Assembly (NCBI GenBank): GCA_008632985.1
Contig: QPGO01000171.1
Location: 1-64,000 of the forward strand
DNA length: 64,000 bases
Source: Psammoneis japonica
Taxonomy: Eukaryota
Direction: 5' to 3'
Part shown: positions 1-64,000 of the stretch, piece by piece
Layout: the number at the start of each line of letters is the position of its first letter
Numbering within the stretch: the stretch's first letter is position 1
Program-made: the position numbers and the translations under genes
The notes under the pieces: generated by a model
Seen by the model: only the letters and a program-made list of their open reading frames with translations
What the model was told of the DNA's origin: nothing
The model's database searches: none

Positions 1-1485
1 TGCATGGAGAATGGGGTGGATGGTCATGGTTCAAACAGCTGCTCAGCTGCTTCTCATCAACAAAAAACTGCAACAGAGAACCACAATCAGCAGACTCATG
101 TCCACTGATCCATGAAGATGCCCACATTGGAAATTCGACTTGTGTTCTAAGTTGCACCACACTTTGTTCCATTTCGAAATGTGTGCCACTGTCAAGGTTT
201 TCTAATCAGGAGGAAGGTCTGGCATCTGATTTTGTTTGCAAGATGTCCACAACCATGCCACCATCTTGCCTTTCAAGAATGCCAAAGGGGCAAAAGAGTG
301 GGTGCAGCAGAAGGTGAAAGAGGCCAAGGACAGGAGGCATCCACTGAACTCATTCAACATGGTTGCATGGTTTTGATGGAACACTGTGCTGCCCCAAAGA
401 GCAAAGGGGTTGCAGAGTTTGTGAGGGAGTTCAAGGGCAGGCAGTGCACTCCACTCATCTGAACCTTTGCTCCTGCATCTCTAAGCCAGGTGACTGGAAC
501 ATTGCAAGTGGTGACACCCCCCATTCTCTCATGAGACATGCAGTGACTCCACAAGGGGGCAGGTCAAGGAGTGCAAGACACAATGAATCTCAGACATGGC
601 AACAATGACCTGCAGAGCAGTTTGGAAAAATGCAATCAAGGGATGAGGGACATCTTCATCATGGGACCCCACAAATGCAGAGGGACCCGCAACCCAGAAA
701 TGTTTGGAGTTCTACGTGAATGCATGGGGGCTGTTCACGCAGGTTTTGCACCAGAGCCATCTTGCAAACCAGGCATTTTTTCAAATTGTCATCATGGAAA
801 CTGTGCCAGTTTTGTGCATGCAAGCCACACATTTCAGCACCACATGCAAAAATTTGTGTGGACCTCCACAGGAGGGTCCCCTCCACATTTGTGGGGTCCC
901 ATGATGAATCTGCAAGTTGAGACATGTCAGACAAAGCCAGGCCAAAATGGTGTGAATTGGCCAACTGCAGAGGCCCAACAACCAACCCCTTCACATGTGC
1001 TCAGGTTTTTCCTTGCTTCCATGGTGACCGGAAGAAAATGCACAGAGGTTGTTCTGATTTGATGGCTCACAATCACTCACATCCAGGAAGGGTTAGATGT
1101 GACACAGAGCTTCAATCATTTGAAAATGTTTGGAGGTCCCATTGAATGTGCACATCCAGTTTTTGTCCACAGGTGTGCACATGGGGCAATGGTGTGACAG
1201 AATGCAACCCAGCAGACAGGAGAGGGGAGCAAGGCACAATGTCAACAGTTGCAGCAATGGATCATTTGGATTTCATCTCCAAAGCTGACACTTTAGACTT
1301 GAGAGTTGCCAGGGTGGGGTGATTGGCATTGGTGGTTTTCTCCACAGCCATCAACCTCACTTGCAAACTCATGATGGGGCTTGCATTCATTGTTTTCTGA
1401 AGCAAGATGCTGTTGATGGAAAGGTTGTTTTTGAAGTCATGGGCGGGGCAGTTTTGCCCCACCTCATGACTCTTGAGCAAGTTGG

Positions 1486-1774
1486 TTGAGGACAGCACAC
1501 CACCATCCCACACTTCAAATTGCACAAGCAGCACACTGCCCTCTTGGTTTTTTTTCATTCCACCATGTTGGTGAGGTGATTGCCTGTGGTTTCCTTGAGC
1601 TCCACTTTGTTGAAGGCTCCTGCAACCTTGCTGACATTTTCAGCAAGCACAGGGTTGATGCTCCCAGATCTGGAGCCTTCTCCATCCTCTCTTGTTCTGG
1701 AACTTTGATCCTGAGGTTTTGGGCCAATCTGATTTTGAATCTGTTTCTGTGGCTCCTTCAAGCAAAAAAGGGAG
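1486..1774 (+). pseudogene. 3' end (RNase H) of a degenerate Copia/CoDi-like pol, 5'-truncated, ending in the PPT
   Basis: Translation ...SFHHVGEVIACGFLELHFVEGSCNLADIFSKH aligns with SFHRVREAIASGFLEFHFIEGSRNPADILSKN at 28360-28460; purine run AAAAAAGGGAG directly precedes TGACAGG at 1775. Confidence 0.85.
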
Positions 1775-2298
1775 TGACAGGATTTGAGCAGGATTTCATT
1801 TGTGTGTGATTTGCCCCATGCTGTGTTTGTTTGTTGCACACAGACATGTGTGTTCTTGGTTCCACACTGTTGCATGATGCAGTTTTGTGATTGAACCACA
1901 TGCATCACAAGAATTGTGACAGCAGTGCTGATTCTATGATGCAACATGTCTTTCTTGGCTCCTGTGGCAGTTTTTGCACAGAGACATCTGCCACACAAAT
2001 TGGGTGTCGCCACTTGCAGCGAGAATGGCAGTGGCGGTTTGTCTGCACGGTGATTTCTGCACATGTTTTGCACTTTCATCTGTTCTCACCACCTCCAGCC
2101 CAATCCATCCAATTGGAATCAGGTTGGTTGGGTTTGGGCTGGAGGTGGTGGGGACAGATGAAAGTGCAAAACATGCACAGAAATCACTGCACAGACAGAC
2201 TGCCACTGTGATTCTAGCTGTAAGTGGCCACACCCAAAATGGCAGCAAGGAGTCATTGTTTTCTCCCAAAACTGAATTTTCTTCATTGTTTTCTGTCA
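1775..2298 (+). mobile_element. 3' LTR of a Copia element (relative of the 10365/28584 LTRs) interrupted by a foldback insertion
   Basis: Starts TGACAGGATTTGA and ends TTCTGTCA, like LTRs 10365-10613, 28584-28828 and 44482-44726. Confidence 0.8.
2002..2235. mobile_element. ~234-bp MITE/foldback element with ~100-bp inverted arms
   Basis: GGGTGTCGCCACTTGCAGC...ACCACCTCCAGCCCAA (2002-2103) is the near reverse complement of TTGGGCTGGAGGTGGT...TAAGTGGCCACACCC (2134-2235); absent from the other LTR copies. Confidence 0.8.
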
Positions 2299-4141
2299 TT
2301 TTCCCAACAAGTCATCTGCCCACTCAAAAGAATGTCACAGTTGACCACAGAACACTGTGCACCCCTGCTGCAAAATGTCTCACAGATGTTGGACAGATGA
2401 AGCACCTGGGTTGCATGCAGGCTGTGTGCCTCAGTTCCAGAAATTGTCAAACCCTCCACAACATGTCCCACAGAAAACACACCAGAAAACATGCTGATCA
2501 CATGATGATTGATTGCATCATCTCATTGAAGCCAGTGCCCCCTGCACCACCATCAAACAGCTGTTGTCAAACTTGTCGCTGAAGCACAAAGGGAAGGAAT
2601 TGGTGGTCATTTCATTTAACTTCATGATCAAGCAAAGACTGGGCAAGTGCAAAATTGTCCCTTTTTTGGTTGGTGCTGACATGTGTCATTGATTTTCACT
2701 GTCCACTCCCCTCTGTTGCACCTTGCAAGCAATGACATGGAAAAGTGTGTGTCTTTTCATTGCATCTTGCAAAGGCACGGTCTTTCTCGTGACAGAACCA
2801 CTCTCTGTCATGAGTCCATGCATTGGCTGTCTTTGTGCACATGCTCACACACATCCAAAGGTCTCCTGTGGTGACCCAGGGTGTGTGAAGCATGTGCAGT
2901 GCAGTCGACACACAGACTCATGATGGAAAGTGTGAACAGAACCATCGTTTTAGTGTTTGTCACAAAATCACTTTTTGTTTTTTGCACGAGATGTGCTCAC
3001 TCACAGACTGTCCTCTTTCTCATTGTCATGCAGGTTTTTAGTCTAAATAACACCTTGGTGTTGTTTTTTGGTGCCTGTGTGAGAAGTGGTTGGACCACAG
3101 CCTTGAGATTCTTGGCAAATGCAACACCGGCGGGCTCACATTTGGCAGAGGGATGACACTTTTTGTGCTCTTTGAGATTTCCACATGGTTGCATCACCGT
3201 GGGGCACATTGGGTGCACAGGCAAGACAATGTGAGCATCTTGCTTTTACAAAGATTGTTGACTCACCCAATGGTCATGCTTCATGCAGGATTCAGCACAA
3301 AGAATGTAATTTTGCTGCCCTGCCGTTTGTCAAAAGATGTGTCACAGTCAAGCTGTGCCAAGCACTTGCACCTGTCAACGTGAGCTCAACTGACATGACT
3401 GCGAATGGAGATGATGTCACAGCAACAACAAAATGGGGATGCCTTTGACAGCAACCGCATGATCAACACCATTGTTCAGATTGTGCATTGCTCATCACGA
3501 TCGGTCGCGATAGCGTCGTGCACACTCAATACACTCTCTTGAGCCTACCTGGTATAATACGTAGAATTCTACGGTATGATAGTTACACGATGAACCTCAA
3601 GCTAGCGGATGGACCAATAATGTGCGCCACCTCTGTCGCCTCTGCCTCCGTGGAGACACTGATCGAAAACCGAAAATGCCATGGTCCATGGTCCGTTGGC
3701 GGAGTTTATTGTTGGGTCGAGCAAGGGATGATACCAAGTTTTTGGAGCTTTCTGTGGCCACTTTCTGTGTTCATTTTATGCGTGAAAATGCACCAAGACT
3801 CACTGACAGACTGGACGAGAGAACGAGAAGCTTTGTGGAACCTACTGGCACCACCAGACCACCGATTGGTCATGTTTCCCCTTCCCTCTCTTACATGACT
3901 CCTGATCATCATTTCAGTGAGAATATCCAAATTAGAGACTTCGCCAGTGGTTGAGAGTTAAGAAAGCCAGGCAAGCAAAACTGTGTAGAAACCATTCTGC
4001 GAATCACTGCTGAAACACTAAACGTAAAGTTTTGGAGGAAAGACACATCATGTCGCTGGTGGGATTGATTTACTTGCTGCCACAATTCTCCGGCAATCAG
4101 GAAGCAACCAATAGAAGAAAAGACAAGGCGAACCTTTCAAC

Positions 4142-6205
4142 ATGAAAGGGTATCAAAAGGAACGATTTCTTCAACCGGTTGAGCGATATCTCTTTTTTTG
4201 TAATGCGACTCATGACGCCACAGCTCCTCAATCGTTCATGTCTGGAGTGAACGCATCTTTTCTCGGTCCCTTATCTCCAACAAATACCAACTATCCGCTA
4301 CAATGTGATGGCACTGGAGTCAGGTCAAATCTCAGTCCGCAGGGCGTAATGCCTGCATCTTTTCTGGAGTCACATGAAAGCTTGCATTTGCTGAAGCATC
4401 ATTTCTCTCAAGTAAACGCAACCGGTCTTTCTTTTGAATTGTGGATAACCCCGGACACTCATGACAAACCAAGTGTGCTGAACCCTTCCTCCGCTGAGAC
4501 AAACCCTGTGTTTACGATTGCTGGAAAAAGTAGTTTGCTTCCGCCGTACAATTGCGATGGATATGAAGTCCTGTTAGCACGAAGGGGTCCTGTCCTGCAG
4601 CTGACCTATTCTGTAGGTGATGCTTTTCATAGCTGCCGTCACCTTACCACTAGTAGCATGTCTCAACGGGTGTCATCGGCGCTAACTCATGTGATTGTAT
4701 CATTGAGTGATAGGTAGGTTTGTTGGTTGCGTGCGCGTCGCAGAAGCTCGTCCCTCTAGGCCTAACACGCACCTATGCTGTGTCTATAACAGAGAAACAA
4801 CAGTCGCAGTGAACGGAATACCTTTCACAGCAGAATCGCAGACCGATCGTTTCGACTTAACTCTTCGGCACTATGGCTCACATGACACGTTACAGATTCT
4901 CCCGGGTCCCAAGCCATTTCAGGGTGTTGTCCACTCGTTTGCGTTGTATGACACTTACATATCTGCGGCAGAAGCTGAGGCTAGATTTGTTCTCGGAACT
5001 GACTCGGACGTACCGGGACCGCTTGCGAGACAGCTTCGTGCCATTCCTTCGAGCAATTACACCCTAGTTCAAGGTCGCACCAGTGAAGGAGCCATTTGGT
5101 TAAGAGGGGAAAGTGTGCCCAAGTACACGGGTCCATTATCTGTTGAGATTCTCTCTCTCCCCAACCACGGTTTCCTGTTTCCTTTGGACGAGATGCGTAC
5201 TCTTACCGTCGGTTCAATCCTTGAACTCGACCGGAGCACGCTGCGGGTACCAATCCTCTATTCATCATTTTCCTTGGACTATTTTAATGCTCCACCCGTA
5301 TCAGCGAAAGGAGCCAATCTGAGGATATCGCCGGAATCATTCATGTTTCGTGTAGTCGCCCCTCATCCCGAAACAGGAATTAATCTTATGGTATCGAAAC
5401 CCGCGTCCCAACAGATCCGGGTGCTCAACATGAACCATAGACCAGTTCTTACAGCTCCTCACCGTCTTGTGTTCGAGTCTACGAGCTCATATGATGGAGC
5501 ACGCACGACGATTTCTCATATATCTTTGGCCGACAAAGACAGAAACGTAGACAAAGTAAGGGTTGACTTATTTGTCCGGAATGGCACATTAAGCCTTGAT
5601 GAACATTACCTTCATCTTGCAGACTTCCGCAGTTGCCTAGATCGACCCTTCGGGACATGGGAATGTCATGGAAACACTGCTAATGTTCGGTCGGTAAGTT
5701 CCCCCGCCGCTCAAAGTTCGTTTAATTTCGATTGTATTCACAGATTTGAGCATTCTTTCTTGTGTGCGTAATTTTTAAGATGACATTCCTTGCCGTTCCA
5801 GAAGATGTAAACTTTATTCTTCGAGATATGCAGTATCTTAGCTTCCCCGGTATATCGCAAGACGAACTGGTCGTGCGTGCATATGATGGTGTTGGTGGCG
5901 AGTGCCTGGCCCAGTTTGAGCTCTCGAGCTTTGAGGATGAGTTTGGAAATTCATACGCACCCGTACAAAGCGGCTGCCATGAAGTTCACGCTAGCATTGA
6001 AATTACAGTCAATCGCATTGTTGATCAAGCAAGTTCTTTCTACCTTGCCCAGTTTTTCTTCGTATGCGCGGCACTCGGTCTGTTTCTTATTGTCGGGTTA
6101 TTTCTCTTTAGGTGCTGCTTGAGCAAAATGTCACGGTGTCGAAAGACGCTTGCTGCGTTGGCGGCGTCTACTCAAGTGTGCAGTGGTTGTAGCTCTGAAG
6201 AATAA
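4142..6205 (+). CDS. Putative single-pass membrane protein with LamG/concanavalin-A-like and cadherin/Ig-like extracellular regions; exons 4142-4713, 4793-5693, 5780-6205 (true start may lie upstream)
   Basis: Three ORFs join in frame through GT-AG introns 4714-4792 (GTAGGT...CTAAC...AACAG) and 5694-5779 (GTAAGT...TTTTAAG). LamG-like motifs SFELWITP, THVIVS and FQGVVHSFALYD; cadherin-like linker VLNMNHRPVL; C-terminal TM FFFVCAALGLFLIVGLFLF followed by a basic/Cys tail. Normal CpG/TpA content. Confidence 0.75.
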
Positions 6206-7299
6206 AATTTGGAAAATATTGTTTCACTGCCGTAACTGGTGCTTTTTATCCTTTCTACATGGCAATCAAAATTGTGTTGGTCACCAGTCCCAAGTCTCGT
6301 GCAAATTTGTTGTTTGATTCGAGGCACGACCAGCAGCAGTTTGATGCGGAAGTCGAGCCAGGTGTCAATCTGCTCCATTTCAGATCTTTGCATCTTTTTC
6401 TTCAATCTTCTCTGCACTTTGATCCCGAGTCAAATTCTCAAACGTCCCTCACACGCTCTTTTGGGAAAAATCCTTCTTGCGAAGCATTGTGGTGACATGC
6501 CATCATTCTCTCCGTCACAAGCACCAGAAAAATGCGTTCTCCACGCAAAGTCCAGTGGTCCAGTGCTTCTGCCCCACCAGTCATGGTCTTGAAAATGCCA
6601 GCACTTTGTTCTTGCTCACTTTTTGGGTGTTTTTCACCTTTTACGTTTTGACAAAGCACACTGCCGTTTCACAATCACAAGGGTTTCTTCTTAATGCTTC
6701 TCACAGTGCCAACCAAGCAACATCTTAAAAGTGTTTTCATTTCCACTGACTGTGTGTTGGTGCAGAGGTCACTCCTGCCAGCAAAATGTGCTGGTGTGGT
6801 GTGCTGGGATCTGCATCAGGTCACGCTGTGATGACCTGCACAGTCTCACAGCTTCTAAGCAAAACATCACTGATTCTCTTTTGCACATGAGCATTCTGAC
6901 ATCACACTTGAGCATTTTCAACATGAGAACTTGTGTGCTCTGTTGTCACAATGGTGTTAAAATTATTGCAAACTTCTTTTGCATTTTTTGGGTTTCATTG
7001 GCCAAATGTTGTACAGGGTGCAGTGCCTTGGTTTCATCAGCCAAAGATTTTGCAGAGTGCAGTGCCATTTCTGCTCACAAACCACAACACAGCACTGGCC
7101 AGACCATGTCACTGTGCAATGCACAGCAACGGCTGTCTCCCAGCACCAGCATCGTCATGTGTTTTCTGACACCTCACTTGAGCCTTTTCAATGCAAGCTT
7201 GTGTGCTCTGTGGGCCGTGACAACATCAAAGCCATTGCAACACCTTGCGCATTTTTCAACCTCATCCTTTGAAGAGATCTGGTGAGTTTGTGGTGATGA

Positions 7300-10200
7300 T
7301 TCCACAGATGCAAAACTCAGCATGTGCGAGTGCTAATGACAACTGCCCCTGGCACCAATTGTGCATTTCCACCACTGCCAACCTCTCCAAGATTTGAGAT
7401 TGGTCCATCTGTTTCCATGTTTGCTCGCAAACAAGACCAAACAGCAAGCAAGATCTCCAAAGCTGCTGGTCTCTAAAATCACACCAACCACCCCAAACCA
7501 CGCTTCCAGCACCTGCCTCTAGCTCTTTTTGTGGGAATCTCCAACTCAAAGGGCCTTCAATGTCAGGCAACAACTTGCAGCTTTTCATCAAGCTTTTGGA
7601 ATTCCACCAAAAGTGGGCACCCCTGTGCAACATGTGAGCAGCACCAAGAAAATGCTCCCTGCAATGCCTCAACCAACAATGCAGAAATCATGTGTGAGGA
7701 GATTGGTGCAGAGGCACCAGCGAGTGTGCACATGGAAGACAGAGTGGAGCTCAAGTTTAGCTCAAACTCCAAGCCAGCTCCATCTGGATGCACATCCACA
7801 CTGTGAGAATGGATCAAGATCAAGCGTGACACCACCAACAATGCCCAGCAAGTGGAACATCTCACTGCAACAGATGGCAGAATGCAAGTCTTGGAATGGA
7901 GCCAAGAAGAAATGAAAATTTTCCAAGAAGTCCCAATCACTGAGGAAAGGCAAAACCTCTGAGTTGCTGTTTTGTTTTCAGAGACCAATGAGATGTTTGC
8001 AGACAGTCATCCTGGAAAATGACTGGGGGATACAGAACTCAAGTGGGACAGACTCAAGAAAAAACTCCAAGGCCCAATGTGGCAGAGCCTTGTGCAAAGC
8101 AGCTGCTCAGTGCCAACAACAACTGAGGATCCTGAGGTGATGGAAAACACTGCAGTTTGAGAACCTGGAACAACAGGACAGCTCCACCAACAATGTCATG
8201 AGAGAATGCAAGTTGGCTGTGGTCAAACGGCAGCCACAAAGAACGCTCCCACAGAGTCAAGCCACAAGCCCAGAGGAACAAAGAAAGAGCACAGAGACTC
8301 AACCAGATGATGTGGACACTTGTGCACAATTTCAAGTGCCCAGCTCTGCCCCTGTGACACAAAGAAAACACATGGTGCAAAAGCCCATTTACAATGAAAG
8401 TGCAGGGCTTGCATCCACTTTGCATGCAAAAGTGAGATCCATTTGGTTGGGACAAATGAAAATGGCAACACATCAAGATGGCAGAAAGACTCAAGCTGTC
8501 ACACAATGACATGGTGCTGGATCATCTGGTGGTGACACCACCAAAACAAGTGGTTGGCGCACAGTGTTGCACAGATTGATCTTGGCCAACAGCATGCACA
8601 GCTGAGGGTGCAAAAGAGGTCTCACCTGCCGGGAATGCCAACCAAACAGAGAGATCCTCCTGTTGACACTCCGGCTGATCCCAGCATGGGAACTGAACAG
8701 CACAGCAACTCTTCCATTGCCATTGAACAGCAAATTGCAAGAGGCCTCACAACAGGACCCAGATGGAAAACTGTGCATCAATGCATTAGCAGCAGGCACC
8801 ACTCTCAAAAGGTCAAAGCTGTCAAACCCAGAATTCAGCAAAGAGCTCTCCAGATCAAATGACTTGGAACCAAGGAAAGCATCCTGCATGGTTCCAAAGG
8901 CAAGAAACAAAGCCTGTTCAGGCAGGTTCAAACAAGATTGAGCCCAAGATGACACAAGCAAACCATCTTCTCTGCCTTGTGCAGGATGCTCAAGCTGCAA
9001 AAGACCTGCTGGAAGATCACAGCCAGATTCTCACAAATGGACACTGGGATGTGTGGCATGCCAGGTGGTCAATGTTGCCAGCCATGAAGCACAACAAATC
9101 CTGAAGACCACAGCCAATGCCCCATTTTACATTGCAATGTTGGGTGCATGGCAAGTGGCAACTTGGCTGCAAAAAAAAAGAAGTTGGTGATGAAGATCCC
9201 TGCATCCACGCTGGAATGATGCCAATGCTGAGAGTCAATGCATTGGCATGCTGGAACTCAATGACCTTTGTCAACTTCTGCACATTAGAAGATGCAGCAC
9301 AAGGCCATGCCTTCAACTCTTGCACTCTGTGAAACCACCAATGGCACTGACAATTGTGTTGCAACTTTGGAGCACCCAGTGGTCAATTGCCCCCTGTGGA
9401 ACACATTGGGAATTGTCGACTTTGGCAGATGTTCAAAGGTGGCACCAGAAAACAAGTTCACCTGACACAAGACTGAGGATGCACACCCCACATTCCAAAT
9501 GTGCAGCAACAATGATGGCAACAGCAGTGCCAATGACAACAGCCACATGAGCACCAATGGCACAACTGTCAGCAACAACAGTGTGTGGAATGCTGATTGA
9601 CATGATGAAAATGCCAATGAAGCCTCAGCAGACATGCAAACAGATGACAGCATTGCAAATGCCACACCATCAATGAGCAGACCATCAGAGGCAGCTGCCA
9701 GCCCCCACCTGACAACAAAGAGGCACCTGCCAAACACACCAATGATGCAATTCCAGGACAACAGAGTGGAAGGAAATGCCTTCCTTTGAAACTGTCAAGC
9801 AATGACAGTGCCAACAAACATGAATGCATGGACAACAGGTCCACACAAGAGACCCTGTGGAACAAGGTGCAAGAGCCTTGCAACAAGTTGTTCTTCATCA
9901 GCCACTCGTCCAAACAAGGAGCCACTCCCTGCTGCAAGCATTTTGTCCAAGTAGATCTTCTTGTCAATGCACCCCCAAAATGGCAAAACATTTTGGACAG
10001 CATTGTGTGGTGTCATGCTTTTGGCATCAATGGAACAGCACCACAAGGAAAGTGTGAAAAACTGCTGTTTATGGCCCAAAGTGCACAAGCTGCATGCTCA
10101 CAACACCCTGGGACCCACAATGCAAGTCAAGCAAGGAAAGACAAAAGCTTTGCCTGTGTGGATGAAATCAACCTGACAAAGCATGGCATCCTGGGATCTT

Positions 10201-10364
10201 TTGACTTTGCACCACCAATGGACCATTGGCAGAAAAGCCATCAGATTGGTGATGAACATTGGTGGGAGCTGCAAGCACTCAACTGTGACACACCATGTTC
10301 CCATGACGTGATGGGCAAAAATCAAACAATCTCAAACATCAGCAACCATGATGTGAAGCTGTCA
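7300..10364 (+). pseudogene. Heavily decayed probable LTR-retrotransposon coding remnant
   Basis: 9850-10290 translates to KLFFISH...VQVDL...DEINLTKHGILGSFDF...HQIGDEHWWEL, resembling the post-integrase region at 36830-37290; boundaries approximate. Confidence 0.35.
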
Positions 10365-10613
10365 TGACAGGATTTGAACAAGATTTTAGTTTGTCACACA
10401 CAATTGTGTGTGCTCTTAGTTCTGCACACGTTGTGCATGCGATGCAGTTTGCTTTCGAGCCACATGGCTCACAAGAACAATGACAGCAGCACCGCTGTCA
10501 CGACACCAGTCTTTCGGCTCCTGTGACTGTCTCTGCACAGAGACTCATCTGCCATTTAGACAGCAGCAAGGAGTTGTTGTTTTCTTCCACCCAGTCATCT
10601 TCAATTTCTGTCA
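10365..10613 (+). repeat. 5' LTR of the Copia element
   Basis: ~245-bp direct repeat of 28584-28828 with 6-bp terminal inverted repeats TGACAG/CTGTCA. Confidence 0.92.
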
Positions 10614-10630
10614 GATTAACAGTCTCACTC
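10614..10630 (+). promoter_or_regulatory. Putative primer-binding site complementary to a tRNA-Asn(GTT) anticodon arm
   Basis: GATTAACAGTCT follows the LTR immediately; its reverse complement AGACTGTTAATC is an Asn anticodon stem-loop; the same 12-mer abuts the LTR at 44470-44481. Confidence 0.55.
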
Positions 10631-13600
10631 ATTGTTGTCCATTGAGCGTTCATCATCGTCATCGAGAAATTTTTGACGATGCTCACTGTTGACGGTGGAA
10701 GCACATGTCTGCCTTCTTCACTGCTGGATGCTGGATTAAATCTGTGTGTTTGGATTTATCCAATGCCTCCCATCATTGGACATGTTTGTTCAACGGACAT
10801 TTGTTTGGTCAGGAACTCCCGAATTCTCAGACATCTGAGATTCCGGATTCTCCACAGTGGATTCTACCCTGGTTGGCAGACAGACCAATCCATCCGCTCG
10901 AGTTAGTTCACACGCACATGACACAAACCCTTGACTTTGGTCCTGCTCCACGCACACCAAGTCTGCCGCTTCATATCTGCACTGGATTGCTGGTCTTCTA
11001 CAGTCCTGCAAGCTCCACGAGGACAACTGCAAGAGGAAGCAGTTCATGATTACAGCCTGCATTGGGGCAAGGGTGCATTTCCCACATTTGTTTGTCCCTC
11101 CACAGTGCCAAATTTGGCCGGCCTGATTGGGTTGTCCAACCGACATAAAATGAGAACGGTTCGGAGGTCTTGTCCACCTCTAGTTAGCTTGTCAGCAGGG
11201 GTTTTTAAGCCATTGCTCTGCTCTCAAGCAGCCCAAAGCATTGCCAGCTGCAGGTTCGGATGTGCCGGCACAACTCTGCCGACCGGATGGGAAGCTCAGC
11301 ACTTGGCTACAAACAGGACACCACAGCCCGGCGGCTTCTGACTTGTGGGGTGGTTCAAGACTCCAAGTCAAGACTCAAGCCAAGTTTCAAGACATTTCAA
11401 GCTCACCCTCCAACTCCAGCTGGTGCCGACACTCACCCAGTTGCAACATGGTTCTCACCAGACAGCAACAAATCGATGGCCTTGAGCACATCCTGGGCAC
11501 TGTTCTGAATCAAGCCACAATTCTGCGCTCAACAGTGTTGAATTTACGTACGTGCCTTCAATGCCAGCTCTGCCGTAGAACTGCCGACCCACCATGGTGT
11601 CTTTTTCTGCCGCTCATGGCAGCTCACTGGGCAATGAGACAAACCACATGTCCATGGCCAATGATGAAACTGTCGATCAGACATCAACTGAACTTCCTTC
11701 TAAACCAAAAGAGCACTCCCATGAGGAGATCACCCTTTGATTCGGAATTCGTGGCCCAGATTCGACGTGCAAGCCCATGACCCTAGTCACGGCTCATCTT
11801 CAGGTCCTCAATCAGATCCTTTTCACTTGTGGCAATGATGTCAAGATTATGGACAACAACAATCAAAGAATTGCTGATGTCAATGTGGCTGACTGGATTG
11901 CTTCCCTCCACCATGAACACCACTTTACGATTTCTGCGCATCGCAACGGCGACTCTCGCCCGGCAACTCATCGTTTGTTTCATCGAATCATGACAAAAGT
12001 TATGCTCCGCGAAATCTGCTCTCATCCACACATTCAAGGTATTCTCGATGCGAATGACATGGGAATGAAACGTCACCACTGGGACGAAATGGTTGTTGAT
12101 GCAGCAGAGCCAGGCTGCTGTGCGGCCACCTGTGCAAAGCACACTCCGGTGGACATTGCTGCGAAACAGTTCATGCAAGACCTGGGCAGCCTCCAAGCAA
12201 AAATGCCCAAATTTTGTCTGACACCAACCTCGATCCATTCTGACAACAACCGCATGGATGTTCTGATTCGTGCCCAAACGTTTGCGATTGAGGTTCAGCA
12301 GAAAGATTGTCGTCAAGCCGGCAAAGTTTTGGTTTATGCCTCTGAGAAGGCACCCACCCATGTGGTGTTAGCCAAGACCAGATGCATTTCACCACAGGCC
12401 TTCTACAACGCGGTTCGCATCCAAAGCAAATGCAATGACGACATGTGCATCATCCCTTTGCTGTGTGTGTCTCCCGACATGCTTTTCTATTTTGATGGTC
12501 CCCTTTTGAAAGTGGACGGGGTGGTGGCTGTCGTTCCAACGTCCTCTGCATCCAAATCCAGCTGTCACAACATTTTAGTGTGGTGCAAACAATTTGACAA
12601 AGTTCGGGCTGCGGTTGGCACTCTGACACTTAACTTGATTCCCCAGATCCCCAAAGAAGCTCATCCTTCTCCTCCATTCGAAGACATTCCCCAAATTACT
12701 GGAGCATACAAAGAGGCATCTGATGTGAGCAAATCCATGGTCATGGCAAGCATTTGGAGTTTGGAGTCACTTACTTTTTCCGATGTGTCCCCGTTGTCAG
12801 AGACCAAGGCGTCTAAACAACGTCAACTAACACATCCGCCTTCTTCTGCGGAACGTGGTGGCTGAGGTGGACAGACCAGCCTGGGCAGCCATGTGGCTGC
12901 AGGATGAGGATGTGGTGGTGGTGCTCCAGTTCCTCCACAGATCTATGCCCCACCCCACTCGGCGAACATGGGATGCTCAGGTTTTCCCATGACACCATCG
13001 CATGCTTAAGTGATGCACTCTCCTTCTAGTTCTGCCCTGTCCTCTTCCCAAATGGCAGCAGAAATGCAGAAAGCAATGAACAACATGCAAGAACATCACG
13101 ATGAGAAACTGAAGGCCATGGAAGAGAAGTGTGAGCAACGGATTGAAGCAATCCAGTCTGAGACTTCACAACAGTTGACCGGTTTACAGCAACAGATGAA
13201 CCAGATGTTATCTGTGATGCAGATCCCACAACATTCCTCTCCGACAGCTCGGAAGAGGCAAAACAACTCTCAAACTCCTGAGCACCATTCAGATGCCGAT
13301 TCAAAGAATTTTTAGTCAGGGGTTGGACCTCGCCGTCTCCTTCCCCACAAACATGCAGGCGCACTCCCGATTCATCGGCTCCAGTTTCGAATGGCTTCGC
13401 TGACCGTCTCAATCACCCATCAGGTGCTGCAGATGCTACAGGCTCTGCTTACGTGCCGGGGCATCCTCCCCAACCTGTGACTTCTCCACCCTCCCTCCCT
13501 TTCTGACGATGATGCCCAAACTCTCCGATCTACAACATGACACCATTGCATCGCTCTGAGCCCCAGTCTTCTCTTAGGAGGAGCACGGCCCAAATATGAA

Positions 13601-14048
13601 CAGTTAGTTGCTTGCTGCATCACCGCTTCTTCTTGGCAAAATGTTCTTGACGGTCGCAGACACCCTCCTTCAGCTGCCAGACGTGTTGATTTCTTGCGAT
13701 TGAAAACCAACAAACCAATCGGAGATCCTCTCCAACCCAAGTTGCTTCACCACACTCGCTTGTGTGCTTTCAACGCAAATGGATGCAAGTTCAACAAAAG
13801 AGGAGGGGACAATTAACACCTGTTGTCAAGTTGCTGCGGAAATGCAAGCTGACACATTGGGAATCTCTGAGGTTTGTTTGGACACTGCACAATGTGAGGT
13901 CCTGTCTACGTGCAGATCTACGGTCTCAAACTCCCCTTTACATGGTCGATCCACCTTTTCATGCAGCTCAACTCCTTTTGAAACACAGCACAAGCCAGGT
14001 TGACCCATGCAGAAATAGGGAACAAGCACTCACAACATCGTAGAGACA

Positions 14049-15083
14049 AAAAAAAAACAAAACCTAATTTTAAGTGCTATTACACCTTTGCCCAGCAACA
14101 CCGGCGCCGGCTAACCCACACTTCCAGTACACCCTGCGAGGAGAGTGCGGCAGAATGTCGTGCGATCAGTCGGTCAACGCGCCGCTTTGCAGCGACGCGC
14201 ACCAGTGATAAAAGGTCAAGGAAAAATTGCACCAGAATGAGATTATTGCTTTCTTTCGGAGAGGATGTAAGGCACCCAAACCACCACAGCAAAGGACAAT
14301 CAAGTTAAGTAGAGAATTCAAAGTCAGCGCATACTCTGAGAGAAAATCTTTGCCTCTGAGGGAGAATCTTGTCTTCAACAAAGACTGATTGAATTTCACA
14401 ATTGCATGAACCAGAACAACAATGTGCAGTTCACTGCTCGGAACAGTGATCTTGGTAGGCCAGTAAGTAGAAAAGGGGATGTTCGTGACTTGCAAGGATG
14501 AAATAGGAAGTCTTGGTGATGTGACGAGAAGGTCGTCGGAAGAAACATTATTCTCACGTAGAATTGATACTGAATCTTGCGTAGAAAAGCCGATCCGCGC
14601 AGCAAATGGACGGTCGTCAGATGATGCCGATGGTTTATCCATACGAACACTCGTAGGCGCCACAACAGGGACAGCACTTTCACCACATGAGGTGAAGAAC
14701 TTGAGTAGCCAGTAGGAGTAAAAGAAATTGTTGGGGGCTTTCGGGTAAGGATGGAAGTTGATCGTATCGGAGACGTAATGACTGTCGGTATATATTTCTG
14801 AAGCGCGTAGAACTTGTACTGGATTCTGTGTAGAAATCGCACCGAATCCGCAAAAAATTACCAAATAAGACAACAAGCATACGAACCATAAAGTGTCGAC
14901 GCCAGTCGTTTTCCACTGAAAATTATTGCACATCATGGAGATAAAAGGGTGTACCAATGGTAGAAGGGGCCAAAAGGTTGACAGGGGACTCAGCGAAACG
15001 CCGTCTGAAAAGGGCGACATCAGTACGAGAGCACGCGTAGAAACACACGTAGGGGTTGCTAGTGGGTGCTTACGTAGAAAAGT
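14049..15083 (-). mobile_element. 1035-bp retroposon with a LINE-like T-rich 3' tail, inserted in an LTR
   Basis: 17-bp TSD ACAACATCGTAGAGACA (14032-14048, 15084-15100); the last ~110 nt resemble the LINE 3' end (22940-23046) and 31331-31440; CpG and TpA intact. Confidence 0.85.
14166..15020 (-). CDS. Intact 284-aa ORF of unknown function filling the 1-kb retroposon
   Basis: ATG 63 nt inside the element 5' end, stop just before the conserved tail; hydrophobic stretches LWFVCLLSYLVIFCGFGAI and LNSLLNLIVLCCGGLGAL; no motif recognised. Confidence 0.45.
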   Translation of the reverse strand: MSPFSDGVSLSPLSTFWPLLPLVHPFISMMCNNFQWKTTGVDTLWFVCLLSYLVIFCGFGAISTQNPVQVLRASEIYTDSHYVSDTINFHPYPKAPNNFFYSYWLLKFFTSCGESAVPVVAPTSVRMDKPSASSDDRPFAARIGFSTQDSVSILRENNVSSDDLLVTSPRLPISSLQVTNIPFSTYWPTKITVPSSELHIVVLVHAIVKFNQSLLKTRFSLRGKDFLSEYALTLNSLLNLIVLCCGGLGALHPLRKKAIISFWCNFSLTFYHWCASLQSGALTD

Positions 15084-15866
15084 ACAACATCGTAGAGACA
15101 GATTTGGGTGTTGTGAAAATTGTGAGATTATTTCATTTAGAGTGCAAATGCACGATGGTGTTCTTTTCTAAGAAACAAGAATTCTTGTTACATGACAAGT
15201 CATTGGAAAGACTTAAGCACAAGTCTTTTGTGACACTTGTTGACACTCATGCGGAGCCAATTCGCAGGCTCATACTCGGTGCTGCATGCATCCTGCGCAG
15301 ACCCTTCACACAAGGTGAGTCACGTGCGTGATGGCCAGTCGCGCCGGTCTCAGTCGCATGGGTCACTCCTGTGGCCCATCGCAGGTCTCGTACTGCAGGA
15401 GTCGTGTTTTCTACAACACGCTTCTGCGGGATCAGTGTCGCTGTGGACAGCCTACAGACACAGGAAAGTGGCATCATCGGCGGCCACGGCAGGGATGCCT
15501 GCTGCACTCGCCCCTGTGACAAGGTCGCACGAGTGACAGAAGGGTCCCACTGCTGCTGAGGGACATTTTTTTGTTGTGTCCAACAGCACACACTACCTTC
15601 TCATTCACAAAGGGAGTCATTGTCATCACATTGACATTGTTTCAGTGGACATTTTGCCATGTGTGGCCTCCAGAACATGCACAGGTGAAAGCTGTGCTCA
15701 GGAGCATTAAGACATTTATCAAATTGTCCAAGCTACTGAGGTCACACAGGTCACTGCCATGTTGGCCGTCATTCTTGGAGACTCGTTGCTGCCACATCAT
15801 CGGTGTCAGAATCAGAGTCTTCAGAGAGGTGTGCATTGTCAAAGGTGTGAAGTTCACTGTCTGCCT

Positions 15867-16957
15867 TCACGTCATCACACGTGCCACACGTTTCAACGTA
15901 TTTTTTATGGCCCGTTCAATGATGACATTGATTTCTTCCTTACACATGCCAGCATTGCACTTGCGCGCATCCTTGCACTCAGATCTATGTGCATCCGTAG
16001 TCTTGAGTTTCTTGACCTGACGTTTCAGAGACCAACAATCATCAGCACTGTGGTTACATGCACCGTGAAGCATGCATGCGTGACCATGTTTTCTGTCTGA
16101 CGTCATCGAAACTCGCTCCTTTGCTGCCGATGTCAACTCGCTTGGTGTGTGACTCTCGGAACTTGATCGTTTACGCAGAATCGGATCGTCTGCTGACTTC
16201 ATCTTGGTGTCTTCAGGGTCGTCTTGACGTGAGGTAGAGGCCATGAGCTTGTCAGCAGCCTCAACTTCTTCCACACCCTCACAGAATGAGACAAATTCTG
16301 GAACAGTGTGTGCCAAAGGATTGAATCCTTGCAACTTCATTTGGTGCTGCCACAGCCATGGAATGCCACATTCCAACAAATCAACCAACTCGTCTTCCGA
16401 CAGCACTTGCGGAGCTTGTCCATTGTCTTCAACTGGTGGAAATTTTGGAATGTGCACATTGATTTCTACGGCACGAGCAACATGCTCACGAATTTTGACA
16501 TCTAAAGGCTTTTGCATGAAATGCCTTAAACAGCGCTTCTGTGTCAATGCAGCCCTTTCTGGGAAGACACTTTTAGCAACAGCAGCCATGCAACGTGCTA
16601 ACGACATCTCCGTTTCTGCATTTTCATTCGCTGCTGCATTGTTAAAGGCAGCAAGGGCATCGCCCTCTAATGGCCTTCTCACAAGCAAAATTTACCGGGT
16701 CTTGTTGTAATGTTCTGCCCAATGCACATGTGGTCACAGTCCTTTAAGAAAAGGAGCCATTCTTCAGGTGACTGCGCCGAGAAGCAGGCGACCGTAACTT
16801 CATACGTAGGACTGTCCGGGTCATTTGGGTTCGTGCGTAATTTATGCGTCTGACTTTTGTTCTCTTTCAGAACCCTGGGGACCGGACGTTGAAAGGCAAT
16901 TGGTGGAACGACCACCAGTGTCATGAATGCGCTAAGCACCGTTTGTCCAACCTTCAT
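15867..16957 (-). pseudogene. Gypsy-like gag with one frameshift
   Basis: PEEWLLFLKD...GQNIT...LEGDALAAF...QKRCLRHFMQKP...GIPWLWQ and a C-terminal CMLHGACNHSADDC (CxxHx4Hx4C) knuckle; lies between two LTRs. Confidence 0.75.
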
Positions 16958-19900
16958 TGTTAATTAAGCAAACTGTTCTTGTGCTTGCCGGGAGCAACAT
17001 TGCTGTGACCCATGCAGAAACAGGGAATAAGTGCTCATGACGTTGTAGAGATAGATTTGGGTGTTGTGAAAAATTATGAGATTATTTCATTTAGAGTGCA
17101 AACACGCGATGGTGTTCTTTTTCTAAGAAACAAGAATTCTTGTTACACAACAAGTCATTGGAAAGACTTAAGCACAAGTCTTTTGCAACACTTGTTGACA
17201 CTCATGTGGAGCCAATTCGTAGGCTCATGCTCGGTGCTGCGTACATCCTACGCAGACCCTTCATGCAAGGTGAGTCACGTGCGTGATGGCCAGTCGCGCC
17301 GGTCTCAGTCACATGGGTCACTCCTGCAGCCTGTCGCAGGTCTCATGCTGGGAGTTGTGTTTTCTACAACATGCTTCTGTGGGATCAGCGTCGCTATGGA
17401 CAGCCCACAGATGCAGGAAAGTGGCATCATTGGCAGCCACAGTGGGGATGCCTGCTGCAAGGTGGCACAGCCCTAATTTCTTGCAATTCCGTGTCGGCTC
17501 GTTTCTGCAGTCATGAATCCAATTCCCTGGGGCAATGGTCCATTCAAGTCTTCAATGGATGGAATGGCCGCCAAGTCATGTTTGTCTCTTGTTGCCGGGT
17601 GTGCACCAAAAACCAACGTACTCCAGGGAAAACTGCAATGCATGTGCAACAGCTCTGTCTACTTCATCAGCAAGGACAACAGTGTTTGGACCCAAGAAAA
17701 GCTTTCTGCACCAACCTGTTGTGAATTTTACAGGAGTTCTTGATTAACAAAGACAGACAAGCAATCATGTTTGGTGATTTCAACACAGACTTTGCCGTGG
17801 ATGCGGACTCTTTGTCATCATTGACTTAACGTTTCAACTTGTCTGACGTTCTGTTTAACCTTGCCGGAGCGATGGATTTTTCTACGTGTGCAAAAGGTTC
17901 CAAGAGGCTAGATTGCGCATCAGCCACACCTGGTGCCTCAGCGGCAGCTCGTTTTGGAGGATACAAGGCATTTGGTCACCGAGTGACTTCTGACCACCGT
18001 GCCCATTGTGTCGACTTTGACACTATTTCCTTGTTTGGCAACCCAACTGTTGACCTTCCCAAGGCAGCATTTCGTGACATCCAAACCTCTTCCAAGCCTC
18101 AGGTGACTTCCCACCTTGAATCGATCGGACTGATGCTTCTCAACCAAAATGTGCTTGAACGATCCAGACAACTCCTGCAGTTAGATGCACCAGGCCATTC
18201 CCTTGTGGAGCAATTGGGACAAGACATGATGCAGTTTGCACTGGAGGCCGCCAAACAATGCGGTAATTACCGCAAGCCGGATTGGTCAGTGGAATTGGCA
18301 GACCTACAGCATCGAGTGTACATTCTTACAAGAATGATGGCAATGATGCAGACAGGACTGGACTGTGTGTCTCAAGTTCGCAACATGTGTGACAAGTTGC
18401 AGGGGTCTTTCATCATTCCTGAGTCCTGCGAAGAGTGTCAGAAAGCATTGTGCCAAGCCCAAAACCAATGCAAACAGGCAGCTAAAGAGAGTGTCATCCA
18501 TCGTGAAAGGGAAACAGTGGAAAGGACAGCGAAGCTTGACTTGGAAGGCTCCAAGGAGTCCAAACGCAAAGCAAAGATTCTCCGCAACATTCGGAAAGCC
18601 CAGGAAGTTCAAAAACTGTTCAAGAAAATTCAATCTTGCAAGGGGCACTGAGATGTGGGCATTAGCAGCATGCAGGTGCCCCACAACCCAGCCAGAAATC
18701 CAAAAGAGTGTGAAGATTGGAGACCACAGATGCACCGGAAGAGGTTGCCAATGCCATTAGAGGTCGCAATCAGAAACATTTTGGTCAGGCTCATGGAACA
18801 CCTCCAACCGTTCCCCCTTTGTCAATCGATTTAGGACATGAAGGCAACACCATTGTGGCTGATCTTATTCTTGATGGCAACTGTGACACGTCGACCTTAA
18901 ATGACACTACAGCGGGACTTGTCCAGTTCTTACAGAGAAGATCACCAGTGGCAGTTTCAACGCTCTTGACCGAAGCCGATTTGGAAGGTAAATTCAAGAA
19001 TTGGAAGGAATCTACATCCACATCACTGCACTCAGGATTGCGCTTGGGCCATTGGAAAGTTGTGCATGCCCTGCATTCAAATTCTGCAGCAAAAGATTCT
19101 GATGGGAATCCTTCTGAGGACCAAGTCCACCTGAATGAGGTGCAACAGGCTCTGATTATCATCCGACTGAATTTGTTGAATCATGCCCTCAAATGGGGAC
19201 ACTCGTGTGATTGCTGGAAGGACATCATGAACGCAATGATTTTCAAAGAGCCCGGAAACAATAAAATCCATCGACTCCGAGTTGTTCACATGTGTGAAGC
19301 AGATTTTCAGTTGATGTCAAGTGTCAAATGGCATCAGTTGGCACAAAACATGGAGCATCGCCATCCCCACAATCCTGGCATCTATGGCACTTGTCCTTTC
19401 CTTAATGCCAACACTCTGGTCTACCTTGAAGAACTGATGCTCGAGACTAGCAGGGTGTCTCGGAAATCAGCGACACACAGCAATGGCCACAATGCCTGGT
19501 GCCATAACCGAAATGTTCCAGCGCTCACTGCCGTGCAAAGTTGGAGCAACGGCATGCCTGCTGCGGTCACCAAATTGGCCAATGCCACGTTACACAAAGC
19601 CCACTGCTGGCTCAAAACGGTCCTTGGCTTGTCCCTGACTTCTTACTCACACTCGAAGGCTTTCCCCATTTGTGGCACTGGACAAGGAAGTGGCAATTCC
19701 CCTTTTTACTGGAATCAGTTGTGCAACTGCCTGTTTTGTTTGTTTGATCAACAGGCACACCGAGCGCATTTCGAAACTCCCAACCAATCTTTGTCTCTGC
19801 GGATGTTTTAACATGGCTGTGTTGACGACACATCGACACAGGTCAACGATTTCTGTGCTTCTCTCCAACCTTCAGCCCTTGACTTGGCTTTGCAAATGCA

Positions 19901-22900
19901 GGAGGATAACCAACTTTGGTGTGACTTGTTAGATTCAGCGGGACACGAACTCGAACTCCCCAAGTGCTCATTCTGTGCTGTCGAATGGCTGTTTACGGAA
20001 GACGGTGAGCCACATCTGCACCCTTGTGATGAAGATGTGTCCATTGAGGTTTACTCCGCAGACCAATGGTTCAAATGGGACAGTTGTCAGCTCTCCGCCT
20101 GCTCTGCCCACAAGACATTTGGCCATCACAAAGCACCCGCCGGAACTCAGAAAACACAATTCCTCAAACTGAAGACCAAGAGCGACGACGAGTCAGTTTT
20201 TCTTTGGTCATGCCCTTTGGATCGAGATGACACTTGGACACACTATTTTGCTTGTTATCTGGCATCTGTGACCTGCGTTCTTCCTAACACTCACTTTTCT
20301 TCAAAGGAACTCTTGGAAATTCAAAGGAAAGCCATGCGGGTGCTGTTTGCAAAGTGTGGTTATAACCGCAACACTAAGTGTGATGCATTGTGTGGTCCTT
20401 GCTCTTTGGGAGGAGGTGGATTCCAATCCTTGGATGTTGAACAAGGAACTTTACAAGTCTTACAATTCTTGCTTCACTGGAGAGGCACAGGTCAACCCAG
20501 GACCTTGTCTCACATTGCTGTTGCCTGGGTCCAGTTTCAACTCAGCACTGGAGTCAGCTTTTGGAAGGACGTTCACACAAGACTTCCTCATTCGGAGTCG
20601 AAATGGTTTGTGTCACTACGCTCCTTTTTGGCTCGGGTTGATGGATGCATTGAGGTGGACAATGCCGGTGTTCTACCGTCACAATGCAAAGGGGACCGTT
20701 TTATGATGGGGACATCGTCCTTGAGTCTGGGATTTTCTCAGATGGGGAGATCCGGTTGATCAATTGTTGCCGACTGCACCTCCAAGTCCTCACGGTGTCC
20801 GACATTGCTTTCCTGGACAGCAGGTTTCTGGATGCTGCTAAAGTGAACAGCAATCCTTCCTTGTTGAGTAGCGTGTCTAAGTTGAACCCAGTCGAACAAG
20901 CCCTTCTGTCCACTCGTGCATGGACTCAATGGTGCAAGGTCTGCTCCTTGTTGTGTGAAGAAGGTAGTTTGGCGCTTACAACATCTCTGGGTGAATGGTT
21001 GGTGTCCGCAGACAACATGAGAATGACTTTCGCAGCACATTACAAGCCCTTTGAAGAATTCTTGTACATTCGGACCTCCGACCACTTTGAAGTTTTTCCA
21101 GTGACTGATCACATTGCTGATTTGGTCGAATTTCTTGAAAGTGTGCCAGATGTTTCCCCATTAGTGGCACCTGTCATGGTGGATGCCACAGACAATGGAA
21201 GATGGCATGTCATAGAGTGTGGGGCAGCTGTGTCCATCCCAGGGGCCGTGCCTGTTCCCAATGACTTCGAAGAAATGTTAGAGTCCCTTTCTCCATGGGA
21301 GGCAGCCTTGTTTGATGAACTTACCTTGCACGTGTCCATTTTCAAACTGGCAGATGTCATAAGATCTGGCCATGCTATGGCTGGGAGCGATGGGTCAGTG
21401 GCAGATTTTGATGCTTCCTTTGGATGGACTTTGACCATCGACGGAAACCCTTTGGTAGATTGTGCGGGTCCAGTGTTCGAAGTACGCCCCTCTTCTCATG
21501 GAGCTGAAGCATGGGGACTGTTGTCCATTCTCTGTTTTGTCCTTCGAGTTGTGGAATGTGTGCGGATGGGTTTTCCCTTGGGGATTGATTTGCATTGCGA
21601 CAATTCCTCTCTGGTTTGCAATGTTGCCTCCTTTCATCAGCCACCTCCACTGGATGATCAAGAAGCGTCTCCTGATCCGGCCAGCGACTACGCTCATCGA
21701 CATCATGTTGCGAATGCGCTGTCCCCCGATTGGGACGTCATGCATGAAATTGTGCATTCCTGTCAGCAGCTTTCAGAACACTCCTTTGACAATTCTGGTG
21801 GTGTCCAAGTGGCAGTGAAGTGGGTGAAGAGTTGTCAGGATGTTTCCATCCCGTATGAGCACTTGTCTTTGCCGGCACAATTAAACATTCGTGCGGACTA
21901 CCTGGCGGGACGGTGCCATGGCACGCACACAAAGACAATGGAGTTAGCACTGCGATTCCCACACTGTGCAGCTAATCTTGTGGTCAAGGATTTGTCGGTT
22001 CACACAAATGTCAAATCAGTGTCACGTTACGAAGCTTCAGTGCCCCGGCTCTCCGCGTTTATGTGATGGAGAAGCATGGATGGTCCGAAGATACATTTAA
22101 AACCATTGATTGGTGAGTCCACTCAAAGTTGATGTCCAGAAACATTCGCCGGCATGTCAGCACAGTGAAGCTGGTTCAGGACCTCTTGCCCATGAATGAG
22201 ATCGTCCACAGATGCAACCCCACTCAGCCGGATTGTTGCATTCACTGTCAGCATCCTATGGAGGATAGAGACCACATTCTCAGGTGCCCGCACAATGAAC
22301 AATGGCGCAGAACATTTCTCCAAGGTCTACGCAAGAGGTGTGACGATGTTTCTACCTCTCCATCATTGCAAGACATGCTTTTGGAGTGCCTAGAATCTTG
22401 GTTTCATGAAGAAATTGTTTATTCCGACCACGTTCATCACAGCGTACAATCGGTCTTTTATTCCCAAGAGAGGATGGGGTGGCATCAAATTTTCAATGGC
22501 TGATTCCCCAACAAACCCACTTGTCGATGAATGGTGCAACACAGGCAGATGCAGGTCGAAGATTGGACTGGGCAGCAACAGTGGGTTCGTACGTGTGGTC
22601 TGAATGGTGGGAGTTGTGGGATTTGCACAATGATGTGGTACACGGACATGATTCGGAAACCAGGCAGTCATCCCAACATCGCGACACCGAGTCAGAAGTC
22701 AAGGCTACACACTCCAGCATTGACGACTGTTTGGCAAAAGACAAGGTGCATCCATTCGATTCAGTTGAAGAACATCTGACACACACAACACACAGATTGA
22801 GAAACTGGTTGACTGTGGTTTGACCCATGTTCAAGTCCAGCGTTCACAAAGCAAAACGTCTCGCTGCAAGAGGCACTCGCACCATTGCCAGTTATTTCGG

Positions 22901-23062
22901 CTTGGCACCACCCAGCAGTGGTGCAAATGTTGGCCAGTTGTTACATGCCCCTGCCGCACTGCTGGTGCAATGGGGGGGTGGGCCAGCTTGATGCCGGAGT
23001 TGCAGGGTGGAAGTGCAGCAGCACCTTAAATGTGGATTTTAGGTTTTGTTCTGAATCAAGCC

Positions 23063-26000
23063 GCAGACAGTCCATTGCGCTCCGCTCTCAACATTGACAG
23101 AGCTGATTCACATCAGGACCTCTTTACTTTTACTCCGACGCAACTGGATGCCCTTGTTCACAACAATGGCACCAATCAAATGCCCTTGCCACATGGTTAC
23201 AAAGCACAGATGGCTGCACTAATTGGCCTGTACATGGCAAAAGCGCACGGCAGCGCCGATGTTGGCAACAACCCTCAATTGTTCACACACGAGGAGTTCA
23301 CCGACTGTCATCTTAGTCCTGAGTGTGTGGCATCCCTCTCCATGGGCACAGCACCATCTGCTCCCACTCCTGGCTCGTTGCCACCCAAACCACATGACCC
23401 CATGCGTGACTTTAAATGAGGTGTCAAACGTGACCCACTTGCCTTCGCGCTTCTCAAGTCTGACAAACAGTGGCACATGTGGCACACCTCCATCGTTGCA
23501 CAGGCCCGCTCCCAGGACGTTGACCGCGTTCTCCATCTGAAGCACAAGCCCTCTGCAGCTGAGGACAAGGCCCTGTTCGATGAACAACAGAAGTGCATGT
23601 TCGCCGTGTTTGAACATGTCTTGCAGAATGACAAAGGCAAGGCACTTGTTCATGAACATGGCGGCTCCTCTGATGCTCAAGTGGTGTGTTGTGACCTGTC
23701 CAAGCATGCCCTTGCTTCTGCTCACACATCCCTGGAGTCCTTGACCCTTCTCACGTACCTCACCACTGCTCGCCTCGGTGATGGCACCTGGAAAGGATCC
23801 ACTCATGCCTTCATACTTCACTGGCAGGACCAGCTTTGCAAGCATGAAGCTCTCATCCCGGGCAAGGACCATTTCTCTGCTGGCCAGAAACGTGTCATGC
23901 TTGAGAACGCTGTTCACCCTGTCGAAGAACTCTGTTCAGCAAAGAATCAGGCTGATCAGTTCCGCACACAGAATGGCAAGGGCCTTTCTTGTGAGCAGCA
24001 CTTTGGACTCCTGCTTTCTTCAGCGGCACAGTGCGACAGCACATTTGCCCCCAAGATGGCTCCTCGCACTCTGTGCCATGCCATCTATGAACATGACCTG
24101 GTCCCCGACGACCCTGACAATGATGCACTCTTTGATGTCGACAGTGATGTTGACGTCATCCAAGTTCATGCTGTGCAAACTCGTGGCAACTCCCTCACCA
24201 GGGAACAATGGTGTCGCATTCCACCGGACCATCAGCACATTTGGGACACCTTGCCCCAGTCCACCAAGGCCATCATTCTTGGCTCCCACACCGCCCACTC
24301 CGGCAACTGCCATGACTTGATGGTGGTCAACCTACACGACCTCCACATTGGCAGCAATGGCAATGTCAACTTGTCCGCCAATGCTCACGATCTTGCATCG
24401 GCCTCCGCACAATTCGACGCTGCAGCCGATGCAGCCAATGCTGACCTCATTCTGGCTCACCTCACCAGGTGCAAGCCTCTGCCACCCAGCAACTTGCAAC
24501 GTCTCCTGGCAACTGAATGGCCTCCTTCCACCCGTTCTGGAGAGAAACCGCCCAGATCTGCACCTTCCGTCCACTCTGACACAAAGCCCAATGACACTGA
24601 CATCGAGATCAACGGTCATAAATGCCATCATGTCAACAACCACAGTGTCGTCTGCTCTGCCTTGACCAACAAATCGACTTGCAAAGGCACCCTCGTGGAG
24701 TGTGGTGCAAACAGTGGTGTCGCCGGTGATGATGTTTGTGTGTCATTGCTTGCACTGGTTGCCATGTTGACATCCAAGGCATCGACGATCACCAACTGGT
24801 CGACATTCCCATTGTCACTGCCGGTGGTGTCATCCACACACAATGTGGCCCCATCATCGCCATTCTTCACCAGTGCGCCTGCACTGGAAAGGGCAAGACC
24901 ATACATTCTTGCGGTCATTTTGAGTGGTGCAAACACAACGTCAAGGATCGGTCCATCAAGGTCCCCAATGGTCTGCAGCGCATCACCACCATTGATGGAT
25001 GCGTCATCCCCATTGACATCAAAGGCAGCCTTCTGTACATTGCCACATGCCCACACACTGATGCCGAATGGGACACCTTGCCACACATCATCCTCACTGG
25101 TGATGACATGTGGGACCCATCTGTCCTTGACCACCAGTTCACCGATGATGAGACGTGGTGTGATGCCACATCTGACCTCCAGGCCGACCCGACTGCCAAC
25201 CTCTTTGACGCATTCGGTGACTGTCACCACCATCATGTCACAACAATGCCTTGCTTGTGGACTCCGTCCTTGATGACCACCTGCTCCCAACGTCCTGTTT
25301 CTTCTGTGAATGCCATGAGCACGCAATCAATCCAAAAGATCCCGACTTTGAGTCTCTGTGCCCTTGTTTTGGCTTTCTTCTGAAGGACACTGTCTGCTGC
25401 ACTTTTGATTGCACGACGGAACACGCTTGCATGCCCACCAGCACGCACTTGAAAAAGGCACACAAGTCGCCCAACCCGGCTCTCAACGTCCACCGACACA
25501 ACAAACCCGTTGCCACCAACATGGTGTGCTCTGACACCCCCGCGGTTGACTCCGGCTGCACCAGCGCCCAGCTCTTCATTGGCATGGAACCCCTTGTCAC
25601 GGACGTGTACAGAACCAAGACCGACAAGGAATTTGTCAACATGCTTGAGGACAACATTTGCAATCGTGGTGCCCCGTCCAAGCTCATCAGCGACCGTGCT
25701 CAAGTTGAGATCAGCAACAAAGTTCTTGGCATCCTTCGTGCCCTCTTCATCTCTAGTTGGCAAAGCGAGCCTCACCAACAGCATCAGAATTTTGCTGAAT
25801 GTTGCTGCCAAACTGTGAAGACCATGGCCAACACCATCATGGATGGCTTCGGGTCTCCGGCTTACACCTGGCCACTCGCCCTGATGTGCGTGTGCTTCAT
25901 GCTCAACCACACGGTGTCTGCCATGCTCCACTGGTGCACTCCCACCAAAGTGCTGTCTTTCTCTGCTCCCGACATCAGCCCGCTCCTCCATTTTCAATGG

Positions 26001-28480
26001 TGGGAACCCATGTGCTGTCACCTGGAAGATTCCAACTGGCCATCCGAATCCCGTGAATTACGTGGTCGCTTTGTTGGCATTGCCGAACACGTTTGCCACC
26101 AAATGACATTCAAGATTCTTTCTGACAACACTCAGAAGATTCTCTGCCGTTCCAACGTGCGTTCTGCCCATGATCCGTCTGCCCCAAACCTGCATCTTGA
26201 TCCTCCTGACAACAGATCTGCTGAACCCATCATTAAATCCTGCCACGACTCCAAGGATTTGCCAGATTCACCAGATGGGGAGGCAATCAGGATGCCCAAA
26301 ATGCCCGTCTTTGACCCCGAGGATATCATCGGACGTACCTTCCTCATGAAGCCACAAGAGGATGGACAATGCCACAGAGCCTGCATCGTCAAAGCCGTTG
26401 AGGACCACAACTGGAAAATCGGAGACAATCCTGGACTAGTCAAGTTCATTGGCTCCATTGACAATGATGAATGCGAGGAAGTCCCACCCTGCAATGACAT
26501 CATGCACCACATCAAGCAGGAAGACGAGGACACCACCCTCTGGAAGTTCCGACGCATCGTGTCACACAAAGGACCATTGCGACCCTATGATCCCTCTTGG
26601 AAAGGCTCAAGCTACAACGTCATGCTTGAATGGGAGAATGGGGAGGTCACATCCGAACCCCTTGCCATCATTGCCAAGGATGATCCCGTCACCTGTGCCA
26701 TCTACACACGTGAGCATGGCCTCCTTGAAACCGAAGGATGGAGGCATTTTCACAAGATAGCCCTGCGTCAGAAGAAGCCATTCCACATGGCCAACCAAGC
26801 CAAGTTACGCTCCTTTCGCACTGCACCATGACACAAGCACGGACATGAAGTGCCATGGGACCACAAGCATGCCTTGGCCCTCGATGAGTGCAATGGCAAC
26901 CACAAGCGGGGAGACGCAACAGACCTCGAGATGACTCAGCTTGATGAGTACAAGGTCTTCCATGACTGCGGACATTACAAAGATTCCAGCACCCCATCGG
27001 GATGCAAGAAGGTCTGGGTGCATCTTGTCTGTGATCTCAAACATGAGGGACGACACAAAGCAAGGCTTGTTGCCGATGGACACCTCACAGACGTGCCCGT
27101 TGACAGTGTCTGTTCTGGAGTAGCGTTTCTTCACGGCCTGCAAATGATGATCTTCCTGCCGCAGCCAAACTCAACGAACTAGAGACTTGGGCCACTGACA
27201 TTGGGAATGCCTGTCTCGAAGCTACGACCAAGGAGAAACTGTACATTTTGCAGCAGGCCCCGAGTTTGGCAAGCTGGAAGGACACATCCTTGTCATCCAC
27301 AAGGCCTTGTGTGGACTCCGCAGCTCTGGCCTCAGATGGCATGAATGCTTTGCCAATTGCTTGCGTGCCGAAGGCTTCTTCCTGTGCAAAGCCGAACCCG
27401 ACATCTGGCTGCGCAGGAATGGTGACCACTATGAATGCGTGGCAGTGCATGTGGATGACCTGGCCTTCACCATGAAGGACCCCCAGGCTTTTGCAGACAC
27501 CCTCATGGAGAAATGCAAGTTCAAGCTCAAAGGCACTGGACCATTGGAGTTCCATCTTGGTTGCGATTTCACCCGCGATCCAGATGGCACCCTGTGACTT
27601 GCTCCCTGCAAGTAAATTGAGCACATGGTTGACAAATGCGCGCGCCTTTTTGGGGAGAAGCCCCGCTCTGATGTGCTTTCACCCCTTGACAAGGGAGACC
27701 ACCCTGAGCTTGACACTTCTGAATTACTCGAACCTGATGGCATCCACCAATTTCAATCCTTAATTGGTTCCCTGCAACAGGCTGTATCCCTTGGACACAT
27801 TGACATTACTGTGGTTGTCATGTCTCTGTCTAGCTTCCGTGCAGCGCCCTGCCAGGGCCACCTAGACCGTGCCAAACCTGTCTGCGGATTTCTCTCCAAG
27901 ATGCGTCATGGTGCCCTCTGAATGTGCACCGAGGAGCCCGACTGTTCAGACCTTCCTAAGCCCGTGTATGACTGGGCCCAGTCTGTGTGTGGGGAAGTAG
28001 AAGAGCTGCTCCTGCAAGATGCACCTGAGCCACTTGGCAAGTTCGTCACCACAACACACTGTGTCGATGCGAACTTGTTCCATTGCATGCTCACTGGACG
28101 CTCTGTCACCGGCATCCTCCATTTCCTCAACAAGTTTCCGGCTGATTGGTTCTCTAAGAAACAAGCTGCAGTCAAGACTGCCATGTATGGATCCGAGTTC
28201 ATTGCTGCAAGGACGTGCGTTGAGCAGATTATTGACCTGCGCATCACTTTGGGTTACCTTGGCATCCCCATTTGTGAAACATGTTACATGTTCGGGGACA
28301 ACAAGTCGGTTGTGGATAGTGCCACCATCCCGCACTCCAAGTTACACAAGCAACACACACCCCTCTCATTCCATCGTGTACGTGAGGCAATTGCCTCCGG
28401 TTTTCTTGAGTTTCATTTCATTGAAGGGTCCCGCAACCCGGCTGACATCCTCAGCAAGAATTGGGGTTACTCCCAAGTCT
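23063..28480 (+). pseudogene. Copia gag-pol (frameshifted, with nonsense codons)
   Basis: gag FK*GVKRD; protease LVECGANSGVAG; integrase VCSDTPA / ISDRAQ / SEPHQQHQN; chromodomain-like SSYNVMLEWENGEVTSEPL; RT HKARLVADGH, VHVDDL; RNase H VDAN, YGSEF, FGDN, ADILSK. Confidence 0.9.
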
Positions 28481-28583
28481 GGAATCTCCTTCATCCTCTA
28501 ATGTTTTGGAACTTCGATCCCAAGGCTTTCAACCAATCCAACTTCGAATCTATGGCTGTTGACCCCTCAAGCATGCTGGGGAG

Positions 28584-28828
28584 TGACAGGATTTGAACAA
28601 GATTTTAGTTTATCACACATGATTATGTGTGCTCTTAGTTCTGCATGCGTCGCGCGATGTAGTTTGCTTTCGAGCCACACGGCTCACAAGAATAGCAACA
28701 GCAGCACCGACATCATGACACCAGTGTTTCGGCTCCTGTGACGGTCTCTGCACAGAGACTCATCTGCCATTTAGACAGCAGTAAGGAGTCATTGTTTTCT
28801 TCCACCCAGTCATCTTCAATTTCTGTCA
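28584..28828 (+). repeat. 3' LTR of the Copia element
   Basis: Direct repeat of 10365-10613, preceded by a PPT. Confidence 0.92.
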
Positions 28829-30129
28829 TGTCCTGTGCCGTGCCTTCCACTCTCTCATTGACGGTGTGCAGTGCTGACCCATGCAGCACCCATGCCAGAC
28901 TGTGCACACCAATGTGGCATCAGGGCAGAAACAACCTCAAGCCCAAATGACAAAATTCACTTGCAATGGTGTGCACAAATCCTGTTGTCATTGTTGTTGA
29001 AAAACAAATGGCATTAAAGCACTGGAATGTTCTACAGAAACCAGAGAACAAAATGCTTTCAATGTGCTCCAGCTCTGGAGGTGGGTCCTTGCACACACCG
29101 TGCTGCTGAACTGTGATGTTGATGGTGGCATTTTGGATCATGCCACATGTCACGCACACACATTTCTGCATGACTTTTTTACATCCATGGTTGCAGATTT
29201 AGCAATCTGGCTGGGGTCATTGGATCATGTGGCTAGAGTCCACATTGTGTTGACTGTGGACTGCTGAGGAGGTGTTGTTTGAAGACTTTGTTTCTTTGTT
29301 AAGGTAATCGCAGAACCGTGTGCAAGATGACAAGACGATTCAACTTTCTGATTTTTTTTGTGCTGGGAACTTTGTGCATGCTAAATGCATCATCACTAAA
29401 AATCAGCGACATGATGATGGTGCATTGTCGTAATGACAGCAACAACAGCGACGTGTCCTCAACTGTTTGGGCATTATAGACATTTAGTTCATTAAGTTTA
29501 AGAATGCATTCAGTCATGAAAGTCCCCAGGAGAAGCCTCCGTTCAAAAGCAAAACGCCACACCAATGCCAAGCTCAATTTTTCGACCATTGTTTGATGCA
29601 TTTGATTATGGAACAATCAAGAGTTCATCCGGGGAACTTTCTTGATGCACACGTGTTCTTAAGAGCATCATTGACATGGTGATTAAGTGCCAATTGTGAA
29701 GTCTTTCTCTAGGAGCATCGCAAACGTGTCATCGTCATCGTCGGCATTGAATGGCAATTTGTCGCACAAATTGCAAAAATGGCATGACCATCGTCTTCCG
29801 AGATTGAGCTGCTGCATGCAACTCCTGCACACACACCTTAAACTTGTTGGAATTTTGCATCATTTTGTGGTGCAATTGTTGGGAAAATTTGAAAGTGTGG
29901 GTGTCATGCAATCAATGCAGTTATGAGAACAAGGGGTGGTGAACTTGCAAGCAAATGAGCCAACTTGCATGCACTGTTTGAATGGAATCCATGGCACTGG
30001 AAAGTGGCATCGATGGCATCTCCATAAAATGGGTTAACATTTGATCACCACAGGTGTGGTGGTTGATCAAATCAGCACTGTTTGGTGCCGGCATGGGGAC
30101 AGACTAGCTCCATCATCCCACACGGGGAT

Positions 30130-31330
30130 GCCTTGAGCTGATCTGGGGTGAGGAAATGCCAGGCTTGCAAAGGCAATGGTGGGTTGCCTTCACTGCCATT
30201 GTGTCCATTCTGGCATTAATGAAGTTGACAACTCTTCTGAATGTGGCTTCTGCCATTTGGCTGCCAGTCATGCCACTGTCAAATGGAGCAATGCTTTGGC
30301 TTCCTTGCCAAGCAGCCTGTCATGACATGATGTTATGAATGGAGTGAAATGGTGATGCTGCTGAAGACAGAGCTTGAGACACTTGCACTTTTTTCTTGTT
30401 CATGATTTGCAAGCAAGGACATCTCCACGGTCTCCATCTTTCAGCTTGTTGAGGTTGTTGGTGTCACCATCAGGGTTGATTGGGGGTTCGTTGCACATGT
30501 GGGAAGGCTTGGAGGACTTTGCCAATGGGTCACTTGGGTCATCCCGCACCTCATCTCATGTTGAGAGATAACTGGACCACCCTTCTCACACTGAAAGTCA
30601 TGGTTCATGGAAAATTTACATCCCTCACAATGCCCGGGAAGGTCAGGTGGAGCACTGCCATGCCACAAGCAGAGCACATCACAGAGCTCTTGGCATGAGA
30701 GTTGGGCACCATTCAGTGACAATGGGAGTGCTGACAGCTGTGCTCCATTTTTGGTGCTGTGATTGATGGCTCTGGCTTTTAGATTGGGTGGAATCCTGAA
30801 GATTGTCTTGAGTGTCTCCTTCTGCATTTTTGCTTTCCTCTTGGCCATTTCTTGCTTCACTTCATGTGTGGTGTCCTTGCAAACCCCTGAAGCCAAAGCA
30901 GTTGCTTTGGTTGTAAAGTGAGTTGATCACGTGGGAACAAGTGAAAGTGCTCACTTCACAGCTCTGCTTTGCAGCTGTTGGATGCGGGATGGACAGTCCT
31001 GCACAAAATTGATTGGGGGGGCAGATGGGGCCATGCATGGGTCATCATCAGCCAAGGTCTTGCCCGTTGGTGCTGGCAGATGTTGCCACATGATTGCACT
31101 CTCAATCTCAGTGAATGACTCACATTACAGTCTTCAACTGTGTGCTGAACACATTTGCACTGGTGTTGTGGGGACTTCTGCAGAGCGGGACAGGCAGTGT
31201 GGGCAGCGAATTGCCATTTTAGCAAGACCTTTGATGACCCAGGTCTGCCACTCAGTGTTTTCCACTGACCACTGGTCAGGGACTTCTGTCTTGCCAATGA
31301 AGCCTCCAAGGCAGGGGCCACCTGTGGTGA
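30130..31330 (-). pseudogene. 3' part of a CRE-like (restriction-like endonuclease) non-LTR retrotransposon
   Basis: TTGGPCLGGFIG (RT end); GAQLSALPLSLNGAQLSCQELCDVLCLWHG...CEGC...H..QCEKGG...QH zinc motif; GDRGDVL and KCLKLCLQQHHHFTPF (RLE domain). Confidence 0.8.
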
Positions 31331-31445
31331 CAAAAAAACCAATTTTAAGTGACATCACGCCTTTGCCCAGCAACACCAGTGCTGGCTAACCTGCACTTCC
31401 GGCACACCCTGCTGGGGGTGTGGCAGAAGCTCATGCAATTGACCG
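31331..31445 (-). mobile_element. Third copy of the T-tailed retroposon/LINE 3' terminus
   Basis: AAAAAAACCAATTTTAAGTGACATCACGCCTTTGCCCAGCAACACCAGTGCTGGCTAACC closely matches 14058-14117. Confidence 0.75.
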
Positions 31446-31463
31446 GATGTGTTTTTTTTCTTC

Positions 31464-32112
31464 TGCTCTTCCAGCCTGTGCAGTGACATGTGCTGAAGAC
31501 AGGTTGTGAGAGCACATTTTGTGTCTTCAGTCCCAAAACATCATGTGTTTGCCATCAGTTTGCAGCAGTCTTGTCCCCCCACTCCAGCGGACCGTAACAC
31601 ATTTTAACTGGTGCACAGAAGATTTCTACATGATTTCTGTGCATGTCACACAAATCACGCACCCCTGCCCGTCTTCCAGCCCATGTGGCAACACATGTTG
31701 AAAACAGGTTGTGAGAGCACAATTTGTCTCTTCAGTCCCAAAAAATCATGTGTTTGCCATCAGAGTTTGCAGCAGTCTTGTTTCTCACTCCTGCCACAAA
31801 CCATGCAGTGGTTTGCTGCAAGAAATCATGCATGCATTTGATTGCTGCCCCAGCCATCACAAGTGGTTTGTGGAATGCCAAAAATGACCTGACTCATTGG
31901 CCCTTGTTGCTCTTCTAGCCGGTGCAGTGACTGGTGCTGAAGACAGGTTGTGAGAGCACATTTTGTGTCTTCAGTCCCAAAACATCATGTGTTTGCCATC
32001 AGTTTGCAGCAGTCTTGTCCCCCCACTCCCGCAGACCGCAACACATTTTAACTGGTGCAAAGAAGATTTCTACGCAATTTCTGTGTATGTCATGCAAATC
32101 ACATGGCCCTGC
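31464..32112 (+). repeat. Three imperfect ~210-240-bp tandem units (A-B-A pattern)
   Basis: ACAGGTTGTGAGAGCACA..TTGT.TCTTCAGTCCCAAAA.ATCATGTGTTTGCCATCAG recurs at ~31499, 31705 and 31943. Confidence 0.85.
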
Positions 32113-32549
32113 CAGTACAAAATGTCTGCTCTCCACCCCAATGTGATGTCTGACGATGATTTCATTCTAAATTTGGGAAACTTGGTGTGAGGAGTTGACA
32201 CAGCACTTGTGGGGGCCCAGGACTCAAGTCAAAAGCTTGTCAAAAGGAGGTCCGTAAGATGACAGAACAAACAAATGGCCAAGCCCAGTGTTGAAGAATT
32301 ATGACAAAACTGTGAAAAGACAACAGCTTGATTCTGATGTGACAGTGACCAGATGCAAAAAATCAACACTGCTCATCGAATGGAGTGTGCTGTGTGACGA
32401 AACCCTGGCCAGTCACACGCTGCTTTGCACCTCCGACAAGAGCAGTGTGTGACATGGAGTTTGCCTTGGTTTGGAGGCAGGCCACCATGCACACTGTCAG
32501 AATTGCAGGCACGTTTGAAAAATCCACCGCAGCAGCAGTGGCAAGAAAG

Positions 32550-35500
32550 TAAATGGCAAAAATCCAAACAATGTCCCAATTGGCAAAGTTCCCGGGAAAG
32601 GTTTTGATCCACTGCACCTTGACTGAGCTCAGCCTCATGCTGACAGATTTGGCTCATTCCAACATCCCAGACTTTCCCACCTGCACATGTTCCTTAAAAA
32701 CAACTGATCTGTCAGTTAAAGCAGGACATTTTGTTGGGTTTGGTTTTGGTTTGACCAGATTATAACCGGTGGTTCCATGTCAAGACTGACTGGAGTAAAC
32801 ACGCGGTCGGGGCAGCCTTGCTCCAAGTTGACCCTGATGATCATTTGGCCAAGGAAGCTGAGTTTGCCAAAATGCAGGGCGGTCCATGCTTTTTCGATTT
32901 GCAGCAGTCAGGCATTCATTTGAGGCTGATTGTCTTTTTATCACGTGCCACCACCGCATTGGAAAAATCACACCACTCCCACACAGGTGAAATGTCAGTC
33001 AGCCGCTGGGCATTCCCCAAGTGGAAGAAGTTCTTGTTTGGCCAAGAGTTCACATGGCTGGCTGATTGTAATGGCATCCGCGAGTTCTTTGAGCGTGATG
33101 ATGTCCCAACTCATTTCCTTCAATGGCGGCGCATGGAATTGCTGCTGTTCACGTTCACAGCAGAGCATGGCCTAGAGGACATGATGACAGAATGTAACAT
33201 GTTGTCTCGGTGCAACACAGCCACCTCCAAATGGTGAAACAAATTGCAATCAACAGTCTTGTTAGCACTGCCTGGTTCTACAAGAGCTCACGACTCAACA
33301 AAGACTTGTGCCTTACCTTCTCTGCCTCTAATGGAAAGAGCAGGTCCAGCTCCTTCTGCATTTGCTTCACCTGTGGCACAAGCAGTGCCTGGAACTTGGT
33401 CTGTTGTGCACATCGGTTCTTGTGCAGCTCTGATTTCGGAAGCCTTTGTGGCGGCATTCTTAGATCCATCAAGTCCCATTGTGATTGACCCAGAAGTGTC
33501 TTCAAAAGCACACCCAGAGTTGAATCTGACCAATCAAGACCAGTTCTTTGACAGCATCCTGCATTCAGCTTCTGCAATCCAAGCCATTGATTGGTTTGTT
33601 GCAGTTTTTCCCATCAAGCACAAGGCACCAACATTGCAGACAGTGGACACTGATGTGTCAGTGTGGTGCAAGAAAATGTTGTCTTTTGCCAAGATTCTTT
33701 TTTCTCATGCCCATCTCTCCACAGCCATTTACTTTGTCCCAGCTTCTTCATTCAATCTGTACAAGCACATTTCACAGCTGGTCAAATGTCTGTCAGATTG
33801 GGCATTGCAACCTGCAATGGTTGCGAGTGCTGCTCACGGCAGAGCCATCATGACAGAGCATCATTCATTTGTGATTCTTGTGACTGTGTCAGCACACCTG
33901 CCTTTCAGCTGTTGCCAGTTTCGGCCAACGGTCCTGCTGCCATGAATTCATTCTTAGATCCAAGCCCCCCTGCTCACCTGCATCTAGACCTGCAAGAGTT
34001 CCAAGCATGCACACCTTCTCCAGCAGTGCATTCTCTTTCAGAAGACACTTTTTCTGCCAAGATTGGTCGTCTTCTCAAGTCTCAAGTTTCCTCTGAGGCA
34101 TTTGATGGTTGGCCAGCATTTCTAGCACTGGTCCCACACCATTTGTTTTACACCCTGGAGAAGAACAAGATGAGTTGAATGCATCATTTGCCACATGGAT
34201 TGAAGCTGCGGATGTGTGTTGCCCACTGCACATGTGTGAAGTGTTTGCTTTTTGCTCGGAATCGACCCGAACCACATGAGACTCCTCTGCTCCATCTCGA
34301 AGAAAGCACAATGACCCAACAGTTGCATGCTGTCCCAGGACCAGACGCTCTTTGGCACATCTTTGAGTCCCCAGCTCTGGCAGAGTGTCCATCACACCTC
34401 CCGAATGATGAACCAAGTCGACCCAAGATGGCAACAGCAACTGTTCTCCCTCCGCTCAAGCATTTCAAGCAATTCCTGTGTCTCTGGTGGGGGTCCCATT
34501 GATCATTTTTCCACTCTTCCTCTACCCACCAATCAAGAATGGAAGAATGCAATCCAAGCGGACCCAGATTTGCTGTTTTAGCAACACAAGCGCTTCACGA
34601 CAATGTGGTTCCGGCCAACATGTCTTCATCAAAAAGACGCACCATGGCATTCTACAGAACAACCAGTTGCAACTTGACTTGGGCATTCTGCATTGCTTTG
34701 AAAAATGCAAGACACTCTACTTTCATCAATTAAGAGTCAGGGTAGTTCCATTCAAGCTTTGCCAAACAATGCATTCTCTTTCAGAAGACACTTTTTCTGC
34801 AAAGATTGGTCGTCTTCTCAAGTCTCAAGTTTCCTCTGAGGCATTTGATGGTTGGCCAGCATTTCTAGCACTGGTCCCACACCATTTGTTTTGCACCCTG
34901 GAGAAGAACAAGAAGAGTTGAATGCATCATTTGCCACATGGATTGAAGCTGCGGATGTGTGTTGCCCACTGCACATGTGTGAAGTGTTTGCTTTTTGCTC
35001 GGAATTGACCCGAACCACATGAGACTCCTCTGCTCCATCTTGAAGAAAGCACAATGACCCAACAGTTGCATGCTGTCCCAGGAGCAGACGCTCTTTGGCA
35101 CATCTTTGAGTCCCCAGCTCTGGCAGAGTGTCCATCACACCTCCCGAATGATGAACCAAGTCAACCCAAGATGGCAACAGCAACTGTTCTCCCTCCGCTC
35201 AAGCATTTCAAGCAATTCCTGTGTCTCTGGTGGGGGTCCCATTGATCATTTTTCCACTCTTCCTCTACCCACCAATCAAGAATGGAAGAATGCAATCCAA
35301 GCGGACCCAGATTTGCTGTTTTAGCAACACAAGCGCTTCACGACAATGTGGTTCCGGCCAACATGTCTTCATCAAAAAGACGCACCATGGCATTCTACAG
35401 AACAACCAGTTGCAACTTGACTTGGGCATTCTGCATTGCTTTGAAAAATGCAAGACACTCTACTTTCATCAATTGAGAGTCAGGGTAGTTCCATTCAAGC

Positions 35501-37320
35501 TTTGCCAAACAATGATCGTGGTGTGCCACTCATCTCCCTTTGCAGGACACAGTGGCATGTGGCCAGGTTGTGCTCATTGCATCTTAGCCAACAGTGCTTC
35601 CCACGAAGCACAAATGTGCAACTCACCTCTCTTGGCTGGGATGAACCATTCTTGGTTATTTTTCTGGACATTTGATCACCCGGGGACCTCCCAGACAAAG
35701 AAGGAAACACCAAGATGCTTGCTTGTCTCAACTGCATAACCTCTTTTGCAATGGCAGACTTTTTGTCTTCCACAGGTGTCATGAGTGAGTTCTTCATTGT
35801 TTGCAGGCTGCCAAGATTGATCATTGTTGATGCAGACTTGTTTGCTGGCATGTTCAAATGACTGTTTGAACTGCTGCAAGTGCCTGTGACACCCGTGTCA
35901 TGCAAGAATCGCCGTGCAGTGCACAACGAGCATTTTCATCATCATCTCAACAAAATCAAGAGAATCAACTTGACAGACATAAGCTCAGCACTCTTTTTGC
36001 CATGTGCGCATGAAGTGCATCTCCTGTTGACACTGCTGACATTCCAAGGTTGCCAGTGGCTGTTGGATGCCAGTTTCCTTTCCCTTTGGACATCAAAGCT
36101 CAACTGATTCATGACTCGGCATCAGCTCCGCAGCATGCTCTAGAACATTTCCAGTCCACCACTCCATCACTCTTCAAGCAACGCAAGCTGTTGATTGCAT
36201 TAAATGATGAGCAACAAAAGAGACACATCGAGGTAAAAAATGAAGGTCGATCTTGCCGCATGTTCAATCCCGGTGATGTCGTGGTTGTACGGAAGCAAGT
36301 CAAGTCCAACAGATCAAGAGGCATTTCAGCCAAGTTATTGTTTTGCACCAAGGGCCCATGCAGGGTTTTGGAAAAGGTTTCCCCTTCATCATGTGAGTTC
36401 CAAAAGTTGCCTTTCATCCAAGGACTGGGTCCTCCTGGTCAGTTTCACAAAGAAAATGTCACACAAATGATGCTGTCACCTTCGACAATGATTTTTCATA
36501 AAACAGCTGACTGCACTGACACTTGTTTTTTGCATTTCCATTCCGAGATGGCCGTTTCTCCTCTAGAAAAGTGGCTTGGTGCTGTCCCTTGAGGCAGTTG
36601 TAAAAAGCCCGAAATGGCAGAAGACTTTGCATTTTGAGCCCCTGCAAAGCATGTTGTCCGATGAGCCCCCAGTTGAGACCGTTTCTTCCGACTCTGATTC
36701 TCAAGGCCAAGCACAAGACTTGGAGACTGTTGATGACCCTGACAGTGATTCTGATGAGGAGGGAGCAACTGGCACTGCCACACTTCTCTTCCTGATTTAG
36801 TCCCAAGAACCGTGCTGCACAAGTCTGTCTCTGATTCGACCTCTGAGATGTTTTTGTTGCATGTCACCCTCAAGTGCAGATGGCTCCGGTTCTCAGCATC
36901 ACACAAGTTGATTGGCCTGAATCCAACCATTGTCATGCCACTGCTCAAGGCATCCATCACATTTGTTGGTGGGTCCAACAGCATGCCAATTGGAATGTGC
37001 GGTCTCTTGTCAACAGCAGGTTCTGGCCAGATGTTTGTGAGCTCCGTGCCCACAACCAAGAACCAGAACAGTTCCCTGTCAGGCCTCAGAAGGCAGACAA
37101 GGTCATTGTGATGAACGATGCCGTAGCATGGCCGTCCACTCCTTTTCCTTTGGCAGAACATTTTTTGGCAGGCCCATTTGATTTATGCAAGGTTCGCGTT
37201 AGACTTCACGGTCCCGAGCACCAAGCAGTCTCTGAAGCCTGTCACATTGACAATGTTTTCTGGATTGGGCTTGAAGCTGAAGCTCCAAAGTTCCAGTTGG
37301 GTGCATCTCATGTTTGACAT
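32550..37320 (+). pseudogene. Degenerate Ty3/Gypsy pol: RT end, RNase H, extra ~450-codon domain, integrase, C-terminal domain
   Basis: RNase H KTDWS...GEMSVSRWAFPKWKKFLFGQEFTWLADC...CNMLSR; integrase HSSPFAGH, CAHC, FLDI, IVDAD, NEHFH; GPY/F-like KGPCRV. Downstream purine run GGAAAGGAGGA then TGTAAC at 37806 is a probable 3' LTR start. Confidence 0.85.
34027..35512 (+). repeat. Recent 743-bp tandem duplication (34027-34769 / 34770-35512)
   Basis: Near-identical copies (8 differences counted by eye) with TG microhomology at the junction. Confidence 0.95.
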
Positions 37321-37821
37321 GCTCCGGATTTGTCACTGGATCAGCAAATTTATTTAATGCACATTCATTTTCCTTTCAGTCTCATGTTTCTTGATCACCC
37401 TAAATTCAAGCTCTGACAGCCGGAGTTGTCACCTGATGTGACGAGTTTGGCCCGTCTTGGCCTGCTTTGAAGTCCAGTGCTCTTGTGCATTGGTTTGATT
37501 CTGCCACTGCCGGAGAGTCTAGATTGATTGGTTTACAAAGACTCAGTGCTGTCAGTGCATTGAAGCGTGGATGTGTCCAACGTGAGTTGTGTGGCGAGTG
37601 GGATGTCCTTTGAATGTGTGGATCTCCAAGCCCCACATGCTGCAGACTCCTGAGGTGTCAGTTGTGGCTTTGCTGGTTGTGATGGGGGTGGAGAGACCAT
37701 GGGACAGGATGACACTAGATTCAAGTTTTTTGATCCTGTCAAGACCATGGGAGGACACGGCCTGTCCACCAACTTTTGCGGAAGCCTGTTCTTTGGAAAG
37801 GAGGATGTAACAACAGCATCT

Positions 37822-38280
37822 TGCAGTGGGCATCCCTGCCGTGGCCGCCGATGATGCCACTTTCCTGCGTCTGTAGGCTGTCCGTAGCGACGCTGATCCC
37901 GCAGAAGCGTGTTGCAGAAATCACGACTCCTTTTACGAGACCTACGATAGGCTACAGGAGTGACCCATACGACTGAGACCGGCGCGACTGGCCATCGCGT
38001 ACGTGACTCACCTCGTCTGAAGGGTCTGCGTAGGATGTACGCAGTGCCGAGTATGAGCCTACGAATTGGCTCCGCATGAGTGTCAATAAGTGTTACAAAA
38101 GACTTATGCTTAAGTCTTTCCAATGACTTACCATATAACAAGAATTCTTGTTTCTTGGAAAAAGACACCATCGCGTATTTGTACTCTAACTATAATAATC
38201 TCATAATTTTTACACACACAGAAAATCTCCATCTTACGGTTTAAGTGCTTATTCCCTAGGGCCTATTTCTGCATAGGTCA
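37822..38280 (+). mobile_element. Solo LTR of the family at 14001-17459 (opposite orientation), only lightly mutated
   Basis: TGCA...GGTCA, reverse complement of 17006-17459; 4-bp TSD ATCT (37818-37821, 38281-38284). Confidence 0.92.
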
Positions 38281-38439
38281 ATCTGTCAGTCATCCATTAT
38301 GATGTGCAAAGGAGAGGCTGTGCCAGTGACCATCGATGCGATGCATGACACTCTCACAATTTGCATCGACCATCACTTGACATCAGTCATGGTGACAATC
38401 TTCCCCTGCATTGGTCCTCTTTATGCCATGAATTGAGAA

Positions 38440-38700
38440 CGCCATTGTTGTAACCCGCAAAGGCATCCTCCAAGAGATTGACACCTTTTGAGGTCTTGCT
38501 GATGCCACCATGAGAAATTACAAAAAGATTGTCAGACAGATCAGGGTGTCCACAATGCAAGTGGGTGCAGAGAGGTCTTGTCAAAACCCTTTGTCCCAGT
38601 GTGACAAAAGAAACTTCTGGCAATGCCATGAAGTTTGGCAGTGAACTCAAAATCCCTGCATGTGTGTGCTTCACAAACACCACTGCTGGTGTCATCAACA
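38440..38700 (-). pseudogene. Fragment of a 1,3-beta-glucan synthase (GT48, callose/FKS/BGS family)
   Basis: SSLPNFMALPEVSFVTLGQRVLTRPLCTHLHCGHPDLSDNLFVISHGGISKTSKGVNLLEDAFAGYN matches the GT48 signature FVTLGQR...HYGHPD...RGGVSKASKGINLSEDIFAG. Confidence 0.88.
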
Positions 38701-39302
38701 TGTTCGACAAAGTAAATTGTTGGGCCATTTTGCGGGGAAGAATCTGTTTGTGGACCAAGAAACAAGCAGAGTGAGTGCCTGACCGCTGGCGTCTGTTGGA
38801 AACGCACCAACCATGAGCCACGACATCCAGAGCTCATGCATGTTGTGAAATGATTGAGGCACAGGTCAAGGGATGAGAGGAGGGAAGTGACAACAAACCT
38901 GACAAAACATGCCGGAACGATGACAACAGCAGCAGACTGACACACCAAAAGAGTTGAAATTGACATTCTTGTGTGGAGTGGCACTTGTCAAAATTGCGCC
39001 AACACGCAATGGAACTGTGGACAAATGCCAACAACATCCCAAGTGACTCACCTTGTGAAAAATGGCAATAACAACGGTGGATGTGACACAAATTTGCCAT
39101 GGTGGCTGCACAAATTCTGTGCAGAATTTCTTGTTTTTGTGCCAGGAACCAAAAAAATTGCGTGGTGCAACTTTTAAAGCTTTGCCAGTTAGCCTGGTGC
39201 AGCAATGTGTTACGATCCATGGGAGGTCTTCTCTTTCCCTCTTCCTGCCACTTGCTGTCCCTCCACTCCTGCCACAAACTGTGCAGTGTGGTTTGTTGCA
39301 TG

Positions 39303-39592
39303 AAATCATGAAATCTGACATGATTGCTGACATGAGCCATCAAGCAGTGCAGCATGCATTGTTGAGCAGAAGAAATTGTGCATGTTTACATTGTGTGTTG
39401 TTGTGCATGTAAATCACAAAAAAATGGTGGCTGCATGCAAAGGGCAGAAATCATGAAATCTGACATGATTGCCAACATGAGCCATCAAGCAGTGCAGCAT
39501 GCATTGTTGAGCAGAAGAAATTGTGCATGTTTACATTGTGTGTTGTTGTGCATGTAAATCACACAACAATGGTGGCTGCATGCAAAAGGCAG
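39303..39592 (+). repeat. 145-bp tandem duplication
   Basis: AAATCATGAAATCTGACATGATTGC... begins at 39303 and again at 39448. Confidence 0.9.
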
Positions 39593-40479
39593 ATTGATCA
39601 CACAGAATTGATCAGATGTCAAAAATTGCAAATGCAATTGACAGACAATGTTGACACACAAGATGTCAAAGTTGATGGCATCTGGACAATCTGTTGTCAT
39701 GATTAGATTCTCCCAAAGGCCTTTGCTCTGTGGGAGCAGTGCAAATGCTTCAGGCCATTGAGAACTCCTTGGGAAAAACCCAAAATCATAAAGCAACATT
39801 CAAGGGGGTCATCCCCACATTCATCCTAGAATCACTGAGGCATTTAAATAAGATTTTTTACAGTGTCAATTTTTGAACACAAAAATTGTTCATGTTGACA
39901 CCCACTTGCACACAAAGACAAGAACATCAAGCACCATGATCGAAGCACGACTGTGATGGAAATCTCGACATTTCTGCAAAACACAGTGGTCTGTCCATGA
40001 CCTTTGATGTACAACAAACACAAAGTGGATGAGAGTTGGTGGACAGACCACCTCCGTCACAGACTCATTGACTGATGTTTTCACCATGGTGAAGCACGGT
40101 GAAATTCATGACAAATCATGCAAAACACATGCTGTTCGGCCAACTTCGAGCTAAAAAAAAGCAGCAAATGACCCCCCTTAATCTCATGATTTCCACTTTT
40201 CATGATTTGTTCCACTTTCATTTACACTCATTTTTTGAGCACAGCACATTTTGCACACACACTTCAGAAGGTAAAAACACAAAAATGAAGCTTTCACCTC
40301 AATGAAGTCTGTCATCAAGCAGGAGATAAGATTGCACCTGTGCCACTGGAATCAATTTCCAAGCTGAAGATGCTCAAACCAAGCCAGTGCATGAAGATGG
40401 AGCAGTGTTTTTATCCAGAAGACAAGAAGAGTCACACCTGCATGATCAATGTTGAGCACTGCAACAACAAGCAGGGACT

Positions 40480-42200
40480 CTCTTGCCTTTCTCCAGGACC
40501 ACATGAGGTCTGCACAGGTTGGGATCAATGCTCACTGCCCCATGTCCACTGGCAATTTTGCAATCTTCATCACAATCTGGTCTTCGCCTTCTCCAGGCTC
40601 CAGTGTCACAGTCTGCATGAATGTGTTTGGAATGTTGGTGCTCATTTTGTTGTGTCCTTCATGGGTGTCAACAATCACCATCATCAATGTCCCCTCAAGG
40701 GATGCAGTGGCAGCTGACTTGTTTTTGTCTGGCCATTCTAGAGTCAGTTTGTCATTGCAAACCATTCACCCTTTTGTGCAACTGTCTTGTTTCTCAGTGA
40801 GGAACATCAAGGCCGCCATGGCCTTGGTCCTCTCAGTCAGAGTCATGTCCTTGACTGTTGCGCACACTTGGTCATGTGGCTGTTTAATTTCTTTCTCTGA
40901 GGCATCACGCCCCTTCGTGAGTTTTTTTCTGCCAAACGTCCTTTTTTGCTGGCGGCCTTGCCACTGAGAATGGTTGGCACATGATGTGCAAAGTGGTGGC
41001 AGCCATGCTATCTTGACAAGCATGACTCAGTTTCAGTGCTGCCAATTTGCCGTTGGCATGCCCCAGTCAGAAACCGCAGAAACCAACATGCCACGGCGAC
41101 TCCATGTTCACCGTTTTCTCAAAGGTGTCACCTTCAAGAGCCACAACAATCAACAACAGCCATTTTGTATTTCATGAACTTGTGTGCAGCAGAATTGACA
41201 TGTGAGAGTGTAACGGGCTTGTTGCCAACTTGTGCGGTCAAAAAGCGATGGGAAAAAATTAAACATTTCAGCTGTTTTCACTGCGATCAATCAATGTCAA
41301 AGCACAGTGAGGCACACACACACATGAAATAAATCATGTGCTGTGGACACATGTCAGTGTCATGGTGAGCTTTCAGCTGTTGATGGAGTGTGTTGCATTG
41401 GCGGTCGCCATTGTTGTCGCATTTCAACAAGTCGTTGAAAATTTTTAAACCTCAAACACTCGTGTGTGAAGGCACATTTTTGCTTGCAGGTTCTACACAT
41501 TGAAGGTTGCTTTGTGTGCAGAGCATTTACATTTTTCATGCACAACAATGTCATGCATGTACAATGTGTTAGCATTGATTGCAGAATGTGTGACACATTC
41601 ATGTCCATGTGTGAACATTGGGCTTGCCGTCAGCAAAAAAAGAAATGGACATTCAGCAAAAAAAAAGGTGGGCGCCCTTTCTGGCCAAATGCTTTGAGGC
41701 CTTGGTGGAGCAAATGTTGCTGGGCAAAGCATGCACCTTCTCCACTTTGCAATTGGTCACCAATCTCCCACATGAAGTGGGCAAGTGCCACTGCTGTCTC
41801 CGTTTCATGTTCAACATTGTTCTTTGAATTGGGGCTCACGTTGGCATGTAGATGATGGCAGTGCTTGAGCTTCTGGCATCTGCCATTCCTGCAAATTGAA
41901 CTTTCTTTTCTGTGTCTGTGTAACATCATGTTGATGTTCCACTTCTTGTAATTCTGCTTGGCACAGCATTTGCTTCTCCCTCCAGTCATCTCTCACCTCC
42001 CCATCTTGTGTCTTCTTGAGGTTCTTCATCTTGTTCTGACTCTTTGCTCTCACAGTGATCATTGTCTTCTGGGTCTTCTTCCACCTCATGCTCTTCTTGA
42101 GCTTTGTGCTGTTGATTGGGGTGCAGCATGCATTGTCAAGCAGATGAAATTACACACATTCATGATTGTGTGTCATTGCACACGTCAATCGCACGACAAT
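40480..42200 (-). pseudogene. Two overlapping-homology fragments of another Copia-type pol (RT N-terminal region)
   Basis: KGRDASEKEIKQPH...LMFLTEKQDSCTKG*MVCN...TASLEG...NIPNTFMQ...IVMKI at 40530-40950; related AQQHLLHQGLKAFGQKGR at 41670-41730. Confidence 0.65.
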
Positions 42201-42219
42201 CATAGATGCGCACAATGGT

Positions 42220-43960
42220 CAGGTTGATTACACAGAATCGATCACAAGTCTAAAATTACAAATGTGATTGACAGATGATGTCTCGACACATGAGATGTCA
42301 ATGTTGATTGCACCCAGACAATCTGTTGTCACGATTGGATTCTCTGAAAGGCCTTTGCAGTGCAAATGCTTTGGTCCATCGAGAACTCATTGGGAGAAAC
42401 CCAAATTACAGAGTGAAATCTAATCTCATAATTTCCACTTTTTTCATGAATTGTTCTTCTTTCATTTACACTCGTTTTTCAAGCACAGTGCATGGTGCAC
42501 ACACACCAACACAGAAGGTAAAAACACAAAAATGAAGCTTTAATCTCAAGTGTCCACCATGAAGTCTGCCATCAAGCAGGAGAAAATTGTTCCTGAGCTG
42601 CTGGAATCAATTTCCAAGTCAAAGATGCTCAAACCAAGCCAGCACCTGAAGACAAAGCAATGCTTTCATCCACAAGATAAGAAGAGCCTCACCACCCACA
42701 AAATCAATGTTGAGTGCTGCAACAAGCAGGGAGCTCCCAAGTGCATCAAATTCTTAAAAACATTTGGCAAACTCATGGTGGGTCAGAACATCAAGAAACA
42801 AGCTGACAAGTTCCGACTTGTGTGCATGTTGTTGCAAGAGGGGATGCTCCATGAGTTTTTGAGAACAATGCAAGAACATTGAAGACTGAGATGACAAAGG
42901 AGCTTTCAAAAAGGCATGCAGCACCTCTCCAACCACATCTTCTCCAAGAATGCACTTCAAAATCAGGAACAGCATCTGCAACATGATCTCAAAAAGCCAG
43001 ACTTCATGAGGATCCCCAAGAAATCACCACTTGGACCCAGGAGGTCAACAAAGATTTGAAACATCACCCTCCCTTTGAGTCCAAGCAGAGTTTGGATGAA
43101 GACAAGCTCTGTGACATCTGCAATTTCACACCTCATCAATGGTGATGTCAGTGAACCCCACAAAGTTTCAATGTTTTGGACCATGCCTTTGACAAGTTGG
43201 TGGAGTTCTTGGAGTGCCTGGAGGTTGCTGAAAAGACATTTCATTAAACTCATGTCAAGTCTGACACTGCCAACAAGTCTGGTCCCAAAACCAAGGATGG
43301 ATCTTATCGTGATCCCAAAAATGGTTGCCAATCTGGCACCAAATGATCTGAGTCCAACAAGTGGTGCAATTGTTGCAAGGAAACCACTCACAATGTGGGC
43401 CAGTGCTGGGTCATCAAAGCACCGAGAGAATGTTGAATGAGACCCAAAATGTTCAGAAAGTGTCTGTTGAAAGTGTTGCTCATGGTCCTGGATGCCTGAC
43501 AAGGAAAGCACACCTGGCTTCACTGGGAGTTGAAAGGTGCTGTCATTCCACTGAGCCCACACCAAATTCAGTTGTCTCATCAGACCGGCGACACACACAG
43601 GGGCCGCCTTCAACAAGTCTGGTTCCAAAACCAAGGATGGGTCTTACCGTGGTCCTAAAAATGGTTGCCAATCTGGCACCAAATGATCTGAGTCCAACAA
43701 GTGGTGCAATTGTTGCAAGAAAACCACTTGCAACACTGGCCAGTGCAGGGTTGTTAAAAGACCAGCAAAAGAGCACTGAGAGAATGTTGAACGAAACCCA
43801 AAACATTCAGAAAGTGTCTGTTGAAGGTGTTGCTCATGGTCCTGGATGCTTGACAAGGAAAGCACACCTGGCTTCACTGGGAGTTGAAAGGTGCTGTCAT
43901 TCCACTGAGCCCACACCAAATTCAATGTCTCATCAGACCGGTGACACACAGGGGGGCGCC
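42220..43960 (+). pseudogene. Degenerate Gypsy-like leader plus gag; 5' part also present at ~39590-40480; 3' part tandemly duplicated (~340 bp, 43271 and 43611)
   Basis: THKINVECCNKQGAPKCIKFLKTFGKLMVGQNIKKQADKFRLVCMLLQEGML aligns with the gag at 16650-16810; duplicated blocks are visible directly. Confidence 0.6.
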
Positions 43961-44074
43961 TTCCCAGGATGCAGAACAAAATTGCGAGCAATGCTCATGT
44001 CAACACAGCCAAAAGATTGAAAGGCTGCCACCCAGTGGGATTCCATGTGATGTGGGAATGGTGTCACTGTGGCT

Positions 44075-44726
44075 CTCACAGTTGTCCTTGTGGACCTTGT
44101 GGACCTTGTGGGACTGTAGAAGACCAGCAATCCAGTGTAGATACAAGGCGGTAGACTTGCAGTGTGCAGAGCAGGGCCAGAGTCAAGGGTTTGTGTCATG
44201 TGCGCGTGGACGCGAGAGGATGGATTGGTGGGATCCGCCACAAGGAATCCGGAATCTCAGATGTCTTAGAATTCAGGAGTTCCTGGTCAAACAAATGTCC
44301 ATTGAACAAATGTGTCCAACGATGGGAGGCATTGGATAAATCCAAACGTGTAGATTTAATCCAGCATCCAGCAGTGAAGAAGGCAGACACATGCTTCCAC
44401 CGCCAACGGTGCACGTCGTCGAAAATTTCTCGATGACGATGATGAATGCTCAGTGGACAACAAAGAGCAAGACTGTTAATCTGACAGAAAATGAAGATGA
44501 CTGGGTGGAAGAAAACAACAACTCCTTGCTGCTGTCTAAATGGCAGATGAGTCTCCATGCAGAAACCGTTGCAGGAGCCGAAAGACTGGTGTCGTGATGT
44601 CGGTGCTGCTGCTGTTGTTCTTGTGAGCCGTGTGGCTCAAAAGCAAACTACATCGCGCGATGCGCGCGGAACTAAGAGCACACATAATCATGTGTGACAA
44701 ACTAAAATCTTGTTCAAATCCTGTCA
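44075..44726 (-). mobile_element. Truncated 5' end (LTR 44482-44726, PBS and leader) of a further copy of the Copia family
   Basis: Reverse complement of ~10365-11030. Confidence 0.9.
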
Positions 44727-47373
44727 TCACCCAAGCTGTGAAGTCCCCCCACTTGCTTTCCGTGGCTGCCTGAAATCATTCTACACAAGTCTTCCCATCA
44801 ACCAAGTTGCTCACTCATGATGTTGCGTTTGATCTCCATGACCGGCTCCTTGAAGAACTTGTTGGCTCTCGGCAACCATCCCCTCCCTTGTTGCTCTTCC
44901 TTGGTGCCATGCATCATCTCCTCCTGCGCCCTCCTTTGCCGGGCATGAGTTGCTTGGCACAAAGTGCTTGAGTCATCTTGCACACTTTCTCTTCTTTGTG
45001 ATGTCATCCTTTTGCATGAGCCTCTTGTTGGCGATGCTCTCAAGCTCGTTCGCAACACCCATCAGAGCTGAGAGTCGCTCTCTCATCTTGTCCCGACCCT
45101 GTGTCATTGGAAATGGCCACGCTGCTGGTGTGAGTTTTGAATCTTGTGCAACATCAATTCTCCAATGAAACTTGCGGCGAAGCTTGTCTTTGTGTGGCTT
45201 GCCTGTTTTGTCTGGTCATTTTGTGCCAAGCGTGAGGCACTCAGAAAAGCTTCTTCTTTGACACTCGGCCATCTGCAACATCAATCCCCCAGCAAAACTT
45301 GCAGCGAAACTTGTTTTTGTGCAGCGCACCTGTTTTGTTGCACAAAGTGTGAGTGCAATGCTCAGAAAAGCCTCTCTTCTTTGACACGATCTCTTACCTT
45401 GATGATGTCTCTGCCGGCCTTTTGATCATCAGCCATCCACTTGCTCAGATTGGTCTGTCTCCAAGGCACAGTTGCAACAATTCTTTGTTGTTTTTTGTGT
45501 TGTGCATTTGCCTGCACTCACCGTGCCATGGTCGCACTGCTTTGCACGCCGTTGCAAGCCGGCCCTCCTTTTTTTGTGTTGTCTCTTGAGTCTTGCGGAG
45601 CGACGGTTGCATTTTTCCCCTCTTTGTGTTTTTACTTGCCTGAAAAGAGTGCTTCCCACACATTTTTTATTTGGCTGTGCATCTGCATTCGAATTTAAAC
45701 AGATCCTCTGTCCAAAAATAAGAACCATTTTTCTGCGTGATTTTTGCATGGCTCATGTACGAGGAAAATGTGCTTTCACCAACCTCTCGAGTCGTTGACC
45801 GTGATGACCATGATGTGGCATGTTTGGGTCAATTTCCGAGTCTCACGGAGTGAAAATCACCAATGAGTCATGTGAGATAACCACAACAATGAACTCATGT
45901 CATCAGAAGCGGCGCATCCCATGCTGAAGGCATGTTTTGCTGCAAATTCATTGATCAGCCACACCAACAATCAATCACGAACTTGCTGCTTGTGTCAAAA
46001 GGAAGGAGCCTGTTCTTTTTTTAACTGTTGGTTGTTGTTTCTTGGTGACCATGTGTGCTTCATAAAAGGCGGAATGAGCATCAACGCCATCGCACTTCAT
46101 TGTCATGGTGGGGCCGAGTTGTTTGGCAGCTCTTGATGATGCATGCAGCAGGTTTTAAAATGTTGATTTATGAAGAACCCATGCAGTCTTATGTGGAGAA
46201 TCCACGGACTCCTCATCATGCTACTTTCGCGGTTCTGCACTGATTCACAAAATGCACAGGGGATTGGATCCGTAGATCACAAGTGGAAGGGACAAATGCC
46301 CTGTGCACGATTGGCCAGATGAATGCTGCAAAAGGAACATCATGAGTCGTCGATGGCAAGGATGGGTTTTTTTTACATGAAGGGAAACAGAAAAAGGTGA
46401 AATTTCACTGAATGATTGACACTCATCATGAAGACGGAAATGCCGCACTTTTGGCGCAAATGCACATGCAATGTGAAAGTGAACATGTTTCAGTTGGAAT
46501 GAAACACAATTGTTCAGAGACAAAGGAGCAATTCTGCCATGTCACTTGGCATGTTGGCACACAAGTCAATATATGCACATTGAACAAAACATGTCTAGGA
46601 GCAACAAGTGCAAAACATGCTGATCAGGATGGTGAAAACAAATGAAAATGTTGCACTCCCAACAAGCAATGTCGATTTCAATCTGGAGTGGGGTCGACCA
46701 ATGTTTGCACATGTGTGCACACCATGAGATGGTGGGGTTCAATGACCTGTGACTCATGGCCTTTTCTGTGGGTCTCTGATGACTCATTGACACATTCATT
46801 GCTTGCCAATTTTACTGCAGAGCTCGCACATAGAACTCTACGGGCCCAATGTCACAAAAAGTCCCACCTGGGACTGGAACCCATCTGTCAGAGAACATGG
46901 GGGAATTCCTGAGTGAACAAACATCCATTGAATGGATGTGTTCCATGATCAAAATCCTTGGATGTGGATCCAAACGCATTGACAGAAATCGAAGAAGAAT
47001 TGGATTTCGATGGTCAACTTTCACGATGAATGCGGAAACAGTGAATGGCAACAGCGATAAATCAGCAGCACAAATGCTAATAGATCACTTCATTCCTCGG
47101 TCGGGGAATGGAAATCCATCAGCAACAATGGCACATTCTGGTGCGAATTCCAAAGTGGGCTTGGGTTCGAGTCTCACCAACCGCGTGTCTCAGCCATCGG
47201 GGTGTCTGAACATCTGGGCATGCCATCATGGGCATGAGACCAGGCACCTCCACCTGGCCAGACCAAAAACTGTTCCTGACCCTGGAACACATGTCCCCAT
47301 TGTTCACAGGGGCACCTGCAACGGTCTCTGCACGGAGACTTGTCTGCTGTGTAGACAGCAGTAAGGTGTTGCA

Positions 47374-49748
47374 CCGGTGGTCATCCGCACAAATGCCACA
47401 TTTGCCCTAAATGTGGCATGAATGTGGCATTTTGATCCCAAACGCCACCACAATTTTTCCAATGCTCCCTAATTGTTTTTCCGTTGACAGCAAAGCGTTA
47501 AACACCACTGGGCATAGGGGCGTATGAAATACATACTACGAAATACCTAACAATTGTCATAATTAAAAGTAGCAAATTTCTTTTACAATTTTTCAGTCAA
47601 CCTCAACAAAAGTTCAACTAAAGTGGCGCGGTTTCGGCATCACGTAGAACCTACGGACTTCTCAGTACACTCGATTCTGACGACTGGCAGACCAAGAAAA
47701 ACACCAGAATTTATTCGCAGTCAAGGTTGACGATGGCGTTGCTCGTCTTGTCTATGCTCTTGATAAACAATGTCACAGCTCCCAACAAACATTTCTATTG
47801 TCAATACAGGCACGAGAGGCATCCCCAATCATACCGGGGATGAATCTGCAGCGTCTACTCAACCGCCACCGGAGCAGACGTCGGTTGAGCTGCAGGGTCG
47901 TGTTGAGTCGTCGTGTTGAAGACGACATCGGCTTCACCGCACTGAAAGGAAGCAGTGTGATGAAGATAGAAAACAAACGCAAGCTATTGGTAGCATTTAT
48001 GGAGAGGCCTGTAAAGGCTAACTTCCAAGGACCGACAGAGGAGCATGCTGTCGCCGAGATCCACAATCTCAAAATATCGGGTGCGACGGCGGCGGCGCGC
48101 AAACGCAGCTGGAACGCAGACTGGACGGATGTGTTCTTGTGCTATTTGTTGCTGCCCATACCGGTACGATGCAAGCTACGCAATGCACGAGGCAAGTCTA
48201 TTGAAGGTAGCATTGTTTGCATGTTCTTTTGATTGTGGCTCTACTGACACTGTGATTTCTATTTCTCTGTATCCAGAGAACCAAAATCATGAAGGATGCC
48301 TACCTTGAAAAGCATCTAAATGATTTTGAGACTCAGGCCACTAGGGCTGCACCACAGAGGCAGCTCGAAATACTACAAGGTATCATTGGAGACAACATTA
48401 GGAATGGCATGATGGACGCCAGTCAAGGTAGCGACGAGAGCAGGAGCTAACATGACATCGCCGCGGAAGGACTTGAGACTTGGCATTGCAGGATTTGCTG
48501 CTACATCCAACAGAGCAATGGGCTGTATGGTAGACTTGATTGAAAAATAGCATCTATTTGTTGGCACCTCTCACGACACCGGTAGTAGCACAAGCTATCA
48601 ATGCTAGTCGATGTTGGATTGACATTCTATCGAGTAGTAAAAAGCATTGTAGAGTTGGCCTCTATCTATTTTTTCTTATTCTGTCACACTGGTTCCAAAT
48701 GTAGCCACAGTTGTGGAAGGTGTTAGCAATACCGTGCAACTCTTGGGCGGCAACCGTGTAGATTATTTGTTGCTCCAGATCGTGGAGGCTGTTGATGGGA
48801 AAAAAGCCGGTCCGTGAGGATCTGGCAAACAGCGTGCTCCACAGGACCATCCTTGGGCTGGCAGGGTGGTCTCTGGGCTATTTGAAAGTGATGTCCTGGA
48901 GTATTGCGACCCCCCACTGTTTGGGTGACGAGTGGAGTGAGATGCGAGTTGAGATTGTCCCACATCACAATTCGGTGGGTCGTCCAAACCGGCAATTGGG
49001 TTCGCCTCGATTGAAGACAGCACCTGGTTGACAAAATCAGCAAATGCAAATTGGTCTGTACCTCCTACTCGCCTCAATAAATCGCATTGATGCAGTGATG
49101 TCGTCACCATTGAAGAATTGCTGCAGTCCAGCTTCGCGGAACCAAACTGGATGCCCTAGGCATGCACCACGTAAGATGGGTCGGGAAGCCGCGCACGTGT
49201 CATTCCGAGCTCTCTGTGTGCCCTAATGGTAATACAGGCAGAAGCCCTTTGATCCGCAGGGTCATTCTGCATTGTATATTGTGTAGTCTACAGCATTGCT
49301 GCTTCCATTTCCTCGTCGCAATGAGAAGATCATTGCTCGTTTTGGTTTGATGGAATCAGTTTTGATGATTCTTGCCGCCATCACATGACGTCAGAGTACT
49401 AGCCGTACGTACATGTGTACGAGAGCGAAGCTCGCAAATTTTGTTGAACTTTTGTTGAGGTTGACTGAAAAATTGTAAAAGAAATTTGCAACTTTTAATT
49501 ATGACAATTGTTAGGTATTTCGTAGTAAGGGAAAATCGATTGGAAGTGGCATTCCAAGGCTTCTGTAGGGCTATATCATACATAAGAAATGAGTTTGTCG
49601 CAGTCGGGGGCCACGAATCAATCGCCGGCACGCTTTTTTCACGCGCAAAATATGGCATTTTATATGGCATTACGTAGAATCAGTACCAGTTTCGCTGTAG
49701 AAAGAAATGCCATATGGCATTATGGCATTTGTACGGATAACCAACTAG
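47374..49748. mobile_element. MITE-like TIR element hosting the Tc1/mariner insertion
   Basis: Left TGGTCATCCGCACAAATGCCACA (47378-47400) versus reverse complement of the right arm TGGTTATCCGTACAAATGCCATA (49721-49743); repeated subterminal A/GTGGCAT motifs at both ends. Confidence 0.7.
47536..49525 (-). mobile_element. IS630-Tc1-mariner DNA transposon with 83-bp TIRs and a defective transposase
   Basis: TIRs 47536-47618 and 49443-49525 (1 mismatch); TA TSD on both sides; minus-strand RIVMWDNLNSH...RPPCQPKDGPVE catalytic D...E segment (48835-48975), frameshifted and apparently internally deleted. Confidence 0.88.
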
Positions 49749-49931
49749 TACGGTAGCTACTAGCTACTAGTAGAGAGGGTAGGGCTAGAGGACCTACACT
49801 TCCTCATTTACTACGGTATCGAAAACCCTCTGCTGCTCTACCGTAGCTCTACTCTAGCTAGAGAGAGTCCTGCCTGTGGATCTAGCGTTGCAGCTGGCTG
49901 TTTCTTGCGTCTTTCTTCGCTTTGTAAGAAG

Positions 49932-52900
49932 ATGGATGTCGAGTCGCTGCACGATGTTCTACAGCAGTCATTCAGCCCGGAAGCAAGTGTTCGCGGCCCA
50001 GCAGAACAAACGATTCGAAACATAAAGTATGTCAAGGGGGCAACTTCAATGCTCCTGCAGGTGGCTGCAGAGAAGCAGGTGAGCAATGGTGAAAGATTGT
50101 CCTTTTCCTATGCCGATAAGCCGTTGGCGTTGAATCTCAATATCGGTTCACGTCTTCCACTTCAGGTGCAATTTGAAGTACGACAAGCTGCGGCAATTCA
50201 GATGAAAAATGTTTGTCGGGAATGCTGGGTGGAGCGAGTTGGTTTCAGCGGTGTCCATCCAGTAGCGAGGGGTGAGAGGAAGCCTCCGATATTGCCTGAT
50301 GACGACAAGGCGGTGATCCGGGCCAGTTTGGTTGATGCCCTTCTTGCTGAACACGAGAAATCTATTCGCGACCTCATGGCAGAAACTCTTCACCATATCG
50401 CGAATCATGATTTCCCAGAAAGGTGGCCGATTCTCATCCCCACCCTTCTCAATACAATATCACGAAGCGATTTACCGGCTCAGGCTCTTCGGGTTCACAA
50501 TGCCTTACTTGCACTCCGGAAAATATGCAAACGGTACGAGTACAAAAGTCGAGAACACAGAGGACCTCTAAACGCAATCGTCGCAGAATCGTTTCCACTT
50601 CTCCTGCCACTGGCTCAGCGGCTGAGCGATCCAAATGAACACAGCCTTGAGGCAGCACTAATGTTGAAGCAAATACTCAAAATATTTTGGAGTTCTACTC
50701 AGTTTTACCTCCCCGGAGGTCCGCCTGATGGAAGAAGTACTCCAACGCTAGGGAATCCTGAAGCCATGCAGCCGTGGTTCGACATTTTGCGTGCTGTTTT
50801 GCTGAAGCGTCTCCCTGAGGCCTCCACGGGGCTAGAACCTCGGAACCAACCGACTTCGATTGAGGATCGAAACCAGTGGCCTTGGTGGAAAGTGAAGAAG
50901 TGGGCAGTGCAGATTATGTCTCGTTTGTTTTCTCGATACGGCATTCCATCCTACGCTGAAGATGATGTGCAGCAGTTTGCACGGCACTTTTCTCAGAATG
51001 TAGCGACTCAGTTTCTTGGACCGGTCTGCGAAACTCTCAATCTCAGGCCGTCTGGGCAATTCTGCACTGATCGTGTGGTACATTTGTGTCTTACATATGT
51101 TGATCTTGCTGTTGAACTGGCGCCAACGTACAAGATGTTGAAACCCCACCTAGATTTCTTGCTGTACAAGGTGTGCTTTCCAACTCTTTGTTTGACATCG
51201 GAGGACATCGAACTTTTTGAAAACGACCCACACGAATTCGTCCATCGGCAGAATTCACCCTTGGCCGACTTCTATGATCCTCGGCTGTCTGCAATAACGT
51301 TAGTGACCGACTTAGTGAAGCATCGAGGCCAAGACGTCACGCAGCCTCTTCTGGGTTTCCTCACTGATGTTATCCATCGATACAATGCGTCAGATGATAC
51401 TCATAAAAATCACGTGGAAAAGGATGGAGCGCTCCTTAGCCTCGGATCCCTGTCGTGCTATCTTCTATCGAAAAAAAAGTATTCGAAAGAGCTGGAAGGG
51501 CTGCTTGTTTCAAGTGTGTTTCCAGATTTCAACAGCCCGATTGGCTTTTTGAGATGTAGAGCTTGTTGGATGGTACAGCGGTTTTCGACGGTTGCTTGGT
51601 CAGACGATGGCACTAACTTACAGACCCTGATCAACATGGTGTTGCAAAGGTTGAGTGATCCAGCTCTCCCAGTTCAGATAGAAGCAAGCAAGGTACGCAC
51701 AGCAACAAGCACTGGGTTATTCCTACCATCGTCACTCATTCAGATCATTTTCATCTTGACCATTTCATACGGAAAAGGCACTTCGTTTCCTTATCGAGGC
51801 TGAAGGAGCAGATAAAACGCTTTTGCCAGTTCTACCGCAAATCCTTACCGAATACTTCCGGATCATGAACGAGATTGGTAACGATGAAGTCGTGGCGGCT
51901 TTGCAGGTGATTATTGACAAGTTCGGCGACCACATCGAGCCGCATGCCGTTGCACTGGTAACGCAGCTATCGAACGCCTTCTCGACTTACTGCCATGCAG
52001 GCGAGGATGATGATGACGATGCCGCAATGGCAGCCGCACAATGCCTCGAATGTATTGCCACTGTGCTCAAAGGAATTTGCGGGCAACCATCACTCTACAG
52101 CACACTGGAGCCACAGCTCATTCCTCTCGTTCTGAAGATCCTCGGCAACGATGGAGAATATATTGAGTACTTGGAGTGTGCGCTAGACATCCTAACCTTT
52201 CTCACTTACTTTCCGGATGAGCTCTCGCCAGCATTGTGGGCAGCCTTCCCGCTGCTTTATGTTGCCTTCGATCAATGGGCCTTCGACTATCTCAATCTTA
52301 TGGTACCACCATTGCAGAGCTTCATCGGCAAGGCTCCTCAAGTTTTCATCACTGGATCTGCCGCGCTCACCGAAGGTACAGTTTCGTACATAGATTTGGT
52401 TTTGAGCATGGTTGCGAAAACCGTTACCAATGACAGATCATCCGAAGGCGAATGTCGCCAGGCCCTTTCGCTGTTCATGAGCATTCTTCACAACTGCCCC
52501 AACCAGGTGGATGCCTACCTCCCGGTTATAAATGAAATAACTCTGGGAAAACTGGGGCAGCAAGTTAATGCTGAAATTCCGTGGACGCGAATTGCTGCAT
52601 ATCAAGTGCTAGGGTCAGCACTTTTCTATAGTCCTCAGCTTGAGCTCACCGAGCTGGAAAAACGAGGAGTAACTCATGAAGTTTTCTCCAAGTGGATGTT
52701 AGACGCAGACTCTATGGATCGATGGTTGCCTCGGAAGCTAACTGTGCTAGGACTAGCCTCTATCCTGAGATTGCCGACGTCGGTCATTCCTCCTTCTATA
52801 TCGGGATCCATTCCTCAGCTAATTACCTTTGTTGTTCGAATCGCACAAGCGATGAGCGAGGACGCCGGGAAATCCGACAATGCCAACGATGACCTAATTG

Positions 52901-53361
52901 ACGAGAAGGAGGATGATGTGGATGAAGACTACGAAGGGTTTGGAGAGGATGAGGATGTAACGAACGAGGTAGATGACGCGTACAAGAAAGCATTGAATGG
53001 TATATCAGGTTTTGGGGACGACATGGCTGCATTTCTCATGGGTGGTGACTGGGATGAGGATGGTGAAGACTTTGAAGACGAATTCCAGAGCCCACTCGAT
53101 GAGGTGGACCAGGTGCTCTTCTTGAGTGATACTCTGCAGGGTGCTTTCCAACGAGAACCTGAGGTATGTGTCTCTGCCCTCCATGTCACTGTTGTAGTAT
53201 TTTTGCGCCTCAATTAGTTTTAACCCTTTTCCTTTAAGAAATATCGTCAGATTCAGTCGGCGATTCCCGTGGAAACGCTCAACTCTTGTCAGAAAATATT
53301 TGCAGAGGCAGATAGCTTGCGAGCAACACAAGCAGTTGAAGTGCCCCCAAAGGCAGTTTAG
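49932..53361 (+). CDS. IPO7: Importin-7/8 family karyopherin (SAD2/Nmd5-like); exons 49932-50078, 50166-51692, 51778-53163, 53239-53361
   Basis: IBN_N start (SFSPEASVRGPAEQTI, VRQAAAIQMKN), DFPERWP, WPWWKVKKW, FENDPHEFV, FLRCRACW, LPVQIEASKALRFLI and an acidic C-terminal tract; GT-AG introns 50079-50165, 51693-51777 and 53164-53238 keep the frame. Confidence 0.93.
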
Positions 53362-55069
53362 GCTTTTCCGAAGATTGGTTGTCACATGAGAAAGCATTCA
53401 GCTTTGTCAATTTGTTAACCCTGATTTGTGTGATGGCGAAGAACAGAATAAAATTATAGCAAAATACACCGCAATGAAATCAAACAGGGGATTACCCTTT
53501 GGAATCAAATTGGACTACATGCTGTGCACTAATGCGTGGTGATAACCAAACAGTGTGATGAGGACCAAAGCTTAGTTTTATTGCCGTTCCGTGCGAGATC
53601 TGAGAACAAAAACATCAATTTGACCAAGATCACCAGGACCGCTGCATTTGGAAGTGTCGTTGTCATGTCTTTTAAGATGAAAGGTGGACCAGATCCTTTT
53701 AGATGACAAGACGAAAGAAGATGACTCTTGTTGTGATGGAACATGTCAACCACCTCAATGTTAAGATGAGGAAGATCAACATGCAGCTTCACATTGGTGA
53801 GCATGGCAACACTCTCCTTGAGAAAATTATAGATGTGGCCACCAACACTCTCAAAACATCATCTGGCTTTTTCAATCTGGGGAACAGTGCCTGTGGTTCT
53901 GCAATTTGTGAGATGATGACTGAGTTGGACAGGTCACTTGATGATTTATTTGAGTGGTGCCTCCATCAGTGTCTTTTGGGCGCATCACTCAAAAAACAAT
54001 CTCTCACTGTTCTGTGGTGTCCTCACCACCTCACATGTCTCATGGCCATTGTCACACCTGCTGCTCCATGTCTGAAAAAGTGGAAAACAACAAGAGCTGC
54101 AAGTTCAATCCTGGTTGGAAGAACTGTGCTCTGCACAATTGCAGCGCATCTCATGCATGGCATGTCCCAGCATGTCCCCAAGATGCATCAGTCTTTTGGT
54201 GCTCCCGCAACTCAACACATCCACATTTGATCTTGCCAACTCACATTTAAAAGTGGGTTCTGGTGCTGCTGAGCAGAGCACCAAGCGATTGCACAGCAAA
54301 CAAGTGCGACTTCTGTGGCTGGGTGCCAGACAAATTGTGGCAAAACCTTCACTTTTCACTGAACATTCTGATCCAGTCATGCACCTTTGTGCTCCTGAAA
54401 GCAGCTCCAAAACAAATTTCATGTGCATGTGAGAGTGTCTTGGAACAAAAGGAATCGGACATTGTCACAAGGTGCCACGCCAATGCTCAACTGACAGCAC
54501 CTTTGTTTGATCCCGTCACCGTGTAAATTGCATGTTTGAGTGCCTTGCTCATCTTCTGCACTGATGTTTTTGCTTGTGTCTTCACACAAAGAAGCTCAAT
54601 CATGCGTTCCTGTTGTCGTGCAATGCATGTGCAAAGTTTTTGCATGCCTGGAATGTGGCCATTGCATCCCCTCTTTTTGGATTTGATCATGCTCATGTGC
54701 TTGCTTTGAACAGTGTGCGCGCAAATGCACACACAGTTGGTGCCAGTTTCTGTGCATTTCCCTGTGGGTTTTGCACCACAGGTGGTGCTGTTTGAGCATT
54801 TGGGGTGTGAATTTTTGATGGATTCTTTGGGTGGTTGTGCGAGATGATGTCATTCATCATTTGGTGAACATGTGTGGTGCATTGCTCCCTTTTCTTCTCT
54901 GCATTGTGTTTTTTGCATCTTTGGCAAATGCATTGGTGGTTTGTGGTGGGACGAGGGTGAGTTCTGCAGCTGGGTTCTTCCGTTTTTATTTGGTGCATTC
55001 GAGCTTGGTTGGATCTGCGATGTCATCGGTTCCATTTTTGTTTTGACATGGTGGTTCATTCTTTTCTTT

Positions 55070-55485
55070 TGGGCACTGCAATGTGTGCCAAACAGGTGCT
55101 GCAACTTGCACTAGATGGGCACCACAACATGTGCTAAATGGGTGCTGCAACTTGCACTTGACGGGCACTGTAACATGTGCTGAGATCTTTTTGTCTGTTC
55201 TTTTTGGGCACCAAAACATGTGCTGAACAGGTGCTGTAACTTGCACTGGACAGGCACCACAAAATGTGCTGAGATCTTTTCATTTTGTTTTGTTTTCTTT
55301 GTTGATTTTTTGTTTTTGCATTTTTGGATTTCAATGGTTTTGCAGACACTGCAATGTGTGCCAGACTAAAATGTTTCTTAACAGGCACTGTGACATGTGC
55401 CAAACGGGTGCTGCAGCTTGTGCTGGATGCACACTGTGACATGTGCTAGCTCTGGTTTTATTGTTTTTGGTTTTGCTCTTTTTGT
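55070..55485. repeat. Cluster of imperfect short repeats (GGCACTG.AACATGTGCT.AA..GGTGCTGCAACTTGCAC), probably a decayed subterminal repeat array
   Basis: Unit recurs at ~55071, 55117, 55163, 55206, 55384 and 55431. Confidence 0.6.
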
Positions 55486-57559
55486 TTTGATTTTGCATGT
55501 TTGGCTGGCACTGCAACATGTGCTAAATTGTGCCAGTTCTGACAAATGAGATGTGGCTTTGTTTGTGGCATGTGAGCACATGGGAGTGGAGTGCTCACTT
55601 GGTTTTCTAGTTTCTTTTTCTTGGTGGAAGGTTTGTCATGATGTTTGCCAGTGGTGTCAGCCAATGCAGAGGTTGGTTTGGGCCAAATTTTCTTGGGGAT
55701 CAATTCTCATCCTCTTTGCTTGCCTGAAGGGGTGTTTGTTGGCATTTCAAAGTTGAGTGGTCACTGGATGAATGCCAACATTGACTGATGTGATTATGAA
55801 AAAAATGATGATTTTGTTGGATTTTTTGCTTGCCCTTGCCTTTTGGGTGGTGTTTGATGACTTTTGCTGCAAGAGAGGAAACACGCAGTGCCGCTGTGTT
55901 GGCAACAGCAATGTTGACATTTCTGCTTGGTGATTTGAGGACAAAGGTGAGAATGCCAACACTGGCTGAAGTGGGCTTTAAAAATCTTATGGTTGTGTTT
56001 GCACTCATTGCAAAGCCTGTCTTTTGGGCGTTTGATTTTTTTGTTGCACAGTTTTTATCTCACTGTTGCTCTTGTTTTGTGATCCCTCACAGGTCCACCC
56101 AGCACCCATTGCAGCGATGGCATGAACACCATTGTGGACCAATGTGATGATGAAAAAATGATGCTTGCAGTGGATTTCTTGCTGCTCCTCACCTCTTGGG
56201 TGTTTTGCTGCTTTTGCTCTGAGAGAGGCACAAACAGGGCCGCCGCGTCTGACACAGCAGCACTCACAATCAAGCTCGGCACTCAGACTGCAAAGGCAAG
56301 AACAACTGAATTTTCTGACCAACATGTCGTCAATGTGATGGACATGTTTGTTTGTTGTGCACATGGCATCTTTTGGGCATTTGATGCTTTTTGTGTGTGG
56401 CACAGTTTTTCCCTCACAGTTTCTCCTGTCTCGCCGTGGCTCACAGGCCCACCACTCTCGGCACCCATTGCAGCATGGGTGCCAAGGTGATTGCAGACCA
56501 AATGGTTGTTAAAAAACACATCTCAAGCCAAGCATGTGGAACAATCCGCTGAGATCAACGGCAGCAACCCTTGGTCATGCCTTCTGTGCTGGGGAGCCGC
56601 TTGTTTTCTTGTCAAGCTGGTGGAAGTGCAATGAGGTGCTGATTGTTCTTTGGGCTGACACAATTGTTCAGTGCCATTTAAACATAAAACTCACAACAGC
56701 AATCTCAAACAGGTGCTTTAGAGCTTGTCAAAGTTGAAAGTGGTGCAAGTCATTGGTCTGCTTTCCCACAAAGAGTGTGAACACATCTGCTGCACTCAGG
56801 ACACCTGTGAGTGCTGTTTTGCCATGCCACCATGGATGCAGTTGGCATTGGTGCAGTTGCCAGGGTTGCACATGGCAATGCTCATGGTTGAGATGCTGCA
56901 TTGAGATGACTGGAACTTTCAGTGTTTTTTTTTGTTCCTGCCGTCACACCCAACCTCACCAAGGACAGATGATTTAGATCGTGCAAGAAGCAAGGGGTGC
57001 GCAGGGTGGAATTTTTGGCTCCGGCAAAACTCCACCGTGCCTTCTACCTGAGTGCAACAAACATGCAAGAATCCATCTGTGTCTCCCCCCTGCCCTGACC
57101 CCAAACAAACCGGAGACAGATGGGTAAGATGAAGTCGGGGTTTGGGGCTGACGACTTTCAAAATGACCAAATTTGCAAGGGGTCTTTCCACACAAAACAG
57201 TGTCCAATGACTTTCGCACACTTTGGAGCATCACAAAAGTTCCCATGTTAACAAATGTGAAACATTCCAAATTTTGCATTGCCTCAGTCATTTTTGGGTT
57301 GGGATGCCATTGACTCCCAGCCAAATGATTGGCCAACTCTCTATTTTGAGGTCATAAATTTTAAACATTTGAGTGCCAGTTGCTTTGTCTTCTGTTTGTT
57401 GACCTTTGTCTGTGGATGTGACAAACACTTTTTCCATTGAGATGTTGAATGTTTGGATTTTGTGCCAAAGGACAATTGCTTGACGCAAGCCCAGATTGTT
57501 GCCATCTTGTCAAAAATCATTGTCCAATGATTGCAATCTTCAGTTGCAATGCCTTGCAC

Positions 57560-58730
57560 AGTCACTTGCAGCAGGAGCCAGAGCCTTCTGTGACCCCTCT
57601 CTTTTGTTGTTGTGTGCTCCTGAAGTGACCAACAAGGAACCCACTCAATGCCAATGATGCACCATTCATTTTCCTGCCTTCAAGCTTCTTCCTGAGACAA
57701 TGTCCCTTTCTTGTTGTCACTCTAGCTGGAACCACATGAACCCAGTTGTCTCTGCAGTCAAAGTTGTTGAGAAAACCAGGCCCGCAGTTGTCCCCCCCCC
57801 CCTGGAGCCAGTGGTGCACAGTTGCTGTGTTGTTGCACAAAACTGGGAACTGGGTCATCTGCATCCTCTGACTGGTTTTTGGAATTCTCTTGTGAATGAA
57901 ACACAGCAACAGGAAAGTTGACAATGCATGACTGAATGTGAGACAAGCCTTTTCCTTGTGATGAGATGGTGCCTCAAGACAATGGACTCAGCTTGTGAAA
58001 TGCAGGTGCTGACTTCACCCAGTGACCATCAATCCTAACCTCATCAACTCCAAATCATTTAAAAAACATTTTTTGATCCCTCAAAAAAGCCAACATCATT
58101 GCTGGCCTTTTTCATCTCCATGGGAAAACTTGAAAAGTGGGTCCACATGCCTGTTGATTCATCCCCAGCTTGCTTGATGTGAGCATCCAGACAGGCTGCA
58201 AACAACATGTCATTGGACATCCAATCTTGAAAATCCACATGGGCTTGCACCTGGTGTCCTGCTTTTTTCCATTTGAGGTTGCTTGCTCAGAGCAGGACAA
58301 GGCCAAGGCCAACGGGTGGCTGTGGGGGTTGGAGGAGGTGGCTGTGCAAGAGATTTTGAGTGTGTTCCTTCTGTGGCATCTCATTGAAAATGCCATCATT
58401 GACAGCATTCCTGTCAAGATTGGCAGCAATGGCACAGGTTGCATTGCTTGGAATGTCACTTTCCAGTGTCCACCAGGCCCAGACACAATGACATGCTCAT
58501 TGATTTCCTTCACGTCATCTGCAGTCAGCTCTTGAATTGTTCAAAAGCATGAAAGAATCTCACCCCGCACTGCATCATCAATGAATCAGTGATTTTCTCT
58601 GAGTTTGATGAAACAGTTCAGCCATTCTTGATGCCAGCCATTGTTCAATGTCTTTGCAGTGGACAAACAGCAGATGATGATGGATGCTCTTTTGGATCAG
58701 TGGCATCAACTGTTTTATCTTAAATGCATG
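57560..58730 (-). pseudogene. Decayed PIF1-like (SF1B) helicase C-terminal half, possibly from a Helitron
   Basis: ENH*FIDD...GEIL...LTADDVKEINEHVI (motif III region); KIGCPM; QFPVLCNNTATVHHWLQG (motif V); NWVHVVPARVTTRKGHCLR (motif VI). Confidence 0.65.
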
Positions 58731-58734
58731 TTCA

Positions 58735-61700
58735 TGAAGACAATGAGACACAGCCGTTCAGCGAAGCGTCCAATTCCACTTTCTAGAGTAGAAAAATGCC
58801 ACTTGGGTAGAATTTTGGGTGCAACGGCACGGTGCAGTGCTGTGCTGTGCCGTAGAGAGAGAGAGAGTACAGTGGGTGGCCCTACAGCAGAGAGCAAACA
58901 AAGTAGAAGTAGTGCGGTGCGTGCACATGTCGTGACACTCGCTTTGCTGCATGGTCGAAGCTCGCGTGTCCACACAGCTCCGAGTGCCTTCCTAATGTGT
59001 CGACTGGATGTCCACTCCAGACCGACACCTCAGGCAGAATGCAAGCAGACAGAATCTACCAACGAGTGACAACGAGCATTTAGTTTCACAAAAGTGCTGG
59101 TGACCAAATCACAAGCCACCTAGACTGAATCTGCTGAATGCACCCAAACAGAGGTTGATCCGCAGGTTTGCACTAGAGACTGGTGCAAACTTCAGGGTTG
59201 ACCACATTCACAACAATCATCCAAATGCTGCTGAACCAATCTATGGTTGGTCCAACATCTGTGCAACACCTGTGATCTCCAAAGCACCGCCTATGATCCC
59301 CAAAGCGTTCGGCTTGAGAATCGAGTCGACGTGGCGCGAAAAGAATTTCAATGAGAATTCCGACCGATGGAAGTACAGACACAACAGAGAATCTGGGTCG
59401 GTGGACAGACGACCCACGACTCTCCCTCTCATTCACAGATTCCAGCAACCAACAAGAAAATCACAAACGAGAGAGCTCACACAATTGGCACAAGTTCAGA
59501 GCAAAGCTCCTGCATCTTGACCGAGCCACAACACATGACAAACAAAGGAAGTGATGCTTCCAAAGTGCTGCCACCCTTGGACCTTTGACCGGTTGTTCTT
59601 GAAGAGCTCTCGAGTCAAAGGCTTGGTAAGATAATCGGCGAGTTGCTCAGCCGATTCAACCTTGATCGTATTAAACTCATCACAATGCGACCAGAACCAA
59701 TGCCACTTGACGAGAAAATACTTGGCACGATTGGTGATGTGGTGGTTGGCAGCCAGGCAGCAAGCGCCTTGATTGTCTTCAAACACACGCACATGAACCG
59801 AAGTCCTGAGATCTTGGGAGATGTCTGGGGTAGAGACGATCTCAAGGAGCAGGTTCTTCAAAGGTGGGAGAGTCCAAAGAGCACAGGAGGCAGCTTGACA
59901 CTCGGCTTCGAGGGTGGAGCAGGAAACAGCTGACTGGAGCTGCGATTTCCACACCAAAGGGCATCCACTGAGAGTGATGATGTGTCCGGTGCGAGACCTA
60001 ACAGAATTCAGAACAGAATCCGCTTCACAGCAATGGAGACCAGCAAAATCGGCATCAACCCACAAATCAAGATCCAAACGACTGGTTGGAGATAGCAGCA
60101 TCCCCTGATCACGCGTCCTCTTCAAGCAGCGGACCAGAGTCTTGACGGTGGTGGCATGCGACTGCTTCGGGTTGGAATTGAAGCGCGCAACCTGACTGAC
60201 GGCAAGGGAAATGTCAGGACGGGCATTGGTGAACAAACACAGAAGCATTCCAATGACAGAGGGACAGCTCCAGTCCTCCTGCACAGGATCTCCATCCACA
60301 TCAGCACCGAGGGCTTGGGACGCTGCGGGGAGCAAGTTTGGTTTGCCATCAACCAAACTGGCAGCAAGCAGGATCTTGTCAATCAACCCTTTCTGCGTCA
60401 ACTTGACAGTGCCATCGTCTCGCCTTTCGAACTTGACACCCAAGAACTTGGTAAAACTGCCCTCTTTTGTCAACTCAAATCCTTTCTCGCATGGCTGGGA
60501 CATCAGCTGATCAATGGTGGACTCCTGTGCTGCGCTGATCCCACAATCGTCGACATGCAGGCAGACCATGCAATCATGGCGGAGCAGGAGACATTGGTCA
60601 TACTTGCTTTGGATGAAACCCAAGTCCAAGAAGGCATGCAGACAATGTTCACACCACAACTTTGGAGCCGAAAAGAGTCCACAGAGACTCTTGACAAGCT
60701 TGAGAAAAGTCTTGGGTCCTTTCGTTGAGCCGAAACCTCGTGGAAGATGGATCCAAACTGGTTCTTCCATGGGAAGTACTGCTTGAACGAATGCGGACTG
60801 GAAATCGGCGGATGCCGCATGCCATCCAAGAATGAGACTCAACACCAAGAATGCTCGAACCGCACTCCAGGCCACAACCGGTGCACAAGTGTCAAACAGA
60901 CTTCCTTCCTGCAGCAGCGAGCCTTGCACTTCTTGATCTCACCAGAAGGTGATCGCTTGCGATGAAATGCCCAAGTGCCAGGAAGGATCTTGGTTTGAGC
61001 ATCGGATGCAGGCACCTCGACCCACGTTCCTTGATGGACGAGTGCTGCAATCTCAATCTCCGCTGCTTTCAACCACTTGTCGCGATCGGAAGAGCGCATG
61101 GCCTCGTCCCACGACAGCATGTCCGGATCCTTGACTTTACGCGCCGATGCCTTGCACACAGTGGGAGCAGTCATGGATGTGTTGCAACCGTGATCAAACT
61201 TGTGTGCACAATGGAAATCAATGAAGTGGGACAAGCATCCATGTCCCTGAGATCCATCACATCTCCAAACCGGTTGGGTGCAGCACGATTCCAGGTAGAA
61301 CGCCAAACTGGGGTTGGAGAGGGGCATTGTGCGCTGGGTGGAGCCACAGGTGGTGACTCCCTCTCTTGACCAAGATCCAAAGAAAGACTTTGAGGGGCAG
61401 GAGGCTCCCTCTGAGGACTTGGTGATGGATTTAAGTTGGCAGTGGGTGCTCTCTCCCTCTGAGGTGAGTCTGAAACCACAGGTTCAGTGGGAGACTCCAA
61501 AGGAGGCATGGACTCCACAGCAGGGACCAGAGGTTCCATGGCAGGACTTGAGGGGGCCTCAGAAGCAGATGCTGGTGCCTGAGCAGCCGGAGGAGGGACC
61601 TGTGAGGGTTTGGGAGGCAACCGGCGGGTGACGGTTTCTCGAATTTCCTCAGATCGGCACTCACTTTCAGGGCATTCTTGACGGACATCGACATCAGCCT

Positions 61701-64000
61701 GCTCTTCATCATCCACAGCACATTGACACACACTGTCTCCAAAAAGAGACGTCCATTCCGGAGACCCAATGGCAGGTAACAAGTTGGCATCGGCAGGAAC
61801 CGTTGCAAACCAATCATCAAAAATGACATGGAATTGGGGAGTGATGGCTCCCGTTTCAAGACTCAAGACTAATGGGACTGATGAGGCATGCTCGGGGCTG
61901 AGTCCCACGCAGACATGCCAACTCACGCAGGGTTTCCACTTTGGCAGTTCCTTTCCATCGGTGAGAGTTTTGTCAAGAACGTAAACAGGGCACCCCCAAA
62001 CATGACAATCCTGGAACCGAGAGTGGGGATTGCGCGTCTGAGTAAACACATCCTGTGGACTCAGACCCACAGATGGGTCTGGCATCACGTTATAAAGCAC
62101 AACAGCATGGTCCACAGCCAAAGGCCAAAGAGTAGCGTCTGCAACATCAGGCCAATGAATTGCTGCATGCAACATCACACTTCTCGCGATCGACATTGCA
62201 GTGTGTGTTGCTCGTTCACAAACCCCGTTGTGATGGTGAGCTCCCACACTGGCATGCTTTGAAACTTGTGCAAAAGACTCCAAGTGAACTCTGAAATTGG
62301 CCGACGTGAATGCCTTTCCAATGTCGCTCAAATGTTCTTGGGGAACAACGCCACAATCACGACAACGGGCCTCAAATGCGTTCTTGGCCTTCAAAGTTTC
62401 ATGGGTGTTGAGGTGAGTTTGATGTTGAACGTTGACACAACCAGATGCATGATCCACAAAAATTGCTCCACCTGAACACTGATGTTTTATGTTCTCCTTT
62501 CCAAAAGCATGTTTCAGATGACCACGCATGGAACAAACAAAGTGATCAACCGATGCTCATTGACCAGGGAACAGTTGGTTTTTCTTCAAGGCTCCAGCTC
62601 GATCCTTGACCACACGAGAACTCTTTCCGGGGCTGGGATGGCGTTTTTGTTTTCCACATTGGCATGCAGCACAAAGGGGCAGACGATCGACACGACAAGA
62701 GCGCGTTAATGCAAATGACGGGCACCCTCGGAGTGGGATGGAACTCCCGTGTGCATCAAAAATTGCACCTTTCGAAAGCTTGGATGGCCGAGACGAAAAT
62801 GCCAACGTAGTGACTCCTTTTCAGCAGGTGAGACATTGTGATTGTGTTCCATTGTCGTTGACAACATCAAATGAAACTCCTCACAAATTCGTTGACTTGC
62901 TTGATTTGCATGGGCCCATCCAACCGGTAAGTTGGTTGAAGGTTCAACCAACACCTCAACACCATGCCTGTGTCCTTGTTCGCAATCCTTGGATCCACTG
63001 AGGCTCGATAGACTCATCCGAGCATGTCTGCAAGAGACTGGTTGTGCTCAAGAGACGAGCCTTGGACTTCGGGATGTAGTGGGCCAGAACCTTCAGGGTC
63101 TGAAGCACCCCAGTGACATCAACAAAAGACCAAGCAACGTGTCCCACACCTGCCACATTGAGTCCCTTAGCAACACCTTGGAGCCGGATGGCGACAGGTG
63201 GTTTCTCAAGAGGTCTGACGAAGTCGTCCTTGCAAGCAAGGTGAGACCGATGCGCTTGCACCTGAGTCCCAAATGACTGGGAAAGTGTGCTCTTGAACCA
63301 CTTCCTCTGTCTCCTTAGGACTCGCAAAAGCCACCTTGAGAGCACCAGCAACAGAAAGCAGGGATGACGGGATGTCAGCATTTGCTAGATGAGCCTTGGC
63401 TGCCAGGGAGCAGATGGCATCAAGCTGGGAGCACATCAAACCGTGCGCAACCTTCGAACTAGCAGGGCGACACGTGGGTGTCTTGAGGTTCCGACCACCT
63501 TGATGATGAACATCGGGACCCCTTTTTAGAGCAGTGCTCTTACAACGTCTGGCACCCTTGGGACAACCTGCCTCTCCCTCTCGACCAAGGAGAGGACGTG
63601 CGCATGAAGGTGAGTGACCACTCGAAGGCCTTGACCTCCCCGCTTGTGTGTCATGCAACTGATCACGCTGCTGCTGCTTGACATTGGGTGCTCCACGGGC
63701 TCGTTGGACGAGAGAGGGATGCCTGGCTGGAGTGTGGCGGCGTCCGGAGCGAGGCTGAAGCTCCCGCAGGCGACGACGCCCCCAACGACCACGACGCTTG
63801 GAGAACTTGGTTCCTTGGCGTGTAGTCCAGCAGGGAGGTGGGGGAGGAGGAGGAGCACGTTGGGCTTTGGCACGAGCATCATGCTCAAACTTAGATGGCA
63901 AGAAGACGGCCGCTAGAAGCATCAGGAACCAGAGAGCAGGTAGAGGGTAGAGATGCCAGTGTGACGAGATGTGCGACGCAACAACCGTCATGAGCCAGAC
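58735..64000 (-). mobile_element. Second Copia (CoDi-like) element, degenerate, running off the window; PPT GAGAGGGAG at 59422-59430, 3' LTR approximately 58735-59420
   Basis: Protease IWDSGAS; WHFRLGH...CAACQCGK; integrase IFVDHAS, LSDIG, GAHHHNGVCER; RT KKCKAR, KSLCGL..APK, CLHVDDC; RNase H VDADFAG, EAEC, EDNQGA, ADYLTK. LTR limits not established. Confidence 0.88.

Follow-up and report, generated by a model that had tools for sequence, protein, structure and literature searches.

Probable TpA hypermutation alongside CpG decay in non-genic DNA of the diatom Psammoneis japonica

Non-genic DNA of the diatom Psammoneis japonica has in all probability undergone hypermutation of TpA to TpG or CpA together with decay of CpG, either as a genome defence or as a by-product of silencing. 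All measurements come from one 64-kb window of this one genome, the window being the whole stretch of DNA analysed (contig QPGO01000171.1, positions 1 to 64,000). Within it, TpA is depleted in domains with sharp limits, the changes run away from TpA and are specific to it, the loss is partly independent of that of CpG, and sequences other than transposable elements (TEs) are affected as well. As far as the available text of that source goes, the TpA signature matches a process known so far from a single 2026 preprint, which deals with an unrelated alga.

TpA and CpG are depleted in sharply bounded domains

Over the whole window, the observed/expected (o/e) ratios are 0.25 for TA, 0.48 for CG and 1.60 for both TG and CA. 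Non-island DNA, which makes up 52,095 bp (81% of the window), contains 554 TpA against 3,466 expected (o/e 0.16) and 1,217 CpG against 3,049 expected (o/e 0.40), with TpG and CpA raised equally (o/e 1.69 and 1.68, respectively). The original prediction had described the TE-derived DNA as poor in both dinucleotides, and its count for bases 1-600 is exact (3 TA and 2 CG, with 60 TG and 74 CA). The five islands of normal composition, 11,905 bp together, have o/e ratios of 0.62 for TA and 0.86 for CG. The share of pyrimidine-purine steps is equal in the two compartments (0.2446 in non-island DNA vs 0.2443 in islands), and the GC content is 48.4% vs 47.4%. In non-island DNA, the TA o/e of most 1-kb windows is 0.04-0.3, the lowest reaching 0.04-0.08 per kb, with TG and CA mostly at 1.4-2.5. 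The per-500-bp TG and CA counts revealed no consistent coding-strand bias. The following segments are distinguished by composition.

3500..6300, + strand: gene island 1, an expressed gene with normal TpA and CpG (spliced X2 contig)
47500..53600, + strand: gene island 2, with an importin-7/11-like gene at ~49932-53217 (Pfam IBN_N, Cse1, TPR_IPO11)
1..3499: TpA/CpG-exhausted repeat-derived DNA (TA 1-5, CG 0-8 per 500 bp)
6500..10300: exhausted DNA, apparently mostly single-copy (contig depth, composition)
53601..59000: exhausted non-genic DNA with short tandem or internal repeats (composition, self-BLAST)

The two gene islands lie roughly where they had been placed (~3500-6300 and ~47500-53600). 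The X2 contig aligns to island 1 in three blocks (3605-4711, 4791-5692 and 5779-6226) and skips the two stretches between them, so the gene is spliced; its introns hold 6 and 5 TA as well as 6 and 5 CG, that is, 11 TA in 165 bp. A Pfam search matched the gene of island 1 to no family. Island 2 has 13-42 TA and 14-28 CG per 500 bp, and the top homologs of its importin-7/11-like gene are diatom proteins of 72-78% identity. At the gene edges (positions 3500 and 6300), the change in composition spans ~100 bp. Normal composition is also found in three further short stretches (14000-15500, 16500-17500 and 38000-38500), all belonging to one younger repeat family.

The exhausted segments differ in apparent copy number. 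The summed contig depth of 1..3499 is 116-2176, compared to ~35 for unique DNA; positions 706, 723, 740, 749 and 826, five among the best-supported copy differences there, are TA in most other copies and CA or TG in the window. The segment 6500..10300, which has no Pfam match, contains 1-6 TA and 1-6 CG per 500 bp; the depth at 80% likeness is 35.3 in bins 4003-8004, corresponding to the window's own 8,214-bp contig only, and 42-48 in bins 8005-10005. This segment is depleted like any repeat, yet is mostly single-copy by contig depth, a poor measure of copy number, whereas the younger element at 14000-15500, multi-copy by the same measure, is near normal in TpA. The proposed restriction to repeats is thus not supported. 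Together, the apparently single-copy DNA and a host gene fragment (below) within the domains indicate a target wider than recognisable foreign DNA; most TE remnants in the window are unmatched by Pfam. From 54001 to 59000, there are 1-8 TA and 1-10 CG per 500 bp, with the exception of bin 58501 (TA 11, CG 16). Within this segment, TG exceeds CA over 54501-56000.

Short-read contigs of run X1 match the window without a single difference over 2179-10392, 11487-14097 and 17410-20000 (>13 kb), which argues against an assembly or polishing artefact, although the match is not fully independent because X1 may share its sample with the assembly.

Conserved tyrosines are lost from three unrelated coding sequences

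The window contains two copia elements, a LINE and a host gene fragment interrupted by an insertion.

23400..28600, + strand: copia-like element, TpA almost gone and CpG half kept (RVT_2 at 27199-27594, E 1.2e-11)
59499..63047, - strand: copia element with reverse transcriptase (RVT_2, E 7.8e-21) and gag-pre-integrase (gag_pre-integrs)
13788..22814, + strand: LINE with APE endonuclease and reverse transcriptase, split by a younger insertion at 14001-17457 (profile match)
38438..38722, - strand: upstream part of a host 1,3-beta-glucan synthase fragment (Pfam Glucan_synthase, E 1.1e-18; profile positions 996-1091)
32324..32710, - strand: downstream part of the same fragment (profile positions 1094-1154 and 1244-1280)
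32755..33234, + strand: gypsy-type RNase H remnant within a 5.7-kb insertion (RT_RNaseH, E 4e-12)

Four of the altered motifs reported beforehand are present: HVDDL in the copia-like element (27448-27459, +), HVDDC in the copia element (60546-60557, -), CVDD in the LINE (19818-19829, +) and HCGHPD in the upstream glucan-synthase part, which reads LHCGHPD where yeast FKS1/GSC2 align with LHYGHPD. Over 23501-26000, the copia-like element has 1-3 TA vs 16-21 CG per 500 bp.

Comparison of the copia element at 59499..63047 with 120 homologs yielded 148 columns of ≥90% conservation, 20 of which are changed: ten TA>TG, two TA>CA, two CG>CA, one other transition, two transversions and three multi-step changes, so that TA>TG/CA accounts for 12 of the 20. 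Only one of seven conserved tyrosines is retained, vs ten of ten phenylalanines and seven of seven tryptophans, and A>G changes number 1-3 outside TpA vs 10-16 TA>TG. With ~80% of the conserved tyrosines gone and few other changes, the element sets a lower bound on the TpA process. Among 80 related copia loci, the TA o/e is 0.33-0.72 (median ~0.5; none below 0.33), compared to 0.07-0.12 over 60001-63000; its low TpA is hence not native, a point on which the original prediction could have failed. Among the 120 homologs, P0350 has 7/10 conserved tyrosines changed to Cys or His and retains 12/15 arginines, and P0326 presents the opposite pattern.

The LINE was aligned to a profile of ~2,000 aa from 45 homologs with Exo_endo_phos and RVT_1 domains; 13788-14000 corresponds to profile positions 37-107 and 17458-22814 to positions 106-1867. 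A contig of run X1 joins 13980 directly to 17460; the nested insertion is therefore absent from some copies of the LINE. At 276 conserved columns, two of ten tyrosines are retained (five Y>C, three Y>H), compared to 18 of 19 tryptophans, and the 61 differences include 11-13 TA>TG/CA, 16 transversions and 11 multi-step changes. The two glucan-synthase parts are separated by 5.7 kb, and the downstream one shares 57-65% tblastn identity with diatom homologs. Together they retain 1/7 tyrosines and 3/10 arginines, vs 5/5 histidines and 4/4 aspartates; their 73 differences include 24 transversions and 24 multi-step changes, in an alignment that is poor in places.

Pooling the conserved columns of copia, LINE and glucan synthase, tyrosine is retained at 5/27 positions vs 527/681 for other residues (Fisher p 4.3e-10), and at least 17 of the 22 lost tyrosines became Cys or His, the protein-level polarisation covering non-synonymous changes only.

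Repeat copies diverge at pyrimidine-purine steps

Two repeat families with several copies each are present in the window.

10361..11022, + strand: LTR_A, a high-copy repeat (self-BLAST identity 84-91%)
28575-28828, + strand: LTR_A copy (self-BLAST)
44095-44730, - strand: LTR_A copy (self-BLAST)
14001..17457: nested insertion of younger age, carrying LTR_B a and b as direct repeats (15-28 TA per 500 bp through much of its length)
15092-15506: LTR_B a, direct repeat in the nested insertion
17045-17459: LTR_B b, direct repeat in the nested insertion
37822-38219, - strand: third LTR_B copy, c (repeat match)

The copies of LTR_A, whose summed depth is 22,715-66,489, are separated mostly by transitions at pyrimidine-purine steps. 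Taking LTR_B c as the reference, private changes from TA or CG to TG/CA account for 13/13 in copy a and 18/22 in copy b, among them 16 TA>TG/CA events in the two copies. Copies a and b, which differ by 38 pyrimidine-purine transitions and three transversions, are probably the two ends of a single insertion; if so, their differences postdate integration. Summed over pairs of repeat copies in the window, there are 157 pyrimidine-purine transitions and ~77 adjacent double differences (TG vs CA), vs 35 other transitions and 82 transversions.

Three-way polarisation gave transition rates per site-lineage of 0.11-0.18 at TA, 0.10-0.12 at CG and 0-0.015 outside pyrimidine-purine steps, and an A>G rate of 0.18 for A in TA vs 0.015 for other A. 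The A>G rate thus differs between contexts, and the transition rate at TA sites is ~20-30 times that of other sites, a lower bound from the repeat copies. Apparent changes from TG/CA to TA/CG, at rates of 0.03-0.07, are read as mis-polarised shared changes, some of which might be real back-mutation. Altogether, the three unrelated coding sequences, the repeat copies and the equal rise of TG and CA bear out the proposal that silenced DNA, mostly derived from TEs, undergoes a second, strand-symmetric A:T>G:C process at TpA on top of CpG decay.

TpA and CpG loss are correlated (Spearman 0.57 over 128 windows) and unequal in order: 10 of the 35 windows with at most 3 TA still have at least 15 CG, while none of the 32 windows with at most 6 CG has 12 TA or more. 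TpA loss precedes CpG loss and can also occur without it. CpG decay has its own footprint in the CG o/e of 0.40, in replacements of Arg by His, Gln, Cys or Trp, and in CG>TG/CA events. The flanks of lost TpA suggest a tentative preference, as judged from the ratio of surviving TpA to a baseline that differs in sequence: TpA with a pyrimidine 3' of it, whichever strand is read (ATAT, ATAC/GTAT, GTAC), appears to be lost most and TTAA least, with a 3' order of T>C>G>A, and an additive flank model under-predicts the survival of TAA-containing contexts ~twofold.

Comparison with known systems

Fungal RIP changes C to T mainly at CpA, creates TpA, raises the TpA/ApT index and is triggered by sequence duplication. 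The diatom pattern resembles RIP in that repeated or foreign DNA is inactivated where it lies, by dense transitions bound to particular contexts, and in that these leave a dinucleotide signature in sharp domains. In contrast to RIP, TpA is destroyed here (o/e 0.16, polarised changes), opposite to the RIP index, and there is no sign of duplication sensing, as the multi-copy younger element is little hit and apparently unique DNA is hit, copy number being taken from contig depth. CpG decay through 5-methylcytosine would explain the CpG>TpG/CpA component, which by sequence is confined to non-genic DNA; however, it cannot remove TpA, the loss of which is faster here. In Phaeodactylum tricornutum, the available text of one report describes 5mC as present and 6mA as undetectable (10.1101/2024.10.28.620566). 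Animal ADAR (A-to-I) and APOBEC (C-to-U) enzymes likewise represent host-driven transition hypermutation of selfish elements, but act on RNA or reverse-transcription intermediates, whereas in the diatom resident DNA is changed, including non-TE sequence, in sharp domains.

The closest match comes from Bigelowiella natans, in which integrated DNA of viral or TE-like origin is hypermutated at TpA alone, as described in the available parts of a preprint (Mettrop et al., bioRxiv 10.64898/2026.01.13.699255, 2026); the original prediction had known of no description of such a system. According to this preprint (10.64898/2026.01.13.699255), of the mutations newly arisen in mutation-accumulation lines within two regions of integrated viral DNA, 210/211 and 20/20 were A>G or T>C; these lay exclusively at TpA and occurred at a rate of ~6e-7 per site per generation, ~1000 times background, in some lines only. 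Its text further gives a Rho of 0.45 for an NCLDV region, defines 1-kb clusters by a Rho of TpA ≤0.43 and of CpA+TpG ≥1.52, finds low-TpA coding sequences rich in reverse transcriptase and DDE domains, and proposes a TadA/ADAT-type deaminase, also one of the candidates in the original prediction, with no enzyme named in the available text (10.64898/2026.01.13.699255). In both organisms, as far as that text goes, transitions lead from TpA to TpG or CpA depending on the strand, A>G is rare elsewhere, and the affected regions are limited and of foreign or TE origin (here copia, LINE and gypsy remnants); windows as TpA-poor and CpA+TpG-rich as the 1-kb clusters occur here. They differ in that B. 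natans is a rhizarian and the diatom a stramenopile, and the diatom footprint is far deeper and wider than the one described (TA o/e 0.16 in the 81% of the window outside the islands). It is accompanied by CpG decay, of which the preprint's available text makes no mention; it extends to part of a host gene and to DNA that looks single-copy, and has a putative flank preference, which does not appear in that text. Moreover, the rate was measured there, while the diatom process is deduced from a footprint. The literature searched contained no diatom report of TpA hypermutation.

Proposed mechanism and alternatives

We propose that two context-specific transition processes would work on resident DNA nearly everywhere outside active genes, affecting copies and relics of TEs, the broken fragment of a host gene and some DNA that appears to be single-copy. 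One would be ordinary CpG>TpG/CpA decay, presumably via 5-methylcytosine; the other, a faster TpA>TpG/CpA hypermutation acting on both strands alike. Jointly they would convert pyrimidine-purine steps to TG/CA at constant base composition, turn Tyr codons into Cys or His codons and eliminate the stop codons TAA and TAG. The hypermutation at TpA is probably the same kind of event as in the integrated viral DNA of B. natans, and is best read as an enzyme-driven genome defence targeted to chromatin domains, or as a by-product of silencing.

At the chemical level, an adenine preceded by T may be deaminated on either DNA strand and replicated as G, a possibility to which we give slightly less than even weight. 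The natural tRNA substrates of ADAT2/3 have G, A or C 3' of the edited A, and T and C are preferred in the window, so an ADAT-type enzyme fits poorly. Somewhat more speculative is a broader reading, in which TpA editing is an old enzymatic defence across at least SAR, independent of cytosine methylation and the main and fastest killer of TEs in diatoms; there, the palindrome-like purine-T-A-pyrimidine preference would indicate an enzyme that reads double-stranded DNA, possibly modifying thymine, rather than a tRNA-type adenosine deaminase. A related but unlikely route has a TET/JBP-type oxygenase hydroxylating the T of TpA in silenced chromatin, with 5hmU or 5fU pairing with G to give T>C (A>G on the opposite strand). 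Sequence alone cannot distinguish T>C at TpA from A>G at the TpA of the opposite strand; TG and CA are equally raised, and the contexts hit best (ATAT, GTAC, ATAC/GTAT) are palindrome-like, which suits an enzyme reading double-stranded DNA. Moreover, T before A is the preferred location of 5hmU in dinoflagellates and of base J in the telomere repeats of kinetoplastids, and the two 5-methyl groups of TpA are placed as in fully methylated CpG. However, 5hmU itself is weakly mutagenic, and the literature searched contained no evidence of 5hmU or a TET/JBP enzyme in diatoms, the matches for diatom and 5-hydroxymethyluracil concerning dinoflagellates by title.

Against these enzymatic readings stand three accounts of much lower probability. 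The original prediction had named polymerase eta among its candidates; it would be recruited with mismatch repair to T:G mismatches from 5mC deamination and insert G for A at its WA motif. The shared domains of TpA and CpG loss would agree with this (Spearman 0.57), but AA is spared, A>G being rare outside TpA (1-3 vs 10-16 in copia; 0.015 vs 0.18 in repeats), and the loss of TpA precedes that of CpG, as in the ten windows with TA ≤3 and CG ≥15, or occurs without it, as in P0350; in B. natans, just 1/211 changes was not A:T>G:C, and CpG is unmentioned in the preprint's available text. This mechanism is accordingly disfavoured and very improbable. Slightly less credible still is ADAR-like A-to-I editing of double-stranded TE transcripts, fixed through reverse transcription and reinsertion. 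To our knowledge, ADARs occur in animals only; they favour a 3' G, unlike the order T>C>G>A in the window. The affected sequences are mostly retroelements, and ADARs prefer U 5' of the edited A, according to the available text of 10.64898/2026.01.13.699255; however, depletion also covers the host gene fragment, non-coding sequence and DNA that looks single-copy, and ends abruptly at gene edges, TG and CA rise equally with no consistent coding-strand bias, the 38 pyrimidine-purine transitions vs three transversions between LTR_B a and b would postdate a single insertion, and the B. natans changes, as described in that text, appeared in the course of the experiment in DNA that was already integrated. 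Least probable of all, to a nearly negligible degree, is the absence of hypermutation, with TEs natively poor in TpA and CpG, e.g. through RNA-level selection as in RNA viruses, or an artefact of assembly or polishing. Cytoplasmic RNA has been described as being under selection against CpG and UpA (PMC3829696, available text), and the related copia loci are moderately TpA-poor (median ~0.5). For the elements tested, we reject both versions on the replacement of 22/27 conserved tyrosines, catalytic ones included, on the same pattern in the host fragment, on same-family copies that differ at exactly these sites, on the 80 copia relatives, none below 0.33, and on contig identity over >13 kb.

Implications

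The diatom footprint suggests that TpA hypermutation is not peculiar to one species, and it extends over TEs of several classes, part of a host gene and entire non-genic domains. This footprint sets the TpA process apart from CpG methylation decay and polymerase-eta patches, and comparing lineages with and without the signature should make the enzyme findable, with the flank preference as a testable prediction. As TA occurs in two of the three stop codons, edited DNA acquires long false ORFs on both strands, which, together with vanished conserved Tyr codons, will lead the annotation of genes and TEs astray in genomes of this type.

TpA and CpG are depleted in sharply bounded domains

The whole window has an observed/expected ratio (o/e) of 0.25 for TpA, 0.48 for CpG and 1.60 for TpG/CpA. 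Both this ratio and counts in 500-bp bins bear out the depletion of TpA and CpG described in the original prediction, and a recount of bases 1-600 returned exactly its 3 TA and 2 CG, together with 60 TG and 74 CA. The 500-bp counts delimit five stretches of normal composition, termed islands:

~3500-6300
14000-15500
16500-17500
38000-38500
47500-53600

The depleted remainder (52,095 bp) contains 554 TA versus 3,466 expected (o/e 0.16) and 1,217 CG versus 3,049 expected (0.40), with TG and CA at 1.69 and 1.68; the corresponding values in the islands are 0.62 for TA and 0.86 for CG. Pyrimidine-purine steps take the same share of both compartments (0.2446 depleted, 0.2443 islands) at near-equal GC (48.4% and 47.4%), as predicted if TA and CG were converted to TG/CA by transitions. 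The composition changes within ~100 bp at 3500, 6300, 47500 and ~53600. TG and CA are balanced except at 54501-56000, a region with short tandem repeats and a strong local strand skew (TG 77-82 versus CA 32-43 per 500 bp), which may reflect either a composition native to a satellite or a process biased locally towards one strand.

Over 2179-10392, 11487-14097 and 17410-20000, contigs of the sequencing run X1 (depth ~35) match the window without a single difference, on which grounds an assembly artefact was rejected; X1 possibly derives from the assembly's own sample, and thus rules out polishing errors rather than representing an independent isolate.

Changes in coding sequences are polarized from TpA to TpG/CpA

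The depleted DNA holds the following elements:

59499-63047, - strand: copia element
27199-27594: second copia-like reverse transcriptase (RT)
13788-14000 and 17458-22814: almost complete LINE carrying an APE endonuclease and an RT, interrupted by a younger insertion of 3.5 kb
38438-38722 and 32324-32710, - strand: part of a host 1,3-beta-glucan synthase gene, in two pieces separated by 5.7 kb of transposable element (TE) DNA
a gypsy RNase H remnant and high-copy repeats

Changes were polarized by setting the codons of the window against conserved columns of homolog alignments. For the copia polymerase (120 homologs), 128 of the 148 columns conserved at 90% or more are kept and 20 are changed, by TA>TG (10), TA>CA (2), CG>CA (2), another transition (1), transversion (2) or multiple steps (3). 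Only one of seven Tyr is retained, versus all Phe (10/10), Trp (7/7) and Gly (14/14). The LINE (45 homologs) differs at 61 of 276 columns conserved at 70% or more, comprising TA>TG 7 (plus 2 ambiguous), TA>CA 4, CG>CA 8, CG>TG 5, other transitions 7, transversions 16, multi-step changes 11 and one further change ambiguous between transition and transversion; it keeps 2 of 10 Tyr, with five changed to Cys and three to His. The glucan-synthase fragment (45 homologs), the alignment of which is poor in places, keeps Tyr at 1/7 and Arg at 3/10 columns; transversions and multi-step changes account for 48 of its 73 differences. Pooled over conserved columns, Tyr is kept at 5/27 versus 527/681 for other residues (Fisher p = 4.3e-10), and Arg at 26/45 (p = 0.003). 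The motifs originally read as conserved Tyr turned into His or Cys are present in the window (HVDDL, HVDDC and CVDD, and HCGHPD in the form LHCGHPD).

In 80 related copia loci of metagenomic origin, TA o/e spans 0.33-0.72 and CG o/e 0.26-1.24, compared to a TA o/e of 0.07-0.12 for the window copia (60001-63000). The family is natively just moderately TpA-poor, and a native TpA-poor composition was rejected on these values together with the copia column changes.

Repeat copies differ mainly at pyrimidine-purine steps

Summed over aligned repeat pairs in the window, the differences comprise CG/TG 45, CA/CG 35, TA/TG 39 and TA/CA 38, in addition to ~77 adjacent double differences (TG versus CA), 82 transversions and just 35 transitions outside pyrimidine-purine steps. 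Three-way polarization gave 0.18 transitions per site-lineage at the A of TA and 0.11 at its T, with 0.10-0.12 at CG, 0.03-0.07 at TG/CA and 0-0.015 elsewhere. The repeat LTR_B is present in three copies:

15092-15506: copy a
17045-17459: copy b, forming direct repeats with copy a in the nested insertion 14001-17457
37822-38219, - strand: copy c

Private changes are TA or CG to TG/CA in 13 of 13 cases for copy a and 18 of 22 for copy b, whereas copy c shows apparent reverse changes, a pattern that ~20 older changes of this kind, common to a and b, would produce. We infer that a single insertion has a and b as its ends; if so, the 38 pyrimidine-purine transitions and 3 transversions between them arose in place. 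An X1 contig connects 13980 to 17460, and LINE copies without the nested insertion therefore exist.

Differences between the window and X1 (window>read, n = 1,187) include A>G 248, C>T 239, G>A 211 and T>C 266, with 17-37 for each kind of transversion. Among the best-supported 40 of these 1,187 differences from paralogous contigs, 10 are TA versus CA/TG, 7 are CG versus TG/CA, and four pairs (8 rows) are TG versus CA.

Altogether, the analysis shows a TpA-specific, strand-symmetric transition process on DNA in bounded domains, which vindicates the second process at TpA proposed in the original prediction. This process outpaces CpG decay and runs at no less than 20-30 times the rate of transitions elsewhere.

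TpA loss runs ahead of CpG loss

Both losses affect the same stretches of DNA (Spearman 0.57), with TpA loss in advance of CpG loss. Ten of the 35 bins with at most 3 TA still hold at least 15 CG, whereas none of the 32 bins with at most 6 CG has 12 or more TA. Similarly, the copias at 23501-26000 and 60001-63000 contain 1-3 TA versus 16-21 CG per 500 bp. Two of the 120 copia homologs from other sources, scored as proteins against 59499-60938, show that the processes are separable: P0350 has Cys or His at 7 of 10 conserved Tyr and keeps Arg at 12 of 15, whereas P0326 has six Arg>His and one Arg>Cys changes with Tyr largely kept. Judged from these proteins, the TpA signature appears to be carried by one or more other organisms among those sampled.

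Targeting and flanking bases

Contig depth served as a weak proxy for copy number. At 80% likeness, bins 4003-8004 are covered by the window's own contig alone and bins 8005-10005 at a depth of 42-48, yet 6500-10300 is exhausted to the same degree as the repeats; by contrast, the copy of a younger, multi-copy element at 14000-15500 has changed little. This pattern, the hit on a host gene fragment and the sharp gene edges point to a chromatin domain, or time spent in one, as the target rather than repeat recognition. The term 'reverse RIP' does not appear to apply in the duplication-sensing sense of fungal RIP. The gene in the first island illustrates the sparing of introns:

3605-6226, + strand: gene covered by a spliced X2 contig, with two short introns (~4712-4790 and 5693-5778)

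These introns keep TA (6 and 5) and CG (6 and 5), so non-coding DNA as such is not depleted. The gene, which has no Pfam family, is expressed, as the spliced contig indicates; the run X2 is labelled 'DNA?' yet is RNA-like in behaviour, since one contig is spliced.

Survival of NTAN contexts in depleted DNA was calculated against two baselines, the gene islands and the external copia loci (n = 80). Within the oldest 19.4 kb, survival is low for ATAT (0.00), ATAC/GTAT (0.03), ATAG/CTAT (0.05), GTAC (0.06) and CTAC/GTAG (0.06), and higher for ATAA/TTAT (0.29), CTAG (0.41), GTAA/TTAC (0.44), CTAA/TTAG (0.53) and TTAA (0.85). Tentatively, the loss is greatest where a pyrimidine comes after TpA on one strand or the other, in the order TAT, TAC > TAG > TAA. 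With the island baseline, an additive per-strand model gives a good fit, whereas on the copia baseline it under-predicts TAA-containing contexts about twofold.

Mechanism and relation to known systems

Leaving the enzyme route apart, we consider the process as a whole, with good confidence, to be the best explanation. Repair patches made by polymerase eta are disfavoured as its source, given that AA escapes and that TpA is lost ahead of CpG. ADAR-type RNA editing followed by retrotransposition is likewise disfavoured, as non-TE and non-coding DNA is affected and the domain edges are sharp. As a cause, 6mA is unlikely, given that Phaeodactylum tricornutum is reported to have 5mC and no 6mA (preprint 10.1101/2024.10.28.620566).

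Our first-choice route, held with reserve, is an enzyme that would deaminate adenine after T in DNA. In the tRNA substrates of ADAT2/3, the edited A is followed by G, A or C. Compared with the T and C preferred here, this context presents a difficulty for an adenine deaminase. Oxidation of the thymine in TpA, which sequence alone cannot tell apart from adenine deamination, seems rather improbable.

A literature search, with most subscription journals outside its coverage, found no diatom description of TpA hypermutation and a single relevant report, a preprint by Mettrop et al. on Bigelowiella natans (bioRxiv 10.64898/2026.01.13.699255), which overtakes the original statement that no description of such a system was known. 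Its authors also propose adenine deamination. Mutation-accumulation lines, some lines only, were hypermutated in integrated giant-virus and virophage regions at ~6e-7 per site per generation, ~1000 times background; A>G or T>C accounted for 210/211 and 20/20 changes, without exception at TpA. Windows poor in TpA and rich in CpA+TpG form 124 clusters in this genome, and RT and DDE domains are over-represented among its low-TpA coding sequences; CpG, diatoms and flanking bases are not mentioned in the text (10.64898/2026.01.13.699255). The process in the window belongs to this kind and is thus no longer undescribed, but the diatom case is much more extreme, lies in another major lineage and is accompanied by CpG decay.

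Open frames, genes and other features

The window has 29 open reading frames (ORFs) of at least 200 aa and 162 of at least 110 aa, in several frames on both strands (e.g. 23222-26057), and most long ORFs of the depleted DNA lack a Pfam match. Many of the latter are probably false, resulting from the loss of TAA and TAG along with TpA, and such stop-poor DNA is a hazard for gene callers. Rfam and tRNA scans of the window gave no matches, and a glucan-synthase profile search of it found no further pieces of that gene.

An old repeat at 656-881 has matches among the X2 contigs, one of which has a depth of 219; they differ from it at 15 and 7 positions. TA and CG abound in the unmatched ends of these contigs, suggesting less-edited, transcribed copies of this family at other genomic sites. 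At 34024-35514, a 748-bp unit is tandemly duplicated (98.8% identity) within DNA that was TpA-poor already, and the duplication is therefore later than most of the depletion.

The island at 47500-53600 contains one further gene:

~49932-53217: importin-like gene (Pfam IBN_N, Cse1, TPR_IPO11)

Its best homologs are from diatoms, with 72-78% identity, and place the organism among the diatoms. Just upstream, a 95-bp inverted repeat (47534-47628 and 49433-49527, 95.8% identical) flanks ~1.8 kb of normal-composition DNA, and could be a regulatory palindrome or mark the termini of a young DNA transposon.

What the first reader, a model, noticed from the sequence alone, without database searches (positions are those of the whole stretch)
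15084..38280. Three LTR paralogues polarise the mutation: the same TpA becomes TG in one copy and CA in another
Compare the solo LTR C (37822-38280, reverse complement) with A (15084-15505) and B (17006-17459). C TTGTAACA is A TTGTGACA and B TTGCAACA. C CCTGTAGCCTATCGTAGG is A CCTGTGGCCCATCGCAGG and B CCTGCAGCCTGTCGCAGG. C GAGTACAAATACG is B GAGTGCAAACACG. A and B are the two LTRs of one insertion and were identical at integration, so these changes arose independently in chromosomal DNA afterwards, on both strands. That argues against RT error or editing of the retro-RNA, which would be shared by both LTRs and strand-biased.
Basis: seen in the sequence. Interest (0 to 1): 0.8.

Follow-up and report, generated by a model that had tools for sequence, protein, structure and literature searches.

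The report
TA-erasing mutation polarised by LTR copies
Two ends of one jumping gene, identical when it inserted, now differ only where TA or CG has turned into TG or CA, and a third, untouched copy shows that TA and CG were the starting states, so this alga rewrites TA in its silent repeat DNA after insertion.

Summary
A (14001-14048 + 15101-15505) and B (17006-17459) are the LTRs of one insertion with a 4-bp target duplication, AGGT. They differ at 45 of 451 aligned columns. All 45 are transitions inside CG/TA/TG/CA dinucleotides, and 0 of 211 other columns differ.

Solo LTR C (37822-38280, own duplication ATCT) is compositionally unmutated: TA o/e 1.06 and CG 1.08, against flanks at TA 0.10-0.19. 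Used as outgroup, C sides with TA at 10 of 10 and with CG at 13 of 13 single-copy A/B changes. At four sites A and B carry TG and CA where C has TA.

The refuting scenario, in which C gained TA by double deamination of CG, fails. C never lacks a CG that A or B keeps. Family contigs never show C and G in the majority together at a TA site. Conserved Tyr in a Copia RT has become Cys or His.

This is post-integration TpA-to-TpG/CpA hypermutation on both strands, alongside CpG decay. The scan has noted this process repeatedly elsewhere in this genome. The only description in print that I found is a 2026 preprint on Bigelowiella natans. The enzyme is unknown.

The parts
13997..14000 (.). Left target-site duplication AGGT of the A/B element
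   Evidence: Read directly; identical to 17460-17463.
14001..14048 (-). LTR A, first 48 bases, cut off from the rest by a nested insertion
   Evidence: Matches the starts of B and C.
14049..15083 (.). Nested 1035-bp insertion inside LTR A, flanked by a 17-bp direct duplication (14032-14048 and 15084-15100). It is not TA- or CG-depleted.
   Evidence: TA o/e 0.68 and CG 1.02, computed on 14048-15083. Its 333-aa ORF has no Pfam or Atlas match.
15084..15505 (-).
   Evidence: LTR A as a whole has 11 TA and 22 CG.
15506..17005 (-). Internal region of the element, with a gag-like ORF on the minus strand (about 16957-15879, in two frames)
   Evidence: Homologue P0122 at 34% identity, E 3e-47 pairwise. 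TA o/e 0.30, CG 0.66.
17006..17459 (-). LTR B
   Evidence: 14 TA and 15 CG.
17460..17463 (.). Right target-site duplication AGGT
37822..38280 (+). Solo LTR C, compositionally unmutated, flanked by the 4-bp duplication ATCT (37818-37821 and 38281-38284)
   Evidence: TA o/e 1.06, CG 1.08, with 33 TA and 28 CG. Its flanks have TA 0.19 and 0.10 and CG 0.39 and 0.36.
10365..10613 (+). Copia LTR D1, probably the 5' LTR of an outer element that contains the A/B element
   Evidence: Flank TGTCA against TGTCC after D2 (4 of 5 match).
28584..28828 (+). Copia LTR D2, probably the 3' LTR of the outer element
   Evidence: Outer element TA o/e 0.23, CG 0.54.
44482..44736 (-). Copia LTR D3, the 5' LTR of another copy
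59499..60938 (-). Copia reverse-transcriptase ORF used as a protein-level polarity test
   Evidence: Pfam RVT_2, E 7.8e-21. Of 10 conserved Tyr columns, 5 are Cys and 2 are His.
49764..53217 (+). Importin-11-like host gene, used as the unmutated control
   Evidence: Pfam hits. Region 49000-53300 has TA o/e 0.62 and CG 0.89. Silent-site TA is retained.

Best explanation
Shown here. The three sequences are copies of one LTR family. A and B are the two LTRs of a single gag-only LTR element. C is a young solo LTR that still carries the family's unmutated sequence. After A and B integrated as identical copies, the chromosomal DNA was hit by two dinucleotide-specific transition processes. One turns TpA into TpG or CpA (A:T to G:C). 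The other turns CpG into TpG or CpA. Nothing else changed. Because TA and CG are self-complementary, a hit on either strand gives TG or CA, so the same ancestral dinucleotide can read TG in one LTR and CA in the other. Depletion increases with the nesting order of insertions, so damage accumulates in place over time. A neighbouring host gene is spared.

Inferred, not shown. The CpG part is deamination of 5-methylcytosine in methylated transposon DNA. The TpA part is enzymatic: most likely deamination of adenine preceded by T to hypoxanthine in DNA of silenced repeats, as proposed for Bigelowiella natans. I put that chemistry at about 0.4 to 0.5. Alternatives are a modified thymine at TpA that mispairs with G, or faulty repair at TpA.
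For: - One insertion: TG...CA termini, a perfect 4-bp duplication AGGT, and a gag-like ORF between the LTRs.
- A against B: 45 of 451 aligned columns differ. All 45 are transitions and all 45 lie in YpR-family sites. 0 of 211 other columns differ.
- Polarity: C sides with TA at 10 of 10 and with CG at 13 of 13 single-copy A/B changes.
- C has normal composition (TA o/e 1.06, CG 1.08) inside flanks at TA 0.10-0.19. C never lacks a CG that A or B has (0 cases).
- Both strands are hit. At C=TA sites A has 11 TG and 11 CA, and B has 7 TG and 13 CA.
- Family contigs of run X1: 400 were laid on C. Of the 40 listed variant rows, 20 are TA in C to TG/CA and 5 are CG to TG/CA. Only 4 run the other way, with shares of 5-16%.
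- Protein-level outgroup in a Copia RT: of 41 departures from conserved residues, 18 are single TA-to-TG/CA changes and 7 are CG-to-TG/CA. Conserved Tyr has become Cys 5 times and His twice in 10 columns, while 5 control homologues keep Tyr in 10-11 of 11 columns.
- The sink state is TG/CA. The whole window has TA o/e 0.25, CG 0.48 and TG/CA 1.60, and the most decayed kilobases have TA 0.04-0.06.
- Age gradient: outer Copia TA 0.23, then the nested A/B element 0.35, then the insertion nested in A 0.68.
- The host importin-like ORFs keep silent cross-codon TA (21 observed of 46 expected, and 20 of 28). The Copia ORFs keep 6 of 30 and 4 of 34.
- The same signature was seen arising de novo in chromosomal DNA of B. 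natans (preprint 10.64898/2026.01.13.699255, abstract and sections 7 and 12 read).
Against: - Of 16 C=TA sites hit in both LTRs, 12 have the same outcome and 4 the opposite. Independent hits with free strand choice would give about 8:8. Some shared changes may therefore predate integration, or sites may have a strand preference.
- The family test is incomplete. Phase between neighbouring positions is not given, 49 of 89 variant places were not shown, and only 1 of the 4 focal sites had both positions listed. Run X1 may be the sample the window was assembled from, so it is not independent.
- The Copia LTR triple (D1, D2, D3) is too decayed to polarise. It shows 3 sites where one copy has TA and the other two share TG or CA.
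- No enzyme, no methylation data and no whole genome were available. Targeting to repeats, as opposed to exclusion from expressed genes, is not resolved.
Confidence: 0.85

Rival explanations
1. The ancestral state at the TG/CA polymorphic sites was CG. A and B each lost one strand by cytosine deamination, and C reached TA by double deamination. This is a C-to-T-only, RIP-like process with TA as the end state.
For: CpG decay is real here: 13 polarised CG-to-TG/CA changes, and one site with A=CA, B=TG, C=CG. Unphased contig shares at TA sites are arithmetically compatible with some CG copies.
Against: - C keeps every CG that A or B keeps and has the most CG of the three (28 against 22 and 15). 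The copy supposed to be most deaminated is in fact the least.
- C has normal dinucleotide composition.
- At 4 of 4 TA sites with both positions listed, C and G are never both in the majority, and their shares sum to 0.56-0.88.
- The window's decayed DNA ends up TA-poor (o/e 0.04-0.25), not TA-rich.
- Conserved Tyr codons have become Cys or His codons.
Confidence: 0.02
2. The changes were made before integration, by reverse-transcriptase errors or by editing of the retro-RNA or cDNA (ADAR- or APOBEC-like).
For: Twelve TA-type and 3 CG-type changes are shared by A and B against C and could have been inherited from an already altered source copy. Editing of LTR retroelements before integration is known in vertebrates (PMC4866542; search listing and start of abstract only).
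Against: - The 45 columns that differ between the LTRs of one insertion cannot be pre-integration changes.
- Both TG and CA outcomes occur in each LTR, so there is no single-strand bias.
- Non-retroelement DNA around C is depleted too.
- Depletion increases with nesting age.
Confidence: 0.03
3. There is no targeting. TpA-to-TpG/CpA is simply this genome's general mutational bias, visible wherever selection is absent, and genes keep TA by purifying selection.
For: Depletion scales with apparent age. Young insertions (C and the 1035-bp insert) are untouched even inside depleted DNA. That fits a clock acting everywhere.
Against: - The rate at TA in the LTR pair is very high relative to background: about half or more of the TA sites were hit per copy, against 0 of 211 other columns.
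- Yet the old host importin-like gene keeps silent cross-codon TA at 0.45-0.71 of expectation, and its 4.3-kb region has TA o/e 0.62. Selection on silent sites could not hold TA against such a rate.
- TA loss and CG loss are uncoupled between regions.
Confidence: 0.1

Closest known systems
TpA hypermutation of integrated giant-virus and virophage DNA in Bigelowiella natans (Mettrop et al., bioRxiv 10.64898/2026.01.13.699255; abstract, sections 7 and 12 and term passages read)
   Same: Almost exclusively A-to-G and T-to-C changes, all at TpA, giving TpG or CpA depending on the strand. It happens in chromosomal DNA after integration. It is confined to foreign or mobile DNA. TpA-poor, CpA+TpG-rich tracts are the long-term footprint.
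   Different: - Different lineage: a diatom-like stramenopile here against a chlorarachniophyte.
- The targets here are LTR retrotransposons and the surrounding repeat DNA, not viral integrants.
- Here it runs together with strong CpG decay. The preprint's text holds no 'CpG' and no 'diatom'.
- Here the evidence is comparative (LTR pair plus outgroup), not a mutation-accumulation experiment.
Repeat-induced point mutation (RIP) of Neurospora and other ascomycetes (details recalled; mentioned in passages of PMC9998398)
   Same: Dense, dinucleotide-specific transitions on both strands of repeated DNA in the chromosome, leaving genes intact. The two copies of a repeat are mutated independently.
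   Different: The chemistry and direction are opposite. RIP is C:G to T:A, mainly CpA to TpA, and it creates TA. Here TA is destroyed (A:T to G:C). Dependence on duplication, on meiosis or on a RID/DNMT4-type enzyme could not be tested.
CpG decay of methylated transposons (5-methylcytosine deamination). Diatom transposons are CpG-methylated via DNMT5a (PMC9998398, abstract and passages).
   Same: The CG-to-TG/CA half of the differences: 13 of 13 polarised with CG ancestral.
   Different: It cannot produce the A-to-G and T-to-C changes at TpA. In this LTR pair those are more frequent per site: 20-22 of 30 TA sites lost, against 8-13 of 28 CG sites.
Pre-integration editing of retroelements by APOBEC or ADAR (PMC4866542; search listing and start of abstract only; the rest recalled)
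   Same: Clustered, context-specific transitions in LTR retroelements.
   Different: Those edits are made on one strand before integration, so they are strand-biased and shared by both LTRs. Here the two LTRs differ and both strands are hit.

Membership tests
TpA-to-TpG/CpA hypermutation (B. natans type) | Changes are A:T-to-G:C transitions confined to TpA | tested here: met
   Apart from CpG sites, every A/B difference is at a TA/TG/CA site, and 0 of 211 other columns differ. Polarity is TA ancestral, 10:0.
TpA-to-TpG/CpA hypermutation (B. natans type) | Both outcomes occur (TpG and CpA), meaning both strands are hit | tested here: met
   At C=TA sites A has TG 11 and CA 11, and B has TG 7 and CA 13. 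Four sites are TG in one LTR and CA in the other.
TpA-to-TpG/CpA hypermutation (B. natans type) | Acts on DNA already integrated in the chromosome | tested here: met
   The differences lie between the two LTRs of one insertion with a matching 4-bp duplication.
TpA-to-TpG/CpA hypermutation (B. natans type) | Confined to foreign or mobile DNA, with host genes spared | tested here: met
   In this window only: the importin-like region has TA o/e 0.62 and retains silent TA, against 0.04-0.35 in repeats.
TpA-to-TpG/CpA hypermutation (B. natans type) | Observed de novo and episodically in mutation-accumulation lines at about 1000 times the background rate | not testable with these tools
   No lines or strain data were available. 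There is only an indirect rate contrast: about half or more of TA sites hit, against 0 of 211 other columns.
Fungal RIP | C:G-to-T:A transitions, mainly CpA to TpA, so TA increases | tested here: not met
   The direction is the reverse: TA is lost, and TG/CA is the end state.
Fungal RIP | Triggered by sequence duplication, premeiotic, dependent on RID/DNMT4 | not testable with these tools
   No genome is held. The unmutated copy C belongs to a high-copy family (400 contigs laid), which does not fit an immediate duplication trigger, but age could explain it.
CpG methylation decay | CG ancestral, TG/CA derived, on both strands | tested here: met
   13:0 polarity. At C=CG sites A has 3 TG and 5 CA, and B has 8 TG and 5 CA.
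CpG methylation decay | The DNA concerned is cytosine-methylated | not testable with these tools
   No methylome was available. Diatom transposon methylation is known from PMC9998398 (abstract and passages).
Pre-integration retroelement editing (APOBEC/ADAR) or RT error | Changes are shared by both LTRs and biased to one strand | tested here: not met
   45 columns differ between the LTRs, and both outcomes occur in each LTR.
LTR retrotransposon (copies A/B and solo LTR C) | Direct terminal repeats with TG...CA ends, a short target duplication, and an internal gag | tested here: met
   TG...CA ends, AGGT/AGGT and ATCT/ATCT duplications, and a gag-like ORF with homologue P0122. No pol is present, so the element is gag-only or a deletion derivative. 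Its superfamily was not determined.

The most novel reading that the evidence does not exclude
This diatom-like alga has a dedicated genome-defence mutator. The proposal is a DNA adenine deaminase with a 5'-T preference, directed to silenced repeat chromatin. It keeps rewriting TpA to TpG/CpA in place on both strands and acts faster than CpG decay. It is a 'reverse RIP' shared with the distant alga Bigelowiella, and so possibly old or recurrent among eukaryotes. LTR pairs such as this one would give a genome-wide clock and a per-site assay for it.
Probability: 0.45. Interest if true: 0.85.

Novelty: new member of a known kind. Interest (0 to 1): 0.68.

Why it matters
This LTR pair with an intact outgroup is a clean natural experiment. 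It shows three things: the direction of the change (TA to TG/CA), its timing (after integration, in chromosomal DNA) and its symmetry (both strands).

That excludes both the trivial CpG-only reading and the reverse-transcription or RNA-editing reading.

It extends a signature known from one 2026 preprint on a chlorarachniophyte to retrotransposons of a diatom-like genome. There it erases TA faster than methylated CpG decays.

If an enzyme drives it, this is a eukaryotic DNA-editing defence with A-to-G chemistry. That would matter for genome evolution and transposon dating, because LTR-divergence clocks would be badly wrong here. It could also point to natural DNA adenine editors.

Tried and rejected
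- Whole genome: none is held for this window, so no all-copy alignment and no search for deaminase genes was possible.
- Dinoflagellate idea (modified thymine, spliced-leader relics): a recalled spliced-leader motif gave 0 matches with up to 3 mismatches. I dropped the idea. The only taxon hint from my own calls is a named Copia RT relative from the diatom Fragilaria crotonensis.
- Metagenome scan for an invariant 23-base LTR word: 0 loci.
- Sequencing runs: one holder, X1, plus two runs of the same sample. No RNA holder was listed, so nothing can be said about expression or RNA editing.
- Read laying gave no phase and hid 49 of 89 variant places, so only 1 of the 4 focal sites could be checked at both positions.
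The patterns are mixed and cannot be polarised.
- Tyr test on the gag-like ORF of the A/B element: only two homologues. 1 of 3 aligned Tyr positions is His, which is too weak to count.
- Pfam on 18 long ORFs: only the importin-like gene and one RVT_2 hit.
- Atlas search on the nested insert's ORF: no usable hit.
- Strand-biased tracts: TG against CA is near-symmetric per 2 kb, except 8-10 kb and 54-56 kb.
- Literature searches found no description of this signature in diatoms.
- One line, a rough join of two ORFs in different frames, is meaningless and was ignored.


Full report
**What is there**

The window is eukaryotic repeat-rich DNA with a striking dinucleotide bias. Observed/expected values are TA 0.25, CG 0.48 and CA and TG 1.60. 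The bias is regional. Three islands have near-normal values (4-6 kb, 14-15 kb and 47-53 kb; TA 0.46-0.86, CG 0.69-1.06). The rest falls to TA 0.04-0.3. One island holds an importin-11-like host gene at 49764-53217. No whole genome is held for this window. The label 'diatom' comes from earlier notes of this scan. My only own support for it is that a named relative of the window's Copia RT comes from the diatom Fragilaria crotonensis.

**Checking the observation**

Pairwise identities are A-B 90.2%, A-C 89.0% and B-C 87.3%.

One correction is needed. LTR A is split. Its first 48 bases lie at 14001-14048. A 1035-bp insertion follows (14049-15083), flanked by a 17-bp direct duplication at 14032-14048 and 15084-15100. 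The LTR then continues at 15101-15505.

**Are A and B one insertion?**

Yes, on the evidence available.
- The LTRs begin with TG and end with CA.
- The element 14001-17459 is flanked by a perfect 4-bp duplication, AGGT at 13997-14000 and 17460-17463.
- C, at 37822-38280, has its own 4-bp duplication, ATCT on the plus strand, as expected of a solo LTR of the same family.
- Between A and B lies a gag-like ORF on the minus strand. Its homologue P0122 (399 aa) aligns over residues 20-367 to 16957-15879 in two frames.

The element is therefore a gag-only or deleted LTR element whose sense strand is the window's minus strand.

**A against B**

Over the full LTRs, 451 columns align and 45 differ.
- All 45 are transitions.
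- All 45 lie in dinucleotide sites where both copies carry one of CG, TA, TG or CA. There are 35 such sites: 10 CA|TG, 14 CG|TG-or-CA, and 11 TA|TG-or-CA.
- 0 of the 211 remaining columns differ.

Placing 45 differences at random among 451 columns, 240 of which are YpR-family columns, would put all of them there with probability about 0.53^45.

So the whole post-integration divergence of this pair comes from two context-specific processes. Background substitution is below detection.

**Polarity**

C serves as outgroup and is also compositionally intact. It has TA o/e 1.06, CG 1.08 and TG/CA 1.04, with 33 TA and 28 CG. A has 11 TA and 22 CG, and B has 14 TA and 15 CG. C's immediate flanks are heavily decayed (TA 0.19 and 0.10, CG 0.39 and 0.36).

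Results from the three-way alignment:
- Where only one of A or B differs and C agrees with the other, C has TA in 10 of 10 TA-type cases (binomial p 0.002).
- In the same test C has CG in 13 of 13 CG-type cases (p 0.0002).
- No site shows the reverse.
- A and B carry opposite outcomes (TG against CA) at 8 sites where C is in the family. C has TA at 4 of them, CG at 1, and TG or CA at 3.
- At the 30 alignable sites where C has TA, A keeps 8 (TG 11, CA 11) and B keeps 10 (TG 7, CA 13).
- At the 28 sites where C has CG, A keeps 20 and B keeps 15.

The scenario was that the family carries CG at these sites and C reached TA by double deamination. Five lines of evidence go against it.

1. C never lacks a CG that A or B retains (0 cases). 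It has the most CG of the three, so it is the least deaminated copy, not the most.

2. Contigs of the one public run that holds this stretch were laid on C at 80% likeness or more. Four hundred contigs laid, 48 of them at least 99% alike, so the family is abundant. Of the 40 variant rows shown (49 further places were not shown), 20 are TA in C reading TG or CA elsewhere and 5 are CG reading TG or CA. Only 4 run the other way (3 to CG, 1 to TA), with shares of 5-16%. At the 4 TA sites where both positions are listed, the C-share and G-share sum to 0.88, 0.56, 0.78 and 0.79. They are never both above 0.5, so the depth-weighted consensus is not CG. One of these (37948/9) is a focal site. For two other focal sites only one position was listed (shares 0.56 and 0.54), and for the fourth neither was. 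The run may be the window's own sample, and the shares are unphased, so this test is supportive rather than final.

3. A protein-level outgroup in another element agrees. The Copia RT ORF at 59499-60938 (minus strand) was aligned with 60 homologues. It departs from residues conserved at 70% or more at 41 of 256 columns. Of these, 18 are explained by one TA-to-TG (13) or TA-to-CA (5) change, 7 by one CG-to-TG/CA change, and 16 by neither. Of 10 conserved Tyr columns, 5 are Cys, 2 His, 1 Trp and 2 Tyr. Five control homologues keep Tyr in 10-11 of 11 columns.

4. The end state of decayed DNA in the window is TG/CA with TA near zero. That is the opposite of what a C-to-T-only process would leave.

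5. At least one A-to-G or T-to-C change is required in any scenario other than a CG ancestor, because TG and CA differ at both positions.

**Timing and place**

The A/B element lies inside what is probably an older Copia. Its LTRs are at 10365-10613 and 28584-28828, with flanks TGTCA and TGTCC matching at 4 of 5. The A/B element in turn carries the 1035-bp insertion. TA o/e follows the nesting order: 0.23, then 0.35, then 0.68. CG follows the same order: 0.54, 0.66, 1.02. This fits damage that accumulates in place with residence time.

The process is not uniform across the genome. The importin-like ORFs keep silent cross-codon TA (21 observed against 46 expected, and 20 against 28). Two Copia ORFs keep 6 of 30 and 4 of 34.

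TA loss and CG loss are separable. At 24-26 kb and 60-63 kb, TA is 0.07-0.12 while CG is 0.52-0.68. At 1-3 kb both are below 0.2. Two processes are therefore more likely than one.

**What is not settled**

- Of 16 C=TA sites hit in both LTRs, 12 have the same outcome and 4 the opposite. Free strand choice predicts about 8:8. Perhaps 8 shared changes were inherited from an already partly mutated source copy, or some sites prefer one strand.
- Whether the process is aimed at repeats or merely kept out of expressed genes cannot be told from one window.
- The chemistry is inferred. Adenine deamination in a 5'-TA context is the simplest single event that explains both outcomes on a self-complementary dinucleotide, and it is what the B. 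natans preprint proposes. Nothing here tests it.
- A rough context count suggests ATAT is erased most and TTAA least. It rests on only 6.5 kb of 'normal' DNA.

**Comparison with what is known**

The same signature was seen arising in mutation-accumulation lines of Bigelowiella natans at integrated viral DNA: only A-to-G and T-to-C, only at TpA, giving TpG or CpA by strand. TpA-poor coding sequences there are enriched for transposon domains (preprint 10.64898/2026.01.13.699255; abstract, sections 7 and 12 and term passages read). Its text mentions neither diatoms nor CpG.

Four full-text searches found no description in diatoms. Diatom transposons are known to be CpG-methylated (PMC9998398, abstract and passages), which accounts for the CpG half.

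Fungal RIP is the closest concept, but its chemistry and direction are opposite.

Earlier notes of this scan report the same process on many other pieces of this genome. I reached the TA-loss reading before seeing them. They gave me the pointer to the preprint.

**Verdict**

I class the phenomenon as a new member of a kind described once, in a preprint. This locus is a particularly clean polarity proof.

Noticed in passing
window 14032-15100: A 1035-bp insertion (14049-15083) sits inside LTR A, flanked by a perfect 17-bp direct duplication. It opens with a run of nine A on the plus strand. It is not TA- or CG-depleted (TA o/e 0.68, CG 1.02). A 110-bp part (14056-14166) resembles 31332-31439 at 79%. 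Its 333-aa minus-strand ORF has no Pfam or Atlas match. The kind of element is unknown, and the position of the A-run does not fit an ordinary poly-A retroposition in either orientation.
   Followed up: partly
window 10365-28828: Probable 18.5-kb nested structure: Copia LTRs at 10365-10613 and 28584-28828 (flanks TGTCA and TGTCC) enclose the A/B element and more. A weak RT match lies at 27241-28407 (about 20-25% identity). TA depletion follows the nesting order.
   Followed up: partly
whole window (47.6 kb depleted against 6.5 kb normal): Surviving TA is context-dependent. Relative to normal DNA, ATAT (0.03), GTAT (0.05) and ATAC (0.06) are most erased. TTAA (0.57) and TTAG (0.80) are least erased. 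The normal sample is small, and some reverse-complement pairs disagree.
   Followed up: partly
window 24001-26000, 45001-46000, 60001-63000 against 1-3000: TA loss and CG loss are uncoupled. Some tracts have TA o/e 0.07-0.12 with CG still 0.52-0.68. Others have lost both (TA 0.04-0.06, CG 0.04-0.18).
   Followed up: no
window 15879-16957 (-) and 42622-43014 (+): A gag-like protein family without any Pfam domain (homologue P0122, 399 aa, with a Cys/His-rich stretch). A second, weaker copy lies at 42.6-43.0 kb.
   Followed up: partly
window 34024-35514: A tandem duplication of 748 bp, 98.8% identical, inside already depleted DNA. Its 9 differences are 2 TA-type, 3 CG-type, 1 other transition and 3 transversions.
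   Followed up: no
window 47534-47628 and 49433-49527: A 95-bp inverted repeat (95.8% identical; the 4 differences are all transversions) brackets the region upstream of the importin-like gene, inside the unmutated island.
   Followed up: no
window 49764-53217: The importin-11/Cse1-like host gene is read as two long ORFs in different frames that overlap at 51760-51803. This means either a short intron or a frameshift.
   Followed up: no

Follow-up and report, generated by a model that had tools for sequence, protein, structure and literature searches.

Patchy, position-dependent loss of TpA across two nested transposons beside the importin-7 gene of Psammoneis japonica

Beside the importin-7 gene of the 64,000-nt stretch of DNA analysed here (the window), two nested transposons have lost TpA dinucleotides in patches, and among copies of the same age the loss depends on where a copy stands. 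The explanation that we prefer, with confidence only slightly better than even, is a domain-targeted TpA mutator that is excluded from the few hundred bases around active transcription units, the start of the nested element itself included.

The mutator would act at TpA (A->G on one strand or the other, giving TA->TG or TA->CA) in non-genic, repeat-rich chromatin, and would not reach the DNA up to a few hundred bases from an active transcription unit. A MITE would first have stood whole beside the 5' end of importin-7, within the spared zone, until a younger 2-kb element entered its central TA and pushed its left half away. The repeat field would then have extended into the left TIR up to ~47424, while 47470-48130 would have been spared by the promoter and first exon that the nested element itself carries. 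The middle of that element would have become one-third mutated, and no hit would have fallen in the final ~700 bp in front of the importin transcript. The features and zones of the locus are collected in Table 1.

Table 1. Features and TpA zones of the locus, in window coordinates
Feature	Position	Strand	Remarks
LTR-like repeat	46980..47375	+	starts TGACAG, siblings end CTGTCA; cut at the MITE left junction
LTR-like repeat, TpA sites	46980-47373		19/24 inferred TpA sites hit (six sibling copies 22-24 of 24)
Left target site	47374..47377	+	CTAG in unmutated copies, here CCGG (TA->CG double change)
MITE left half	47378..47535	+	aligns with uninterrupted family copies
Left TIR of MITE	47378..47400	+	3/3 TpA now CpA; short terminal type
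MITE left tip	47382-47424		5/6 ancestral TpA sites hit
Rest of MITE left half	47470-47535		0/5 hit
Spared dip	47470..48133		1/32 ancestral TpA sites hit (nested part 47534-48133: 1/27)
TA target of nested element	47534..47535	+	second TA at 49526-49527; only one TA in uninterrupted MITE copies
Nested TIR element, non-autonomous	47536..49525	+	1,990 bp; ~95-bp TIRs 47536-47633 / 49428-49525, 94% complementary
RNA-type contig cover, run X2	47798..48566	+	85-nt skip fits GC..AG intron 48192-48276; strand taken from intron ends
Second mutated zone, nested element	48134..49133		22/66 hit; first 48211, last 49091-49092; CpG 0/30
Spared importin-side zone	49134..49744		0/31: nested element 0/21 (49134-49527), MITE right half 0/10 readable of 12
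MITE right half	49526..49744		aligns with uninterrupted family copies
Right TIR of MITE	49721..49744	-	unmutated; long terminal type, one extra base; then CTAG 49745-49748
Importin-7 gene	49786..53217	+	ATG 49932; GT..AG intron 50079-50165; RNA-type contig reaches 49786

Direction and specificity of the TpA mutator

Along the window, gene islands with an observed/expected TpA ratio of ~0.5-1.2 alternate with long fields in which this ratio is 0.03-0.3. CpG is low in the TpA-poor fields too, and their GC content is unchanged. Substitutions in the nested element were scored against the majority state of four low-mutation siblings. In the sibling copy L036, T>C was found at 81 of 226 TpA bases and at 7 of 851 bases in other T contexts, a 44-fold difference, together with 13/182 CpG transitions; only 3 of its 105 substitutions were transversions. 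The nested copy in the window carries 32 substitutions (TpA 23/226, other T contexts 3/851, one at CpG). Transitions from A:T to G:C made up 88/105 changes in L036 and 26/32 in the window copy, and C>T in CpA was found at 0/300 in both. The loss nears saturation in part of L036, where 62/66 sites were hit.

In the family alignments, one and the same site reads TA, CA or TG in different copies. This alternation indicates that TA is ancestral, and it excludes a change of CA to TA on the right arm. Double changes that end as CG account for 10 of the 743 hit sites across the families; such rarity would be expected if the first change destroys the target. Surviving TpA is commonest in TTA/TAA contexts (YTAR 19/100, RTAY 17/296, each site being counted once per copy so that the counts are not independent). 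Within a copy, hits on one strand are not grouped into runs (z=0.3 and 0.4). As judged from the substitution pattern, a TpA-specific A:T->G:C mutator in non-genic, repeat-rich DNA is clearly indicated.

As to its chemistry, deamination of adenine by a TadA/ADAT-type enzyme, as proposed for Bigelowiella, is put forward purely as a hypothesis. Nine PF00383 matches were found in the genome, one of which (L106) is TadA/ADAT2-like (E=1e-30); to our knowledge, tRNA editors of this type are near universal in eukaryotes, and presence alone says nothing. A->G on one strand cannot be told in sequence from T->C on the other, so the agent might instead be a mispairing modified thymine or methylated adenine at TpA, or error-prone repair at methyl-CpG. 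We regard such a different chemistry as a serious possibility, though one well short of even. CpG decay in the same fields and the 27 DNA-methylase-domain matches in the genome would suit it, while the middle zone of the window copy, with its 22 TpA hits and no CpG hit, and the rarity of transversions in L036 would not. ApA is moreover spared in L036 (2/299 vs 81/226 at TpA), unlike the WA motif of polymerase eta. The methylase-domain matches (C297, C10, C28, C301 and others), several of them clustered and with stops, outnumber a basic DNMT set. A search of the genome for TET/JBP gave 0 matches, the control likewise being without a match.

A MITE interrupted by a nested element

The sequence-only reading had taken 47374-49748 for one element with a TIR at either end. 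End-to-end alignment with uninterrupted family copies showed that the span holds two elements, a ~370-bp MITE and a 1,990-bp element nested inside it; hence 1,990 of the 2,375 bp belong to a second element that had been overlooked. The proposed pairing of the arms was confirmed, with the sequences as quoted: set against the reverse complement of 49721-49743, the left arm 47378-47400 shows 3 mismatches over 23 positions, in each case CA where the right arm has TA. In the left subterminal region, ATGTGGCAT is found at 47411 and 47422, where unmutated family copies have ATATGGCAT. The arm pair is above chance, since the two halves make up the left and right parts of the ~370-bp element, whose right half by itself has 38 matches in the genome assembly. 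Across the MITE family the TIRs are symmetric and TpA-rich, so the asymmetry is not ancestral; arm-to-arm mismatches number 0 in L002 and 1 each in L003 and L007, against 3 in L013 and 5 in L014, both of which are more diverged.

The outer element is short, bounded by TIRs and present in many copies at unrelated sites, as a MITE should be. Most copies are bordered by CTAG on both sides, and these flanks accommodate either TA or CTAG as the duplicated sequence. Out of 21 aligned loci, 15 full copies were counted, the partial or rearranged loci L010, L016, L020, L024, L028 and L030 being excluded; the C at 47488 was not scored as a TpA hit, as the low-mutation copies L007 and L014 share it. At 49567-49577, the MITE right half in the window has an 11-nt insertion at a TA that is missing from most copies, and L004 has a different short insertion at the matching position; both are possibly excision footprints. 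In another pair of adjoining MITE copies (L008/L015, C120:21136-22173), one is split by a ~400-bp insertion at the same central TA as in the window, and this TA may be a hot spot.

The empty joint of the nested element (47533->49526/49527) is seen in uninterrupted MITE sequence. Its family comprises five siblings (L032-L036) of 94-98% identity and older relatives of 76-87%. The siblings have TA on both sides, a TA target-site duplication, and solely on this duplication the element is placed as putatively Tc1/mariner-type. The four ORFs of L032 matched 0 Pfam families, a DDE transposase included, and one nested-element ORF matched only its own family in the genome assembly. As the family shows no DDE transposase domain, the element is non-autonomous. 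Two siblings, L034 (C174) and L035 (end of C10), are apparently one locus on two contigs, since both have a ~408-bp insertion in the right TIR; they differ at ~12 sites, TpA hits among them, and may be alleles with ongoing mutation.

The right-hand gene had been called an importin, and this identification held: it is importin-7 (E=2e-75), single copy, with no second copy or allele of its 5' region in the genome assembly. Beside the right TIR, 7 CTAG occur within 49744-49932. Low-complexity strings rich in CTAG/TAG fill the importin 5' region and flank many MITE copies (L003, L007, L013, L014, L004). In L004 the string is missing from the paralogous empty site, and in run X2 another contig matches 49836-49868 and then diverges. 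These strings are possibly a promoter-type motif and a preferred MITE target.

On the left, window 44400-47372 is a stack of repeats with related termini, in which a ~330-bp repeat present in many copies (44400-44726) is followed by a 2-kb element (44727-46781) and then by the cut LTR-like repeat, whose label was taken from its termini alone. The LTR-like repeat stops exactly at the MITE CTAG, and its final ~105 bp are absent. These ~105 bp are present in 8/8 sibling repeat ends and were found neither at nor near the right flank. A deletion has thus happened at the junction of the left and right flanks, which do not come from a single clean target site. The MITE ends also disagree by one base, short on the left and long on the right, while the end types match in 11 of 12 readable MITE copies and in 2 further copies.

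It had been argued that both arms share age and starting sequence. The latter part stands, since both halves belong to one subfamily; equal age does not follow, as flanks and end types mismatch. The arms may come from two MITE copies of the same subfamily, one inside the LTR-like repeat and the other at the importin promoter, joined by a recombination that deleted the intervening DNA, with the step at 47424-47470 as the crossover. We hold this to be possible and lean against it. The broken repeat, the missing ~105 bp and the unlike ends all fit such an origin, and MITE copies do form local clusters (C120, C42). On the other hand, internal subfamily markers do not separate the halves, and the clean stretch 47470-48130 next to a mutated middle would be left unexplained. 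Deletions at insertion may also be normal in this family: at the one paralogous empty site examined, the junction is not clean and contains ~45 bp of additional sequence, so an untidy single insertion is possible as well (no other empty site was found among the other loci compared or in a later search). With one subfamily in both halves, the starting sequence is equal whether there was one insertion or two, and the positional inference survives. A recombinant origin is also compatible with a mutator excluded from transcription units, and both may hold.

Distribution of hits along the locus and among family copies

The sequence-only reading had placed one sharp boundary near 47450-47520, with the gene side protected. 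A local step does exist at 47424-47470; as a single border or domain edge it fails, because 22 further hits at 48211-49092 lie nearer to the gene. The boundary was misplaced because the nested element had been overlooked. The step is not the mere edge of a young, unmutated insertion either, since it lies ~60-110 bp inside the MITE half and the middle of the insertion is mutated. The dip differs from the middle zone (1/32 vs 22/66, p=7e-4; 1/19 vs 21/57, p=0.008, without the resistant TTA/TAA contexts), with p-values that are optimistic because the zones were drawn post hoc. On the importin side, the edge falls at ~49100, a distance of ~840 bp to the ATG and of ~690 bp to where the RNA-type cover reaches furthest.

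The sequence of the dip is itself open to mutation. The same five sites of 47470-47535 were hit at 10/10, 7/10, 10/10, 9/9 and 10/10 in mutated MITE copies. In the nested part of the dip, L036 is hit at 19/26 sites, and five older nested copies are hit at 6/6 to 8/10 sites in their first 200 bp; the nested left end is therefore not immune by sequence. The hits of the window copy are independent of those of L036, which has changed on the same strand at 11 of these sites, on the opposite strand at 10 and not at all at 2. Only one hit is shared with L034, the nearest low-mutation sibling. A small RNA gene as the cause of the dip was ruled out: the 64-kb window holds no tRNA, and a scan of 44000-54000 against Rfam gave no match.

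If distance from the importin promoter were all that counted, the reverse of a dip would be expected. The 5' end of the nested element itself accounts better for the dip, which may otherwise be a fossil of the layout before insertion. Contigs of run X2 cover part of the nested element (Table 1). X2 was treated as RNA-derived as it skips the importin intron 50079-50165 and run X1 does not; it is listed as 'DNA?' and shares its sample with X1, possibly the one that was used for the assembly. One X2 contig carries the 6-nt insertion 48159-48164, unique to the window copy among the fetched loci, and another has window-copy letters at 48451-48520. Sibling letters appear in X2 contigs at 48211, 48248, 48339 and 48366; Logan contigs merge similar copies and yield no start site or level. 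These matches suggest that this nested copy, or its allele, may be transcribed from a promoter in its own left end. Hits start just inside the putative intron and run on through the covered 48211-48566. Hence transcription alone does not protect, and it would be the promoter-proximal part, not the whole transcript, that is spared.

Independent copies of the MITE supported the earlier proposal that protection near an active gene is positional. Over the 15 full copies, TpA loss follows the TpA ratio of the flanks (rho -0.87), as does the left-right asymmetry (rho -0.58, p=0.024). A long ORF lies within 700 bp of 5/5 spared and 1/10 mutated copies (p=0.002), a comparison that is partly circular because the five spared copies served to define the ancestral sites and TpA content was used as a filter for the ORFs. 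Pfam names 3 of the 5 ORFs nearest to the spared copies. Beside genes, hits number 0/23 in L002, 1/23 in L003, 1/22 in L007 and 1/23 in L013, while mutated copies in repeat fields are hit at 17-22 of 21-23 sites. Spared and mutated copies of one subfamily are only 0-9 transversions apart (L002 and L003 are 3-9 from their mutated mates and 7 from each other), so age does not explain the sparing. A nested-element derivative (L048) 150 bp from the ATG of an ORF shows the gradient within one copy, with hits at 0/11 sites over the first 200 bp and at 13/16 beyond.

Protection by promoters in particular, as had been suggested, was not singled out. When the proposed survey of TpA loss against the nearest TSS was run by distance to ORFs, proximity to an ORF mattered and no 5' excess appeared. 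In this crude survey without annotation, the distance from ORF end to depleted field had a median of 363 bp at 5' ends (n=19) and 376 bp at 3' ends (n=12; p=0.98). Four of the five spared MITE copies face the 5' end of an ORF and one a 3' end (L014, 434 bp away); the spared right end of L036 likewise faces a 3' end, ~930 bp away. Retained TpA was also seen elsewhere. A tRNA-His gene (L089:6579-6651, C18) lies in a ~650-bp island of retained TpA (6086-6733) inside a depleted field. In L016 (L094:4269-4785), 22 TpA survive between depleted flanks. No tRNA was found there, nor does any ORF of 170 aa lie within 1.8 kb; this copy may be a young insertion or mark an unseen protected feature. Other islands in the window are 3511-6256, 13907-15214, 27725-28782 and 37874-38298, the first and last with no ORF of 220 aa in the survey.

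The dip could also be a relic, which amounts to the promoter-exclusion idea of the earlier reading moved to an earlier layout. The step at 47424-47470 would have been set by the importin promoter while the MITE was whole and ~500 bp from the ATG, and the nested element would be very recent, its 22 middle hits having been acquired at a donor site. Distances of 200-800 bp between ORF and boundary are common in the survey. Low-mutation siblings in gene-rich sites are hit mostly mid-element (8/9 independent hits in 48134-48933, p=0.03), and a cut-and-paste donor may leave no copy. We nevertheless think this history unlikely. Beyond one L034 site and a chance-level overlap with L036, no copy in the assembly shares the middle hits, and intact MITE copies at similar distances from an ATG are wholly spared (L002, L003 and L007 at 124-302 bp, and L013). 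The left tip in the window was therefore probably hit after its displacement. That TpA changes occur everywhere and are purged near genes by selection is very improbable: composition boundaries do hug ORFs at both ends, but next to unrelated genes 22-23 of 23 sites survive in transposon copies that are non-coding and belong to different subfamilies, and selection on every TpA of an inserted MITE would be implausible.

Extending the preferred reading, that of a mutator excluded from transcription units, we speculate, with more doubt than belief, that a chromatin-targeted DNA adenine mutator is common to rhizarian and stramenopile algae and barred from any active promoter, a transposon's own included. 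A transcribed copy would then shield its own 5' end and its neighbour while its body erodes, and MITEs would escape erasure by inserting at CTAG-rich gene starts.

Comparison with known systems

RIP of ascomycetes is likewise a transition hypermutation at a dinucleotide that wrecks transposons. It changes C to T (CpA->TpA), targets by homology between copies, requires a RID/DNMT4-type methyltransferase and a sexual stage, and leaves strand-coordinated hits. The direction here is TA->CA/TG, with C>T in CpA at 0/300; same-subfamily copies range from 0/23 to 22/23 hits by position, not by repetition; and strand runs within a copy are missing (z=0.3 and 0.4). Polymerase eta, whose WA motif covers A->G both behind A and behind T, would not produce the ApA 2/299 vs TpA 81/226 of L036. 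MITEs and non-autonomous elements of the Tc1/mariner-IS630 type are resembled by the outer element, which is short, multi-copy and TIR-bounded, by the nested one with its TA duplication, and in the CTAG context, CTAG being a preference of IS630 elements. A difference is that no transposase was found in the MITE or the nested element. CpG is depleted in repeat fields here too, as in the CpG decay of DNMT5-methylated transposons in diatoms, in the part of that account available to us (Hoguin et al., PMC9998398), but TpA loss is much faster (81/226 vs 13/182 bases in L036).

No literature on TpA hypermutation in diatoms, on its boundaries or on this MITE was found, most subscription journals lying outside the search. 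The process is a variant of one that has been reported once, in another algal lineage. According to the parts of the report on Bigelowiella natans that we consulted (Mettrop et al., bioRxiv 10.64898/2026.01.13.699255), changes there are almost only A->G/T->C, fall only at TpA, are regional and affect both strands. They were measured in mutation-accumulation lines, in two large viral insertions, at a rate ~1000 times background per generation and in some lines only. TpA-poor sequences were enriched for DDE and RT domains, and an ADAT2/TadA-type deaminase was the hypothesis for the cause. The main text of the report contains 0 occurrences of 'diatom', 'promoter' or 'boundary'; this only published case found, as far as its main text goes, says nothing on how targets are bounded.

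Several consequences follow for genomes of this kind. TIR or LTR divergence cannot date elements in them, and a sharp step may be a junction, not a chromatin border. Neutral transposon copies of the same age act as built-in reporters and show positional targeting at a scale of a few hundred bases. As two mutated and two spared zones lie within 3 kb, this single locus allows direct tests of what guides the mutator. As far as the Bigelowiella report was available to us, the two systems share the near-exclusive A:T->G:C change, the restriction to TpA, the selfish or foreign regions affected and the sparing of genes. In P. japonica, by contrast, the targets are small DNA transposons and repeats, the loss is near saturation and mapped at sub-kilobase scale, and transposon copies beside genes are themselves spared.
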